NCBI GenBank assembly: GCA_023135905.1
Contig: JAGLSE010000047.1
Location: forward strand, 1-50,286
Direction: 5' to 3'
DNA from: Candidatus Omnitrophota bacterium
Lineage (GTDB): Bacteria > Omnitrophota > Gorgyraeia > Duberdicusellales > 4484-171
DNA: 50,286 bases
In this document: in pieces, positions 1 through 50,286 of the stretch
How the letters are laid out: every line of letters begins with the position of its first letter
Position numbering within the stretch: position 1 is the first letter of the stretch
The notes under the pieces: model-generated
Told to the model about the DNA's origin: nothing
Database searches by the model: none
What the model saw: only the letters and a program-made list of their open reading frames with translations
Made by a program: the position numbers and the translations under genes

Positions 1-731
1 CCTATTTCTTCTTCATAGCAATGCGTATCCTCCGGTCTTATCCAAGCAGCACGAATAAAATTAGACGGTTCAATAATTCTACTTAAACGACATGACAATC
101 GGTAATAATCAACCAAGAGACTGTTTTCGGCATCCTTAGAAGAATGAGCACTCACATTTGAATGATAAGAATAATTCAAACAATGGGCTAAACAATCTTC
201 ATTTACGATCAACTTGATCTTACATTTTACCTCTTTTTTTATCGCTCTAAGAAGAAAAAAATTGCGGTTAACATCTGTGTCGAAAAGGGTAATCTCATCC
301 ACCCCTAATTCTTCCCATTGTTTGGCTTTTCTTACTGAATTTACTTGAGCCATATTTGAAACAGTGATCTTAAAATTAGGATATGACTTCCTTAAGAGCT
401 CCGCCAAATAGGGAACAGCAATAGTAATATTATCCACTCCGCTTCTGCCAAGCCAGTCAAGGAAATTCCTTATTTTATTCTGACCGGCACGTGTCCATTC
501 TAAATTGCCTAAACAGGAGGCGTTGAGAAGATAATTAAATTCAATACCTAACCTATGAGCTTCTTTGACACAAGCAACTACCTTGTTTTTAGAAACATAA
601 GGATTTGTGCTGGACGGCCTCCCTCCCCCTATAAAATCATGAGTGAGCTTACCGTATATTTCCGCAACCTTTTCTTTATTTATTCTCTCTAATAAATCCT
701 GCTGGCCGTTAAAAGGAACGGATAATTTCAT
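1..731 (-). CDS. Peptidase-U32-family protein, paralog 2 (3' end cut by the window edge)
   Basis: The ATG at 731..729 shares one nucleotide with the TAA stop of the upstream gene (TAATG). My translation reads MKLSVPFNGQQDLLERINKEKVAEIYGKLTHDFIGGGRPSSTNPYVS...NEDCLAHCLNYSYHSNV...VDYYRLSCRLSRIIEPSNFIRAAWIRPEDTH. It is collinear with 731..1939 and visibly very similar at DNA level (e.g. 541-731 vs 1751-1939). It is absent from the ORF track because it runs off the window. Confidence 0.8.
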   Translation of the reverse strand, partial: MKLSVPFNGQQDLLERINKEKVAEIYGKLTHDFIGGGRPSSTNPYVSKNKVVACVKEAHRLGIEFNYLLNASCLGNLEWTRAGQNKIRNFLDWLGRSGVDNITIAVPYLAELLRKSYPNFKITVSNMAQVNSVRKAKQWEELGVDEITLFDTDVNRNFFLLRAIKKEVKCKIKLIVNEDCLAHCLNYSYHSNVSAHSSKDAENSLLVDYYRLSCRLSRIIEPSNFIRAAWIRPEDTHCYEEEI

Positions 732-1939
732 TATTTTCCCTTTTTTCCAATGTTTACTCCTTTTTTACTCTTATAGCTAAATATATCCCCGGAAACCATC
801 CCCGCCAGGAAATCACGATGCAACTGAGACATTCTCTTCTGAGACGCTAAATTTATTCTTACTGACCTCCTTGCAACATCCTCACAATAACCGCATTCTC
901 CACAGGATTTCAATTCGCAGTTATCCTTTAAGAAAAATTCAATAAATCCGTCTAAAGCGCGATTATCTATATAAACATCAAAATCATCTGTAACATTTCT
1001 TATCTTATAAAGTTTAAATATGTTTATATAAAACGGCCTAAAAAAATATCTTAATTTATTTATAAAACCGGTATTTTTCCCCACTAAATTAGTTGAAGGC
1101 TTTGGTGATAGATCTAATAAATTCCCGTCATATCGGCAATCCTGATAAGCCTTAATTACGCGGATAAGCGCCTCAGTAGTCATACCGCGATCAATCAATT
1201 TTAACCTGTCTACTCCAATCGCCTTGTAATAATGTGTGTCCTCCGGCCTTATCCAAGCCGCGCGAATGAAATTAACAGGTTCCAAAATTCTTCTCAAACG
1301 GCAAGATACCCTGCAATAATTAATATAATAATTGCCCAGCACGTTCTGAGAAGCATGAGCGGTTACGTTCGCATGGTAAAAATACCTAAGACAATGAAAT
1401 AAGCAGTCTTCATTCGCGATTACCTTAATTCTACATTTTACTTCTTTTCTTATTATTCTAAGAAGAGGGAAATTACGATTACTACCTATATCACAAAGAA
1501 CAATCTCATCTACCCCTAACTCTTCCCACATCTTAGCCCGTTTTAAAGAATTTATCTGGGCTATAGCAGAAGTGGTTATTTTAAAAGAATAACATTTTTT
1601 TATAATTTTAGCTAAATAAGGCGAAGCTACTGTAATAGTATCTACCTCTATTTTAGTGAGCCAATCAAGAAGCTTTCTTATCTTTTTTTGGCCTGAACGT
1701 GTCCATTCTCTATTTCCTAAACAAGAAGCGTTAAGAAGATAATTAAATTCAATCCCTAACCTATGAGTTTCTTTAACACAAGCAGCTATTTTGTTTATAG
1801 AAATATAAGGATTTGTGCTGGACGGCCTTCCCCCTCCTATAAAATCATTAGTGAGTTTGCCGTATATTTCCGCAACCTTTTCTTTATCAATTTTTTCTAA
1901 TAAATCCGGCTGACCATTAAAGGGAATGGATAATTTCAT
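731..1939 (-). CDS. Peptidase-U32-family protein (UbiU/UbiV/RlhA-type fold), probable Fe-S protein
   Basis: 402-aa ORF. The N-terminus MKLSIPFNGQPDLLEKI..VAEIYGKL..FIGGGRPSS and the TIM-barrel-like pattern are typical of U32 proteins. A Cys cluster is present: NEDCLFHCLRY...NYCRVSCRL (CX3C...CX3C). Confidence 0.75.
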   Translation of the reverse strand: MKLSIPFNGQPDLLEKIDKEKVAEIYGKLTNDFIGGGRPSSTNPYISINKIAACVKETHRLGIEFNYLLNASCLGNREWTRSGQKKIRKLLDWLTKIEVDTITVASPYLAKIIKKCYSFKITTSAIAQINSLKRAKMWEELGVDEIVLCDIGSNRNFPLLRIIRKEVKCRIKVIANEDCLFHCLRYFYHANVTAHASQNVLGNYYINYCRVSCRLRRILEPVNFIRAAWIRPEDTHYYKAIGVDRLKLIDRGMTTEALIRVIKAYQDCRYDGNLLDLSPKPSTNLVGKNTGFINKLRYFFRPFYINIFKLYKIRNVTDDFDVYIDNRALDGFIEFFLKDNCELKSCGECGYCEDVARRSVRINLASQKRMSQLHRDFLAGMVSGDIFSYKSKKGVNIGKKGK

Positions 1940-1961
1940 ATTTGACCTTATTACTCATATA

Positions 1962-3371
1962 CTATAAATTGTTAACTCGTTTAAGTAAAAGCATAGCTAA
2001 CTTTGCCTGCATAACTAATTGTTTTAAAGATGTAGCTTTATGAAGCTTATTTAATATATAGCTTGGTCTAAAATAAAACTTTTTATATGCTTTTTCAAGG
2101 TATTTATTTAAAAAATCTTCATCTAAAAGCGTAGATAAATTATGTATTCGATTATACCACCGCTGAAATAAAAATGTATTTATTTTTTGAGGAAGACCGC
2201 ATTGCTCATAAAATTTAGTAGAAGGTAGTGGGGTAGCTATCAGAAATTCAGCGTAATCAAGATTAAGTTTAACAGCAAAAGCTATCGTTTGATTAATGGT
2301 TATCTCATCGTCACCCCACATTCCTAACATAAAAGATCCGGAAGATTCAATCCCTGCCGCTTTAGTTAACCGAGCGGCTTCTATAGATTCTTCCAAAGTA
2401 GTTCCTTTATTATTTAAATCCAACACCTCTTGAGAACCGCTCTCAAAGCCATAATTTATCTGATAACAACCTGCTTTTTTCATTACTAACAACAATTTTT
2501 TATTTACATTCTTAACCCCGGAAAAACATCTCCAACTTATCCGATAATTTCTACGGATAATTTCATCGCAAAGTTTTAAAATTCTTTCTTGTTCAAAAGT
2601 TAATGCCTGATCCCGAAAAATTATTGAATATATTTTAAATTTATTAATAATTTCATCAATTTCCTGCAGCACACTATCTACAGAACGGTATCTAACCTCG
2701 TTCATATACCATATATTCGTCGGACAAAAATCACATTTACTATGAGGACAACCTCTGCTAGTAGCAATAGTTGTAAAAGGATTGATTTTAACATAAGGAG
2801 CGATATACTTTTCATTTGGTAACAAATCTCGAGCTGGAAAAGGAAGCCAATCTAAATCGTTTATTAATTTACGCTTTTTAAGGACTATTTTTCCATTTAA
2901 CTCACATGCAATATTCTCATTAATTTCGCCGTTAACTATATCCAAAAACGGCTTTTCCGGCTCGCCCAAAATAACATAATCAACACACCCGGTGGATAAC
3001 GCAATTTTTGGATCAGCAGTAACATTCGACCCGGCAAATACTATTTTGGAACAAGGCAATTTAGTCTTTAACTTCTCAGCTAACTTCAAATCTGATTGAA
3101 TGCTTCCCCACGCAGTAATTATTCCGATAAAATCTGGATGAGCTCCAATAATCATTTTTATAGTTTCGGAATTGGAAATATGCAAAGTACCTGAATCCAA
3201 AAGGGTAACCGCAATATTATTTTTTCGTAAAACAGCAGCTATATAAGCTAAATCTAAAGGAGGATAAACCATAGAAGTAGGTATTTCCCCACCAGAATAA
3301 TCACGCAAATAATGAATATGCTCTTTACCCTCTAACTCTACCAAAGGATTAATTAAAAAAACTTTTTTCAT
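1962..3371 (-). CDS. B12-binding-domain radical SAM protein (class B-like) with atypical CX4CX2C cluster motif
   Basis: 469 aa. The N-terminal cobalamin-domain pattern is PPLDLAYIAAVLRKNNIAV..DSG, PDFIGIIT, IVFAGSNVTADP, VDYVILGEPE. The radical SAM core is ATSRGCPHSKCDFCPT (4 residues between Cys1 and Cys2, checked in DNA at 2724-2750). A YGFESGS motif follows. Confidence 0.85.
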   Translation of the reverse strand: MKKVFLINPLVELEGKEHIHYLRDYSGGEIPTSMVYPPLDLAYIAAVLRKNNIAVTLLDSGTLHISNSETIKMIIGAHPDFIGIITAWGSIQSDLKLAEKLKTKLPCSKIVFAGSNVTADPKIALSTGCVDYVILGEPEKPFLDIVNGEINENIACELNGKIVLKKRKLINDLDWLPFPARDLLPNEKYIAPYVKINPFTTIATSRGCPHSKCDFCPTNIWYMNEVRYRSVDSVLQEIDEIINKFKIYSIIFRDQALTFEQERILKLCDEIIRRNYRISWRCFSGVKNVNKKLLLVMKKAGCYQINYGFESGSQEVLDLNNKGTTLEESIEAARLTKAAGIESSGSFMLGMWGDDEITINQTIAFAVKLNLDYAEFLIATPLPSTKFYEQCGLPQKINTFLFQRWYNRIHNLSTLLDEDFLNKYLEKAYKKFYFRPSYILNKLHKATSLKQLVMQAKLAMLLLKRVNNL

Positions 3372-3502
3372 ATCATATTTATATTATAAACACACTACCT
3401 CGCAACAGATGCCCTCCGTCTTACTACATCCTAAAAAATATATAAGAATCAATACCCTTTAAATCTAATTTCCTTTAGCCTAAGTTTTATTGTGATTTTC
3501 TA

Positions 3503-4927
3503 TTAATTTTTAGGCTGTGATAATAATGAAATAACACCAATAATATGGTCTTTTAGTTGAATCCATGTTCTTATAGCCCTAAATTTTCTTAAAATATATG
3601 CAAACCTAAAATAAAACTCTTTTCTAGCCCGTACAAAAAATTTTATCAACTCTTCTTTGTCTAATCCCTCAGGAATATACATAATATTATTATTGTTAAC
3701 AACACTAAGCCTTTTGTTAAAATCAAAATAGTACCCTTTCTTTGTGAGCATTTTAGAAATCTCACTTCCTGGATAAGGTATAAATTTAATAAAAAGGGCG
3801 TAATCAATATCAGATTTCTTTGCGAAATCCAATGTTTTTTGTAAACTGTTTTTTGACTCCCAAGGAGTTCCTACTACAAAATGCCCTCTTACACTTAAAC
3901 CCGCTTTCTTGGCTGATTTTACCGCCCTCTCATTTTGAGCTAAAGTGATACCACTTTTGAGAAATTTAAGTACATTTTCATCGCCTGATTCTAAACCATA
4001 TGAGACTTCCCAACACCCAGCTTTTTTCATCCTTTTTAGTAATTCATAAGACACAGTATTAACTGAAGCGAAACAGACCCAGGAAAATTTAATATTACGC
4101 TCTTGAATTTTGTCACATATTTCAAAAACCAATTCTTTGTTCCAAGTAAAATTATCATCAAAGAACTTAATCTCTTTAGCCCCAAATTTATCTATCAATA
4201 GTTCAATCTCCTCTAAAATGTTATCTGCACTTCTTGTCCTGTAAGTTGAACCAAATACTGATTGATCGCAAAAACTACATTTCATAAGGCATCCCCTAGT
4301 ACTTATTATATGGGCTAATGGTAGTCTTCTGTAAGACCCAATGGTAGAAAAATATTTAGACAAAGGCGGCAACAAATGTCGTGCCGGGAATGGTATATCA
4401 TCTAAATTATTTATAAGGTCACGTTTCTTATTAGTCATTATTTTATTATTTTTTCTATAAACGATACCAGAAATATCTTCGAAACAATCTGCGCCTGATG
4501 TCTCAATCCGCTTAACTAACTCTAAAAAAGTTAATTCTCCTTCTCCAATTACTCCTATATCAAAACAATCAAACAACATAACCTCTGACGGAAGCGCCGT
4601 AACATGAGGACCGCCAATAATAATGTTCGCTTTAGGCAAAAGACTTCTTATATCTTCAGCTATTTTCTTCGCACTATAAAAGCCCAAACTTGTCGCTGTA
4701 ATTCCTACAATATTTGGTCTTTTAATTTTTAGGTATTCTATTAACTTGAGGTGCAACATTTCTATTGCGCAGTCAAATATTTTAACCTTATAGTTATTTT
4801 TTTCTAAGGTAGCAGCAATATACGCTATTCCTAAAGGCGCTGCAATATTTAATATAGTCCTTCTGTGTTCCTGCCTCGAGATAGAATGACCTAGTTGTAT
4901 CGGTGGATTTATTAAAACTATATTCAT
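3503..4927 (-). CDS. B12-binding-domain radical SAM protein
   Basis: The ORF is open to 4957 (TTG), but the first ATG at 4927 gives MNIVLINPP, the same N-terminal type as the paralogs. Motifs are PLGIAYIAATLEKNNYKVKIFD, IIIGGPHVTALP, GVIGEGELTFLEL, STRGCLMKCSFCDQ and YGLESGD. Its closest in-window paralog is 37743..39158. Confidence 0.85.
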   Translation of the reverse strand: MNIVLINPPIQLGHSISRQEHRRTILNIAAPLGIAYIAATLEKNNYKVKIFDCAIEMLHLKLIEYLKIKRPNIVGITATSLGFYSAKKIAEDIRSLLPKANIIIGGPHVTALPSEVMLFDCFDIGVIGEGELTFLELVKRIETSGADCFEDISGIVYRKNNKIMTNKKRDLINNLDDIPFPARHLLPPLSKYFSTIGSYRRLPLAHIISTRGCLMKCSFCDQSVFGSTYRTRSADNILEEIELLIDKFGAKEIKFFDDNFTWNKELVFEICDKIQERNIKFSWVCFASVNTVSYELLKRMKKAGCWEVSYGLESGDENVLKFLKSGITLAQNERAVKSAKKAGLSVRGHFVVGTPWESKNSLQKTLDFAKKSDIDYALFIKFIPYPGSEISKMLTKKGYYFDFNKRLSVVNNNNIMYIPEGLDKEELIKFFVRARKEFYFRFAYILRKFRAIRTWIQLKDHIIGVISLLSQPKN

Positions 4928-5106
4928 AATGTTTTTATCTTTATTATAAAAAAACAATGTCTAATTTAAATAAGTCTTATACAAAGCTTAACTCTTTAAC
5001 CCAAAAATATTTCGAAAAAACAAAAATTAAAACAAAAAAATCAAGAACTACAAAAAACATCGTAAATATAACTATTAATCTTAAAAAATATACGCCATTT
5101 AATATC

Positions 5107-5261
5107 GCGCCATGTTGGGACTGTTGTGAAATGCAACAATCCCTGATTACACAAATTAATCCCTGATTACAAAGATTGAAAACATTAACTTTTTCATCGG
5201 TGTAATCATTTTTTAATCGCTGAAATCAGGCGCTGTTGCTATTATGCAACAGCGCCATGTT
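5107..5261. repeat. Dyad-symmetric intergenic element with four CCTGATTWCA boxes, two hairpins and flanking 10-bp direct repeats
   Basis: GCGCCATGTT occurs at 5107-5116 and again at 5252-5261. AATCCCTGATTACA occurs at 5138-5151 and 5158-5171 (20-bp spacing). Inverted copies are TGTAATCA at 5201-5208 and TGAAATCAGG at 5221-5230 (20-bp spacing), and all four boxes are symmetric about ~5186. There is a perfect 11-bp stem hairpin at 5229-5256 (GGCGCTGTTGC-TATTAT-GCAACAGCGCC) and a related 5-bp stem at 5122-5138. Confidence 0.6.
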
Positions 5262-5685
5262 CTATCGGCCATAATTAATTTTCTGATTTATACTTAGTTA
5301 CAAAATCATTATAGCCCAAATTATTGCAAACTTTTAAAATAATATATAGCCTAATTTTAATTAATTTAGACTAGCTTGTTCAACCGATAGAATAATTAAT
5401 TATTTAACAATCATTTTCTCTCTAATCCAAAAATATCACATCATAAAATGTTAGTTAACTCATTAAAATCGAAACCAGCGGGTTACAAAACTGATATCTG
5501 TCTTATTTTAAAGTAACTCATTTCTCTATCTAGGAAATATTACTAGTTCTTAATTTATAGAGAAAAAATAAACTAACTATGCCAACTGCACTATACAAAG
5601 GAGTTCCGAATAAATAATCCTTATCCTCCAAATAAACCCATCCTAAAAGAACATATAATAAAAGCCACAATCAATCGACCATCCA

Positions 5686-7194
5686 TCAGCTTTTCAAACT
5701 CCTGCCATCTACATCGTCCTTTTTTAAATTGTTACCATTGACTGAAGGACTTGATAATTGTCTTATTAAATAAGATTGTAAAATCAAACCAAATGCGATT
5801 ATTAAATTCTTTAGAAATACGCCCTTATGAGGAAATTTTAATATTCCCCGACATATTCTCCTCAAATTTAAGTAAAATTTCTGTTGAGCTTTTAATATGA
5901 CATTATTTAATTCTAAAACAGAGGATTGAGAATGAGACCTTTCCCGGGAATAATAAGAAATGTCCTCAAAGCTATAAGGATATGGTTTATTCTCTGCTTT
6001 TGGTTGTAATTTTGCTTTATAAAATTTAACAATATCATCAAGAAGAGTTACTTTAAAAAAAGAAGCAATATCTAAATCAGAATTAACAGCAAAGTCTATC
6101 GTTTGTGTCATTTCATCGTAAGTTTCAGTAGGAAAACCTAGCATAAAATATCCCCCCACTATGATACCTGTCTCTGAAGTCTCTCTGATAATATTTCTTA
6201 CCTGGTTGAGATTTAAATTTTTCTTTATCATTTTCTGTAAACGCGGAGTAGCTGTCTCTATGCCATAAGTTAATTTATAAGCTCCTGCCTCTCTCAATAA
6301 GATGATTAACTCCTTAGTCATAATGTCAGCGCGGACACCATGAGGAAAGGCAAGGCTGATTTTCATACCAGAATTAATAATCAAACTGCAAATTTTTTTT
6401 GCTCTTTCAATGTCATAATTAAAAACAGCGTCAAAAAAATGAATTTCCCTAACATTATACTTTTCATATAAAAATTTGATTTCAGAAAGAACATTTTCGG
6501 GTGAACGTGCTCTGAATTTTTTACCGGCAACCTCCCTAGTACAACAAAAAGTGCAATCAAAGGGGCATCCCCGTGAAGTAAGGATAGGGATATAAAACTT
6601 TTCTTTAAGGCTTCCGTTCCAGCTCAAAGACTTCGCATAGGCTTTAACATCCACCAAATCCCATGCGGTTGAAGATATGATAATATCGTCTAAATTCTCA
6701 ATATACAGACGAGGATTAGTTAAAATAGTTTTCTCCTCCAACCTATATATAATTCCATCAACTCTTGAAAAGTCACCTTTTTTATCTAAATTATCCAAAA
6801 GTTCACATATAGTAATTTCTCCTTCTCCAACTATCACAAAATCAATATTTTCGTCTTGCAATAAATACTCTTTTGCTAAATTAGCAATCTGACCATGGAC
6901 CAAAACTGTTGTATTTTTATTAATCTTTTTGGAAATATCAGTTATTTTGTGCATGGAATGAGCCTCCCAAACCAAACTGCTAAGGCAAATGATCTGCGGA
7001 TCGAAACCAGCAATTTCCCCCTTGATCTCTTTAAAAGAAAGAGCCCCTACACCAATATCTAAAATTTTAAGCTCATATTCATTTTTAAAATTATTCATTA
7101 TCATTGAGGCAATATAGAGCAATTCCAACGGAGGACGTGGACCGCCTGTCCCTACTGCACAATGTGTCCTAACTAGCAAAATTCTTTTCTTCAT
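5686..7194 (-). CDS. B12-binding-domain radical SAM protein
   Basis: The ORF is open to 7215 (TTG). The ATG at 7194 (MKKRILLVRT) is preceded by AGGAA. Motifs are PPLELLYIASMI, PQIICLSS, GEGEITICELL, TSRGCPFDCTFCCT and YGIETAT. Confidence 0.85.
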   Translation of the reverse strand: MKKRILLVRTHCAVGTGGPRPPLELLYIASMIMNNFKNEYELKILDIGVGALSFKEIKGEIAGFDPQIICLSSLVWEAHSMHKITDISKKINKNTTVLVHGQIANLAKEYLLQDENIDFVIVGEGEITICELLDNLDKKGDFSRVDGIIYRLEEKTILTNPRLYIENLDDIIISSTAWDLVDVKAYAKSLSWNGSLKEKFYIPILTSRGCPFDCTFCCTREVAGKKFRARSPENVLSEIKFLYEKYNVREIHFFDAVFNYDIERAKKICSLIINSGMKISLAFPHGVRADIMTKELIILLREAGAYKLTYGIETATPRLQKMIKKNLNLNQVRNIIRETSETGIIVGGYFMLGFPTETYDEMTQTIDFAVNSDLDIASFFKVTLLDDIVKFYKAKLQPKAENKPYPYSFEDISYYSRERSHSQSSVLELNNVILKAQQKFYLNLRRICRGILKFPHKGVFLKNLIIAFGLILQSYLIRQLSSPSVNGNNLKKDDVDGRSLKS

Positions 7195-7711
7195 TTTTCT
7201 TGTTCCTGTAACCAAAAATAAAATATCAAAAAAAATATATGTTATAACTAAGGGGATAAATTTTAAAGTTTAAAAAAAATATTAAAAATATCTACTTATT
7301 TTTTAAATATCTTAACAAAAATTTATCCTCTTCTATTGTATTAGAAAAACAAACCGGCGCCCTTAGCACAGCAAAAATTCCAAAAACATAACAACAGACA
7401 CCACTACACACCATTTTATATTATTTGTCTTATTTAAAAGAATAGCCAATTCAACGGAATCAATGGCTATTTCCATTATATATTTAATTGCCGCCCATAT
7501 TGGCTCCGGCATATTTATGCAAACCAGATTCCAATTTAAAAGGTATTTTTAAAAGCATGAAAGAATCACAACCAGTAGCTTCTACTGCTTTTCCTCCCAG
7601 AAAAAATACTACCTACAATAATTACCGGCATAAATAAAGTCATCACCCCAAGAACAGTGTTTTTTCATTATTAAAACGAAATCCGCAACATCGGGTATTT
7701 TTATCCATATA

Positions 7712-8563
7712 TCAACCTTCTATCAATTTACCCATCCTGCTCTTTTTCCCTTTTTCAATATAGTCATTTAAAAGCTCAGCAAAAAAATCAATTTTTTCTC
7801 TATAAAATTCAATGGTTGTTTCCTTATACTGCTGGTAACTATGGTTGTAAAGATAATACCATCGGACAAAAATATTGAATAGGATAAATTGAAAACAACG
7901 GGATTGCATTCGGCGATCCAATTCCGTACCCTTAACATTCCCCGAAGGCATGAGCCCCATCTTAAATAACTCATTGTTTGTTGTTCTCTTTTTCTCTTCA
8001 ATTACGGACTTATCTTTATCTACATCAGAAAAAATTTTTTCAAAATGCAATCTATCGACAAACCCAGTATCCTGATCCCCATCAAAATCAAAAACGGGAT
8101 TTATATATTTAATACCAAAATTTAAATACATATCTGTAATCTCTTTTATAATTTCTTTCATCTGAGCGGGGAAAATATCCATGCCTTTGTTTGCACCATC
8201 ACAAACGTTATAAATCTTGTTGTCCAAACAAAATACAACTGTTCGAATATGCATGGCTAATTTACATAACCCGCATATCGAAAGCAAGAAAAATCGGTAC
8301 TTTATAAAATTTAGAAGATAACGCTCATAAAAAACATATTTCGATAATTTATTAATTTTTATTATCCTATGGGTAAACTTTTTCTCTCCGAATTTATTTT
8401 TTAATTTTTTAACATTTACCTTCGAATTAATTATTGAAAACAACCCCAAACGATCATACGTGATTAAATGGACCCTCCTAAACTTCTCAGCCATAAGGAC
8501 AGCTGTAAGAGTAGAATCCGTCCCGCCGGAATAAAGTAATACAATTTCATCATTATTGTCCAT
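7712..8563 (-). CDS. PP-loop (adenine nucleotide alpha-hydrolase superfamily) ATPase
   Basis: 283 aa. The N-terminal IVLLYSGGTDSTLTA is the SGGxDS PP-loop signature. An internal CGLCK motif is present. The start overlaps the upstream small ORF by 11 nt. Confidence 0.7.
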   Translation of the reverse strand: MDNNDEIVLLYSGGTDSTLTAVLMAEKFRRVHLITYDRLGLFSIINSKVNVKKLKNKFGEKKFTHRIIKINKLSKYVFYERYLLNFIKYRFFLLSICGLCKLAMHIRTVVFCLDNKIYNVCDGANKGMDIFPAQMKEIIKEITDMYLNFGIKYINPVFDFDGDQDTGFVDRLHFEKIFSDVDKDKSVIEEKKRTTNNELFKMGLMPSGNVKGTELDRRMQSRCFQFILFNIFVRWYYLYNHSYQQYKETTIEFYREKIDFFAELLNDYIEKGKKSRMGKLIEG

Positions 8564-8849
8564 TCTTATTTTTTTTAAATTTTGCTTTTTCTAATTCATT
8601 AATGATAAATTTCAGGATAAAAAAATAACTAAAATAAAAAAATTGTGTTATCCAGCCAAGCACCTCGATATAAAGACACCGCAATCGCCACGGTAAAAGT
8701 ACGCCAATGCTACAAATAATAAACGCTATTAATTTTCTGATCATTATTAAAAGAGAGCATAAATTGCTGGAAGAATAGATTGATTCCCGCTTAGACTGAT
8801 AAATATACTTAAAAAAGCAAGTATGATAAGAAAAGGCAATAACCACCAT
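8553..8849 (-). CDS. Small hydrophobic protein (uncertain; real start possibly M36 at 8744)
   Basis: 98-aa ORF with two hydrophobic segments (LIAFIICSIGVLLPW, ITQFFYFSYFFILKFII). Its 3' end overlaps the PP-loop gene start, which suggests coupling. I recognise no family. Confidence 0.35.
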   Translation of the reverse strand: MVVIAFSYHTCFFKYIYQSKRESIYSSSNLCSLLIMIRKLIAFIICSIGVLLPWRLRCLYIEVLGWITQFFYFSYFFILKFIINELEKAKFKKNKNGQ

Positions 8850-8919
8850 TTTTTATTTATCTTTATTAAGAGAAATAAATCAATTAATAACTCCATAGTG
8901 GATTTAAAACGGGATTTCT

Positions 8920-10482
8920 TCAATGTGGACTTCCTGGCTCATATTCTAAAATAACACCCTCAGAAATTAGTATTTTGCATATGTTATTAACCATAACTTC
9001 ATGACCCTCGGTAGTACAGTGATTAAAATCCGCTAAATATCTCTCCATGATGCTCTTAGCTATTAATTCCTGAAATGATGAGTTATTATCTACAAACGGC
9101 AAAGAGTATTTTAATGCCAAGTCCTTTAAAGATTGATTAGCTGATAAATAGGTGTAAGGATAATTCTGTATAAGTAACTTTATATTATTTTCCTGACATA
9201 TTTTAACCATTTTTTCCAAATCGCTTCTTAACCATTTAATAATTTTTTTCTCAAAACTTTTTCTATTTTCAAAAAACCTAATATAATTCAATAAAACAGC
9301 ATTTTCTTTTAACTCGGGATTATTTTCAAGAAGCCTGTTAAAGCGCTCAAGAATATATTCCGCGTCATATTCACTCTGAAATTCATATATCCTTGTTACA
9401 AAATAATAGTTCGAAAAGATTTCAGGTTTGAGCTCCATACCTTTAAATAAAAAATCAAAAGCTAAATCATATTTACCTTCATAAACATAAATAAGCCCTA
9501 ACTCTGTATATGCCCAATCTTGTTTAGAATTTAGTGCTATTGCCTTGTTGAACATTTTTTTTGCTTCTTTATATTTTCCTAGATTACTGTAACAGCATCC
9601 TAAAGATAAATACAGGCCGTCTTGATTGGGAGTTAGCTTTACTGCCTTATTATACAGATTTATTGCTTCCGTATACCTCCCCATCTCACTATAACATCCA
9701 CCCAATTCCTCATATAACCAATCTTCTTCGGGATTCAACGCCAAAGCTTCCTCAAACATCTCTTTTGCCTTTTTAAACTCTTTATGTTCGCGATAAAACT
9801 TTCCTAATTCAATATATGTACTGCTATCTTCAGAATGAAGAGCGATTTCTTTTTTGTACTTTTTTTCTTCTTCATCGTAAGAGATACAGTCACCGGGTTT
9901 ATCATTCTCATATATTGAAAAAATTCTTTTTTTAATAGGTGCGGTAATATTTTGCTTTGATCTCCATTTTAAAATTTCACCTTTAATATTTGTTTTTAAA
10001 ATCCTAACCATTTTATATATCCTTAGGTTGAGAAATATATTTTTATTACTTTTTTCATAATCTTCATACCCAAAAAGATTAAACATGTTGCTTGACCCAA
10101 CTAAAAGAATAACACAATCCGGATCATGAATCTTAATTAACCTTGTTAGACGTCGCAAGGACTGCGTTGTGTTAGACTCACACTCTCCTCCGTTGATAAC
10201 CTTAAATCGCCCATTAAATTTCTGCAACAGCACTCTCTGCAGCTGGTTAGGATAGCAATCCTCCCAATTTCCCGCTCCACCAACAGTATAAGAATCACCA
10301 ATACATAAAATCTTATATGGCGTCTCAACTTTACTAGAAATTCTTAATTCTGGAATTAGCTTTTTAGAATAAAAATGTCCGGCAAATCGCAAGCCTATTT
10401 CTAATAATCCCAGAAAAAAAATAAAGCTGAATATACTTATGCTTATCTTTGTTATTATTTTATTTCCTTTATTTTTATTCAT
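8920..10482 (-). CDS. Membrane-anchored SGNH/GDSL hydrolase with a TPR array inserted between catalytic blocks
   Basis: 520 aa with an N-terminal TM segment (ISISIFSFIFFLGLLEIGL). Block I is LCIGDSYTVGG, block II NGGECESNT and block III LLVGSSNMFN. About 5 TPR-like repeats follow (YIELGKFYREHKEFKKAKEMFEEALALNP...). Block V, DFNHCTTEGHEVM (DxxH), lies at the C-terminus. Confidence 0.8.
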   Translation of the reverse strand: MNKNKGNKIITKISISIFSFIFFLGLLEIGLRFAGHFYSKKLIPELRISSKVETPYKILCIGDSYTVGGAGNWEDCYPNQLQRVLLQKFNGRFKVINGGECESNTTQSLRRLTRLIKIHDPDCVILLVGSSNMFNLFGYEDYEKSNKNIFLNLRIYKMVRILKTNIKGEILKWRSKQNITAPIKKRIFSIYENDKPGDCISYDEEEKKYKKEIALHSEDSSTYIELGKFYREHKEFKKAKEMFEEALALNPEEDWLYEELGGCYSEMGRYTEAINLYNKAVKLTPNQDGLYLSLGCCYSNLGKYKEAKKMFNKAIALNSKQDWAYTELGLIYVYEGKYDLAFDFLFKGMELKPEIFSNYYFVTRIYEFQSEYDAEYILERFNRLLENNPELKENAVLLNYIRFFENRKSFEKKIIKWLRSDLEKMVKICQENNIKLLIQNYPYTYLSANQSLKDLALKYSLPFVDNNSSFQELIAKSIMERYLADFNHCTTEGHEVMVNNICKILISEGVILEYEPGSPH

Positions 10483-10573
10483 ACCGCAAATTATATATTC
10501 ACAACCAATAATATAAAACAGTAATATTATACCTTTATTATATTATATCTCAACTTTTATCCCAAATAGCGAT

Positions 10574-11832
10574 TTATTCTTTATGAGTAAAAGGCAAAAG
10601 TCTATACTTTATTAAAATATTCGCTATTTCTTCACTAATAATCCTATGTCCTTAGGCATTGGGATGAACAAAATCATATTCAGAATTTACAAATAAACAC
10701 TTACTTTCATCTCCCTTAATAAAATCTTCAAAAGCTAAAACGATGTCTACCAATGGTACTCTCTTTTGATTAGCCACTTCTTGCATAATTCCATTATAAA
10801 CTTTGGTTAAACTTGCACACTCAAATAACTCCATCTCGTTTACTTTTTGAAAATATAACTCCGCGTTCTTGAAATCTTTACTTATGCTACTGTAAACTCC
10901 TAAATAATAAAATGCCTTCGCAGAATAAGAATTACATTCTAAAGCCTTTTTCATTTCAGTAATGGCAGCATCATACATTTTGGATTCGCCGTAATTCAAG
11001 CCGCAACTTATGTTCCTATCTGCCTTAGCTATCAATAGTTCAGATAATTCTTTATCTTTAAAAGGAAACCGCATCGGCGTCTTAACCAAGATTACCTTTA
11101 TACCGTTTTTTTTTAAGTCAACAATCTCAATAATATTATTTTTGTAATCTTCAGCATTAACTCTTATATTTTTTTATATGAATTTCTTATATTTCCATAA
11201 AATTTAGTGTTTTTTCCTTTAAGATGAAGAATAGTTTTTTCTAGGATTCTGAATAATTTTCTTCTATTTAATATATTTTCAAAAAAAATTAAAATCTTCT
11301 TCTTTTCCTTTACATCTTTATCGCTTTTATTGTTATTTCTATAAAACCGGTATTTATCTGCATCATTAACAAGCTAAGAAACAATTATGACATCTGGTGA
11401 CAATTTCAAAATTTCATTTTTAAAAAAAAGGTTCCCCTGATAAGAGGTATAACCAATAATGCCTGCATTAATTACTTCTATATCCGGACTTAACTCATAT
11501 TTTTGTTTAAAAATTCCTTCCAATTCATACGGATAGGCATCCTCAGCTTTAACTCCCCAGCCAAAAGTAGACGACCCTCTCAGACATATTATCCGAAGAC
11601 TGCATTTATTCTTTTTTCATCCAATATCTCTACCCACTATTCTTAACCCCAAAGAATTGGTCCTTATTTTTACACCGCGGAAAGTTGTGTTCAGTTTTGG
11701 CTTTAATTTCCAAAATCGCAGTGAGTCTTGTTCAAGAATATTACAAATTTGAGACAATTCGTCCTTTTGAGAAAAAATAAACTTTATTGATAATTCTAAC
11801 ATTCCAAATAAAAACAAACAAAAAATAAACAT
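10574..11832 (-). pseudogene. Decayed paralog of the SGNH-TPR hydrolase family
   Basis: Read piecewise on the minus strand, the N-terminal fragment MFIFCLFLFGML...RIVGRDIG ends at a TGA (~11617). The sequence continues in another frame as RIICLRGSSTFGWGVKAEDAYPYELEGIF, so the block I GDS has become RGS. An in-frame TAG interrupts LSPDVIIVS*LVNDADKYRF (~11370). A further frameshift lies near the T7 run at ~11165. The TPR plus DFVHPNA segment (ORF 10652..11089) is followed by an in-frame TAA and then GHRIISEEIANILIKY, up to the stop at 10574-10576. Confidence 0.75.
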
Positions 11833-12211
11833 ATTATTTTATCTATCCATAAAGTTCACCTTCTACAATGTGTTAAATTATTCATATTTAAATGGTTACA
11901 AAAATTGATTTTACTTCTTTAAAATAACGCGAAAAAATTTAATTAACGGATATTGAAAATTTACTATTTAATTCGGTTCTGTCTTAAACAAGTTGTGCAG
12001 CTGATCTTATCCATTCTTTATTTTATCATCATTTTATAAAAACCCCTTTTATTTTCAGCAATTTCCTTGCATTATTATAAAGTTTGCTCTCATTACTCTT
12101 TGAATCATATAATATTAAATGTTTTTAAAAGGCTAACTACTTACTACAGAGGATATAGATAAAAATATTAAATTAAAAAATTTTGAAATACTATAGCTAA
12201 AATAAACCATC

Positions 12212-13927
12212 TTACTGTTTGTTAAAAATCTCTTTCCTTATAACATCAGCTATATTCTCAGCCAACAATTGACGTCCTCTATAAGTAAAATGACCAAATT
12301 CTCCTCCAAAGTTATTTATAAAATAATCTTCAAATTTTCCATACTGCAAGGCATCTTTAAATATTTTCTCATTATCTACAAAAACAATATCCTTCTCTGA
12401 ATCTAAAAAATTCTTAAGTGGTTCTATACTATAAACGGGATACTGCACGCACACCAAAGTTATTCCTTTCTTGACTGCGATTTCTTTTAGTTTTCGATAA
12501 TTATGTTTCGTTACCAGATTATAATATTTTAATCTAAATTCATTAGCTTTTTTAAAATAATTCTCTGCATCTTTAAGTTCTCCCCGCTGCATACAGATAA
12601 TTGCCTTAAGTCCATAATAACGGTCTTCAACCGCATAAGCTTTCTTCCCATAAGGGTAAGCATTTAATACTATACTATACCAATCTTCTACTTCGTTGTC
12701 TCTTCCTTGCACTCCAGAAGAAAACAATAGTTCAATATTAGAAGTTGCCATCTCAAGATATAATCTCATCTCATATGGATTTATTTTTAAGGCTCTATTA
12801 TATGATTCTATTGCTTTTTTTTGCATTACCTCGGCTTCTCGATATCTTCCCATCAATCTATATAAGTATCCCAGCTTAAAATACACCTTATTATTATCCG
12901 GATTTTTTTCTACTGCTTTCCTGTAATTTTCCTCTGCCTCTTTATACCTTCCCTCCTCTCTATAGCAATAGCCTAAATCAAAGTACGCTTCGTCGTTATC
13001 CGGATTCAGCTCTATCGCCCGCCTATACATTTGTTCTGCTTCAGTGTATCTCTCCTCCTCCCTATAACAATTCCCTATCATCACATATATATCAGAATTA
13101 TACGGATTTAATTCTTTGGCTTTTTTAAACATTTGGACTGATTCTTCATACCTTCCCACTTCTTTGAAACAATAGCCCAAACCAAAGTATGCTTCATCGT
13201 TGTCCGAATTCAACTCTATCGCCCGCTTATACATTTGCTCTGCTTCTGTATATTTTTCTTCTTCTCTGTAGCAATTCCCTAAACCTATATATGCTTTATC
13301 ATCGTTAGGATCTATTTCTATCTCCTCTTCTTTATAAATTTTTTTTAATTCCATATTTTCAACTATAATTTTTTTTCTATTAATAATATATTTCCTTTTC
13401 TGCCTGGTTTTAAATCTTCTTACTTTTTCAGTTTTATCTATAATGTAGAGCCTGACAAAATTTACCAATTTATACACCCTGAGGTCTCTAATAAAAAAGC
13501 TAGTCTTCTTTTTCAACGATTCTTCATATGCGCTGGTACTTATGAAATCATTTATCCCCATCATCACAACAAGTATATCTGGTTTATATTTATTTAAATT
13601 TTCCTCCAATCCAAACAATATAGCATCGGTCTCAATTCCGGGCACACCTTTATTCAATACCTGAAATTTTCTTCCCGTATCTGTTTTATTTAAAAATCCT
13701 TCAAGCTGAACAGGGTAAGAACCTCTGCCGCCAAAATATGTAGTAGAATCTCCCAGACAAAGAACACGAAACATAGCTTTTTGTTTAGGTAATATTCTAT
13801 TCTTCTGCTCTTGCAAAGATAATAATACAAACCCGCCTATACGTAATACTATCTCAAGTAAAATTATAGCTAGTGATAAACCAAAAATCACCAAGGTTAT
13901 CTTTTTCTTAATAGATATTTTAGACAT
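12212..13927 (-). CDS. Membrane-anchored SGNH/GDSL hydrolase with inserted TPR array (largest paralog)
   Basis: 571 aa with an N-terminal TM segment. Catalytic blocks are LCLGDSTTYFGG, NKGVPGIET and VMMGINDF. Then come multiple TPRs (NCYREEEKYTEAEQMYKRAIELN...). The C-terminus reads VCVQYPVYSIEPL...GGEFGHFTYRGRQLLAENIADVI. Confidence 0.8.
   Translation of the reverse strand: MSKISIKKKITLVIFGLSLAIILLEIVLRIGGFVLLSLQEQKNRILPKQKAMFRVLCLGDSTTYFGGRGSYPVQLEGFLNKTDTGRKFQVLNKGVPGIETDAILFGLEENLNKYKPDILVVMMGINDFISTSAYEESLKKKTSFFIRDLRVYKLVNFVRLYIIDKTEKVRRFKTRQKRKYIINRKKIIVENMELKKIYKEEEIEIDPNDDKAYIGLGNCYREEEKYTEAEQMYKRAIELNSDNDEAYFGLGYCFKEVGRYEESVQMFKKAKELNPYNSDIYVMIGNCYREEERYTEAEQMYRRAIELNPDNDEAYFDLGYCYREEGRYKEAEENYRKAVEKNPDNNKVYFKLGYLYRLMGRYREAEVMQKKAIESYNRALKINPYEMRLYLEMATSNIELLFSSGVQGRDNEVEDWYSIVLNAYPYGKKAYAVEDRYYGLKAIICMQRGELKDAENYFKKANEFRLKYYNLVTKHNYRKLKEIAVKKGITLVCVQYPVYSIEPLKNFLDSEKDIVFVDNEKIFKDALQYGKFEDYFINNFGGEFGHFTYRGRQLLAENIADVIRKEIFNKQ
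12869..13276 (-). repeat. Intragenic tandem duplication of a 204-bp (68-aa, two-TPR) unit
   Basis: Unit 1 (13276->13073) is NCYREEEKYTEAEQMYKRAIELNSDNDEAYFGLGYCFKEVGRYEE.... Unit 2 (13072->12869) is NCYREEERYTEAEQMYRRAIELNPDNDEAYFDLGYCYREEGRYKE.... The DNA is clearly alignable between the units. Confidence 0.8.
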
Positions 13928-13996
13928 AGAATGATATGATATTAAATAAAATATCGCTTACACAATTAAATAAATACAGTATATTCTATTTTGACT

Positions 13997-15661
13997 TTAT
14001 ATTTTTTTATTCTCTTTGTAATTCGTAAAACTTATTTTACTAATTACAAAAATGATGCCGCAAATCAATCTTGAACATAAAATAATTAATTTCCTTGTTA
14101 AAATATTATTCAGTATCGAAAATTTAGAAAACACAAAATCAGATATTCGACAAGAGTTGCGGCATATTATTCCCTGCAAATCTCTTCTGAAAACCTCTTC
14201 CTGTGACAAGCACGCAAATCTTTTTGGCTTGCTAAAATTAGGCTTAAAATAACCTAATTTTGGAGTAACAAAACCGAATTTATTTATTTCCCCGCTCGAT
14301 TGAATAAAATTTTTAAAAGAATTTCTCGTTTTCACGATCTCATAATATTCGGGATTTATATACATAGGGGATGCGGGTTCTAATACTGGATTAACAGTTG
14401 AAATGCCAATAATATTCTTAAACTTTTTCCTTAAATACTGTTGAAATTCAAGCGTATCTTTAACATCATCCGCTGTTTCAAAAGGTAATCCTACCGAAAA
14501 ATATAAAATTAAAGGTATACCTAAAGAATTAATATAATTTATTATTCCTATTAGTTCGGAATTAGTGTAAAACATTCCTTTATTTACCTTTCTAATGTAT
14601 TCCGAACCCGTTTCCGGAGAAATTCCAATATAATTTTTACACCGACCAGACCAAAGAGACTTAAAAGCCTTAATAACGCTCTTAGAAGGTAAAACCCAGC
14701 ATTCCAAAAAATAGTTCATTTCGATATTCTCTTCTCTAATAAGATCAAAAAGTTCTTCAAAATAACTCGGATATTTAACAAAATGCAAATAAGGAATCAT
14801 TATTTCCTTATATCCATAACGCTGAGCTTCTTTAATAGAATCAACAACTTTGGTAATGGAACGAATGCTTATATCAGTTCTTTCCGATGTTAATTTTTGA
14901 CTAATTTTAGATCCTCCACAATAACTGCAATTGAAATAACATCCCTTATGAATAAGCAAAGGAAAATAAGCAGGCGGGTAAATTTTACTTATATTGCTTG
15001 TACCAACAGTCCATCTTCCTCCACGAAAATCTTTCATTTTTATATACAACTTATAATTTTTAAGCAATTTAAAATTTGTGAAATTTAATTCATTCAAATC
15101 TTTATCTTGAATGACATAAGATATTTCATTGATAATTATTTTTTCCTGTGCTCGCCACGTCAAATTAGGAACACTAGAAAAGTCACTGCACCCTGTAGAT
15201 ATTTTTTTCACCAAGGTATCAAAAGGCCGCTCGCCATCTCCCCTGATAACAGCATCAATAAAACTAAATCCCTGCAAGATTTCTTCATGAAAGTAGCTGG
15301 CGGTCAAGCCGCCAATAACAACAAATATATTTGGATTAAAAAGTTTAATCTGCTTGGCAATCTTTATCGTATCATAACATTGATAATGCCAATGGAGACT
15401 TAATCCTACCACTTTAGGATTTGTGCTCTTTAAATAATCCTCAAGTGAAAAATGAGGATTATTTATTTTTTCTAACCCAAAATGAACAATATTGACACTA
15501 AATCCCTGTCTATAAATATAATCAGCAATTGATAACAGCCCCATAGGTAAAAGCACAGTAAACATATGTTCCCCTATTGGCCTATAAATATTTTTTAGTT
15601 TTGGTACAAAGACCAATAAGCAATCTAAACTATCTTCTACATTACTATTTGAATTATTCAT
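13997..15661 (-). CDS. B12-binding-domain radical SAM protein (divergent, long C-terminal extension)
   Basis: 554 aa. Motifs are LPMGLLSIADYIYRQGFSV, PKVVGLSLHW, VVIGGLTASYF, VIRGDGERPF, LIHKGCYFNCSYCGGS and a hydrophobic C-terminal tail. Confidence 0.8.
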   Translation of the reverse strand: MNNSNSNVEDSLDCLLVFVPKLKNIYRPIGEHMFTVLLPMGLLSIADYIYRQGFSVNIVHFGLEKINNPHFSLEDYLKSTNPKVVGLSLHWHYQCYDTIKIAKQIKLFNPNIFVVIGGLTASYFHEEILQGFSFIDAVIRGDGERPFDTLVKKISTGCSDFSSVPNLTWRAQEKIIINEISYVIQDKDLNELNFTNFKLLKNYKLYIKMKDFRGGRWTVGTSNISKIYPPAYFPLLIHKGCYFNCSYCGGSKISQKLTSERTDISIRSITKVVDSIKEAQRYGYKEIMIPYLHFVKYPSYFEELFDLIREENIEMNYFLECWVLPSKSVIKAFKSLWSGRCKNYIGISPETGSEYIRKVNKGMFYTNSELIGIINYINSLGIPLILYFSVGLPFETADDVKDTLEFQQYLRKKFKNIIGISTVNPVLEPASPMYINPEYYEIVKTRNSFKNFIQSSGEINKFGFVTPKLGYFKPNFSKPKRFACLSQEEVFRRDLQGIICRNSCRISDFVFSKFSILNNILTRKLIILCSRLICGIIFVISKISFTNYKENKKI

Positions 15662-15714
15662 AAAATAGCAGTCTTCATAATTATTTTGTTAAATATTGTT
15701 AGTTACCCTTTTTG

Positions 15715-17136
15715 CTAAATCTTCCACTTTAAAATTAAATTAACAAATCCATGAAAAAGATTACTTAGACTTATAGTTCTAACCTTAAACAGGTGATTTA
15801 AAATAACTTTGGGGCGCAAATAAAACTCCTTGTGAGCCCTGCATTGCATATCAATCAACTCTTCCGGAGTTATATTTTCAGATATACATACTAGATTTTC
15901 AGGGTTAGGATTAAAAGTAATAAAGTTTTCCCAATCACGTCGCTTGAATTTGCCAATTTTTATTAAATCCCTATAAAGGACGCTTCCAGGGAAAGGAACA
16001 GTTATCGCGAACTTAGCAAAATCTAAATCTATTTCTTTAGCAAAATTTATGGTTTTCCTAGTCATTTCTAATGTTTCTCCAGGCAAACCTATCATAAACA
16101 AACCAGCTGTCTGTATTCCTTCTTTCTTAGCATAACTAATGTTTTTTCTTATTGTGTCAAGACTATATCTTTTTTTAACATTATTCAATAACTCTTCTAC
16201 ACCGGATTCTAACCCAAACAAAATTCTTCTGCATCCAGCTCGCCGCATTTCTTTCAATAGCTCCTTATCCACCCTATCTATCCGTGTCTCACAAATCCAC
16301 ACTACTCTTTTATTTAATCCCCGCCTTATTATTTCTCTACAAAATTTCAACGCATCTTCTCTTTCAAAAGGGAAAATGGGGTCAACAAACCCTATCTGTT
16401 TAATTGCAAAACGCTCTATTAAATATTCAAATTCATCCGCAATGTTTTTATAATTTCTTTTCCTATATTCTCCTTTTATATTAGGAAGAGAACAAAAAAC
16501 GCAATTATAAGGACATCCCTTCGAACCTGAAATACTTAACCCCGGTTTTTTAACATCCATAAAAGGCAAAAACCCGTATTTTTTAAAAGGCAATAAATGC
16601 CACGCCGGATATGGAAGACTGTCTAAATCGTCTATTAATGCTCTCTGTCCGGTACTGATTATTTCTCTCTGGTCTTTAAACGAAATCCCTTTTACTTGTC
16701 TGAGATTTTTATTTTGGGATAGAGCCTGGACTAATTCCAGCATTGTATACTCACCTTCACCATGAACAATAACATCTACCGCCTCATTACTTATTATCTC
16801 TTCAGCAAAAATTGTAGCATGAACATTCCCTAAAACTATTTTGATATTTTCATTATATTCTTTGATATCTTTGGCAAGAGAGAAAACTATTGGTGCAGAA
16901 GGAGTCATGCACGATATCCCCACAATATCAGGACTTTTCCCTTTTATCAATTTTAGAACCTTAGATTTTTCTAAGCGTAGAGCAAAAGCATCGATTATTT
17001 CTACCTCTATACCATTTTTTTCCAAAATTGCCGCTATAGAAGCTAGCCCTAAGCAGGGCATGGGCTGCATAAACCTGCTAAACCTGCCAAATTTTTTAAA
17101 ATCAAAAGCCGGATTTATAAGTAATACTTTCATCAT
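15715..17136 (-). CDS. B12-binding-domain radical SAM protein
   Basis: 473 aa. Motifs are PCLGLASIAAILEKNGIEVEIID, PDIVGISC, VHGEGEYTMLEL, GSKGCPYNCVFCSL and FGLESGV. Confidence 0.85.
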   Translation of the reverse strand: MMKVLLINPAFDFKKFGRFSRFMQPMPCLGLASIAAILEKNGIEVEIIDAFALRLEKSKVLKLIKGKSPDIVGISCMTPSAPIVFSLAKDIKEYNENIKIVLGNVHATIFAEEIISNEAVDVIVHGEGEYTMLELVQALSQNKNLRQVKGISFKDQREIISTGQRALIDDLDSLPYPAWHLLPFKKYGFLPFMDVKKPGLSISGSKGCPYNCVFCSLPNIKGEYRKRNYKNIADEFEYLIERFAIKQIGFVDPIFPFEREDALKFCREIIRRGLNKRVVWICETRIDRVDKELLKEMRRAGCRRILFGLESGVEELLNNVKKRYSLDTIRKNISYAKKEGIQTAGLFMIGLPGETLEMTRKTINFAKEIDLDFAKFAITVPFPGSVLYRDLIKIGKFKRRDWENFITFNPNPENLVCISENITPEELIDMQCRAHKEFYLRPKVILNHLFKVRTISLSNLFHGFVNLILKWKI

Positions 17137-17148
17137 ATATTAAATACC

Positions 17149-18675
17149 TCAGCTATCATACCACTTAGGTTTTCTTAAATTAGAATAAGCCTTTACTCTG
17201 AAAGGGTTAAGTAAATTAAATATTGCATCGAAAAACAACCTTACAACTACCAAAAACCACCAAATATACATATTTCTTTTATATTTGCCCTTGCTTAATA
17301 TTCCTTTAATAAACCATTTAAAACCAACAAACTCTCTATTTGCCTGATAAATCAATTCGGATATTTCCTGTCTGCTTAAAAACTTTGATGGCATAACCGG
17401 TGTTGCCCAGTCGAAATTCGAAAAATCCTTTGTCTCTAGCCAGTCATTTTTCAATGCTTCATCCCATAACCGTGTACCGGGAACAGGAGTCAGCGGATGA
17501 AAAGCAGGATAATCAACTTTCAAATTCTTAGCAAATCTAATCTGCCGGTACATTGAATTTTCATCTTCTTCCCTTACACCAACTATAAAAGTTACCTGTT
17601 TAAAAATACGAGGATATCTCTTGTTTAGAATTTCCATACACTCTCTAGCTTTAGATTCAGAATAAAAATTTTTTTCCGACTGACTTAACCATTTATTTTC
17701 GTAACGTTCTACACCAATACATGTGTGAGATAAACCCGCCTTTACCATTTTGTCAAATATACCGTTCTTCATGTCTCTGAGTAAATAATCAAGACGTAAA
17801 AAAGCAAACCAATTTAAATCGAATTTTCTTTTTATCAATTTTTCAGAAAACTCATTATTCCAGTCAGCATTGATATTCCAGGATGCATCAACAAAAACTA
17901 AGCAGCGTTTATTGTACTTTTTATACAATACCTCAATCTCATTGATAGTATTGTCCACACTCTTGGTACGCCAGCGAGGTTTTAATATTTTTTCACCGTT
18001 TTTAATTTCTTCATCAGCCATTTGTAGCCACCAAGCACAAAATTTACATTTAGAGACACAACCACGGCTATGATGTATAGTCGTTCCTCCCGGAGAATAT
18101 AAAAATCTCGAAGAACCATATTTTTCCATAGGCAATAAATCGTATGCGGGAAACGGAAGTTCATCCAAATTATCTATGAGCGGACGAGAAGATGTTATTA
18201 TTTTTTTATTATTTTGCTTATAGGCTATTCCTTTAATATCCTCAAAATTTTTGTTAGAGCTGCTTATCCTTTTAACCAGCTCTAAAAGAGTATACTCACC
18301 TTCCCCCCTTACAATAAAATCTATTGCTTCATTCTGCAAAGTTTCCTCTAATAAACTAGAAAAATGCGTTCCACCTACTATACATATTGTCCTTGGATTG
18401 ATTTGCTTAGCCAAATCACAAGTTTTTAAAGCTTCATTTGCATAAAGTGCATGATTTTCCCCAACCCCAATTATATCAGGTTCATATTCTGTTATAATTT
18501 TAGATAGACTCTTCCAACCAATCTTAAGCGGCATACAATCCAAAAGTCGTACTTCAAATCCGTTATCTCTTAGAATAGCCCCTAAATAAGGTAATGCTTG
18601 TGGAACCAAAAAATTATCCTGCTCACTAACAAAAGGCCAATACTTACGCGGAGGAGCAACTAAAAGTACCTTCAT
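17149..18675 (-). CDS. B12-binding-domain radical SAM protein (first gene of the lower block)
   Basis: 508 aa. Motifs are LPYLGAILRDNGFEVRLLD, PDIIGVGE, IVGGTHFS, VRGEGEYTLLEL and HSRGCVSKCKFCAW. Confidence 0.85.
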   Translation of the reverse strand: MKVLLVAPPRKYWPFVSEQDNFLVPQALPYLGAILRDNGFEVRLLDCMPLKIGWKSLSKIITEYEPDIIGVGENHALYANEALKTCDLAKQINPRTICIVGGTHFSSLLEETLQNEAIDFIVRGEGEYTLLELVKRISSSNKNFEDIKGIAYKQNNKKIITSSRPLIDNLDELPFPAYDLLPMEKYGSSRFLYSPGGTTIHHSRGCVSKCKFCAWWLQMADEEIKNGEKILKPRWRTKSVDNTINEIEVLYKKYNKRCLVFVDASWNINADWNNEFSEKLIKRKFDLNWFAFLRLDYLLRDMKNGIFDKMVKAGLSHTCIGVERYENKWLSQSEKNFYSESKARECMEILNKRYPRIFKQVTFIVGVREEDENSMYRQIRFAKNLKVDYPAFHPLTPVPGTRLWDEALKNDWLETKDFSNFDWATPVMPSKFLSRQEISELIYQANREFVGFKWFIKGILSKGKYKRNMYIWWFLVVVRLFFDAIFNLLNPFRVKAYSNLRKPKWYDS

Positions 18676-19351
18676 TTATCCCCGATCTACTCTCATTGTT
18701 TTAATATAATATCTCTTTAAAAAGATAATTAACTTTATAAATATTATCTTATATACCCTTAAAAAACACTTTCTATCCGGAGTAATACGTTTCTGCTAAT
18801 ATTAAAAACCCATCTCTGTATATATTTGCTTTTATCAACACTTCATTTGTATTATTTTCAGTTATTTTAACATATTCACTCTTTGGTTAAATATACTTTG
18901 AATAACATTTTAGGAAGCATGTCAAACTTAGTTTAAATTCAGTAGGTCAGAGATAAAATAAGTTTAGATATTTACAAAAACATTAACCTAACCTTACAAA
19001 AAAGGAAACATTCTAAAAGAATAGCACGGAAACTGAGTAGATGGAAGAGAAAAATTCCGAGCGCAAGTAAGCAATAAAATATATGCCTGAATGGGTGAAA
19101 TTAACGCTGCAAACATAAAAGTAAAATTTATTCAAACCTTGATTCACTCGAAATTGAAGTGGTAAATGATATATACAAAAATAGGTGGAAATGTTGATTG
19201 AGCTAAAACATATACCCCAAAAGATAAAAAATACATAAGTGGATCCTTCATCCTATCAAAAACTAAAACTGCCATACATAAAAAAATGAACAAACCTTTA
19301 AAAGTCCCGAAATAAAATAAACGAGCATAAATAACAAAAATTTACTTTTAC

Positions 19352-19380
19352 TTGACACTTCAATCAATCTATTTTATACT
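19352..19380 (+). promoter_or_regulatory. Candidate sigma-70-type promoter (TTGACA-N17-TATACT)
   Basis: TTGACA lies at 19352-19357, followed by a 17-nt spacer and TATACT at 19375-19380. The site is ~225 nt upstream of the ATG at 19605. Hexamers like these can arise by chance in AT-rich DNA. Confidence 0.35.
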
Positions 19381-19494
19381 TTGATTAAATGCATTTTAAA
19401 GGTGAAAAAAAGGTGAAAATGTTAGATAAAAAATTAATGATAAGAGGATGGCGGCCGACCCCCATAAGTCGACCTAAACCGCCATTAAAGCCTT

Positions 19495-19524
19495 CTAAAT
19501 AGCTAAAATATTTTAGCTATTTAG
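19495..19524. repeat. Perfect 30-bp palindrome
   Basis: CTAAATAGCTAAAAT|ATTTTAGCTATTTAG reads identically on both strands. It lies 80 nt upstream of the 19605 ATG and just after a GC-rich patch (19448-19485) that contains the inverted repeat ATGGCGG...CCGCCAT. Confidence 0.6.
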
Positions 19525-19604
19525 AGTAAAGGTTCATTTTAAAATTACTAAGGTTGATTAGAAGCTATCTTATAAATTCCTTTAAAACAAGATATAGTTA
19601 ATAA

Positions 19605-20252
19605 ATGAAAAAAATAATTATTTTTTTCCCTATAATTTTGCTATTAAGTTCGCCTCTTTCCTTTTCAGCAATAATCCATCTAAAGAATGGGAATACTATT
19701 AATGCAGAAATAATTCAAAAAACAGACGAGTATATAAAAGTAGAAAAGTATGGAATGCCTATAACTTATTATTTCGATAATATCGAAAAAATTTCTTATG
19801 TAAGAGAAGATGCTTCGGAAGATATTTTTATTTTTTACATCAAAAAAACTTCTGAATACATTTCAAAAGAAGATTTTGTAAGCGCTAGAAAAAAACTTAA
19901 AGAATACTCAGAATCAAACAGCCCTCGTTTTGAAATACAAATACTACTAAAAGCTCTGAATAATTTGGATAATGGTATAATAAGCAAAAAATACATTTAC
20001 TCCTCATTCACCGGGATAGATAACATGTTGAACAAAAAAAATACACAAGCTCTTGAAAATTTCAAAGCGGCTTCAGAAATGAATCCCGACTATCCTCTGG
20101 CTTACTATTTTCTCGGTGTTAATTATATTGGATTAAGCAATTATATCCAAGCAAAAGAAAACTTTACAAAAGCAGAACAAATATTCCTAAAAACTGGAAC
20201 CCCCCAGGCAAAACAAGAAATTGCAAATTTTATAGAAACTATCCCTGAATAG
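19605..20252 (+). CDS. Secreted/periplasmic TPR-like protein (only plus-strand gene)
   Basis: 215 aa. The signal peptide is MKKIIIFFPIILLLSSPLSFSA|II. The C-terminal part is TPR-like (ALENFKAASEMNPDYPLAYYFLGVNYIGLSNYIQAKENF). Confidence 0.7.
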   Translation: MKKIIIFFPIILLLSSPLSFSAIIHLKNGNTINAEIIQKTDEYIKVEKYGMPITYYFDNIEKISYVREDASEDIFIFYIKKTSEYISKEDFVSARKKLKEYSESNSPRFEIQILLKALNNLDNGIISKKYIYSSFTGIDNMLNKKNTQALENFKAASEMNPDYPLAYYFLGVNYIGLSNYIQAKENFTKAEQIFLKTGTPQAKQEIANFIETIPE

Positions 20253-20297
20253 TAATCATTATTTTAAATAACTTTTCCCCTTATTAAATCCTAATTA

Positions 20298-21944
20298 CTA
20301 TAATTTTCGATATATTTTCTCTAGTTCACTAATACCTATACCTACAATTATATAGTAAAGATATATTCCTACCAAGTAGTACCTTGTTTGGTCAGAATGC
20401 TGCGCAATAATCTGCAAGATACAAGTATAAATCCATAGGCTGGTTATTATAAACAATTTGCCTAACTTTTTATCATTACCAAGGAATTTAAAACTTTTAA
20501 GTCCCTTAATGATGCCAATAAGAAAAATAATATTTAGCACTATTACAAACAAATATAAGGCATTAGATAATTTCGCGAAAGGTATCGGCCAATAAAACTT
20601 TTTATTAGGTAAATTTACCGGTTTAGAATTTGTATCCCCTTCGTAATTCCGAAAGTCATCGTTCGGATATTTTTTGTTGCTATCCCATATTTTAAGCCAC
20701 ATTCCTGTCCTTTCCTCACTCACATCAAAAAGATATGATTTTTTAAAACTGACAGGATAATATTTTCCCCAATCGTAATTTAAAAAAATAATTAAAAGTC
20801 CAACTATCAATACCCATATACCGATAAACCTCATCCTCTTATTAGAATTCTTATGTTTAGATGCCAACTCTGATTTTCTGAATCGCTTTAATAATTTCCC
20901 AAAAAACATGAAGCTTCCTGTAATTAGAAACAAATACATAATTTTAATTACATTTGTTGAAGGTTTAGCCCAATAAAGTATTCTATGAGGAACTACTATC
21001 ATTCTATCCATAACAGTCATATCCCACCCCTTGCAAAGATTAAATCCCTGATTTTCCATACTTGCCAATTGGCCTGCTATTAATTTTAACCAACCTGTTA
21101 CCGGATATATACGGATAAAAGGATGAAGAAAATAAGAAACAAAAAAGAAAGTTCCACAATACACACATAAAGATATTACCAAAATTTTAGTTTTATTCAA
21201 AAACCCAAATTTATTATTAAGAATATGCAGTGTAATTAAAAGAACTAAAAAATAAGATATAAGAATAGCGGCTGTAAATTTAACAAGTAGAGCAAAAGTT
21301 AACAATACGGCCGTTAAAAATGCAAAAGCTATAGATCTTCTATTGTTGCTGACAAATCCATTATAAAATTCAAAAATTGACAAAACACCGAGGCAGGAAA
21401 ATAAGATTAGAAACATCTCTGTAACAATAAACGATGAGCCTAATTGAAACAAAGGATTAGAAATAAACAAAATACTTACTATTAATATCCCTATTTTTAT
21501 TCCAATAGACCACAAAATTAAACATAACACCAAATAACTTATAATTCCCGCTATTAAAGAAAAATGCCTTCCAAAATATAAAATTTTAGGACTAACTTTA
21601 ACTCCTCTTTCTATGTTCTCGTCATAACTTAAGGTTCCATCCCATATAGGAATTTCGGCTAATCTTAAAAAATCTTCATTGTATTTTAGGTACATTCCTG
21701 TACCCAAAATATATTCCATAATTATAGGCATATCCATCTCTATATTCGGATCAAAAAAAAGTTTTTTCCCAATCTCTTCAAGACTCTTTCCTTCTTTAAA
21801 TTTTAATTTAAATCCCTGCGCAGCATCTTTTAGGTAAAGAGGTTCATCATCAAACTGAGGGTATGTATATATATTGTTTATAACAATTTTGGCAAAGATT
21901 ACCGTAGTGACTAAAATATAAATTAAAAAATATTTTTTTTTCAT
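20298..21944 (-). CDS. Polytopic membrane protein, possible GT-C-type glycosyltransferase (paralog of 43190..44890)
   Basis: 548 aa with more than 10 hydrophobic segments. After TM1 there is an acidic loop YPQFDDEPLYLKDA. The block EIGKKLFFDPNIEMDMPIIMEYILGTGMYLKYNEDFLRLAEIPIWD aligns with the 43190 protein. The gene is convergent with the plus-strand gene. Confidence 0.5.
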   Translation of the reverse strand: MKKKYFLIYILVTTVIFAKIVINNIYTYPQFDDEPLYLKDAAQGFKLKFKEGKSLEEIGKKLFFDPNIEMDMPIIMEYILGTGMYLKYNEDFLRLAEIPIWDGTLSYDENIERGVKVSPKILYFGRHFSLIAGIISYLVLCLILWSIGIKIGILIVSILFISNPLFQLGSSFIVTEMFLILFSCLGVLSIFEFYNGFVSNNRRSIAFAFLTAVLLTFALLVKFTAAILISYFLVLLITLHILNNKFGFLNKTKILVISLCVYCGTFFFVSYFLHPFIRIYPVTGWLKLIAGQLASMENQGFNLCKGWDMTVMDRMIVVPHRILYWAKPSTNVIKIMYLFLITGSFMFFGKLLKRFRKSELASKHKNSNKRMRFIGIWVLIVGLLIIFLNYDWGKYYPVSFKKSYLFDVSEERTGMWLKIWDSNKKYPNDDFRNYEGDTNSKPVNLPNKKFYWPIPFAKLSNALYLFVIVLNIIFLIGIIKGLKSFKFLGNDKKLGKLFIITSLWIYTCILQIIAQHSDQTRYYLVGIYLYYIIVGIGISELEKIYRKL

Positions 21945-22089
21945 GCGACTTTAATATTTCATTAAAAAAAAATATAAAAATCTAAATTATTAAAGGTCAT
22001 TACAAAATCAACTCTTCTCTAATGCTAAAAAACCTTGCAAATATCCTCCATCCAGCCATAACAAGTAAAAGTATTTATGAGTAAATACA

Positions 22090-22728
22090 TTATTCTGAAA
22101 AATACTTATGTTTGTACTGAGGTAAATCATCTATTAGATTAACCACTTTGGCAGGATTACCTAAAACAACACAGCGTGAAGGAACATTCTTGGTAACTAC
22201 AGAACCTGCCCCTACCAAAGCATATTCTCCTATTCTAACATCTGGTAATAAGGTCGTATTAGCTCCAATAATTGCACCCTTCATTATATGAACACCTTTT
22301 AAATCAACCTTTCCCCGAAGAGTTTTGGGATATTTAGCATTAGTTATAACAACATTTGGCCCTATCCAACATTCATCTTCAAGAACAGTAAATTCAGGAA
22401 TAAAAGCCTGTGAATGTACTCTGACACCCGAACCAATCTTTACATGGTGTTCAACTACAGAAAGAGTTCCCAAGCTTACATTATCGCCTATTTCATTTAA
22501 TTCCCTAATATTTGCCTTATTCCCTGTTCGAAAATTAGCTCCTATTTTATTCCCTTCATAAATCACAGTATGTGACCTTATAAATGCATTATCTCCAATA
22601 ACCGTTTCTAATCGCCTAACTTCATGCCCCCGAGAATAAGCACCAATTATGACAAAATCTTCTATAACACAGTTTTTCCCCAACCGCACATTAGAATAAA
22701 TCGTTGTTTTTTTGCTAACCATTATCAA
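22090..22728 (-). CDS. Left-handed beta-helix (hexapeptide-repeat) acyl/acetyltransferase, sugar N-acetyltransferase-like (WbpD/PglD-type)
   Basis: 212 aa. Imperfect hexapeptide repeats run throughout. The C-terminal part is IMKGAIIGANTTLLPDVRIGEYALVGAGSVVTKNVPSRCVVLGNPAKV. Confidence 0.8.
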   Translation of the reverse strand: MIMVSKKTTIYSNVRLGKNCVIEDFVIIGAYSRGHEVRRLETVIGDNAFIRSHTVIYEGNKIGANFRTGNKANIRELNEIGDNVSLGTLSVVEHHVKIGSGVRVHSQAFIPEFTVLEDECWIGPNVVITNAKYPKTLRGKVDLKGVHIMKGAIIGANTTLLPDVRIGEYALVGAGSVVTKNVPSRCVVLGNPAKVVNLIDDLPQYKHKYFSE

Positions 22729-22732
22729 ATCC

Positions 22733-23791
22733 TTATAAAAAATTTTCTAGAGAATCTAAAAAAACTTCTCTACCTGTTTCAATCGACTTATATATACAAT
22801 TTACCAACTCTGCAGATTTACGTCCTCCAAATGCATCAACCGCCCATTTATTATTGTATTTTATATTTTCAACAACATTTTTAAAAAACTTCGTGTGACT
22901 CCAGGCGAACTCATCAGGCACTTTCGCATATCTTTCCCATAAACTCTTATCCATTTCATCAAAATCTAAAAAATTCCATATTTTAAGCTCATTCATAAAA
23001 AACCCGCCAATCTCAACGGAGCCCTTTTCACCCAATATGCTTATACTACCTTCTAAATCCTTTGGTCTCGCTGCAGTCGTTGCTTCAATTATACCCAATG
23101 CGCCATTTTTAAATTTCAGAATTACAACAACCGTATCTTCACTTTTTATATTCGTAAGCCGTGTAGCAGCCTTAGCTACAACACTCTCAACATCCCCCAT
23201 CATCCACATTAGAATATCAATATGATGGTTTGCCTGATTTGCCAAAATACCCCCGCCAAGCTCTAAAATTCCGCGCCAGGCTTTCTTATCGTAATAATCC
23301 TGATCTCTCCGCCATCTAAGCCTAACTGTTCCTAACACAAGTTTCCCAAAACGACCTTTATCCATAGCTTCTTTTAATTTTTGAATCGGCGGATTGAAAC
23401 GATTCTGTTGAACTACAAATATCTTTAACTCTTTCTCACGGCATTCTTCAAAAATCTTATCAATGTGGCTTACTTTTAATGCCAACGGTTTTTCTACAAC
23501 AAAATGTTTATTAAAGCGTATCAGCGCTGCTATTCTTTCTTCATGATCTGCAGACGGAGTCAGAATAATTAAGATGTCCGGATTTGTATCACTTATCATT
23601 TTTTCTACATCCATATATGTGGCAATGCTATATTTCTTAATAAACTCTTCAGCAGCTGCTGAATTAATATCGCAGGCACCAACAATTTCCGCATTATCCA
23701 ACCGTTCAATTGCCGCTACATGTTTGTCCGCTATAGCACCGCAGCCAATTAATGCAAACTTAACTTTATTATTATCCATAGGTATTCCCAC
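22733..23791 (-). CDS. Gfo/Idh/MocA-family NAD(P)-dependent oxidoreductase (sugar 3-dehydrogenase-like, WbpB/WlbA-type)
   Basis: 352 aa. The Rossmann N-terminus is KFALIGCGAIADKHVAAI. Other motifs are EKPLALK and NQANHHIDILMWMMG. The track start at 23791 is GTG, and the ATG at 23779 (MDNNKVKF) is an alternative. Confidence 0.8.
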   Translation of the reverse strand: MGIPMDNNKVKFALIGCGAIADKHVAAIERLDNAEIVGACDINSAAAEEFIKKYSIATYMDVEKMISDTNPDILIILTPSADHEERIAALIRFNKHFVVEKPLALKVSHIDKIFEECREKELKIFVVQQNRFNPPIQKLKEAMDKGRFGKLVLGTVRLRWRRDQDYYDKKAWRGILELGGGILANQANHHIDILMWMMGDVESVVAKAATRLTNIKSEDTVVVILKFKNGALGIIEATTAARPKDLEGSISILGEKGSVEIGGFFMNELKIWNFLDFDEMDKSLWERYAKVPDEFAWSHTKFFKNVVENIKYNNKWAVDAFGGRKSAELVNCIYKSIETGREVFLDSLENFL

Positions 23792-23816
23792 TCTTCTTAA
23801 TCATTTGTTTAACATT

Positions 23817-25337
23817 TTATCTTTTCTTATGAATGAAATCCAGATTAGTCATCTTTTCAATTAATCTATTAAAACATCTTAACATGTAATATTCCGCGGG
23901 TAAAACTGAAATGTGAAACTTTACCCTGAATCTAGCAATGAATCTATATAAATAACTAAATAGAACCAGCATACCAATTTCAAACCTTTTTATTTTTATT
24001 TCTCGTTTAATCTTATTATCTATAAATAACGATGCTACTTGCATAATTCGTATATAACGGCGCTGCTTATTAGTTAACCATGGATAATGATCAGCTCTGG
24101 TTTCACTTTCGAACTTACTCCAGGTTTCTAATGTTTGCGGCTCGCTAAATCCCTTTTCTTTCGCGATAGTAAATAATTTTGTCCCTGGCAAAGGTAAAAA
24201 ATGTTCAAGCATAGATATCTCACAACATGGATTCTCCTTAACTAATTGTCTCATCAAATCCACTGTTTTTTTCATGTCAGATAAAACCTCTCCAGGGATA
24301 CCAGTCAATAAATTATACATAGGCACTATCTTGGGATATTTTACTAATTTTCTACTAACTCTTATAATTTGATTAATAGTAATCTTTTTATTCATCAATT
24401 TAAGAATACGATCGGAGGCGGACTCAGCCCCTATCATGATATGTCTAACATTAACGTCCTCCATCAGCAAAAGCATTTCATCGTTCATTCTATCAAGATC
24501 GTCAATTCTTACACCTCTTAATTGAAATGAAACTTTCCATCTTTTCTCTTTTATCATTTCAAAGATATCCTTTGCGCGCTTCATATCAACAAAAAAATTG
24601 TCATCAATAATCGAGAAAGAATCAACTTTAAATCTGTTTATGGCCATCTGCATGTGATCCACAGTCCTCTGAGGAGAATCAGCCGCCCACCGTCTATTAC
24701 GATAAATAAGCGGAGCATAACAAAAACTGCAATCATGAGGACAACCGAAAGATGTCATAATAACAAAAATATTTTTATTACCTAGACGATGATAGCTATT
24801 CATATCTACCAAGTGATAGGGAATCTCTTGGAAAGGAACTTTTTCATAAGAAATAATATCTTGATTATGAATTAATTTTTGATTTTTTTTATAACTTAAT
24901 CCGGGTATATCATCAAAAGCGTCATTACTATTTCTAAGGGTTTCTGCCAGTGCCGCTAAAGGGATAGACCCCGCACCTCGTATTAAAAAATCTATAAAAG
25001 GATTATCTAAAGTATTTTCAGGCAATATTGTAGGATGATGTCCTCCCCAAACAATAGCAGTTTTAGGAGCTAGTTGCTTGATGAATTTAGAAATTTCTAT
25101 TGCATAATGTATCGGCCGCCCAGTCATAACCGACAACCCCGCTATCATAGGTTTAGCTTTAAGTTCATCTTCTATTATTTGTTTCCAATTTTTATAGCAA
25201 TTTCTTTGGTCAACTATTTTCACTGTGAAACCATCTTTAACAGCTATACTAGAAGCATATAACAGGGCCAAAGGAGGATCTTTAATAAAAAGATCACCGT
25301 AACCTACTCTTGGGAATATTAATAATATGTCAGCCAT
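23817..25337 (-). CDS. B12-binding-domain radical SAM protein
   Basis: 506 aa. Motifs are PPLALLYASSIAVKDGFTVKIVD, IVWGGHHPTILPE and TSFGCPHDCSFCYA. Confidence 0.85.
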   Translation of the reverse strand: MADILLIFPRVGYGDLFIKDPPLALLYASSIAVKDGFTVKIVDQRNCYKNWKQIIEDELKAKPMIAGLSVMTGRPIHYAIEISKFIKQLAPKTAIVWGGHHPTILPENTLDNPFIDFLIRGAGSIPLAALAETLRNSNDAFDDIPGLSYKKNQKLIHNQDIISYEKVPFQEIPYHLVDMNSYHRLGNKNIFVIMTSFGCPHDCSFCYAPLIYRNRRWAADSPQRTVDHMQMAINRFKVDSFSIIDDNFFVDMKRAKDIFEMIKEKRWKVSFQLRGVRIDDLDRMNDEMLLLMEDVNVRHIMIGAESASDRILKLMNKKITINQIIRVSRKLVKYPKIVPMYNLLTGIPGEVLSDMKKTVDLMRQLVKENPCCEISMLEHFLPLPGTKLFTIAKEKGFSEPQTLETWSKFESETRADHYPWLTNKQRRYIRIMQVASLFIDNKIKREIKIKRFEIGMLVLFSYLYRFIARFRVKFHISVLPAEYYMLRCFNRLIEKMTNLDFIHKKR

Positions 25338-25351
25338 AGTTTTAGTAATTA

Positions 25352-26266
25352 CTATCTTAACTGTTCGCCTACATCTCTAAATGCTCCAAAAACTTGCTTA
25401 GAGCCCACCTCACATACAGGAATGTCTATTCTATTGATTAGTTTTTCTTTAGCTAGCTCTTTATGTTTAACATAAACAATATTATTATTTTTTAATCTTT
25501 CTAAAAGATTTACAAAAATGTCTTTATTTATATTTCCTTCCTGACAGGGATGAACAATAAACACATTTATTTTATTTTGTTTAATTTTAAGAGCTAACCT
25601 TTCCACTACAGAATTCCTATTAGCTCTGCTGCCGGAAAGTAATTCAAAAAATGTAGGTAAGGTAACCGGGATCTGAAGAATCTTGAATACTCTTGAGTTT
25701 ATCTTAGGAAAAAAAGGACAATTTCCTCTAGTATCACTAGCATATAAAAAATTATGCTCATCTTCCGCGGCTAAAGTATTAAAATTACATCCCCATGACG
25801 GAGCAGAAAAACCAAGAGGAAAATCACCAAATATACTTTTAAATTTATTCATCGACTTTCTAATTTCTTCCTTGATTTCAGAGCTTTTCATCGTCATATA
25901 ATAATTAGACCACTTTACATGATTGTACCCATGTATTCCTATTTCATGCCCTTGCTCCGATATTCTTTTTAACTTATATCTATACTTATCGCTTAAGATA
26001 GGACCTTTTTTGATTAAACCATTCATAAGATTTTTTAGGCCGTAGGTCTTAAAAGGATTGATACAGCATACTTGTCTAATGAATTTTTTATTAAAAAACC
26101 TTGTAAACAGTAATTGCCCAAGATTGTCGGGTCCCATAGAAACAAAAAAAGTAGCCTTTATACTATACCTAGCCAATACCTCCAATAAATTATCAAGATT
26201 ATCTGTAAAATCTGACATTGTACATAAATCTACTCTGATCAACATGTACTTCTTTCTATCCTGCAC
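25352..26266 (-). CDS. Polysaccharide deacetylase (CE4/NodB fold), ArnD-like deformylase/deacetylase
   Basis: 304 aa. LIRVDLCT...ATFFVSMGPDNLG...GHEIGIHGYNHVKW resembles the ArnD N-terminal pattern (RIDVDT...FFSVGPDN...HAWDH). The track start at 26266 is GTG and overlaps the upstream gene by 11 nt. An alternative ATG lies at 26245. Confidence 0.75.
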   Translation of the reverse strand: MQDRKKYMLIRVDLCTMSDFTDNLDNLLEVLARYSIKATFFVSMGPDNLGQLLFTRFFNKKFIRQVCCINPFKTYGLKNLMNGLIKKGPILSDKYRYKLKRISEQGHEIGIHGYNHVKWSNYYMTMKSSEIKEEIRKSMNKFKSIFGDFPLGFSAPSWGCNFNTLAAEDEHNFLYASDTRGNCPFFPKINSRVFKILQIPVTLPTFFELLSGSRANRNSVVERLALKIKQNKINVFIVHPCQEGNINKDIFVNLLERLKNNNIVYVKHKELAKEKLINRIDIPVCEVGSKQVFGAFRDVGEQLR

Positions 26267-27686
26267 GGTTTGCTCCTATCCACTTGAAAATTTGAAACAG
26301 TAATGCTAAAGCACTCCTAATATATACCTTAAATTCCGCAAAACTACTTAAACTCTTTGTTATCCGGATTATCTGAACAGGTCGCAAATAAAATTTTATA
26401 TATGCCTTGGCTATATAAAACTGTAATTTCTTTTTTGAAAAATTTTTAGAAGTAATCACAGGCGCTCCGCTAATTGTCACAAAATTTTTCCAAATACTTG
26501 CGTCTCTCGGATTTAAATTAGTTCTTTCAAACTCCTTTGTCCCGGGATAAGGAATAAGCATTGTAAAAGAGCTTGCTGTAGGCGCAAGTTCAATGGCAAA
26601 TTTTATAGTCTTTTCAATACTTTCTTTCGTCTCATTCATATTGCCAAAAATAAAAAAGCAATGTGTTTTAAGGCCTAAATCGTTGCTGATCTTAAGCGCT
26701 TTTCTACATTGTGCTAAACTTATTCCTTTTTGATATGAGTTCAATATATCTTCGCTTCCTGATTCTACCCCATAAGATATATGAACACACCCAGCCTTTT
26801 TCATTAATACCAAAAGGTCTTGCGTAACTATATCAACTCGAGAATGACACCACCATTCAATATCTAAACTTTTATCTATAATTATCTGACAAATTTTTTT
26901 AACTCTCTCCGGACTTGTAGTAAATCCGTCATCCTGAATCAAAAAATACTCCACGCCATAATTATTAATCAAACATTCTATCTCAGAAACTACATATTGA
27001 GGGCTGTGAGGCCTAAATATCCTTCCTTCCGTATAATAAGAAGCACAAAATGTACACCCAAAAGGACAGCCTCTGGAAGTAATAATTACCGCGCTTTTTT
27101 TCCCTCTTTCCATATTAGTTTGTGGTTTGTAAAGGGAAATATTTAAAAGATCTCTGTTAGGAAAAGGTAGTTTATCCAAATCTTTTATCCAGGGCCTAGG
27201 CTCGTTAGTTATAATATTACCTTTAGATCTGTAAGATAAACCTTTGATTTTATGCATTTCTCCTTTACCATCACGTAATTCTTCACAAAGTTCCAACATA
27301 GTAAATTCCCCTTCACCAAACACTACAATATCAAACTCTGGAAATTGCTCTAAAGTAAGATAAGGAAGGCTGGATGCGTGCGGCCCGCCCAAAACAACAT
27401 GGGATCTACTTTCTTTTTTGACTATTACGGCTAAATCTCTGGCTTTACAGATATTAGCTGTCGCAGAACTTATTCCTACAATATCTGGAGAAAAATTTTT
27501 GACAACGGAACTAATAGCACATTCATTCATTGAACTTACTTCAGGATCTATAATCTTTACTTCAAATCCCGAATTAATCAAAACAGAAGCTATATACCCA
27601 AGGCCTATTGGGAAATAACTTCTAGCTATTGGTCTAAGGACATCATAGATACTTAAATATGGAGTTGCTATAAGCAATACTTTCAT
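26256..27686 (-). CDS. B12-binding-domain radical SAM protein
   Basis: 476 aa. Motifs are FPIGLGYIASVLINSGFEVKIID, PDIVGISS, VVFGEGEFTMLEL, TSRGCPFGCTFCAS and YGVESGS. Confidence 0.85.
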   Translation of the reverse strand: MKVLLIATPYLSIYDVLRPIARSYFPIGLGYIASVLINSGFEVKIIDPEVSSMNECAISSVVKNFSPDIVGISSATANICKARDLAVIVKKESRSHVVLGGPHASSLPYLTLEQFPEFDIVVFGEGEFTMLELCEELRDGKGEMHKIKGLSYRSKGNIITNEPRPWIKDLDKLPFPNRDLLNISLYKPQTNMERGKKSAVIITSRGCPFGCTFCASYYTEGRIFRPHSPQYVVSEIECLINNYGVEYFLIQDDGFTTSPERVKKICQIIIDKSLDIEWWCHSRVDIVTQDLLVLMKKAGCVHISYGVESGSEDILNSYQKGISLAQCRKALKISNDLGLKTHCFFIFGNMNETKESIEKTIKFAIELAPTASSFTMLIPYPGTKEFERTNLNPRDASIWKNFVTISGAPVITSKNFSKKKLQFYIAKAYIKFYLRPVQIIRITKSLSSFAEFKVYIRSALALLFQIFKWIGANRAG

Positions 27687-27774
27687 TTTTTATGTGAGGT
27701 CAGTAATTATAAAGTCTACTAAATGATAGTATACTTTTACAAAGTCCAGCAATTTCAATAGACCGAAAATATTA

Positions 27775-29445
27775 TTAATCCAAAGTTACTTCTTTAACTA
27801 ATTTAATAAATCTTTGACCATTAAGGAATTTTAATTCCTGGCCATCTATCCGCTCATCGTCTTGAAATAACTCTTGAGGATTAAAGTATCTTGAGGATCC
27901 CATGAAAATTGTACTGAATTTACTTTTTCTTATTAATTCTTTTATTATATTTTTTTTCTTTATTTTTAAATGATCTTCTATAACTAATTTGGTTTCAAAA
28001 ATTTTTATCGAACGAACAATACTTAACGGTGCTGTTTTTTTGTAGCGAATAAGTCTATTAGCCAATAAATTTTTAATCCAATTACCTATCTTAATATATC
28101 TCCCTGCTAATAACATAAATATTTCAAATAATATAAATGTCGTGGGTGACATTTGATGTTCTGAGACGTAAGAAAAATATCGTTCCAATTTACAACCTCT
28201 TGAGGTAACATTACAGTCTATATTGTAATCTATAAATTGAGAACTTATTTTAGAACCGTTTTCTAAACGTGCCACATAACCACAATCAGAATATAACATA
28301 TTACCATTATTTTTATAACAACGTATTATTCCACCTTTAGAAATCCCTATAATTATTTTATGTTTATCATTTGTCCAAACGGCAATTTTAGATTCATCAA
28401 AATATTTAAAATTATTCAGTTTTATATTACCCGAGCTTTTTGATACATTATGATTTAATTCATTATACGCCTCAACATAACTTATCAACAAAGGTATAAA
28501 ATTAAAAATATCTGTAGTTAAAGGTAAAGATAGCCTTTCTTCTTTTATACCAATTATCATTTTATTAGCAATATACTCTGATTGAGGCAAATAGTCACTT
28601 AATGCCTCTATACCCGAAGGATAATATAACTCGGTATTTCGACTCCCATACTCACCACCTAAAGTTCCGTCAGGATGAACAAAATAAATCAGATAATTTA
28701 AAGATTTTTCTAAACTTTTTAATAACTCTGCGCTATGGGTACTCTTCCAATATTTAGCCAAATAAGATATTCCCAGAGTTTCATATCCCGGATCAGCACC
28801 CTCGTATTCCCTATACCACCCTTCTTTAGATTGATGTTTAAGTATCTTTTCTATTATCTCATTACTTTTATTTAAATATTTTTTATTATTTAATATAGCT
28901 GCCGCGTTTAAAAGACCGAGAGCAATACCTGCCAAATGATTAGAAATAAAACCATGAGATTCTCTTTGTAAACAAATAAAATCAGCTGCTTTATCAAACG
29001 CAGACAATAAACTTTCTTTTTGAACATTCGGAATCTCTTCTTGCACAAGCAAAAAAGCTTCAGTTAACGAACATAGAGTGAAACCTGTAGAGCCTACGCT
29101 ATTTTCATAAGCATACCACTGGTTAAAAGAACCATTTTTATTCTGAAGGTATACCCAATATCTAAAACCGGAAAGTATACATTTCAATACATACTTATTT
29201 TTATAATAAATGTTTTTTGAAAACTCTTTAACAAACAGTAAGACTAAAACATAAATTCCTCTTTGAAAATCTACATTAGCAAATTCTTTATTTGCCCAAG
29301 CCCAGTGCTGACGGTCAAACGACCCATAAGTTAACGAACACGAGTCGCGATCAAACAACGTTAACAACTTAGGTATACTACTTAAAATATTTTTTTGGTA
29401 AACCTCTTTTCTATTAATCATATTTTCTTTAAATAAATCTATCAA
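27775..29445 (-). CDS. Uncharacterised soluble protein, possibly alpha/alpha-toroid-like N-terminal half
   Basis: 556 aa with no TM segment or signal peptide evident. The composition is W/Y-rich and looks helical-repeat-like (YGSFDRQHWAW, NGSFNQWYAYENSVGSTG, SKEGWYREYEGADPGYETLGISYL, PDGTLGGEYGSRNTELYY). The fold call is a guess from composition only. Confidence 0.3.
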   Translation of the reverse strand: MIDLFKENMINRKEVYQKNILSSIPKLLTLFDRDSCSLTYGSFDRQHWAWANKEFANVDFQRGIYVLVLLFVKEFSKNIYYKNKYVLKCILSGFRYWVYLQNKNGSFNQWYAYENSVGSTGFTLCSLTEAFLLVQEEIPNVQKESLLSAFDKAADFICLQRESHGFISNHLAGIALGLLNAAAILNNKKYLNKSNEIIEKILKHQSKEGWYREYEGADPGYETLGISYLAKYWKSTHSAELLKSLEKSLNYLIYFVHPDGTLGGEYGSRNTELYYPSGIEALSDYLPQSEYIANKMIIGIKEERLSLPLTTDIFNFIPLLISYVEAYNELNHNVSKSSGNIKLNNFKYFDESKIAVWTNDKHKIIIGISKGGIIRCYKNNGNMLYSDCGYVARLENGSKISSQFIDYNIDCNVTSRGCKLERYFSYVSEHQMSPTTFILFEIFMLLAGRYIKIGNWIKNLLANRLIRYKKTAPLSIVRSIKIFETKLVIEDHLKIKKKNIIKELIRKSKFSTIFMGSSRYFNPQELFQDDERIDGQELKFLNGQRFIKLVKEVTLD

Positions 29446-29537
29446 TAATTAGTCATTTAGGTTACACCTTCAATATCTATATTAACCAAACACACCTATT
29501 TAAAAATATTTTTATATATTCTTTTTAGCAGCTATTC

Positions 29538-31007
29538 CTATCTATACTGCAAGCACCAATCATTTTTTAAGTAATTTTTAACTTCACGGATTCCCTTAAT
29601 TATCAGTTGAAAATTTATTGGATAATTAAAGATATAACGTCCCCAATTATATGCCAGCACCAAATAAAAAATATATTCATATACTCTGTTATACGGAAAT
29701 TTAATCAACAGTTTAGTAAGCGGCATAATAACGGGAAATCTTACTGTTATGCCGGCAAGTTTATGAAGATTAGATATCTTTCTGGCTAAATCCGGAGAAA
29801 AATCTAAAGTAGTTCTAGATTTACTTGTTATACTTTTAATACTTCTCCCATCTTTCAAAAAACCTTTCTCAATGCAATATTTTTTTATTTCCGTGCCAGG
29901 ATAAGGATAAAGAATAGAAAAGTGGGCATAAGTAGGTTTGCATTCAATATTAAGGGCAATAGTCTTAAATGCATCAATTAAGGGTTTTCTAACCGGTAAT
30001 CCTATCATATTTTCTGTGTGAATTTTAATTTTATATTTATGAAATAAAGCAATGGCATTCTTTATATCCTGGTTAACAATATCACCCCTCTTTAAAATGA
30101 TTTTTGATACTACTTCATCGGCGCATTCAATTCCAACCATAACAGAATGAAAACCTGCATTGGAAAGCAAGCGTATTTTTTCTTCAGTAATTAAATCCGG
30201 CCTAGTTAAACATAGGAATGGAAGCTTAATATATTGTTTATATTTATCCATCAGTTCCTCTAACCAAATTATAGGAGCCGATGTTAATGTATCATCGCAA
30301 AAATGTATAAACTGAGTATTTAAATCATTTTTAAGATACTTTAATTCTGTTATTATATTATTCGGGGTTCTCCATCTAAGGGTTTTTCCTAATTCTTGAT
30401 ACATTTTGTGATATTGATGATTAAAACAATAACTACAATTAAAAGGACAACCCCGTCCACAAAACACAGCACGCAAATGACCGGATTTTATGTCTACTAT
30501 TTTTTCTTTAAAAATTTCTCTATCCACGAAAGGAATTGCGTCGAGATCTAAAATTAACGGTCGAAGAGGATTATTAATAATATTGCCATTTTTTTTAAAA
30601 GTAAGATTTTTAATTTTTTCAAGGCTCTCACCCCGGTCGAAAACATTTAAAACTTCTGTTATTGCACCTTCACCTTCTCCTCTACAAATAAAATCTATAT
30701 CTGGATTATTTATTTCCTCCGGAAAAAAAGTGAAATGAGGCCCGCCGAAAATTGAAATATAATTTAACTCTTTTTTAAGCCTTGAGTTCAATTCCAAACA
30801 GAAATCCTCTTCGCTAGTCATTGCACTATAACCAATAAAATCCGGCTTAAAATTTTTAATCAAGGTAAAAAGTTTGGCATATGTTTGGCCTCTACCGACA
30901 ATAGCACTACATTTATGACCATTTTTTTTAACTACCGACGAAAGTATTTGTACTCCCTGCCTCTCCACTCGATAAACATCTTTAACGATAAACAATAGTC
31001 GTGCCAT
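29538..31007 (-). CDS. B12-binding-domain radical SAM protein (subtype shared with 41276..42727)
   Basis: 489 aa. Motifs are PDFIGYSAMT, IFGGPHFTFFPE, ICRGEGEGAITE and CGRGCPFNCSYCFN. Confidence 0.85.
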   Translation of the reverse strand: MARLLFIVKDVYRVERQGVQILSSVVKKNGHKCSAIVGRGQTYAKLFTLIKNFKPDFIGYSAMTSEEDFCLELNSRLKKELNYISIFGGPHFTFFPEEINNPDIDFICRGEGEGAITEVLNVFDRGESLEKIKNLTFKKNGNIINNPLRPLILDLDAIPFVDREIFKEKIVDIKSGHLRAVFCGRGCPFNCSYCFNHQYHKMYQELGKTLRWRTPNNIITELKYLKNDLNTQFIHFCDDTLTSAPIIWLEELMDKYKQYIKLPFLCLTRPDLITEEKIRLLSNAGFHSVMVGIECADEVVSKIILKRGDIVNQDIKNAIALFHKYKIKIHTENMIGLPVRKPLIDAFKTIALNIECKPTYAHFSILYPYPGTEIKKYCIEKGFLKDGRSIKSITSKSRTTLDFSPDLARKISNLHKLAGITVRFPVIMPLTKLLIKFPYNRVYEYIFYLVLAYNWGRYIFNYPINFQLIIKGIREVKNYLKNDWCLQYR

Positions 31008-31035
31008 ATTATTATTTTTTTTATATCATTTTAAC

Positions 31036-32913
31036 CTAATTATCAATCATAACCCTGAACCATGTCTCCATACACATTAGTCCCCAAATTTCCCTGTTAA
31101 ACTCTGATCCGCCGCATAGAGCTTCCTTTACAACTTCCGGCTTAAAAATTCCTCGGTCTAAGCTTCTTTTTGATAAGAGGGTATCTTTACAATATTCCCT
31201 TAAAGGCCCTTTAAACCATTTTGAAATAGGCACTGGTAACCCAATTTTATCTTGTCGACATCTAACTTCTTCAGGAATAACCCCTCTAACAGCCTCTCTT
31301 AATATATATTTAAGGCGTCCAGCCTTAAATTTCATATTAACAGGCATACTAAATAACAATTCCGCTATTCTAGTATCCAAAAACGGAACTCTGGATTCCA
31401 AAGAGAATGCCATACTCATTCTGTCCTCTACCTGCAATAAAGCGGGCAGCAAATTTTTCATTTCATAAGATAAAATTTTATCAAATAAATCGATGTTGTC
31501 ATTTGTATTAAATAACGTTTGAAAATAATTAAAAGGCAGATAATTATTCATTCTTTCTCTACAATCTTCAGTCAAAATAGAATTTAAATTATCACTTTTT
31601 TTAATTAACCTAAAATATCTCATATCAACTGGTCCGAACAAACCTTTTTGAAAAAAATCAGACACCAACTGTTGATAATTCTTAAGTTGCCCTAAATTAG
31701 AAATCAAATCCTTTGTCTTAATACCTAAATTTTCTGAAACACCAATAATATCTTTATAAAGCAACCTTTCTAAATATAAAAGGTAATATCTTACATATCC
31801 ACCCATTATTTCATCTGCGCCATGGCCTCCAAGAATAACCTTAACATTTTGATGAGCTAATTTAGCTAACATATAATGCCCAAATACACCCGGAGCGGCA
31901 ACCGGCTCATCAAGGTGCCATATGATTTTTGGAAGATACATTTTAAAATCTTCATAGTTGGGAAATACTTCAAAATGTTGAGAATTTACAAAATCCGAGG
32001 TTATTCTAGCATGCTGAGTATCATTGTATATACCCCCCTCTTTAAAAGCAGTACTGAAAGTTCTAATTTGCTGCTTCATTAATTTGGAAGCTAAACAAAC
32101 TATAGCGGACGTATCTATGCCGCCACTCAAATATGCACCTAAGGGAACATCACTTCTTGTTTGCAAATAGACAGAATCTTTTAATAATATAAACAATTCA
32201 TCCTTAAATTCATCAAAAGACTTACTATAATCTTTATTAAAAGTAATATCCCAATATTTCCTAACCTCTAATCTTGACTCATCTATTATCATAAAATGTC
32301 CAGGTAAAAGTTTATTAACCCCTTGAAAAAAAGTTTTTTTGCCTAAAACATATTGAAAAGTAAGGTAATCAGCGATAGCCTGATAATTGACTTCTTTTAC
32401 CTTTCTATATTGTAAAATTGATTTAATTTCCGAAGCAAAAACAAAAGCTTTGCCAAATTGGGCGTAATAAAGAGGTTTAATTCCAAAAGGATCTCTTGCT
32501 AAAAAAAGTTTTTTCTTTTTTAAATCATAAATAGCGAAAGCAAACATACCATTAAGCTTATTAAGACAAGCTTCATTCCATTCTTCATAAGCATGAATAA
32601 TTATTTCCGCATCTGAATTTGATTTAAACTTATGTTTGTTAGTTGATTCTATCTCCTGGCGCAACTCTTTATAATTATATAAACATCCATTAAAAACCAA
32701 ACATAGAGTATTATCTTCATTATAAAATGGCTGATTCGCCATAGAAGAAAGATCAATTATTGAAAGCCGCCTATGACCTAACCCTAAATGTTTATGAATT
32801 GCCATACCTTCATGATCAGGTCCTCTATGAATCATTATATCGCGCATTTTAATAAGGATTTTCTTATCAATATGGCGCTTATCTAAATTATAAATTCCAC
32901 AAATACCACACAT
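31036..32913 (-). CDS. asnB: Asparagine synthase (glutamine-hydrolysing) family amidotransferase
   Basis: The true start is the ATG at 32913, giving MCGICGIYNL (a Ntn-amidotransferase needs Cys2); the track start at 32916 is TTG. The synthetase domain has the PP-loop YLSGGIDTSAI. The stop of the upstream GT2 gene shares 1 nt with this ATG (TGATG). Confidence 0.85.
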   Translation of the reverse strand: MCGICGIYNLDKRHIDKKILIKMRDIMIHRGPDHEGMAIHKHLGLGHRRLSIIDLSSMANQPFYNEDNTLCLVFNGCLYNYKELRQEIESTNKHKFKSNSDAEIIIHAYEEWNEACLNKLNGMFAFAIYDLKKKKLFLARDPFGIKPLYYAQFGKAFVFASEIKSILQYRKVKEVNYQAIADYLTFQYVLGKKTFFQGVNKLLPGHFMIIDESRLEVRKYWDITFNKDYSKSFDEFKDELFILLKDSVYLQTRSDVPLGAYLSGGIDTSAIVCLASKLMKQQIRTFSTAFKEGGIYNDTQHARITSDFVNSQHFEVFPNYEDFKMYLPKIIWHLDEPVAAPGVFGHYMLAKLAHQNVKVILGGHGADEIMGGYVRYYLLYLERLLYKDIIGVSENLGIKTKDLISNLGQLKNYQQLVSDFFQKGLFGPVDMRYFRLIKKSDNLNSILTEDCRERMNNYLPFNYFQTLFNTNDNIDLFDKILSYEMKNLLPALLQVEDRMSMAFSLESRVPFLDTRIAELLFSMPVNMKFKAGRLKYILREAVRGVIPEEVRCRQDKIGLPVPISKWFKGPLREYCKDTLLSKRSLDRGIFKPEVVKEALCGGSEFNREIWGLMCMETWFRVMIDN

Positions 32914-33641
32914 CAAATATCTTTCCTAATTATCTTAAATATAAATCTAATATGACTGGCTATAGTCTTAACTATCTTCATTTTTGATTTACCAAATTCG
33001 CGTCTATAAACTTTAGTTGGATACTCTTTTATCTTGTATCCTTTTACTATCGCACGAATCAATATCTCAGCGTTAGCAACAAAATCATTGGAATCTGGAA
33101 TGATACTTTCCAAAATACTTTTTCGATAGACTCTTAAACAAGAAGTATATGTACTAATACCCCTTGATTTGCCTGCAAGTAAAAACTTATAAATTCTGGC
33201 TAATTCCATGCTTAAAAATAATCTATAGTCTAAACCATACCATTTCCCGTTTAAAGAAAAAGGTGAAGCTACTATAATATGAGTATTCTTGTCCATCAAC
33301 GACAAAATAACCGGTATTTCCCGATGGTCATAGTTTGTATCCGCGTCTATAGTGACAATCAGATCTCCTCCGATTCTTTTAAGCCCCTCCCGTAATGCAT
33401 ACCCATAACCTTTATTAATTGGATAAGTTACTATAAATACATCTGCCCTTGCACCATATCGACTATATAACATCTCGCAAGTTTTATCTTTACTTCCATC
33501 ATCAATAAAAATAATCTCTAAATTATATTTAGACTTAACAGCCCTTTCAACCTCTTTCATTTTAGAAAAAAGATTAACTAAAGAATCTTCTTCGTTATAG
33601 CAAGGTATTATAATGGATACTTTTTCCTTATCTTTTTCCAT
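32913..33641 (-). CDS. Family-2 glycosyltransferase, polyprenyl-phosphate sugar synthase-like (DPM1/ArnC/GtrB type)
   Basis: 242 aa. Motifs are VSIIIPCYNEEDSL, FIDDGSKD and TIDADTNYD (DxD). The small single-domain size is typical of polyprenyl-P glycosyltransferases. The start overlaps the epimerase gene by 14 nt. Confidence 0.75.
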   Translation of the reverse strand: MEKDKEKVSIIIPCYNEEDSLVNLFSKMKEVERAVKSKYNLEIIFIDDGSKDKTCEMLYSRYGARADVFIVTYPINKGYGYALREGLKRIGGDLIVTIDADTNYDHREIPVILSLMDKNTHIIVASPFSLNGKWYGLDYRLFLSMELARIYKFLLAGKSRGISTYTSCLRVYRKSILESIIPDSNDFVANAEILIRAIVKGYKIKEYPTKVYRREFGKSKMKIVKTIASHIRFIFKIIRKDI

Positions 33642-34689
33642 ATCTTTTTTTTATAATTGATAAAATTTTTACCGCTGCTTGAGCATTTCCGAATATATTG
33701 GGACGTGGAGATTGAGGATTAAAATTTGCTATAGCCTGCAATATTTTTCTTTTTTTATCTCCCGCTATATATTTCCAACCACATTTTATCATATCTGGAA
33801 ACCATACAATATCAATTAAAGAAATTATGGGTTTTCTTAATAAATAAGCTTCTCTTCTTACTCCGCCAGAATCAGTTAGAACTTTATTTGCACCTGCAAG
33901 GACTTTCATAAACTCTATATATCCTAATGGAGGAAGCAATTCTATAGTCTTAGCCTTTTTAATCTTATTTAAAAGATTAAAATTCTTTAAATACTTTTCT
34001 GTATTCGGATGTAATGGGAATTTAATGTCTTGTTTAGATTCAATTAAAGCCTCAACAATATTTTTAAGCCTAACATTGGAAGTAATATTCTCCATCCGAT
34101 GGATAGTCACCAAATTATAGGTTCCTCTATTAATTTTTATATTAAATTTTTTTATTATAATTTCCAAACTATCTTTTACAATATCACCAACCAAATAAAC
34201 GCATTTCTTAGGATGACCTTCCTTGATTAGATTTTCATAAGATTCCCTAGTAGCGGCAAATAAAGTATCTGATATACAATCAACGATTCTTCTATTTATC
34301 TCTTCCGGGTTGTACTTGGAATACGAACGAATACCCGCTTCTACATGAACTACTGGTATCCGTAGTTTAACCGACGCCAATGCTCCTGCTAATGTAGAAT
34401 TCACATCGCCATAAACCAATGTAACGTCAGGTTTCTCTTTCTTCAGAACTTCTTCTAAAAAAGAAAGCATGGCCGCGGTTTCTTTGCCATGGCTTTCTTT
34501 TTTTACTACATTAATATATTTTGGTTTGGGTAAAGATAACTCCCTAAAAAATATATCCGACATCAAAAAATCATAATGTTGCCCAGTATGAACAATAACC
34601 TTATTTATTTTTAATTTTCTGCATTCCTTCTCAATTGCATACTCTTTAATAAAATTAGGCCTAGTACCAACTACAGAAACAATTTTCAT
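33628..34689 (-). CDS. wecB: UDP-N-acetylglucosamine 2-epimerase family (non-hydrolysing; WecB/WbpI-like)
   Basis: 353 aa. Motifs are MKIVSVVGTRPNFIK, HTGQHYD, VVHVEAGIRS, NPEEINRR and LTDSGGVRREA. Confidence 0.8.
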   Translation of the reverse strand: MKIVSVVGTRPNFIKEYAIEKECRKLKINKVIVHTGQHYDFLMSDIFFRELSLPKPKYINVVKKESHGKETAAMLSFLEEVLKKEKPDVTLVYGDVNSTLAGALASVKLRIPVVHVEAGIRSYSKYNPEEINRRIVDCISDTLFAATRESYENLIKEGHPKKCVYLVGDIVKDSLEIIIKKFNIKINRGTYNLVTIHRMENITSNVRLKNIVEALIESKQDIKFPLHPNTEKYLKNFNLLNKIKKAKTIELLPPLGYIEFMKVLAGANKVLTDSGGVRREAYLLRKPIISLIDIVWFPDMIKCGWKYIAGDKKRKILQAIANFNPQSPRPNIFGNAQAAVKILSIIKKRYGKR

Positions 34690-34875
34690 GACAAATTATC
34701 CTTACCATACCACATTCTTAATTTCCACTGAATTATATACATATTTTTAAAATCTATTAGTCTTTATTTTTATATCACAAGGGTTAGAATTCCTAAAATT
34801 GCAGAAATCTCTAAAAATATCTTATATTCGATATCAAAATCTAAAAATACAAATTATTCCCATAAAACTTATACT

Positions 34876-36597
34876 TTATAATATCTCCGCTCCATATATT
34901 TCAATTTTTTGTTTTTTTAGTTTATTAACTCTATCCTCATCACCCCTCAATGTGAAATAAAAAATCATCTCGTTAATAGACCCCAAATTTTCTACTTTTC
35001 CAAACTCATAAGAACTAATGACTTTATGATTATTAAAAAACCCGGCATTTTTCATATTTCTAACATTTATTCTATTATTAAATACATTAAGACCGGTAAC
35101 GATCATATAACCTACAGATAAATACACTGTAAATAAATAATAAAATCTTAAACTGTCATTTTGACTTTTAAAATTTTTCAATTTGCCCCATACTTTAAGA
35201 TTTCCTAATATCTTAAGAATAAATAATATTATCAGCCCTACGGCAATAATCAAAGGTATACATATTTTTAATTTTAAACCTATTTCTTTTAACTGAAATA
35301 GCGGCATCAAAACATATTTAATATTACTAAATCTTTGAATAATTGGCGGGAATCCCGACACATAGATTAAATCCTTATGGGATATATATTCCGAAATTAT
35401 CAAAAAATTCCAAAAGATACAAATAATTGATATCCCGTAAAAGATAATATTTGTTAATCTCTTTTTTTGAATTTGCGAAACAATTGCGTACAATAATACA
35501 AATACAGGAAACTCCGTAAGTAAAGGTCTTGCCCCGCAAGTCCCCCCGCCCCAAGCATAACGCCATCCCAAAACAATTATCTTTATTAAAACATATAAAC
35601 ACAAAAACAAAGCAACAATATTTACATTTTTAAATGATGAATAATTATTTTTATTCTTTTTTAAATAATCCAACAATATTAGACATATACCTGCTAAACA
35701 GATATAAAATACCGGAGACGTATAAAAAAACCCGCGATACGAAGAAAAAAGTTGGTCCAACAAATAATTACCTTTCAAATTTAATGTGCAGACTTCCCCT
35801 ATATGCAAATTACCATATTTAATATAATCATTTATAGTCTTTAAAGCTATCCCCGGAACAATTCCAATTAAAAAAAATATTCCTTTTACCCATGATATTC
35901 TTCTACCAATGACATGATATATAAAAAAAGAGAATATAAAAAGGCTGTGAAACCATAAATCTACTTTTACGGCAATACAAATAGAAAAAAATAATCCGAA
36001 AACTAACCATGGAGTTTTTCCTTTATCAATAATTTGCAAATAAAATAAAATCAAAATAACAGACAATAATGTTGCAATTATATTCGCATTAGCGACTTCA
36101 AAAAGGCTATAAAAAAATATTGGTGTTCCAAAAAAAATTACCAAAATAGACCAAACAGTCACTTTATCTGAAAAATATTTTCTGCAAAACAAATAGGTAA
36201 ACATAATAGTAAAAAATGCGAAAACAATCGTACTAAAGGACATTAAACATTTTGCAACCTGTTCAAATTCAAATGTTCCTAGATTTAGCAAATCAAACTT
36301 ATCGGAAAAAAAACAAATAATCTTTACATAAATATAAAATGGCGCCCATAGAACAACTCCCCCATGATTATGAAAATCAGGAAGATTATATGTTTCAGAT
36401 ATCCCCACTTTACCGGATGGAAGATAATAAGGATAACATTCATTCAAATGGTTAACGGCATTAAGGTCACCATCTTCGACAATACTTGCAGTATAGGCAT
36501 AATAAATAGGTTCATCAGGACCCTTAAAATTAATATTGAATATAATAAAAAAATATAAAAATATCAATAGAAAAGTAAAAAATATACTTTTTTTCAT
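34876..36597 (-). CDS. GT-C-fold membrane glycosyltransferase (ArnT/PMT-like)
   Basis: 573 aa with ~12 hydrophobic segments. The first extracytoplasmic loop is GPDEPIYYAYTASIVEDGDLN (acidic DE motif). Confidence 0.6.
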   Translation of the reverse strand: MKKSIFFTFLLIFLYFFIIFNINFKGPDEPIYYAYTASIVEDGDLNAVNHLNECYPYYLPSGKVGISETYNLPDFHNHGGVVLWAPFYIYVKIICFFSDKFDLLNLGTFEFEQVAKCLMSFSTIVFAFFTIMFTYLFCRKYFSDKVTVWSILVIFFGTPIFFYSLFEVANANIIATLLSVILILFYLQIIDKGKTPWLVFGLFFSICIAVKVDLWFHSLFIFSFFIYHVIGRRISWVKGIFFLIGIVPGIALKTINDYIKYGNLHIGEVCTLNLKGNYLLDQLFSSYRGFFYTSPVFYICLAGICLILLDYLKKNKNNYSSFKNVNIVALFLCLYVLIKIIVLGWRYAWGGGTCGARPLLTEFPVFVLLYAIVSQIQKKRLTNIIFYGISIICIFWNFLIISEYISHKDLIYVSGFPPIIQRFSNIKYVLMPLFQLKEIGLKLKICIPLIIAVGLIILFILKILGNLKVWGKLKNFKSQNDSLRFYYLFTVYLSVGYMIVTGLNVFNNRINVRNMKNAGFFNNHKVISSYEFGKVENLGSINEMIFYFTLRGDEDRVNKLKKQKIEIYGAEIL

Positions 36598-36624
36598 CTT
36601 TTAACCTTAATTTACCATTTACAT

Positions 36625-37716
36625 TTATCTCAAATAAAAAAACGACTCTTTTAGTATCTGACAAAATTGTCTAATAAACCCTTGAGTTGAACAGCGTATA
36701 TTAATCTCAGTATGTGTCGTATCCCAACATTTAGAGGTGCATTGATGAACCTTTTTCCGCAGCTCATTAAAAGCCTTGGATTTTAATATATTCTCCAATG
36801 ACTTATCCCTTAAATTTTCGTTTCCTTCTATATCCTCACAAGGAGAAACCCAACCCAACGAATCAACTGAACAAGAAATATAACCTGCAAAACAAGGCAC
36901 CCTTTGATAATCGGAATTATATAAAAAGCTTAAACCATTTAAAAATTCTAAAGAGTTAGATAATAATCTCGATAAAGAAATCGCTTTAATAAGCTTTTTA
37001 ACCTCATACGATAATTCAAATAAATCTTCATCTTTAAAAATCAACTCTTTAAAACAATCTTGATTATTATTCTTATGTTTTAAATTTGTATGAATCGGTG
37101 AAAATTTAATTTGATCTACTTTAAGTTCTTCTGCAAACGCGACCATCTTATATATATTTCTAAAATTCCTTTTAGTAATTAAAGTATTTATTCCTATTTT
37201 TATTCCTGGTAAACTTTTCTTCATAAGCTTAATCCCTTCCATCACTTTATCATAACACTCAACACCTCTCATTTGATTATGAATATCACTTAAATAGCTA
37301 TCAATAGAAACAGAAATAGAATTTACTCCTGAGAACCGTAATCCTTTTATAATATCTTCATTAATTAGAGTTCCGTTTGTACATAGATGGACGGAAATAC
37401 CATATATTCTTATATATCTAATAATATCAAATATGTCAGACCTTAAAAGCGGTTCCCCTCCTGTAATAATTATAACTGCAGCCTTCAGTTTATAAGCAGC
37501 ATCAATAAAAGAATACCATTCTTTAGTTGTAAGCTCTTCATGCAATATCTCTGAAGAAGTTTGCCACTGTTGGCACATTCTACATCTAAGATTACACCTT
37601 CTGGTAACCCAAATAATAGGAAAAAGAATGTTTTTACTAAATATTTGTTTCCACCTACACCTTTTAACATCAATAAAAGATATCAAATTATTTGTCTGTT
37701 TAATTATTCTTTTCAT
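36625..37716 (-). CDS. Radical SAM protein with C-terminal SPASM/twitch-type Cys-rich domain
   Basis: 363 aa. Motifs are WVTRRCNLRCRMCQQW (CX3CX2C) and ITGGEPLLRSD. The C-terminal part is CFAGYISCSVDSLGWVSPCED...HQCTSKCWD. Confidence 0.8.
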   Translation of the reverse strand: MKRIIKQTNNLISFIDVKRCRWKQIFSKNILFPIIWVTRRCNLRCRMCQQWQTSSEILHEELTTKEWYSFIDAAYKLKAAVIIITGGEPLLRSDIFDIIRYIRIYGISVHLCTNGTLINEDIIKGLRFSGVNSISVSIDSYLSDIHNQMRGVECYDKVMEGIKLMKKSLPGIKIGINTLITKRNFRNIYKMVAFAEELKVDQIKFSPIHTNLKHKNNNQDCFKELIFKDEDLFELSYEVKKLIKAISLSRLLSNSLEFLNGLSFLYNSDYQRVPCFAGYISCSVDSLGWVSPCEDIEGNENLRDKSLENILKSKAFNELRKKVHQCTSKCWDTTHTEINIRCSTQGFIRQFCQILKESFFYLR

Positions 37717-37742
37717 TTATGACTGTACATTTAACATTGAGC

Positions 37743-39158
37743 CTATAAAGACATTATCGAATATGCTCCTTTCAAATTTCCTATAAATTCCGTAAAAGTC
37801 CTCATAGCTAATAACCTTTTAAAAATATATCCCGGGCGCAAATAAAATTCTTTATATGCCCTATTAAGAAGTTTTTCATACTCTGTATCGCTAAAATCTT
37901 CGGGTATATACAAAAAATCATTATGATTATTTATATATCCTCCATTATTAAAATCAATATGATATCCTTTAGAAACTAAATTTTTATAAATAATTGTTCC
38001 GGGATAAGGAACAAACTTATTGAAATGCGCAAAATCTAAAGGAAGACTTTTAGCAAACTCAATAGTTTTCTTAAAACTATGTTTGGTCTCCCAAGGACTA
38101 CCCACCAAAAAATCACCACGTATACTCATACCGGCTTTTTTAGCCCACCAAACAGCTTTCTTGTTTTGATCTACAGTATTTCTTTTACCTAGACATTTTA
38201 AAATATCATCGTCTCCTGATTCTAAACCAAATAACACCTGCCAACACCCGGATTTCCTCATTATTTTAAGCATATCAAAATTAACTGCTGTAACTTTTGT
38301 AAGACAAGTCCATGGAATCGAAGGATATATCCTTTTCATTTCATAGCACAATTCTTCCACATGTTTAGAATCAATAGTCAAACTATCATCAAAAAAACGG
38401 ACTTCCTTCGCACCATATTTATCAACAACTTCTTTTACCTCTAACATTATATTAGAAACACTCCTTTTCCTCAACTTTTCACCGAATACCGATCTATCAC
38501 AAAAAACGCAATAACTAGGACAACCTCTGGAAGTCATAATAACTGCTAAAGGTAATTTTCTATAGGAAGCAGGAGTAGGACTGTAATCTTTCAAGGCCGG
38601 CAACAAATGTCGTGCTGGCAAAGGTAACGAGTCTAAATTTTCAATCCTTGGACGAGGCTGATTAATTATAATTTTATTTTTTATTTTAAAAGCTACCCCT
38701 TTAATATTTTCTAATAATACTTTGCATTTGCCATCTATAAACGATATAAGTTCTGAAAATGTTTCTTCTCCTTCACCTAATATTAAATAATCAAATACTT
38801 CCGTTTCTAATGCATTCTTAGGATCAGCAGTGGGATGCGGACCTCCGCAGATAAAAATTGCCTTAGGTAAAATCTTTCGTAAAAAAACTGTAGATTCTAT
38901 AGCATTTAAAAATCCGGGAGTCGTAGCTGTAATTCCTATTAATTCCGGATTAAAATTAATAATTTCTATTACTAAACTTTTTAACTCTAAACCTAAAAAA
39001 CAATCAATTATTTTAACTTTATGACCTTTTTTTTCAGCTATAGCCGCTATATAGGCTAACCCTAGAGGAGGAATTATATTAAGAGATCCTTTAAAATTTT
39101 CTTTATCGCCGCCAATTTCTTTATAACCAAAAGGCGGATTTATAAAAAGCATATTCAT
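37743..39158 (-). CDS. B12-binding-domain radical SAM protein (closest paralog of 3503..4927)
   Basis: 471 aa. Motifs are PPLGLAYIAAIAEKKGHKVKIID, ICGGPHPTADP, LILGEGEETFSEL, TSRGCPSYCVFCDR and FGLESGD. Confidence 0.85.
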   Translation of the reverse strand: MNMLFINPPFGYKEIGGDKENFKGSLNIIPPLGLAYIAAIAEKKGHKVKIIDCFLGLELKSLVIEIINFNPELIGITATTPGFLNAIESTVFLRKILPKAIFICGGPHPTADPKNALETEVFDYLILGEGEETFSELISFIDGKCKVLLENIKGVAFKIKNKIIINQPRPRIENLDSLPLPARHLLPALKDYSPTPASYRKLPLAVIMTSRGCPSYCVFCDRSVFGEKLRKRSVSNIMLEVKEVVDKYGAKEVRFFDDSLTIDSKHVEELCYEMKRIYPSIPWTCLTKVTAVNFDMLKIMRKSGCWQVLFGLESGDDDILKCLGKRNTVDQNKKAVWWAKKAGMSIRGDFLVGSPWETKHSFKKTIEFAKSLPLDFAHFNKFVPYPGTIIYKNLVSKGYHIDFNNGGYINNHNDFLYIPEDFSDTEYEKLLNRAYKEFYLRPGYIFKRLLAMRTFTEFIGNLKGAYSIMSL

Positions 39159-40348
39159 AAAATTTTTTTAATGACTCTCGCCATCATATATATATGTTTT
39201 ATAGAAATACCTTCATGCAATGGCAGTTGGATAGCACTTTTAAAAACTTTTTTTGTATTAGGACAATCATCCCATCCTAAAAGATCTCCACAATCATCAG
39301 TTATCTCCGCTTCTATGCCCGCATCTATACCATATCTAAGCAACCTTTTTCGTAGTCTCCAAATATTATTTTTTGACACCAAACCCACAAAAAAATAGTA
39401 ATTCGGAAACACATCTTTACCTATTTCTTGAGACATCAATATCCCTTTTAACAACTGTTTAAATAAACCAGCTTTTTCTTGTCTTATGGCAATCCTTTCA
39501 TCTAATGTTTTTATTTTCTTTAACCCAATAGATGCTTGAAAATCTGTATATGAAGTCATGAAAGAAGGAGGCCGTTGTATCAATCTATAAAGATTACTTA
39601 TCTTTTTATTAGACCATTCGCAAGAAAGAAGACTTAAGATTGGCAACGATATTGAGGTAGAAGAAATAAAACGTTCAAGAAAAGCAACAAAAATCTTTTC
39701 TTTTGGTAAAAACGACCTATATTTATATTCCCCGGAATATTTTCGAACTCGTAAAAATAAATCTTCATTATTTGTAACGACCATCCCACCGCCATAAGTA
39801 TTAATCGGTTTCATTGATTCAAAACTATAGAATGCCGCATCTCCAAATGAACCTGTAATCTTATCCTTAAATCTTGACCCAGCCGAATGTGCACAATCTT
39901 CTATAACATAAATCGACTTATTCTTAGCAATTTTCAAGATTTCATCAATATCACAAGGAGTTCCAAACATATGCGTTGCTAAAATCAATTTTGTTTTTTT
40001 TGTAATCCTTTTTACCACTGAATCAGGATCTATGTTAAAAGTATTTGGATTTATATCCGCAGGAATTGGAACTAACCGCATAGTTCGAATAACGCTTATT
40101 AAATCTTTTAAAGTATAAGCGGGAATGATAATCTCATCTCCGGGTTCTAAATGGAACGATTTAAGAATATTCTCCATCCCCCCCCTTCCTGAATTAACTG
40201 CAACAGCATATTTGACCCCTAAATATCTTGCAAATTCTCTTTCCCATTCATCTATATACTGTAAAAAACGGTTACTGTCACCTAATAAGCTCTTAAGAAC
40301 AAGCTTCCATTCATCCTCTAATACATGGGCTTTTCGTCTAGTTAACAT
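39155..40348 (-). CDS. DegT/DnrJ/EryC1/StrS-family PLP-dependent sugar aminotransferase
   Basis: 397 aa. Motifs are FARYLGVKYAVAVNSGRGGME, IIPAYT, IEDCAHSAGS and FYSFESMKPINTYGGG (Schiff-base Lys context). It overlaps the downstream gene start by 4 nt. Confidence 0.8.
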   Translation of the reverse strand: MLTRRKAHVLEDEWKLVLKSLLGDSNRFLQYIDEWEREFARYLGVKYAVAVNSGRGGMENILKSFHLEPGDEIIIPAYTLKDLISVIRTMRLVPIPADINPNTFNIDPDSVVKRITKKTKLILATHMFGTPCDIDEILKIAKNKSIYVIEDCAHSAGSRFKDKITGSFGDAAFYSFESMKPINTYGGGMVVTNNEDLFLRVRKYSGEYKYRSFLPKEKIFVAFLERFISSTSISLPILSLLSCEWSNKKISNLYRLIQRPPSFMTSYTDFQASIGLKKIKTLDERIAIRQEKAGLFKQLLKGILMSQEIGKDVFPNYYFFVGLVSKNNIWRLRKRLLRYGIDAGIEAEITDDCGDLLGWDDCPNTKKVFKSAIQLPLHEGISIKHIYMMARVIKKIL

Positions 40349-40349
40349 C

Positions 40350-41222
40350 TTAATTCTTACTCTTTATATCTTTAATTTCCACGGAGGTATGTCCATAAAT
40401 CTGAAACCTATTTGTCTTTACTTTTATATCACAAGGATTACAATCACCAAAGCTAGAGCAATCTCTAAAAACATCCTTTATTTCAAAACAAGGATCTAGT
40501 AAATTACCTATAGAAGATACTCTATCATACAAATCATGATGACATTTGAAAATACTGGCATCAGGGCCTATAATAAGTTCAGAATTTCGGCATCGGCATT
40601 TTTTTTTGTTATTTCCACTAACTGCTTCAGGATAAAAGTATTCTCCATACAGCTTACCGCCAAACTTACCTAAAAATTCTTTCTCTCTAAAGTCAATACC
40701 TAATTCAGAACACTTATCCTTTGCATCTGCTATTTCGGATTTTAAATTAGGGTGCCTAACACCATAGATACCTATAGAAAATCCTGCCGCCTGCATTTTT
40801 AATACTTTTATCATAAGCTTATCTAATTCCATGAAATGAGGATGATAGCTTACCCTTATGGAAGGATAAGGTGCCTCTCTATATAATCTAGATGGATCAA
40901 CTTCTTTTATAAACCTATTGATATCAAAAGATAAATTAGTAAGTATATCAATATTTACTTCTTTTTTTATATTTTTGATTATCCATATAAAATCCGGATG
41001 CAAGCTAGGTTCTCCTCCTTGTAAAGTTATAGGCAAATCTGTTCGAGAAACCAAACGATTTAACGCGGAAACCCACTTTTTGCCGCTAAAAGGAAAACTT
41101 TTATGCTTCTTAATTCCATGATGACTATTTATACAGTAATCACATTTAAAATTACAGTCTAATGTCAAAAAACAGGCAATATAATTATATCTACCCGGAA
41201 TATATATTGTTTTTTCCTTCAT
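40350..41222 (-). CDS. Small radical SAM protein with C-terminal Cys-rich region
   Basis: 290 aa. Motifs are CFLTLDCNFKCDYCINS and LQGGEPSLHPD. The C-terminal part is CRCRNSELIIGPDASIFKCHH...CSSFGDCNPC. Confidence 0.75.
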   Translation of the reverse strand: MKEKTIYIPGRYNYIACFLTLDCNFKCDYCINSHHGIKKHKSFPFSGKKWVSALNRLVSRTDLPITLQGGEPSLHPDFIWIIKNIKKEVNIDILTNLSFDINRFIKEVDPSRLYREAPYPSIRVSYHPHFMELDKLMIKVLKMQAAGFSIGIYGVRHPNLKSEIADAKDKCSELGIDFREKEFLGKFGGKLYGEYFYPEAVSGNNKKKCRCRNSELIIGPDASIFKCHHDLYDRVSSIGNLLDPCFEIKDVFRDCSSFGDCNPCDIKVKTNRFQIYGHTSVEIKDIKSKN

Positions 41223-41275
41223 AATTAATTTAACAGTTAGCTAACAAAAAAATTTAAAGACATTTTATTTCCTTA

Positions 41276-42727
41276 TCACCCTTTTCGCCTTTCATGCCGA
41301 AACCAATCTTGCTTTAAACTTTTAATAAAAATTTTTAAAGAAACCCAGAAACTTGCCTTAGTAACATATATTTTTTTTCGGAAAACCCTCATCTTAATAA
41401 AATAATATATTAAAGTAAACAAAAAATTATGCGGGAGATAAATAAGAAATCGTAAAATCAAATTCCTTAAAAAGGGAAAGACTACAGCTACAGCCCCCAA
41501 AGAAGAAAGATTCATCTGAATATTCTTTTCCTTTTCGGTAAAACAATTTAAAGGAGATCTATATTGGTACGAAGTATGCAAATCTTCAAAATTATCTTTA
41601 TAATAGCCCTTTTCAATGGTTAATTCTCCAAGTTCAGTTTTAGGATAAGGATGAAAAATGGGAAATTCTGCCCAATCAACCTTTGACGTAATAGCTAAAT
41701 CTACCGATTCAATGTCATTCCTAACATTGGTTTCCGGCAAACCAATAATACAATTAGTAAAAGTATAAATTTTATATTTATCACAAAGCATATGAACCTC
41801 AATAATCTGTTTATTTGTCATCCTACGTTTAAGCATATTTTCTCTAATTTTTGAATTTCCTGCCTCTATAGACATACTAATTGTCCGGCAGCCGGCAAAT
41901 TTCAGCAATTTCACCATATCCTCAGTAAGTAAATCCGCCCGCGTTAAAATAAAAAAAGGGAGATTTATATGTTTTTTGTATTTTTTAGAAAATTCTTCCA
42001 GCCACTCATCTGCCTTGTAAGTAAAAATATCATCGTAAAATTTAACAAAACTTAAAGGCCATCTATTTTTTACATATTTAATTTCATCAATAACATAATT
42101 TACACTATTGCGCCGAACCGCTTTCCCTTTATTACGGTAAATCTCTCGCCAGGCACTATTAAAACAATAAGTACATTTGTAGGGACACCCCCTTGAGGTA
42201 ATAATGCTTTTTAAAGGATAATTTCCTAAAGGAGTATTATCATAAATTAAAGAAAAATCCGGAAAAGGCAAAGTATCTAAATCTTCTACTAAATTACGGA
42301 CCGCCAATTTATCTCTGTTATTTCTAGTAACAATATTGGGTATGCCATCTACAGATTTTTGGACTGCAAGCATCTTTAAGGTATCAACGAAAGCATATTC
42401 CCCTTCGCCTCGGCATATTGCATCTAAATCGCTATTATAGATTAAATCTGGATAAAATGTAGGATGCGGGCCGCCCATAATCGTAAATACCTCTGGAAAT
42501 TTTTTTTTAATTATTTGATTCAATCTAATATAATGTTTAGCTTCACCTGTAGAAGAGCTATAGGCAACAACATCCGGCCTTAAATCGGAAATACATTTTA
42601 GTGGATTTTGAGAATTCATCTCGCATAAATAAGTACTATAACCTTCTTTTTTGGCAACTGAGGAAATAAAACATAATCCTATCGGTACCAAAAAATTCTC
42701 ACTTTTAAAAATAAATAGAACCTTCAT
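41276..42727 (-). CDS. B12-binding-domain radical SAM protein (subtype shared with 29538..31007)
   Basis: 483 aa. Motifs are PDVVAYSSST, IMGGPHPTFYPD, ICRGEGEYAFVD and TSRGCPYKCTYCFN. Confidence 0.85.
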   Translation of the reverse strand: MKVLFIFKSENFLVPIGLCFISSVAKKEGYSTYLCEMNSQNPLKCISDLRPDVVAYSSSTGEAKHYIRLNQIIKKKFPEVFTIMGGPHPTFYPDLIYNSDLDAICRGEGEYAFVDTLKMLAVQKSVDGIPNIVTRNNRDKLAVRNLVEDLDTLPFPDFSLIYDNTPLGNYPLKSIITSRGCPYKCTYCFNSAWREIYRNKGKAVRRNSVNYVIDEIKYVKNRWPLSFVKFYDDIFTYKADEWLEEFSKKYKKHINLPFFILTRADLLTEDMVKLLKFAGCRTISMSIEAGNSKIRENMLKRRMTNKQIIEVHMLCDKYKIYTFTNCIIGLPETNVRNDIESVDLAITSKVDWAEFPIFHPYPKTELGELTIEKGYYKDNFEDLHTSYQYRSPLNCFTEKEKNIQMNLSSLGAVAVVFPFLRNLILRFLIYLPHNFLFTLIYYFIKMRVFRKKIYVTKASFWVSLKIFIKSLKQDWFRHERRKG

Positions 42728-43189
42728 CTTCGTTTCTTTAGAATTTATTATAAATTAAAGGTATTTTACCCGCTTAAAAATATTCTTCGATATCTATGTA
42801 CTAAACTAAAATTATTTCAGTTTAAATCTTCTATAAAACTTTTCTTCTAAAACCCCTTCTCCCAAATCACTTTAATATATTAACCACGTTTTCTATATGT
42901 TCATATTCCCCGTATGATTTACTTAAACAGCCGTAGAAACATTTTAAACTAAAAATACCTTCACTCCAACTTTTTTATAACTTTATCACAAACTTCATCG
43001 ACACTTATTGGCTGTATGCATTTGTTATTTTTATATTCTGAATCTTTTCTCGATAAACCAGCATAAGCTTAAATACCAAGGCAAATAATATGAATATAGT
43101 TAGATAAAAAAAAATTTGAAATCAAATTGAAAAATATTATAAAAAGGCGAAAATCTTCCTAATCTATTCTAAATCAATAAATATGGCTT

Positions 43190-44890
43190 CTATACTACTA
43201 ATTTCTTATAAATTCTTTTTTCTATAGTGCCTATTCCTATTCCCACAATTATATAATAAAAATAGACACCTATTAAATAGTATCTTTCCCAATCACAATG
43301 TTGAAATATTATTTGCAACAAACAAATCCATAAAAACAAACTACCAAGAATCATACTATTCTTACATTCTTTATTCTTTTTTATAAAGTTAGACCTTCTA
43401 AGAGCATCTCTCATTCCCAACAAAAACATAATATTTATGCCAATTAATAACAAATAATTAATTTTAAGAACAGTGCCTGTTTGTACCCAGCTCCTTCTTC
43501 GAGACAAAGTAAAATCTAAATTTCTAAATTCATCAGCACTAGAATCACAAAGATTAAAAGTTTTATTTTTCCCGCAATTGGATACTTTTTGTTTCTGATT
43601 AACCCAACCGCGTAATGGACGGACAAACAAAACAGTATGAGAGACACAAGGATCAATCAAAGTTGCCTTATGTGGACGTTCCCAATCATAATAAAAAAAC
43701 AAAAATAAATAAAAAATGACAAAAACACAAAACGCTGATATCGAAACTACTAAAGACTTCTTAGTCCTAACCTTATTATTGCACTTAAAACATTTGACCA
43801 TATTGACTGCAAATAAAATAATTATTCCGAAAAAAAACAAATAAGTGGCGCCATCCGAATTAATTATAGATACCGCCCAATACATTATTCTATGTGGAAT
43901 TATTACAAATTTATCTATAAAAAATAACCCTCCCTCACAAAATGCTAATTTTTGAGCCCCAATATAAGACAATTCACTCATTACTATTTTTATCCATCCG
44001 GTTAAAGGATATATATGAAAAAGAGGATGAAACAAATATGACATAATACTAATAACTAAAGGAAAAATTACTACCATTATTAATAACAATTTTATTTTAA
44101 CCGTTAAACCAATACTTTTTTTAAAAACCACCAGTAATATTAAAAAAAATAAAAAATACCCAATGAAAATGATTGCTGTAAGCTTAATCAGTAATGCTAA
44201 ACTTATAAATACAGCCGATAAAACCAAAAAATAAAAAAAACTTTTCCGATTATGACAAAACCTAGAATAAAATTTCAAAAAAAACAAAACCGCACAAGCA
44301 GAGAATAAAACTAAATAGATTTCAGGACAACTAATAAAAGAATATACTTTAAACAAATCACTACAAAACAACAATAAAGAAGCAATCAAAGCACCTGCAT
44401 ATATTTTAAGATGACATAAAATCAACCACAATACAATGCAGCTTAATGTCGATGTTATCATAGATGAGTACCTGCTAAAATTTAATAATTCCCGAGGGAT
44501 CTCAGCCCCCATTTCTTGATTTTCTTTATAACTTGCCTGATAATCCCAAAAAGGTTTTTCTGCTAGGGCTAAAAATTCTTTCTTATATTTTAAATACATT
44601 ACAGCTCCCAGGATATATTCCATAATCACTGGTGTATCCATTTCCATTTCCTTAGAAATAAAAAGCTCCTCACCAATTTCTCTGAAACTTTTATTTTCTA
44701 TAATCTTTAATTTAACAATTTTAGCAGAATATTTCAAATGAACATCTTCATCACCTAGTTGAGGATATGTGTGTATGCTCTTCACAAGTATCAGAGAAGA
44801 AAACAAACAAATTATAAATATAGATATTATTCCATATAAATACTTCAATTTATCTGAATTTTTACTAAAGATACTCATCACATTATCCAT
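43190..44890 (-). CDS. Polytopic membrane protein, possible GT-C-type glycosyltransferase (paralog of 20298..21944)
   Basis: 566 aa with many TM segments. The loop after TM1 is HTYPQLGDEDVHLKYS. The block EIGEELFISKEMEMDTPVIMEYILGAVMYLKYKKEFLALAEKPFWD and the C-terminal QHCDWERYYLIGVYFYYIIVGIGIG both align with the 20298 protein. Confidence 0.5.
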   Translation of the reverse strand: MDNVMSIFSKNSDKLKYLYGIISIFIICLFSSLILVKSIHTYPQLGDEDVHLKYSAKIVKLKIIENKSFREIGEELFISKEMEMDTPVIMEYILGAVMYLKYKKEFLALAEKPFWDYQASYKENQEMGAEIPRELLNFSRYSSMITSTLSCIVLWLILCHLKIYAGALIASLLLFCSDLFKVYSFISCPEIYLVLFSACAVLFFLKFYSRFCHNRKSFFYFLVLSAVFISLALLIKLTAIIFIGYFLFFLILLVVFKKSIGLTVKIKLLLIMVVIFPLVISIMSYLFHPLFHIYPLTGWIKIVMSELSYIGAQKLAFCEGGLFFIDKFVIIPHRIMYWAVSIINSDGATYLFFFGIIILFAVNMVKCFKCNNKVRTKKSLVVSISAFCVFVIFYLFLFFYYDWERPHKATLIDPCVSHTVLFVRPLRGWVNQKQKVSNCGKNKTFNLCDSSADEFRNLDFTLSRRRSWVQTGTVLKINYLLLIGINIMFLLGMRDALRRSNFIKKNKECKNSMILGSLFLWICLLQIIFQHCDWERYYLIGVYFYYIIVGIGIGTIEKRIYKKLVV

Positions 44891-44931
44891 ATAAAAACTA
44901 TACTTAATAATTTAAACAATTTTCTCTCACT

Positions 44932-46449
44932 TTAATTATCCCTTGTTTCATAAAGACATACTATTGCTCCATCGAATCTCTTATATGAAATATTCTTATA
45001 TTTTTCATTCATAAATTTAACGGTCTTAAACTCCAACGATCCGGCACCAATATTATCAAAATCCCAAATAGAAAAAATCAACCAAATCCTTTTAGGAATA
45101 TCATTTAAAAGTGACTCGGAGACGTCCTTAAATCGGCCGAATAAATTTATTTCATATAATTTCAGTCTATCCCCATCTACAAAAGATAAATATGCTCCCT
45201 TATTATTATCAGTTTCAACAACATTCCTAACTTTATTAAAATAATAAATGAAAGGGAAAATTGTGTTACGACAAGTATGATAAACTGCATCTTCCTTCTT
45301 GATACCATTAGAAATGTGCTCGGCTATTCCTTTATGGTCCTTTTTTCTTTGGACCCATAATCTCTCCTCCAATAAATACGGCAACTTATTCTTATAACAA
45401 TTATTTAATGAAAACAATGACGTGACTAATATTATTAAACAGATAGGCAAACTTATCTTTTTATTTATACTAACTAATCCAGATGCCACAATATAGTAAT
45501 AAAACACAGAGCCGGCAATGAAATATCTGTCAACATAAATAGAATTGCTTTTTGATATTACAAAAAAACTTAAAATCGGGACAAAAAGGCAAATCAAACA
45601 TAAAAAAATACTTTTTTTTTGTTTTCCTGATAAGATACCTATTAAAAATAAAAAAATAAAAATAATTGTAACTGGGACATAAACTATTTTTGAAATACTG
45701 TAGCCTACAGAAAAATTTTTAAAAGTCATAAATATTGAATTAATTGTGGGTATTGGCGCCCAAAAGTTATAATAAAAATAATCCGAAGGAGAATCTAAGA
45801 ATTTTTTTGCCCAATTTAATGAATAAATTATCCCAGGCAAAAATAATAACAAAATTATTAAATTACTTATATACCATTTCTTTTTAAATTGTTTTTTATA
45901 ATTTTTGTGTATTACAATCAAAAAAACTATTTGAGATATCCATAAGAATAGTCCCACATGGTGACAATATATATTCAATAGATTACAAATTATATATCCT
46001 GCAAAAAACAAATTTCTCTTACAACTCAGAGATTTTATTAAAAAGTAAACGGAAAACAAAGAAAGTAATGTCATTAAAGAGTACATCCTCGCCTCTTGAG
46101 AATAATAGACATGAAGAGGGGATATTGACAACAAAAAAACGCTCACAAAAGCAACTTTTTCATTAAATAAAGACCTTCCTAATAAATAAGCCACAAATAT
46201 CGAAGCTAAACCAAATAAAACAGAAGGTAATCTTAACCCAAAAACACTATTCGTTAAACGCTGCCAAAAATGAATAAATAGAATATATAAAGGAGCTGTA
46301 CTATCTTTCTCTACAACAATTTCATTTGGTATTTCAGCCTGTAATACACTATAAGCTTCATCGTACCATAAACTATATTTATCTAAATTGTAGAACCTAA
46401 GAGCAGCTCCTGCCAATAAAATCAAAAAAATTAATAGTATTCTTTTCAT
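44932..46449 (-). CDS. Family-39/83-type GT-C glycosyltransferase (ArnT/PMT_2-like)
   Basis: 505 aa. The N-terminus ILLAGAALRFYNLDKYSLWYDEAYSV is the classic PMT_2 start with the DE motif. About 11 TM segments are followed by a soluble C-terminal domain. Confidence 0.8.
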   Translation of the reverse strand: MKRILLIFLILLAGAALRFYNLDKYSLWYDEAYSVLQAEIPNEIVVEKDSTAPLYILFIHFWQRLTNSVFGLRLPSVLFGLASIFVAYLLGRSLFNEKVAFVSVFLLSISPLHVYYSQEARMYSLMTLLSLFSVYFLIKSLSCKRNLFFAGYIICNLLNIYCHHVGLFLWISQIVFLIVIHKNYKKQFKKKWYISNLIILLLFLPGIIYSLNWAKKFLDSPSDYFYYNFWAPIPTINSIFMTFKNFSVGYSISKIVYVPVTIIFIFLFLIGILSGKQKKSIFLCLICLFVPILSFFVISKSNSIYVDRYFIAGSVFYYYIVASGLVSINKKISLPICLIILVTSLFSLNNCYKNKLPYLLEERLWVQRKKDHKGIAEHISNGIKKEDAVYHTCRNTIFPFIYYFNKVRNVVETDNNKGAYLSFVDGDRLKLYEINLFGRFKDVSESLLNDIPKRIWLIFSIWDFDNIGAGSLEFKTVKFMNEKYKNISYKRFDGAIVCLYETRDN

Positions 46450-46452
46450 TAT

Positions 46453-46980
46453 TCACCTAAACCGAGGTATAATCATAGGGATAGATTTTTTATATTTAAT
46501 ATATTCTATACCCCATATTTTCTCTAACAACTTTTCTTCTCTCAATACTTTTTCCATAAGTGATCCTATCAATAATATAGGAACAATAATAAACACAAAA
46601 GAATAAGATTGGAATAAAAAGCCCAAACTTATTACACCAAAAAGCTTGCCTATAATGGAGGGATGTCTCACTATAGAATAAGGGCCTGTCTTAACTAATT
46701 GTTTTGTTTTACCAAAATAAGGAGAAAAACTACCCTTCCCTTCTATTGCCAGATAACTATACGCCCACAACACAATACCTAACCCTAGTAAAAAAAACAA
46801 AATAAATAATATCAAATTATAAGGTTTTGGAATTAACTTAGGTAATCCTAAAAAATCATCTAACTTTATTCCAATAAAAACAAAAAATGCTGTGAAAGGA
46901 ATTAGAACACATCCATAACAAACTAAAAATGCACAATAAATATCTTTTCTTAAAATTACAGAAATTATTCTTTTCATCAT
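46453..46980 (-). CDS. ICMT/PEMT-family integral membrane methyltransferase
   Basis: 175 aa with 4-5 TM segments. It carries GPYSIVRHPSIIGKLFG...REEKLLEKIWGIEYIKYKKSIPMIIP, the isoprenylcysteine carboxyl methyltransferase family signature region. Confidence 0.7.
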   Translation of the reverse strand: MMKRIISVILRKDIYCAFLVCYGCVLIPFTAFFVFIGIKLDDFLGLPKLIPKPYNLILFILFFLLGLGIVLWAYSYLAIEGKGSFSPYFGKTKQLVKTGPYSIVRHPSIIGKLFGVISLGFLFQSYSFVFIIVPILLIGSLMEKVLREEKLLEKIWGIEYIKYKKSIPMIIPRFR

Positions 46981-46987
46981 ACTATTT

Positions 46988-47947
46988 TCACTTAAGTCTT
47001 AATGTTTGGTTATATCCTATATATTTTTTTGCTTTTTCTGAACTAAAACAAGCATTCATTTCACAATGCTCTAATATCAATTTAATAATAGGTGATAAAG
47101 GGATACCTCTTCCTAACAAACTTACAGCTTTCAAAGGGAAAAGAGGTATTCTAATAGGCCACAATCTACTATTGATTCGCTTTGAAGCCTTTACCAAATA
47201 ATCTACTATCTTAATATTCTCACCACACAAAAGGTACTCCTCTCCTGCACTTCCTTGTTCTGCCGCTTGTATCATACCTTCCACCAAATCTTGGACAGCA
47301 ACATAATTTATAATTCTGTTTTTATTGCCTACTCGTGCCCTCAAACCTCCGGGTATGCTACCCCCTAAAATTTTCCATAACGACTTTTGCCATTTTTTAA
47401 CCCCTACAGGAAGAGAAGAAGAAAAATCATTAAAATCAATAACCTCAGAGGGATAAACAATAACTATAGGTATAATTTTCTTTGCCTGCCTTACAATTTC
47501 CAAGGCTTCTATTTTTGTTTGGATATAATTATTCTCTGAAAAAGTTTTCTGCACCCAATTCTCGTCTCTTTGAATATTCCCAGTTGATTCAAAAACCATT
47601 GCGGTTGAAACATAAACAATCTTTTTAAGTCCGGAATTCATTGAACAATTTAATATAGATTTAGTCCCTTCCAAATTTACTCTAACAAATTCATCTTTCT
47701 TTCTATCATTGATATTTTGATAAACAGCTAAATGAAACAAATAGTCACATCCTCGTATTTCTTGCTTTATCAAATCCTGGTTTAAAATATCTCCTTTTAC
47801 AAATTGGATATGATCATCCTCTATCAATTGACAACTATCTCTTCGAGTTAAAATCTTAACCTGACAACCCTCAGAAACTAAACGTTTAATTAAATGACGT
47901 CCGATTCGACCTGTTCCACCAGTAACAAAAATATTTTTATATTGCAT
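46988..47947 (-). CDS. NAD-dependent epimerase/dehydratase (extended SDR)
   Basis: 319 aa. The glycine-rich loop is IFVTGGTGRIGRHLIKRLV. An SDR-like body follows (VYVSTAMV, YIQTK with the YxxxK catalytic pair). Confidence 0.8.
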   Translation of the reverse strand: MQYKNIFVTGGTGRIGRHLIKRLVSEGCQVKILTRRDSCQLIEDDHIQFVKGDILNQDLIKQEIRGCDYLFHLAVYQNINDRKKDEFVRVNLEGTKSILNCSMNSGLKKIVYVSTAMVFESTGNIQRDENWVQKTFSENNYIQTKIEALEIVRQAKKIIPIVIVYPSEVIDFNDFSSSLPVGVKKWQKSLWKILGGSIPGGLRARVGNKNRIINYVAVQDLVEGMIQAAEQGSAGEEYLLCGENIKIVDYLVKASKRINSRLWPIRIPLFPLKAVSLLGRGIPLSPIIKLILEHCEMNACFSSEKAKKYIGYNQTLRLK

Positions 47948-47965
47948 AACTATTTATCTATTCTA

Positions 47966-49801
47966 TTATTTAATTCGATAAGTCATTATACTCCCGTCAT
48001 GTTCCTCGGGTTCCCCAATTAATTTTCTTAAATATTTATGCAGACTATATCTAACATCTTCTTCTAATAAATCATTATGTACCACTATATATCTAAAATC
48101 GTAAGTTTTTAATTCATTCAAAGCGCTCCGCTGATCAACCTCAAGAAAAGAAATTGGAGTTGCCAAAGTTCTTTCTAAATAAGCTAAATAATTAACAAAA
48201 ATATTTTTTTTAGCAATATACGGGTACATATCGAATTGAGAAGGGACTGATATACTAAACACACTTTTCTTCCAATGAATAGACTGTCCGAATCCATATT
48301 TACCCTTATAAAAATTCCAATTTTTCATTGGTAATTCTATTATAGCAAAATCATCTTTTTCCTTAGCTAATTCATAGTAAAACTCAGGGACATTTGTATT
48401 AGTCAAAGGCAAAGGATACGGCACCAGAGAGAATAAATTATATTCTAGAAGAATTAAAACAGTTATTATAAAACCTAATCCATAAGAATTGATCCTCTTA
48501 TTACGTTTTAATATACTAACCACACCAAAACCAGCTAGGACAGAAAGACAAAGAAATGTCATATTTATAAAACGCGTAGGACAATTTATTATTCCAAAAA
48601 TAGGAATTAATTTGAAAAATAGCAAATACGGCAAAGGTATAGTATGGCCGAATATTAATACGGGGGTTTTTCCGCTAAAATGCAGATAAGGTCCTAAAGA
48701 CAAAATAAAAAAGAATATGGCAAAATAAATCCAAAGCCTAACTTTACTCTTTTTCTTTGTAAAAACCAAACCTATGAATGTTAATATCAAAACAATATAC
48801 CCTAGATAAACTCCATACGCATAAATTAAGCGATGCTGAGGAAAATTAAGTTTTGAAAATTCAGGATCTACCTGCAATTTCGGTCTGACGTTAAATGGCG
48901 TTGGACGAAAATATTCAATTAGGCTAGAATACTCAATACTCTCAATAAGTTTTAAAGTCGCTTCTGAATGTCTTTTAGCGACTAAATTGTTATCCCCTTT
49001 AAAAGAATTGACAACAGAATAAACAAACGGGCTAATTAATATAGCAAAAAATAAAAATATCAAAATAAACTTTTTAAATATTTCATTCTGCTGGTATTCT
49101 TTCGTTTTTCTCTTAAAAATTATATAATAAAAAAATGTAATACCTATAAACATTGATGCAAATAAGCCCATATACCAAGATGAAACTGCCGTCAAAAAGT
49201 AAAAAAATATCGCTAACGAAAAGTTTTTAGTATACCCTTTTTCTTCCACGGTTTTGAACAAAAAAAGTAAAACGAAAGGGATCCAGGCACTATTCAATAA
49301 ATGATCTGTCCCATTAAAAAGGAATGAAATTCTACATGGCGAAAAACCATAAATAATTCCGCAAACAAAGCCGGCAATTGAACTTCTCGTGAGATATTTG
49401 CCTAAACAATACGCGCTATAGGCTCCCAAATTCAATAAAACTAAAACAACAATATTGTAGGTTACAGTAACATTAAAAATAAGCTGTAACGGCACAGAAA
49501 TAATCGCGTTAAATAAATTCACAATATAAATTTTACCGCCTGGAGGATAACACATATAAGAGGTATAAAAAATATTTTTTCCTTCAAGAACGCACTTTTT
49601 AGCCCAAGAGAATCCCCAAAGGCCAGGCCAAAGATCTGTAGGATAATTCCCTATCGCATAATTTTTAAAATATAAAATTAAAGGGAAAGTTATTATCAAA
49701 GAGATAAAGAAAAAAACGGCTATCGCGAATAATGAGTTTATTGCAGGAAATTTATCTTGACCTTGTTCGCTATTTAAATTATCTTTTAACAACTCTATCA
49801 T
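47966..49801 (-). CDS. Large polytopic membrane protein with C-terminal soluble domain (GT-C/YfhO-like candidate)
   Basis: 611 aa with ~12 TM segments, then a ~130-aa C-terminal hydrophilic domain. I recognise no diagnostic motif with certainty. The architecture and neighbourhood suggest a GT-C enzyme. Confidence 0.4.
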   Translation of the reverse strand: MIELLKDNLNSEQGQDKFPAINSLFAIAVFFFISLIITFPLILYFKNYAIGNYPTDLWPGLWGFSWAKKCVLEGKNIFYTSYMCYPPGGKIYIVNLFNAIISVPLQLIFNVTVTYNIVVLVLLNLGAYSAYCLGKYLTRSSIAGFVCGIIYGFSPCRISFLFNGTDHLLNSAWIPFVLLFLFKTVEEKGYTKNFSLAIFFYFLTAVSSWYMGLFASMFIGITFFYYIIFKRKTKEYQQNEIFKKFILIFLFFAILISPFVYSVVNSFKGDNNLVAKRHSEATLKLIESIEYSSLIEYFRPTPFNVRPKLQVDPEFSKLNFPQHRLIYAYGVYLGYIVLILTFIGLVFTKKKSKVRLWIYFAIFFFILSLGPYLHFSGKTPVLIFGHTIPLPYLLFFKLIPIFGIINCPTRFINMTFLCLSVLAGFGVVSILKRNKRINSYGLGFIITVLILLEYNLFSLVPYPLPLTNTNVPEFYYELAKEKDDFAIIELPMKNWNFYKGKYGFGQSIHWKKSVFSISVPSQFDMYPYIAKKNIFVNYLAYLERTLATPISFLEVDQRSALNELKTYDFRYIVVHNDLLEEDVRYSLHKYLRKLIGEPEEHDGSIMTYRIK

Positions 49802-49855
49802 ACTTTAACTCTATAACTTAGTATTCAAAATGCCCACCGGATAATTTAACTTATT

Positions 49856-50286
49856 TTACTGATTAAAAATTTCTTTTAATATGACATTAGCGACATTCTC
49901 AGCTAACAGCCTATTTCCTTTAGGAGTGCAATGTCCAAAGTCTCCGCCAAACATATCTGTAAAATATTCATTATAATTTGCCTGTTTTAGAACTTCTTTA
50001 AACAGCTCTCCATTATCTACAAAAATAATAGTTCCTTCACTTCCTAGCAAGTTTTTTAATGACTCAACAGAACGTAACGGATATTCCACGCAAACCAATT
50101 TTACCCCTCTCTTTCTTGCAATTTCTTTAAGCTTTTGATAATTATACCGTGTTACGGGATTATAATACCTAAGCCTTATTCTACTTGCCTTTTGAAAATG
50201 CTCTTCTGCTAATTTAAATTTTCCTAACCCCTTATAGCAGTGGGCTAAGGTTATGTCTATTTCATCATTATTTGAGTTTATTTCTA
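49856..50286 (-). CDS. SGNH-TPR hydrolase paralog, C-terminal part (5' end beyond window)
   Basis: The track ORF starts at a TTG (50098), but the frame stays open to the window end. My translation is ...NSNNDEIDITLAHCYKGLGKFKLAEEHFQKASRIRLRYYNPVTRYNYQKLKEIARKRGVKLVCVEYPLRSV...GGDFGHCTPKGNRLLAENVANVILKEIFNQ. It is collinear with the C-terminus of 12212..13927. Confidence 0.8.
   Translation of the reverse strand, partial: EINSNNDEIDITLAHCYKGLGKFKLAEEHFQKASRIRLRYYNPVTRYNYQKLKEIARKRGVKLVCVEYPLRSVESLKNLLGSEGTIIFVDNGELFKEVLKQANYNEYFTDMFGGDFGHCTPKGNRLLAENVANVILKEIFNQ

Follow-up and report, generated by a model that had tools for sequence, protein, structure and literature searches.

Why are so many radical SAM (rSAM) genes gathered in one stretch of a bacterial genome, and do they belong with the sugar genes among which they lie? 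The window, that is, the whole stretch of 50,286 nt analysed here, holds about 36 genes, and the original prediction was that 13 of them encode rSAM enzymes. All 13 ORFs, named below by their first coordinate, were found where they had been placed, on the minus strand. Their summed length was recomputed as 6,075 aa; at about 18.2 kb this is 36% of the window, in agreement with the claim of over a third. This number of rSAM genes is far above chance, with a binomial P of about 1e-13 at an assumed genomic frequency of 2% and about 1e-8 at 5%. Less than 10 kb downstream there are one further rSAM and one further B12-rSAM gene, so the cluster extends past the window and the rSAM count rises to 15 with the flanks. 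The contig comes from an uncultured anaerobic Candidatus Omnitrophota bacterium. We favour, at somewhat better than even confidence, the view that a supercluster of at least 68 kb for a cell-envelope glycoconjugate has its centre in this window. Domain content, operon structure and the gene neighbourhoods kept in other genomes are observed directly.

Gene arrangement

The genes had been described as co-directional and often translationally coupled, and the arrangement observed is of this kind. The plus strand holds just one ORF longer than 200 aa, neighbouring ORFs overlap by 11, 4, 14 and 4 nt, and gaps below 30 nt are numerous. Within a co-directional operon of 22 kb, from 42727 to 20298, rSAM genes stand between sugar genes and show translational coupling to them. 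For example, ORF 26256 and an ArnD-like gene overlap by 11 nt, a DegT-family gene and ORF 37743 overlap by 4 nt, and only 1 nt separates the small rSAM gene from the DegT gene.

Class B paralogs

Eleven of the rSAM proteins carry a B12-binding domain:

1962..3371, minus: 469 aa; PF04055 67.6 bits, PF02310 45.6 bits
3503..4957, minus: 484 aa from TTG (474 aa in database annotation); PF04055 92.2, PF02310 69.7 bits
5686..7215, minus: 509 aa from TTG (502 aa in database annotation); PF04055 87.4, PF02310 51.9 bits
13997..15661, minus: 554 aa; PF04055 63.1, PF02310 57.4 bits
15715..17136, minus: 473 aa; PF02310 83.1, PF04055 81.4 bits
17149..18675, minus: 508 aa; PF02310 67.4, PF04055 32.9 bits
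23817..25337, minus: 506 aa; PF04055 84.5, PF02310 50.3 bits
26256..27686, minus: 476 aa; PF04055 76.9, PF02310 72.5 bits
29538..31007, minus: 489 aa; PF04055 66.3, PF02310 61.1 bits; CPFNCSYC at aa 187
37743..39158, minus: 471 aa; PF04055 85.6, PF02310 78.6 bits
41276..42727, minus: 483 aa, at the head of the long operon; PF04055 75.3, PF02310 62.6 bits; CPYKCTYC at aa 181

Both domains exceed the Pfam gathering score in all eleven (PF02310, B12-binding, 45.6-83.1 bits against a cut-off of 32.1; PF04055, Radical_SAM, 32.9-92.2 bits against 29.5). The N-terminal domains are thus recognised by the cobalamin-binding model, as was expected, and cobalamin use by the eleven enzymes is predicted from this domain content. 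The AF2 model of ORF 26256 (pLDDT 92.7) further bears out the class B architecture, with full-length Foldseek matches to MgmA, TsrM, AprD4 (TM 0.71-0.76), OxsB, CysS and TokK; it matches every solved class B enzyme. The cluster motifs quoted earlier hold as CxxxCxxC in ten of the eleven and in both other rSAM proteins; the exception is ORF 1962, whose CPHSKCDFC at aa 208 is a non-canonical Cx4Cx2C with a one-residue insertion relative to its ten paralogs.

Do the paralogs belong to families of known role? Pairwise identity among them is only 20-45%, the closest pair being ORFs 3503 and 37743 (45%), and no rSAM protein of the window, these eleven included, reaches the cut-off of any curated NCBIfam model. 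Scores for the BchE, HpnJ, HpnR, PhpK, AprD4, Mmp10 and BzaD families are all well below the cut-offs, and so the paralogs do not fall inside a curated characterised family. HpnJ is the best sub-threshold family for six of them, including ORF 41276 (118.7 bits against 577.6); for ORF 13997, the most divergent, it is TIGR04190 (237.7 against 500). The nearest solved structure is AprD4, a sugar-acting relative, for ORFs 15715 (E=9e-35) and 37743 (6fd2, E=3e-25). Note that AprD4 is a radical diol-dehydratase on an aminoglycoside sugar and not a methylase, and HpnJ is a proposed ring-contraction enzyme. Multiple C-methylations, as originally proposed, are therefore just one candidate chemistry among several for the class B enzymes. 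HpnI (a glycosyltransferase), HpnK (a deacetylase) and HpnJ, together with Cds, are precedents for rSAM action on lipid-linked hexoses.

SPASM-type enzymes and the aminotransferase

The two remaining rSAM genes lie on either side of a sugar aminotransferase gene:

36625..37716, minus: rSAM/SPASM enzyme, 363 aa; PF04055 99.6 bits, PF13186 29.3 bits against 21.5
39155..40348, minus: DegT/DnrJ/EryC1-family sugar aminotransferase; PF01041 216.7 bits
40350..41222, minus: compact rSAM, 290 aa; PF04055 30.5 bits against 29.5, barely above

With PF04055 and PF13186 both above cut-off, ORF 36625 is the SPASM/twitch enzyme it was taken for; its sequence neighbours in the PDB are MoaA, SkfB, cytosylglucuronate decarboxylase and GDGT-MAS. 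ORF 40350 had been called simply a small radical SAM. It is an rSAM, and that description is incomplete. In 47 orthologues C23/C27/C30, GGEP and C211/C227/C255/C261/C264 are invariant, and the five extra cysteines together with a SPASM-type fold in the model (pLDDT 81) mark its C-terminal half as of the auxiliary-cluster (SPASM/twitch) type. The protein is strongly conserved in Omnitrophota: orthologues are 57-80% identical and all the named ones are from Omnitrophica/Omnitrophota. Could these two enzymes act on peptides instead of sugars? Most rSAMs of the SPASM type mature peptides, and ORF 40350 has its best Foldseek matches in CteB, PqqE and anSME, the first two of which speak for a peptide; this counts against the glycan explanation. 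The position of both enzymes beside DegT is more plausibly read, by analogy with BtrN and anSME, as that of oxygen- and NAD-independent dehydrogenases, which would form the keto group for DegT amination.

Sugar, transferase and membrane genes

3-730, running off the window, in tandem with the next: second Peptidase_U32 copy, 392 aa in locus L004
731..1939, minus: Peptidase_U32-family protein, 402 aa, first of the pair; PF01136 36 and 35 bits in the two
8920..10482, minus: second membrane-anchored GDSL/SGNH and TPR protein, 520 aa; Lipase_GDSL_2 38.2 bits, TPR families, N-terminal hydrophobic segment
12212..13927, minus: membrane-anchored GDSL/SGNH and TPR protein, 571 aa; Lipase_GDSL_2, many TPR families, N-terminal hydrophobic segment
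20298..21944, minus: 9-TM membrane protein; paralog of PMT-type GT-C 43190 (phmmer E=3e-98), FDDEP after TM1
22090..22728, minus: hexapeptide-repeat sugar N/O-acyltransferase; PF00132 106.7 bits
22733..23791, minus: GFO/IDH/MocA sugar or inositol dehydrogenase; PF01408, PF02894, PF22725
25352..26266, minus: ArnD-like polysaccharide deacetylase/deformylase; PF01522 56 bits
27775..29445, minus: soluble 556-aa protein inside the operon, zero TM segments; no match in Pfam, NCBIfam or PDB searches
31036..32916, minus: glutamine-dependent AsnB-type amidotransferase; TIGR01536 476.7 bits against 267.1, PF00733, GATase_7
32913..33641, minus: small soluble GT2, 242 aa; PF00535 96.5 bits
33628..34689, minus: non-hydrolysing UDP-GlcNAc 2-epimerase, WecB type; TIGR00236 267.6 bits against 210.15, PF02350 281 bits
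34876..36597, minus: 13-TM membrane protein, 573 aa, 13 hydrophobic segments; no match in Pfam or PDB searches
43190..46449, minus: two GT-C of PMT/PMT_2 type, 566 and 505 aa, 11 and 9 TM segments, DE motif after TM1; PF02366 31.3 bits against 22.7, PF13231 49.2 against 26.1
46453..47947, minus: PEMT/ICMT-type membrane methyltransferase, 175 aa (PF04191 45.7 bits), and SDR, 319 aa (PF01370 94.3 bits)
47966..49801, minus: 10-TM membrane protein by TM count, 611 aa; no match in Pfam or NCBIfam searches

The window thus holds a glycan set of GT2, PMT-type GT-C, DegT, WecB, GFO-type dehydrogenase, hexapeptide acyltransferase, AsnB and ArnD-like deacetylase. Nucleotide-sugar tailoring enzymes, a polyprenyl-phosphate GT2 and GT-C transferases had been claimed; the families are there, and the polyprenyl-phosphate specificity appears in sub-threshold matches only. 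The top NCBIfam matches of GT2 32913 are ArnC (89 bits), dolichyl-phosphate hexose transferase and PpgS. None of the three reaches its cut-off, and the protein is possibly a polyprenyl-phosphate sugar synthase. Similarly, the GT2, ArnD-like (NF011923, ArnD, 159.1 bits against 382), GFO (IolG 141.6 bits and UDP-GlcNAc 3-dehydrogenase 112.5 bits, both below cut-off), DegT and acyltransferase (NeuD/PglB/VioB subfamily, 95.1 bits against 160.8) assignments do not reach the specific equivalog cut-offs. The SDR, a sugar epimerase/dehydratase, matches HpnA best (139.7 bits against 367.65). The 13-TM protein has an invariant GPDEP right after TM1, like the PMT/PMT_2 proteins of the window, and is probably a GT-C-type glycosyltransferase; the DE motif after TM1 is found in four membrane proteins of the window. 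A Pfam search of the window found no GT9, no Wzx/Wzy/ABC exporter and no lpx/kds genes, which counts against the envelope-glycan explanation.

Conservation in other genomes

Is the linkage of rSAM and glycan genes a chance juxtaposition? Direct comparison shows the linkage in other Omnitrophota contigs as well. Locus L096 holds, in order, orthologues of the small rSAM (462 bits), the adjoining DegT (421), the SPASM rSAM (413) and the 13-TM protein (575 aa, 534 bits), with a B12-rSAM and GT9 before this block and a second SPASM rSAM and a 230-aa GT2 after it; a TPR-fused member of the 13-TM family (1088 aa) is also in L096. ORF 37743, between DegT and the SPASM rSAM in the window, is an insertion relative to other Omnitrophota, and its orthologue in L035 (492 bits) adjoins GT2 and DegT. 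The order in L097 is GT9, small rSAM, SPASM, SPASM, GT2, then rSAM and Aminotran_3. In L098/L099, orthologues of ORFs 17149 (711 bits), 15715 (614), U32 (341; in L098 between the B12 pair and GT9), small rSAM (412) and 34876 (517) span about 8.5 kb around GT9, with GT2, GDSL, GFO and more rSAMs alongside. A GT2 of 230-234 aa occupies the equivalent place in L096, L097 and L098. In L014 and L015 the B12 pair is accompanied by GT1/GT2 genes, DegT and GDSL-TPR; L014 also has orthologues of ORFs 13997 (682 bits) and 12212 (375 bits), and L015 a single 685-aa GT2-rSAM-SPASM fusion protein.

Among 38 metagenome loci of at least 9 kb with a related B12-rSAM, 24 hold at least one glycan-type gene, the GT2 enrichment being an estimate without a matched random-locus control, and 19 hold two or more B12-rSAMs. 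Glycan-type genes lie on the rSAM strand in 34 of 41 cases, compared with 65% in the background (p=0.02). With this synteny, the recognised cobalamin-binding domains and the position of the paralogs outside curated characterised families, none of the three grounds for rejecting the original prediction holds, and the linkage is not chance. The original interpretation as a whole is borne out in part.

Do all paralogs then act on a glycan? ORFs 17149 and 15715 are the most conserved B12-rSAM pair, kept across phyla: orthologues of the former (654-711 bits) in L010, L011, L014, L015 and L098 each adjoin one of the latter, whose orthologues are 48-69% identical in Omnitrophota, Deltaproteobacteria, Myxococcota and Elusimicrobiota MAGs. 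In a Deltaproteobacteria MAG the pair and a class I methyltransferase stand beside DnaB and ribosomal genes, and no glycan gene lies less than 10 kb away. This would suit a substrate of a general kind, such as a lipid, for the pair, so not every paralog need act on a glycan; in L014 and L015 the pair lies with the glycosyltransferase genes given above.

Proposed pathway

What might the locus make? On the best reading, the rSAMs would tailor sugars linked to nucleotides or to polyprenyl phosphate, and GT-C enzymes would assemble these in the periplasm into an envelope glycoconjugate; here we infer which substrates are used, in what order the steps follow, which radical chemistry takes place and what the acceptor is. 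UDP-GlcNAc would be reshaped by the WecB-type 2-epimerase, GFO-type dehydrogenase, DegT, hexapeptide acyltransferase, SDR and AsnB-type amidotransferase. The ArnC/PpgS-type small GT2 would load a sugar onto polyprenyl phosphate, and the ArnD-like enzyme would then de-acylate it. On the cytoplasmic side, the rSAM battery would edit the sugar intermediates at unactivated carbons, where by analogy the eleven class B enzymes may perform some mix of C-methylation, AprD4-like deoxygenation/dehydration and HpnJ/Cds-like ring contraction. At least four GT-C-type membrane transferases would move the finished units to a periplasmic acceptor, and the PMT/PMT_2 domains and the DE motif in four membrane proteins support such a transfer. 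The LPS core or lipid A region would probably serve as this acceptor. Proteins are the classical targets of PMT-type GT-C enzymes, so the acceptor may be other than LPS. The membrane-anchored GDSL/SGNH-TPR proteins and the PEMT/ICMT-type methyltransferase would add or remove acyl and methyl groups. The partnership of rSAM and glycan genes kept in related bacteria points to an unstudied, oxygen-free sugar chemistry.

Radical SAM genes of the window

All eleven ORFs that the original prediction had read as B12-type radical SAM (rSAM) enzymes show both PF02310 and PF04055 above the Pfam gathering score, PF02310 at 45.6-83.1 bits against a cut-off of 32.1. Named by start coordinate, these class B genes are ORFs 1962, 3503, 5686, 13997, 15715, 17149, 23817, 26256, 29538, 37743 and 41276. 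ORF 36625 is likewise confirmed as a SPASM rSAM by PF04055 and PF13186 (the latter 29.3 bits, cut-off 21.5), while the small 290-aa rSAM, ORF 40350, passes for PF04055 barely (30.5 against 29.5 bits). The thirteen proteins sum to 6,075 aa, or about 18.2 kb and 36% of the window, as had been claimed. The cluster motifs quoted for the paralogs are all present, and ten of the eleven read CxxxCxxC. The exception is ORF 1962 (1962-3371), whose CPHSKCDFC at residues 208-216 is a Cx4Cx2C motif with a one-residue insertion relative to the other ten at the same aligned site. The DxHxxG motif is absent from all 11 class B proteins; to our knowledge, the solved class B enzymes also lack it.

The window has a G+C content of 30%, and its minus strand carries all large genes but one. 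Besides this co-directionality, the translational coupling that had been described is found at several junctions: ORFs 26256 and 25352 overlap by 11 nt, 39155 and 37743 by 4 nt, 33628 and 32913 by 14 nt, and 32913 and 31036 by 4 nt, and 1 nt separates 40350 from 39155. Rfam (at gathering thresholds) and tRNA searches of the window gave no match, and neither a cobalamin nor a SAM riboswitch was found. A promoter and terminator scan of 18-23 kb was indistinguishable from shuffled sequence.

Families and folds of the class B paralogs

Pairwise identity among the eleven class B paralogs is 20-45%, and they are old and diverse. Do they belong to any known family? NCBIfam cut-offs and PDB neighbours were used for their placement, as proxies for a tree with GenK, GenD1, Fom3, GrsA/B, Cds and PoyB/C. 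None of the eleven reached a curated NCBIfam cut-off, with the HpnJ, BchE, AprD4, HpnR, PhpK, Mmp10 and BzaD equivalogs among the models. HpnJ (TIGR03471) is the top-scoring model for six paralogs, all below threshold, and its best score is 214 bits against a cut-off of 577.6. The best scores for BchE (TIGR02026) and AprD4 (NF033070) are 235 against 481 and 136 against 500 bits, and ORF 13997 scores 238 against 500 for TIGR04190. Membership of the BchE and HpnJ families was rejected on scores under half of the cut-offs.

The nearest solved structure by sequence is AprD4 (ORF 15715, E=9e-35; ORF 37743, E=3e-25). The fold comparison to solved class B enzymes covers one modelled paralog, ORF 26256, whose model (pLDDT 92.7) gave full-length Foldseek matches to MgmA, TsrM, AprD4, OxsB, CysS and TokK, with E-values of 1e-25 to 1e-19 and query-normalised TM-scores of 0.63-0.73, the top TM-score being that of AprD4. 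AprD4 has been reported to be a radical diol-dehydratase on an aminoglycoside sugar, not a methylase. Thus the class B architecture is established, and methylation is not. A C-terminal hydrophobic segment is predicted in four B12-rSAMs (5686-7215, 13997-15661, 17149-18675 and 41276-42727), which suggests membrane association and hence lipid-linked substrates.

Sugar, transferase and other genes

Which genes accompany the radical SAM genes? The long operon 42727->20298 interleaves five B12-rSAMs and two SPASM-type rSAMs with genes for sugar conversion and transfer. These are listed below with the genes upstream of the operon.

Table. Sugar, transferase and other genes in and upstream of the operon 42727->20298
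Operon, minus strand: DegT aminotransferase (ORF 39155), by Pfam
Operon: WecB-type UDP-GlcNAc 2-epimerase, passes TIGR00236 (267.6 against 210 bits)
Operon: 242-aa GT2 (ORF 32913), best matches ArnC, dolichyl-P hexose transferase and PpgS, all sub-threshold
Operon: AsnB-type amidotransferase, passes TIGR01536
Operon, 11-nt overlap with B12-rSAM 26256: ArnD-like deacetylase, ArnD model 159 against 382 bits
Operon: GFO/IDH/MocA dehydrogenase, best match inositol 2-dehydrogenase (141.6 bits)
Operon: hexapeptide acyltransferase, by Pfam
Operon end: ORF 20298, paralog of the PMT-type GT-C ORF 43190, by sequence comparison
Upstream of operon: ORFs 43190 and 44932, PMT/PMT_2 GT-C, above Pfam cut-offs
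Upstream of operon: PEMT/ICMT-type membrane methyltransferase and SDR, both by Pfam, the SDR with HpnA as best NCBIfam match, and a 10-TM protein

Four membrane proteins, ORFs 20298, 43190, 44932 and 34876, have an acidic DE motif right after the first transmembrane segment (TM1), which we take to be the signature of the GT-C catalytic loop. ORF 34876, which is also in the operon, has 13 TM segments, and a GPDEP after TM1 is invariant across its family. This protein is without a Pfam or PDB match, so it is from such sequence features that we infer its membership in GT-C. Even at E-values up to 10, Pfam gave nothing significant for ORFs 27775, 34876 and 47966, the best being a 9-bit Pec_lyase and an 18-bit Tetraspanin match far below cut-off, and a PDB sequence search gave no meaningful match for 27775 or 34876, even with a 4-sequence profile of 34876. 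ORF 27775 (27775-29445) is a soluble 556-aa protein in mid-operon, with no match in Pfam, NCBIfam or PDB and no homologue among the about 90 loci compared (L004, L009-L099).

The GT2 is the only GT-A/GT-B-type transferase present, and therefore assembly seems to rely mainly on polyprenyl-phosphate-sugar donors and on GT-C transfer in the periplasm. Periplasmic acyl modification is a plausible role for the membrane-anchored GDSL/SGNH-TPR proteins. The PEMT/ICMT-type methyltransferase (46453-46980), a 175-aa integral-membrane protein, adjoins the GT-C genes; the lipid A phosphate methyltransferase LmtA of Leptospira is a member of this family type. The stretch 7712-8849, which separates the GDSL-TPR genes from B12-rSAM 5686, encodes a 283-aa PP-loop ATPase-like protein (DUF7411/QueC-like) and an overlapping, unmatched 98-aa ORF, which a sister contig calls as a gene.

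SPASM-type enzymes and a possible protein substrate

In ORF 40350, the CxxxCxxC motif, GGEP and five further, C-terminal cysteines are invariant in 47 orthologues. Pfam gives no SPASM match for this protein. By these cysteines and by its model, for which the best Foldseek matches are CteB (a sactisynthase), PqqE and anSME, it is a compact SPASM/twitch-type enzyme. BtrN is neither among the sequence matches of ORFs 36625 and 40350 nor among the 50 listed Foldseek matches of the 40350 model. For the putative BtrN-type role of the SPASM pair, the one support is adjacency to DegT.

Could the substrate be a surface or secreted protein or peptide? The rSAM enzymes would then introduce methylations, cross-links or epimerisations, and O-glycosylation would be carried out by the PMT-type GT-C/TPR enzymes and GT9, a family with a precedent on protein in the autotransporter heptosyltransferases. 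The fold neighbours of the small rSAM point in this direction, as do partial matches of the B12-rSAMs to ApyD and to the RiPP C-methyltransferases of TIGR03975. PMT and PMT_2 enzymes are classically protein O-mannosyltransferases, TPR domains often bind peptides, and Omnitrophota encode giant surface proteins. However, the window offers no standout candidate for a precursor peptide, its intergenic gaps holding gene remnants only, and by Pfam its ORFs include neither an RRE/PqqD domain nor a leader peptidase or peptide ABC exporter. Moreover, the enzymes coupled directly to the rSAMs (DegT, WecB, AsnB, GFO, ArnD-like, hexapeptide acyltransferase) are those of sugar pathways. A protein or peptide substrate is thus considered unlikely. 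As for a RiPP pathway, it was rejected as the leading explanation for want of a precursor, RRE, exporter or leader protease in Pfam, a search that short precursor ORFs may escape.

Association with glycan genes in relatives

The key test of the proposed association is the synteny of radical SAM and glycan genes elsewhere, and it was borne out: at least six independent contigs carry the same components together. Conservation of the core block is 57-80% in a very large number of Omnitrophota MAGs. In locus L096, from an Omnitrophica MAG (GCA_002049725), orthologues of the small rSAM (462 bits), DegT (421), SPASM rSAM (413) and the 34876 membrane protein (575 aa; 534) stand in the order of the window. 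They are preceded by a B12-rSAM and a GT9 gene (heptosyltransferase family), which overlaps the small rSAM, and followed by a second SPASM rSAM and a 230-aa GT2. The order in locus L097 is GT9, small rSAM, SPASM, SPASM, GT2 and rSAM with Aminotran_3.

The next example is a single stretch of about 25 kb in L098/L099. Its first part reads rSAM, rSAM/SPASM, GT2, GDSL, GT2, three B12-rSAMs, U32 (Peptidase_U32 family) and GT9, and continues with the small rSAM, a 34876-family protein, two SPASM rSAMs, GT2, rSAM, GFO, rSAM and Aminotran_3. The orthologues score 711 bits for 17149, 614 for 15715, 341 for U32, 412 for the small rSAM and 517 for the 34876 family. Parts that the window separates by as much as 40 kb are neighbours here. 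In L098 the U32 orthologue has the B12-rSAM pair on one side and GT9 on the other. Two further loci, L014 and L015, add GT1/GT2 genes, DegT and GDSL-TPR, with seven B12-rSAMs in 21 kb. One 685-aa protein of L015 (L015:17573-19630, Omnitrophica MAG GCA_018824725) fuses a GT2 domain to a radical SAM/SPASM domain, a Rosetta-stone link from glycosyl transfer to radical SAM chemistry.

A wider sample came from a metagenome scan with an alignment of ORF 26256, which yields broad-clade relatives (28-41% identity) rather than orthologues and informs on contexts only. Among 38 such loci of at least 9 kb with a related B12-rSAM, 24 have a glycan-type gene and 19 have at least two B12-rSAMs. The glycan-type genes lie on the same strand as the rSAM in 34 cases out of 41, compared with a background of 65% (p=0.02). 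GT2 genes make up 21 of the 495 ORFs of at least 200 aa in this sample, a count without a matched random-locus control. A scan of the genome collection with ORF 37743 gave two distant matches (L012 and L013), and was driven by AT-rich, low-information peptide patterns.

Extent of the locus and rearrangement scars

The window lies within the ENA metagenome scaffold ZHAN22-2_SAMN18200498 scaffold_15 (165.7 kb), and several sister samples yielded assemblies of this locus too. Several of its proteins have their closest named homologues in Candidatus Omnitrophica/Omnitrophota, and a member of the 90%-identity cluster of the AsnB-type enzyme carries that annotation. Downstream of the window there are a second U32, a paralog of the 34876 protein, another GDSL-TPR, a 361-aa rSAM with Aminotran_3 and a further B12-rSAM; upstream, more large Pfam-less membrane proteins alternate with GDSL-TPR proteins. 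The cluster thus runs past the window edges and contains at least 15 rSAM genes within about 68 kb. The pair of a roughly 350-aa rSAM followed by a roughly 470-aa Aminotran_3 occurs in three Omnitrophota loci, one of them directly downstream of the window:

L004:16100-18606, rSAM and Aminotran_3 pair
L097:13895-16350, rSAM and Aminotran_3 pair
L098:18376-20873, rSAM and Aminotran_3 pair

The locus also bears traces of rearrangement. The tandem U32 genes (3-1939; L004:10001-12387), of 402 and 392 aa, share 300 nt at 79% identity (378-677 and 1586-1885), and this duplication is recent. A third GDSL-TPR paralog is degraded at 10652-11650: ORF 10652-11089 retains TPR repeats only, and 11090-12211 still encodes a GDSL fragment with 27-36% identity to ORFs 12212 (aa 48-149) and 8920 (aa 57-149). 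Between ORF 34876 and the 2-epimerase gene, 34718-34837 repeats 120 nt from the 3' end of the small rSAM gene (40372-40491), with 76% nucleotide identity and 56% protein identity over 41 aa, which looks like a rearrangement scar.

Does the locus then merely pile up unrelated radical SAM and glycan genes in a variable genomic island? The three scars just described and the varying gene order between genomes would fit such a history. Nevertheless, thirteen rSAMs in about 36 genes have a binomial P of about 1e-13 if the genomic rSAM frequency is 2%, and of about 1e-8 if it is 5%. The co-directional genes with overlapping stop and start codons, the recurrence of the components in independent contigs and the GT2-rSAM-SPASM fusion all argue against chance juxtaposition, which is strongly disfavoured and scarcely credible.

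The 17149/15715 pair and membrane lipids

The adjoining B12-rSAMs 17149 and 15715, usually with a class I SAM methyltransferase, recur at 48-69% identity in MAGs of Omnitrophota, Deltaproteobacteria, Myxococcota and Elusimicrobiota. In one Deltaproteobacteria MAG they adjoin genes for DnaB and ribosomal proteins and have no glycan genes in their vicinity, and in locus L010 the pair is near PgpA. From these contexts, the pair may act on something more general, for example a lipid. Related genomes have the class I methyltransferase gene upstream of the pair; no remnant of it was found in the corresponding 1.6-kb gap (18676-20297). This is the largest gap of the locus, and the sole sizeable plus-strand gene lies inside it:

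19605-20252, plus strand, 215-aa TPR protein with an N-terminal hydrophobic segment

Because the pair is found without glycan neighbours, the membrane-lipid reading stays alive for part of the array. According to this reading, most class B enzymes would modify the hydrocarbon chains or a carrier or anchor lipid by methylation, cyclisation or cross-linking, like GrsA/B, Hgm/Gmm, HpnP/R and ladderane-type enzymes, and the glycan genes would make the head group only. Apart from the pair and its PgpA neighbour, the points in favour are the C-terminal hydrophobic segments of four paralogs, the PEMT/ICMT-type methyltransferase and HpnA-like SDR of the window, and partial matches to TIGR04072 (lipid 'ladder' B12-rSAM), which reach 74-142 bits in ten of the eleven paralogs and 38 bits in 13997. 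Mss/Hbs homologues and 'ladderane-type' cluster calls have also been reported from Omnitrophota MAGs. On the other hand, every lipid-family score is far under its cut-off, and neither in the window nor in its flanks is there a fatty-acid, isoprenoid, plsA/ger, Tes/Mss or squalene-hopene cyclase gene. In several cases a B12-rSAM gene overlaps or adjoins one for a sugar enzyme and not for a lipid enzyme, and the closest solved relative acts on a sugar. Lipid tailoring by most of the class B enzymes is therefore rather doubtful, though it deserves to be kept in mind.

Comparison with known systems

Is there any described pathway to which the locus belongs? In the trio of HpnI (GT), HpnK (deacetylase) and the B12-domain rSAM HpnJ, chemistry is reported on a lipid-linked hexosamine, and the archaeal calditol synthase Cds is akin. 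The window resembles this trio in its GT2, the ArnD-like deacetylase overlapping 26256 and the HpnA-like SDR. However, its paralogs reach 20-37% of the HpnJ cut-off, one rSAM in the HpnJ branch stands against eleven paralogs here, and the window transferases are of GT-C type. The deacetylases also belong to different families, Polysacc_deac_1 in the window and YdjC in hopanoid HpnK. A hopanoid pathway was rejected, as the window has neither a squalene-hopene cyclase nor other hpn genes.

The Arn, Lgm, Flm and PpgS-Rv3779 routes, in which a GT2 makes a polyprenyl-P-aminosugar that is de-acylated and transferred by a GT-C to lipid A or the cell wall, share with the window a GT2 (here matching ArnC/PpgS), an ArnD-like deacetylase, a GT-C of the PMT_2/ArnT superfamily and DegT. 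The scores differ widely from the cut-offs (ArnC 89 against 529, ArnD 159 against 382, ArnB 133 against 631), there is no ArnA formyltransferase/decarboxylase, and we know of no pathway of this type that contains radical SAM enzymes. On this evidence the locus would at most work like an Arn-type pathway, and is not a member of it. For the UDP-2,3-diacetamido (WbpA/B/E/D/I) route, the window passes the specific cut-off for the 2-epimerase only; UDP-GlcNAc 3-dehydrogenase scores 112 against 450, and no 6-dehydrogenase is found in the window or flanks.

AprD4, GenK/GenD1 and BtrN-BtrS are alike in bringing class B and twitch/SPASM rSAMs together with DegT-family aminotransferases on amino sugars; GenK, GenD1 and BtrN were set beside the window by description rather than by direct sequence comparison. 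The product might accordingly be a diffusible secondary metabolite, aminoglycoside- or aminocyclitol-like, instead of an envelope component. Class B rSAMs (GenK/GenD1/AprD4 types), DegT and AsnB form an aminoglycoside-like set, the SPASM/twitch rSAMs adjoin an aminotransferase as do BtrN and BtrS, a twitch rSAM and aminotransferase of the aminoglycoside pathways, and the best match of the GFO-type dehydrogenase is inositol 2-dehydrogenase. The context is nevertheless a phylum-conserved envelope GT-C/GT9 locus and not an actinomycete antibiotic cluster. The conservation of the core block suits a housekeeping envelope function better than a strain-specific antibiotic, at least four GT-C-type membrane transferases and membrane-anchored GDSL-TPR proteins are present, relatives have GT9 neighbours, and Pfam finds no 2-deoxy-scyllo-inosose synthase, resistance gene or exporter in the window. 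A diffusible product is hence quite improbable.

Dense radical SAM arrays have also been reported in Elusimicrobia, where group VI nitrogenase-paralog loci contain up to 13 adjacent radical SAM genes, some B12-binding, flanking NifH/D/K paralogs and proposed to modify a tetrapyrrole. Both cases concern uncultured candidate-phylum anaerobes, but Nif-like genes are missing from the window, where the rSAM partners are glycan enzymes. A literature search on radical SAM/cobalamin enzymes with glycans, LPS, GT-C and Omnitrophota and on sugar rSAMs found no rSAM-rich envelope glycan locus. The class of chemistry is an established one; the novelty is in its scale and in its occurrence within a conserved envelope pathway.

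Proposed pathway and its meaning

What might the locus make? The direct basis for an answer is the families, the operon structure and the synteny, from which the individual steps are derived. The likeliest scheme begins with the nucleotide-sugar enzymes, which would subject UDP-GlcNAc to epimerisation, oxidation, amination, acylation and amidation. The small GT2 would put the sugar on polyprenyl phosphate, and the ArnD-like enzyme would then de-acylate it. On the cytoplasmic face, the rSAM enzymes would edit nucleotide- and polyprenyl-phosphate-linked sugar intermediates. The SPASM-type pair around DegT would probably yield keto groups via radical dehydrogenation, with precedents in BtrN/BtrS and anSME, and the class B enzymes would contribute methylation, deoxygenation and perhaps ring contraction in some combination, with precedents in HpnI/HpnK/HpnJ and calditol synthase. 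Since the U32 family counts the O2-independent hydroxylases UbiU/UbiV and TrhP among its members, hydroxylation without oxygen is also conceivable. Finally, the GT-C enzymes would attach the units to an acceptor in the periplasm. GT9 genes next to the block in relatives suggest the LPS inner core or lipid A region for this role, and a protein acceptor is conceivable in view of the PMT-type and autotransporter-heptosyltransferase precedents.

We tentatively propose, as a reading that is possible though short of probable, that Omnitrophota and other uncultured anaerobes extensively rebuild the sugars of a conserved envelope glycoconjugate, O2-free and at unactivated carbons, with at least a dozen dedicated rSAM enzymes, acting on polyprenyl-phosphate- or nucleotide-linked substrates by C-methylation, deoxygenation, amination via radical dehydrogenation and possibly formation of carbocycles, and that GT-C enzymes attach the products in the periplasm. 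Sugar tailoring by rSAM enzymes is known from a few antibiotic pathways (GenK, GenD1, AprD4, BtrN, DesII) and two cases of lipid head groups (HpnJ, Cds); we know of no description of it as a prominent part of cell-envelope glycan assembly. The locus and its relatives are widespread in Omnitrophota, with looser versions in many anoxic metagenomes, and they provide a sizeable collection of class B and SPASM enzymes yet to be characterised, in the defined and testable context of a compact, conserved block of GT2, small rSAM, DegT, SPASM rSAM and GT-C-like protein. If the proposal is true, it would open a new branch of carbohydrate biochemistry, reveal a new class of envelope structures, and provide new biocatalysts for C-H functionalisation of carbohydrates. 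It would also show strict anaerobes diversifying their surface sugars without oxygenases, and would predict methylated, deoxy or carbocyclic sugars of an unusual kind at the surface of a phylum that is abundant, uncultured and possibly host-dependent.
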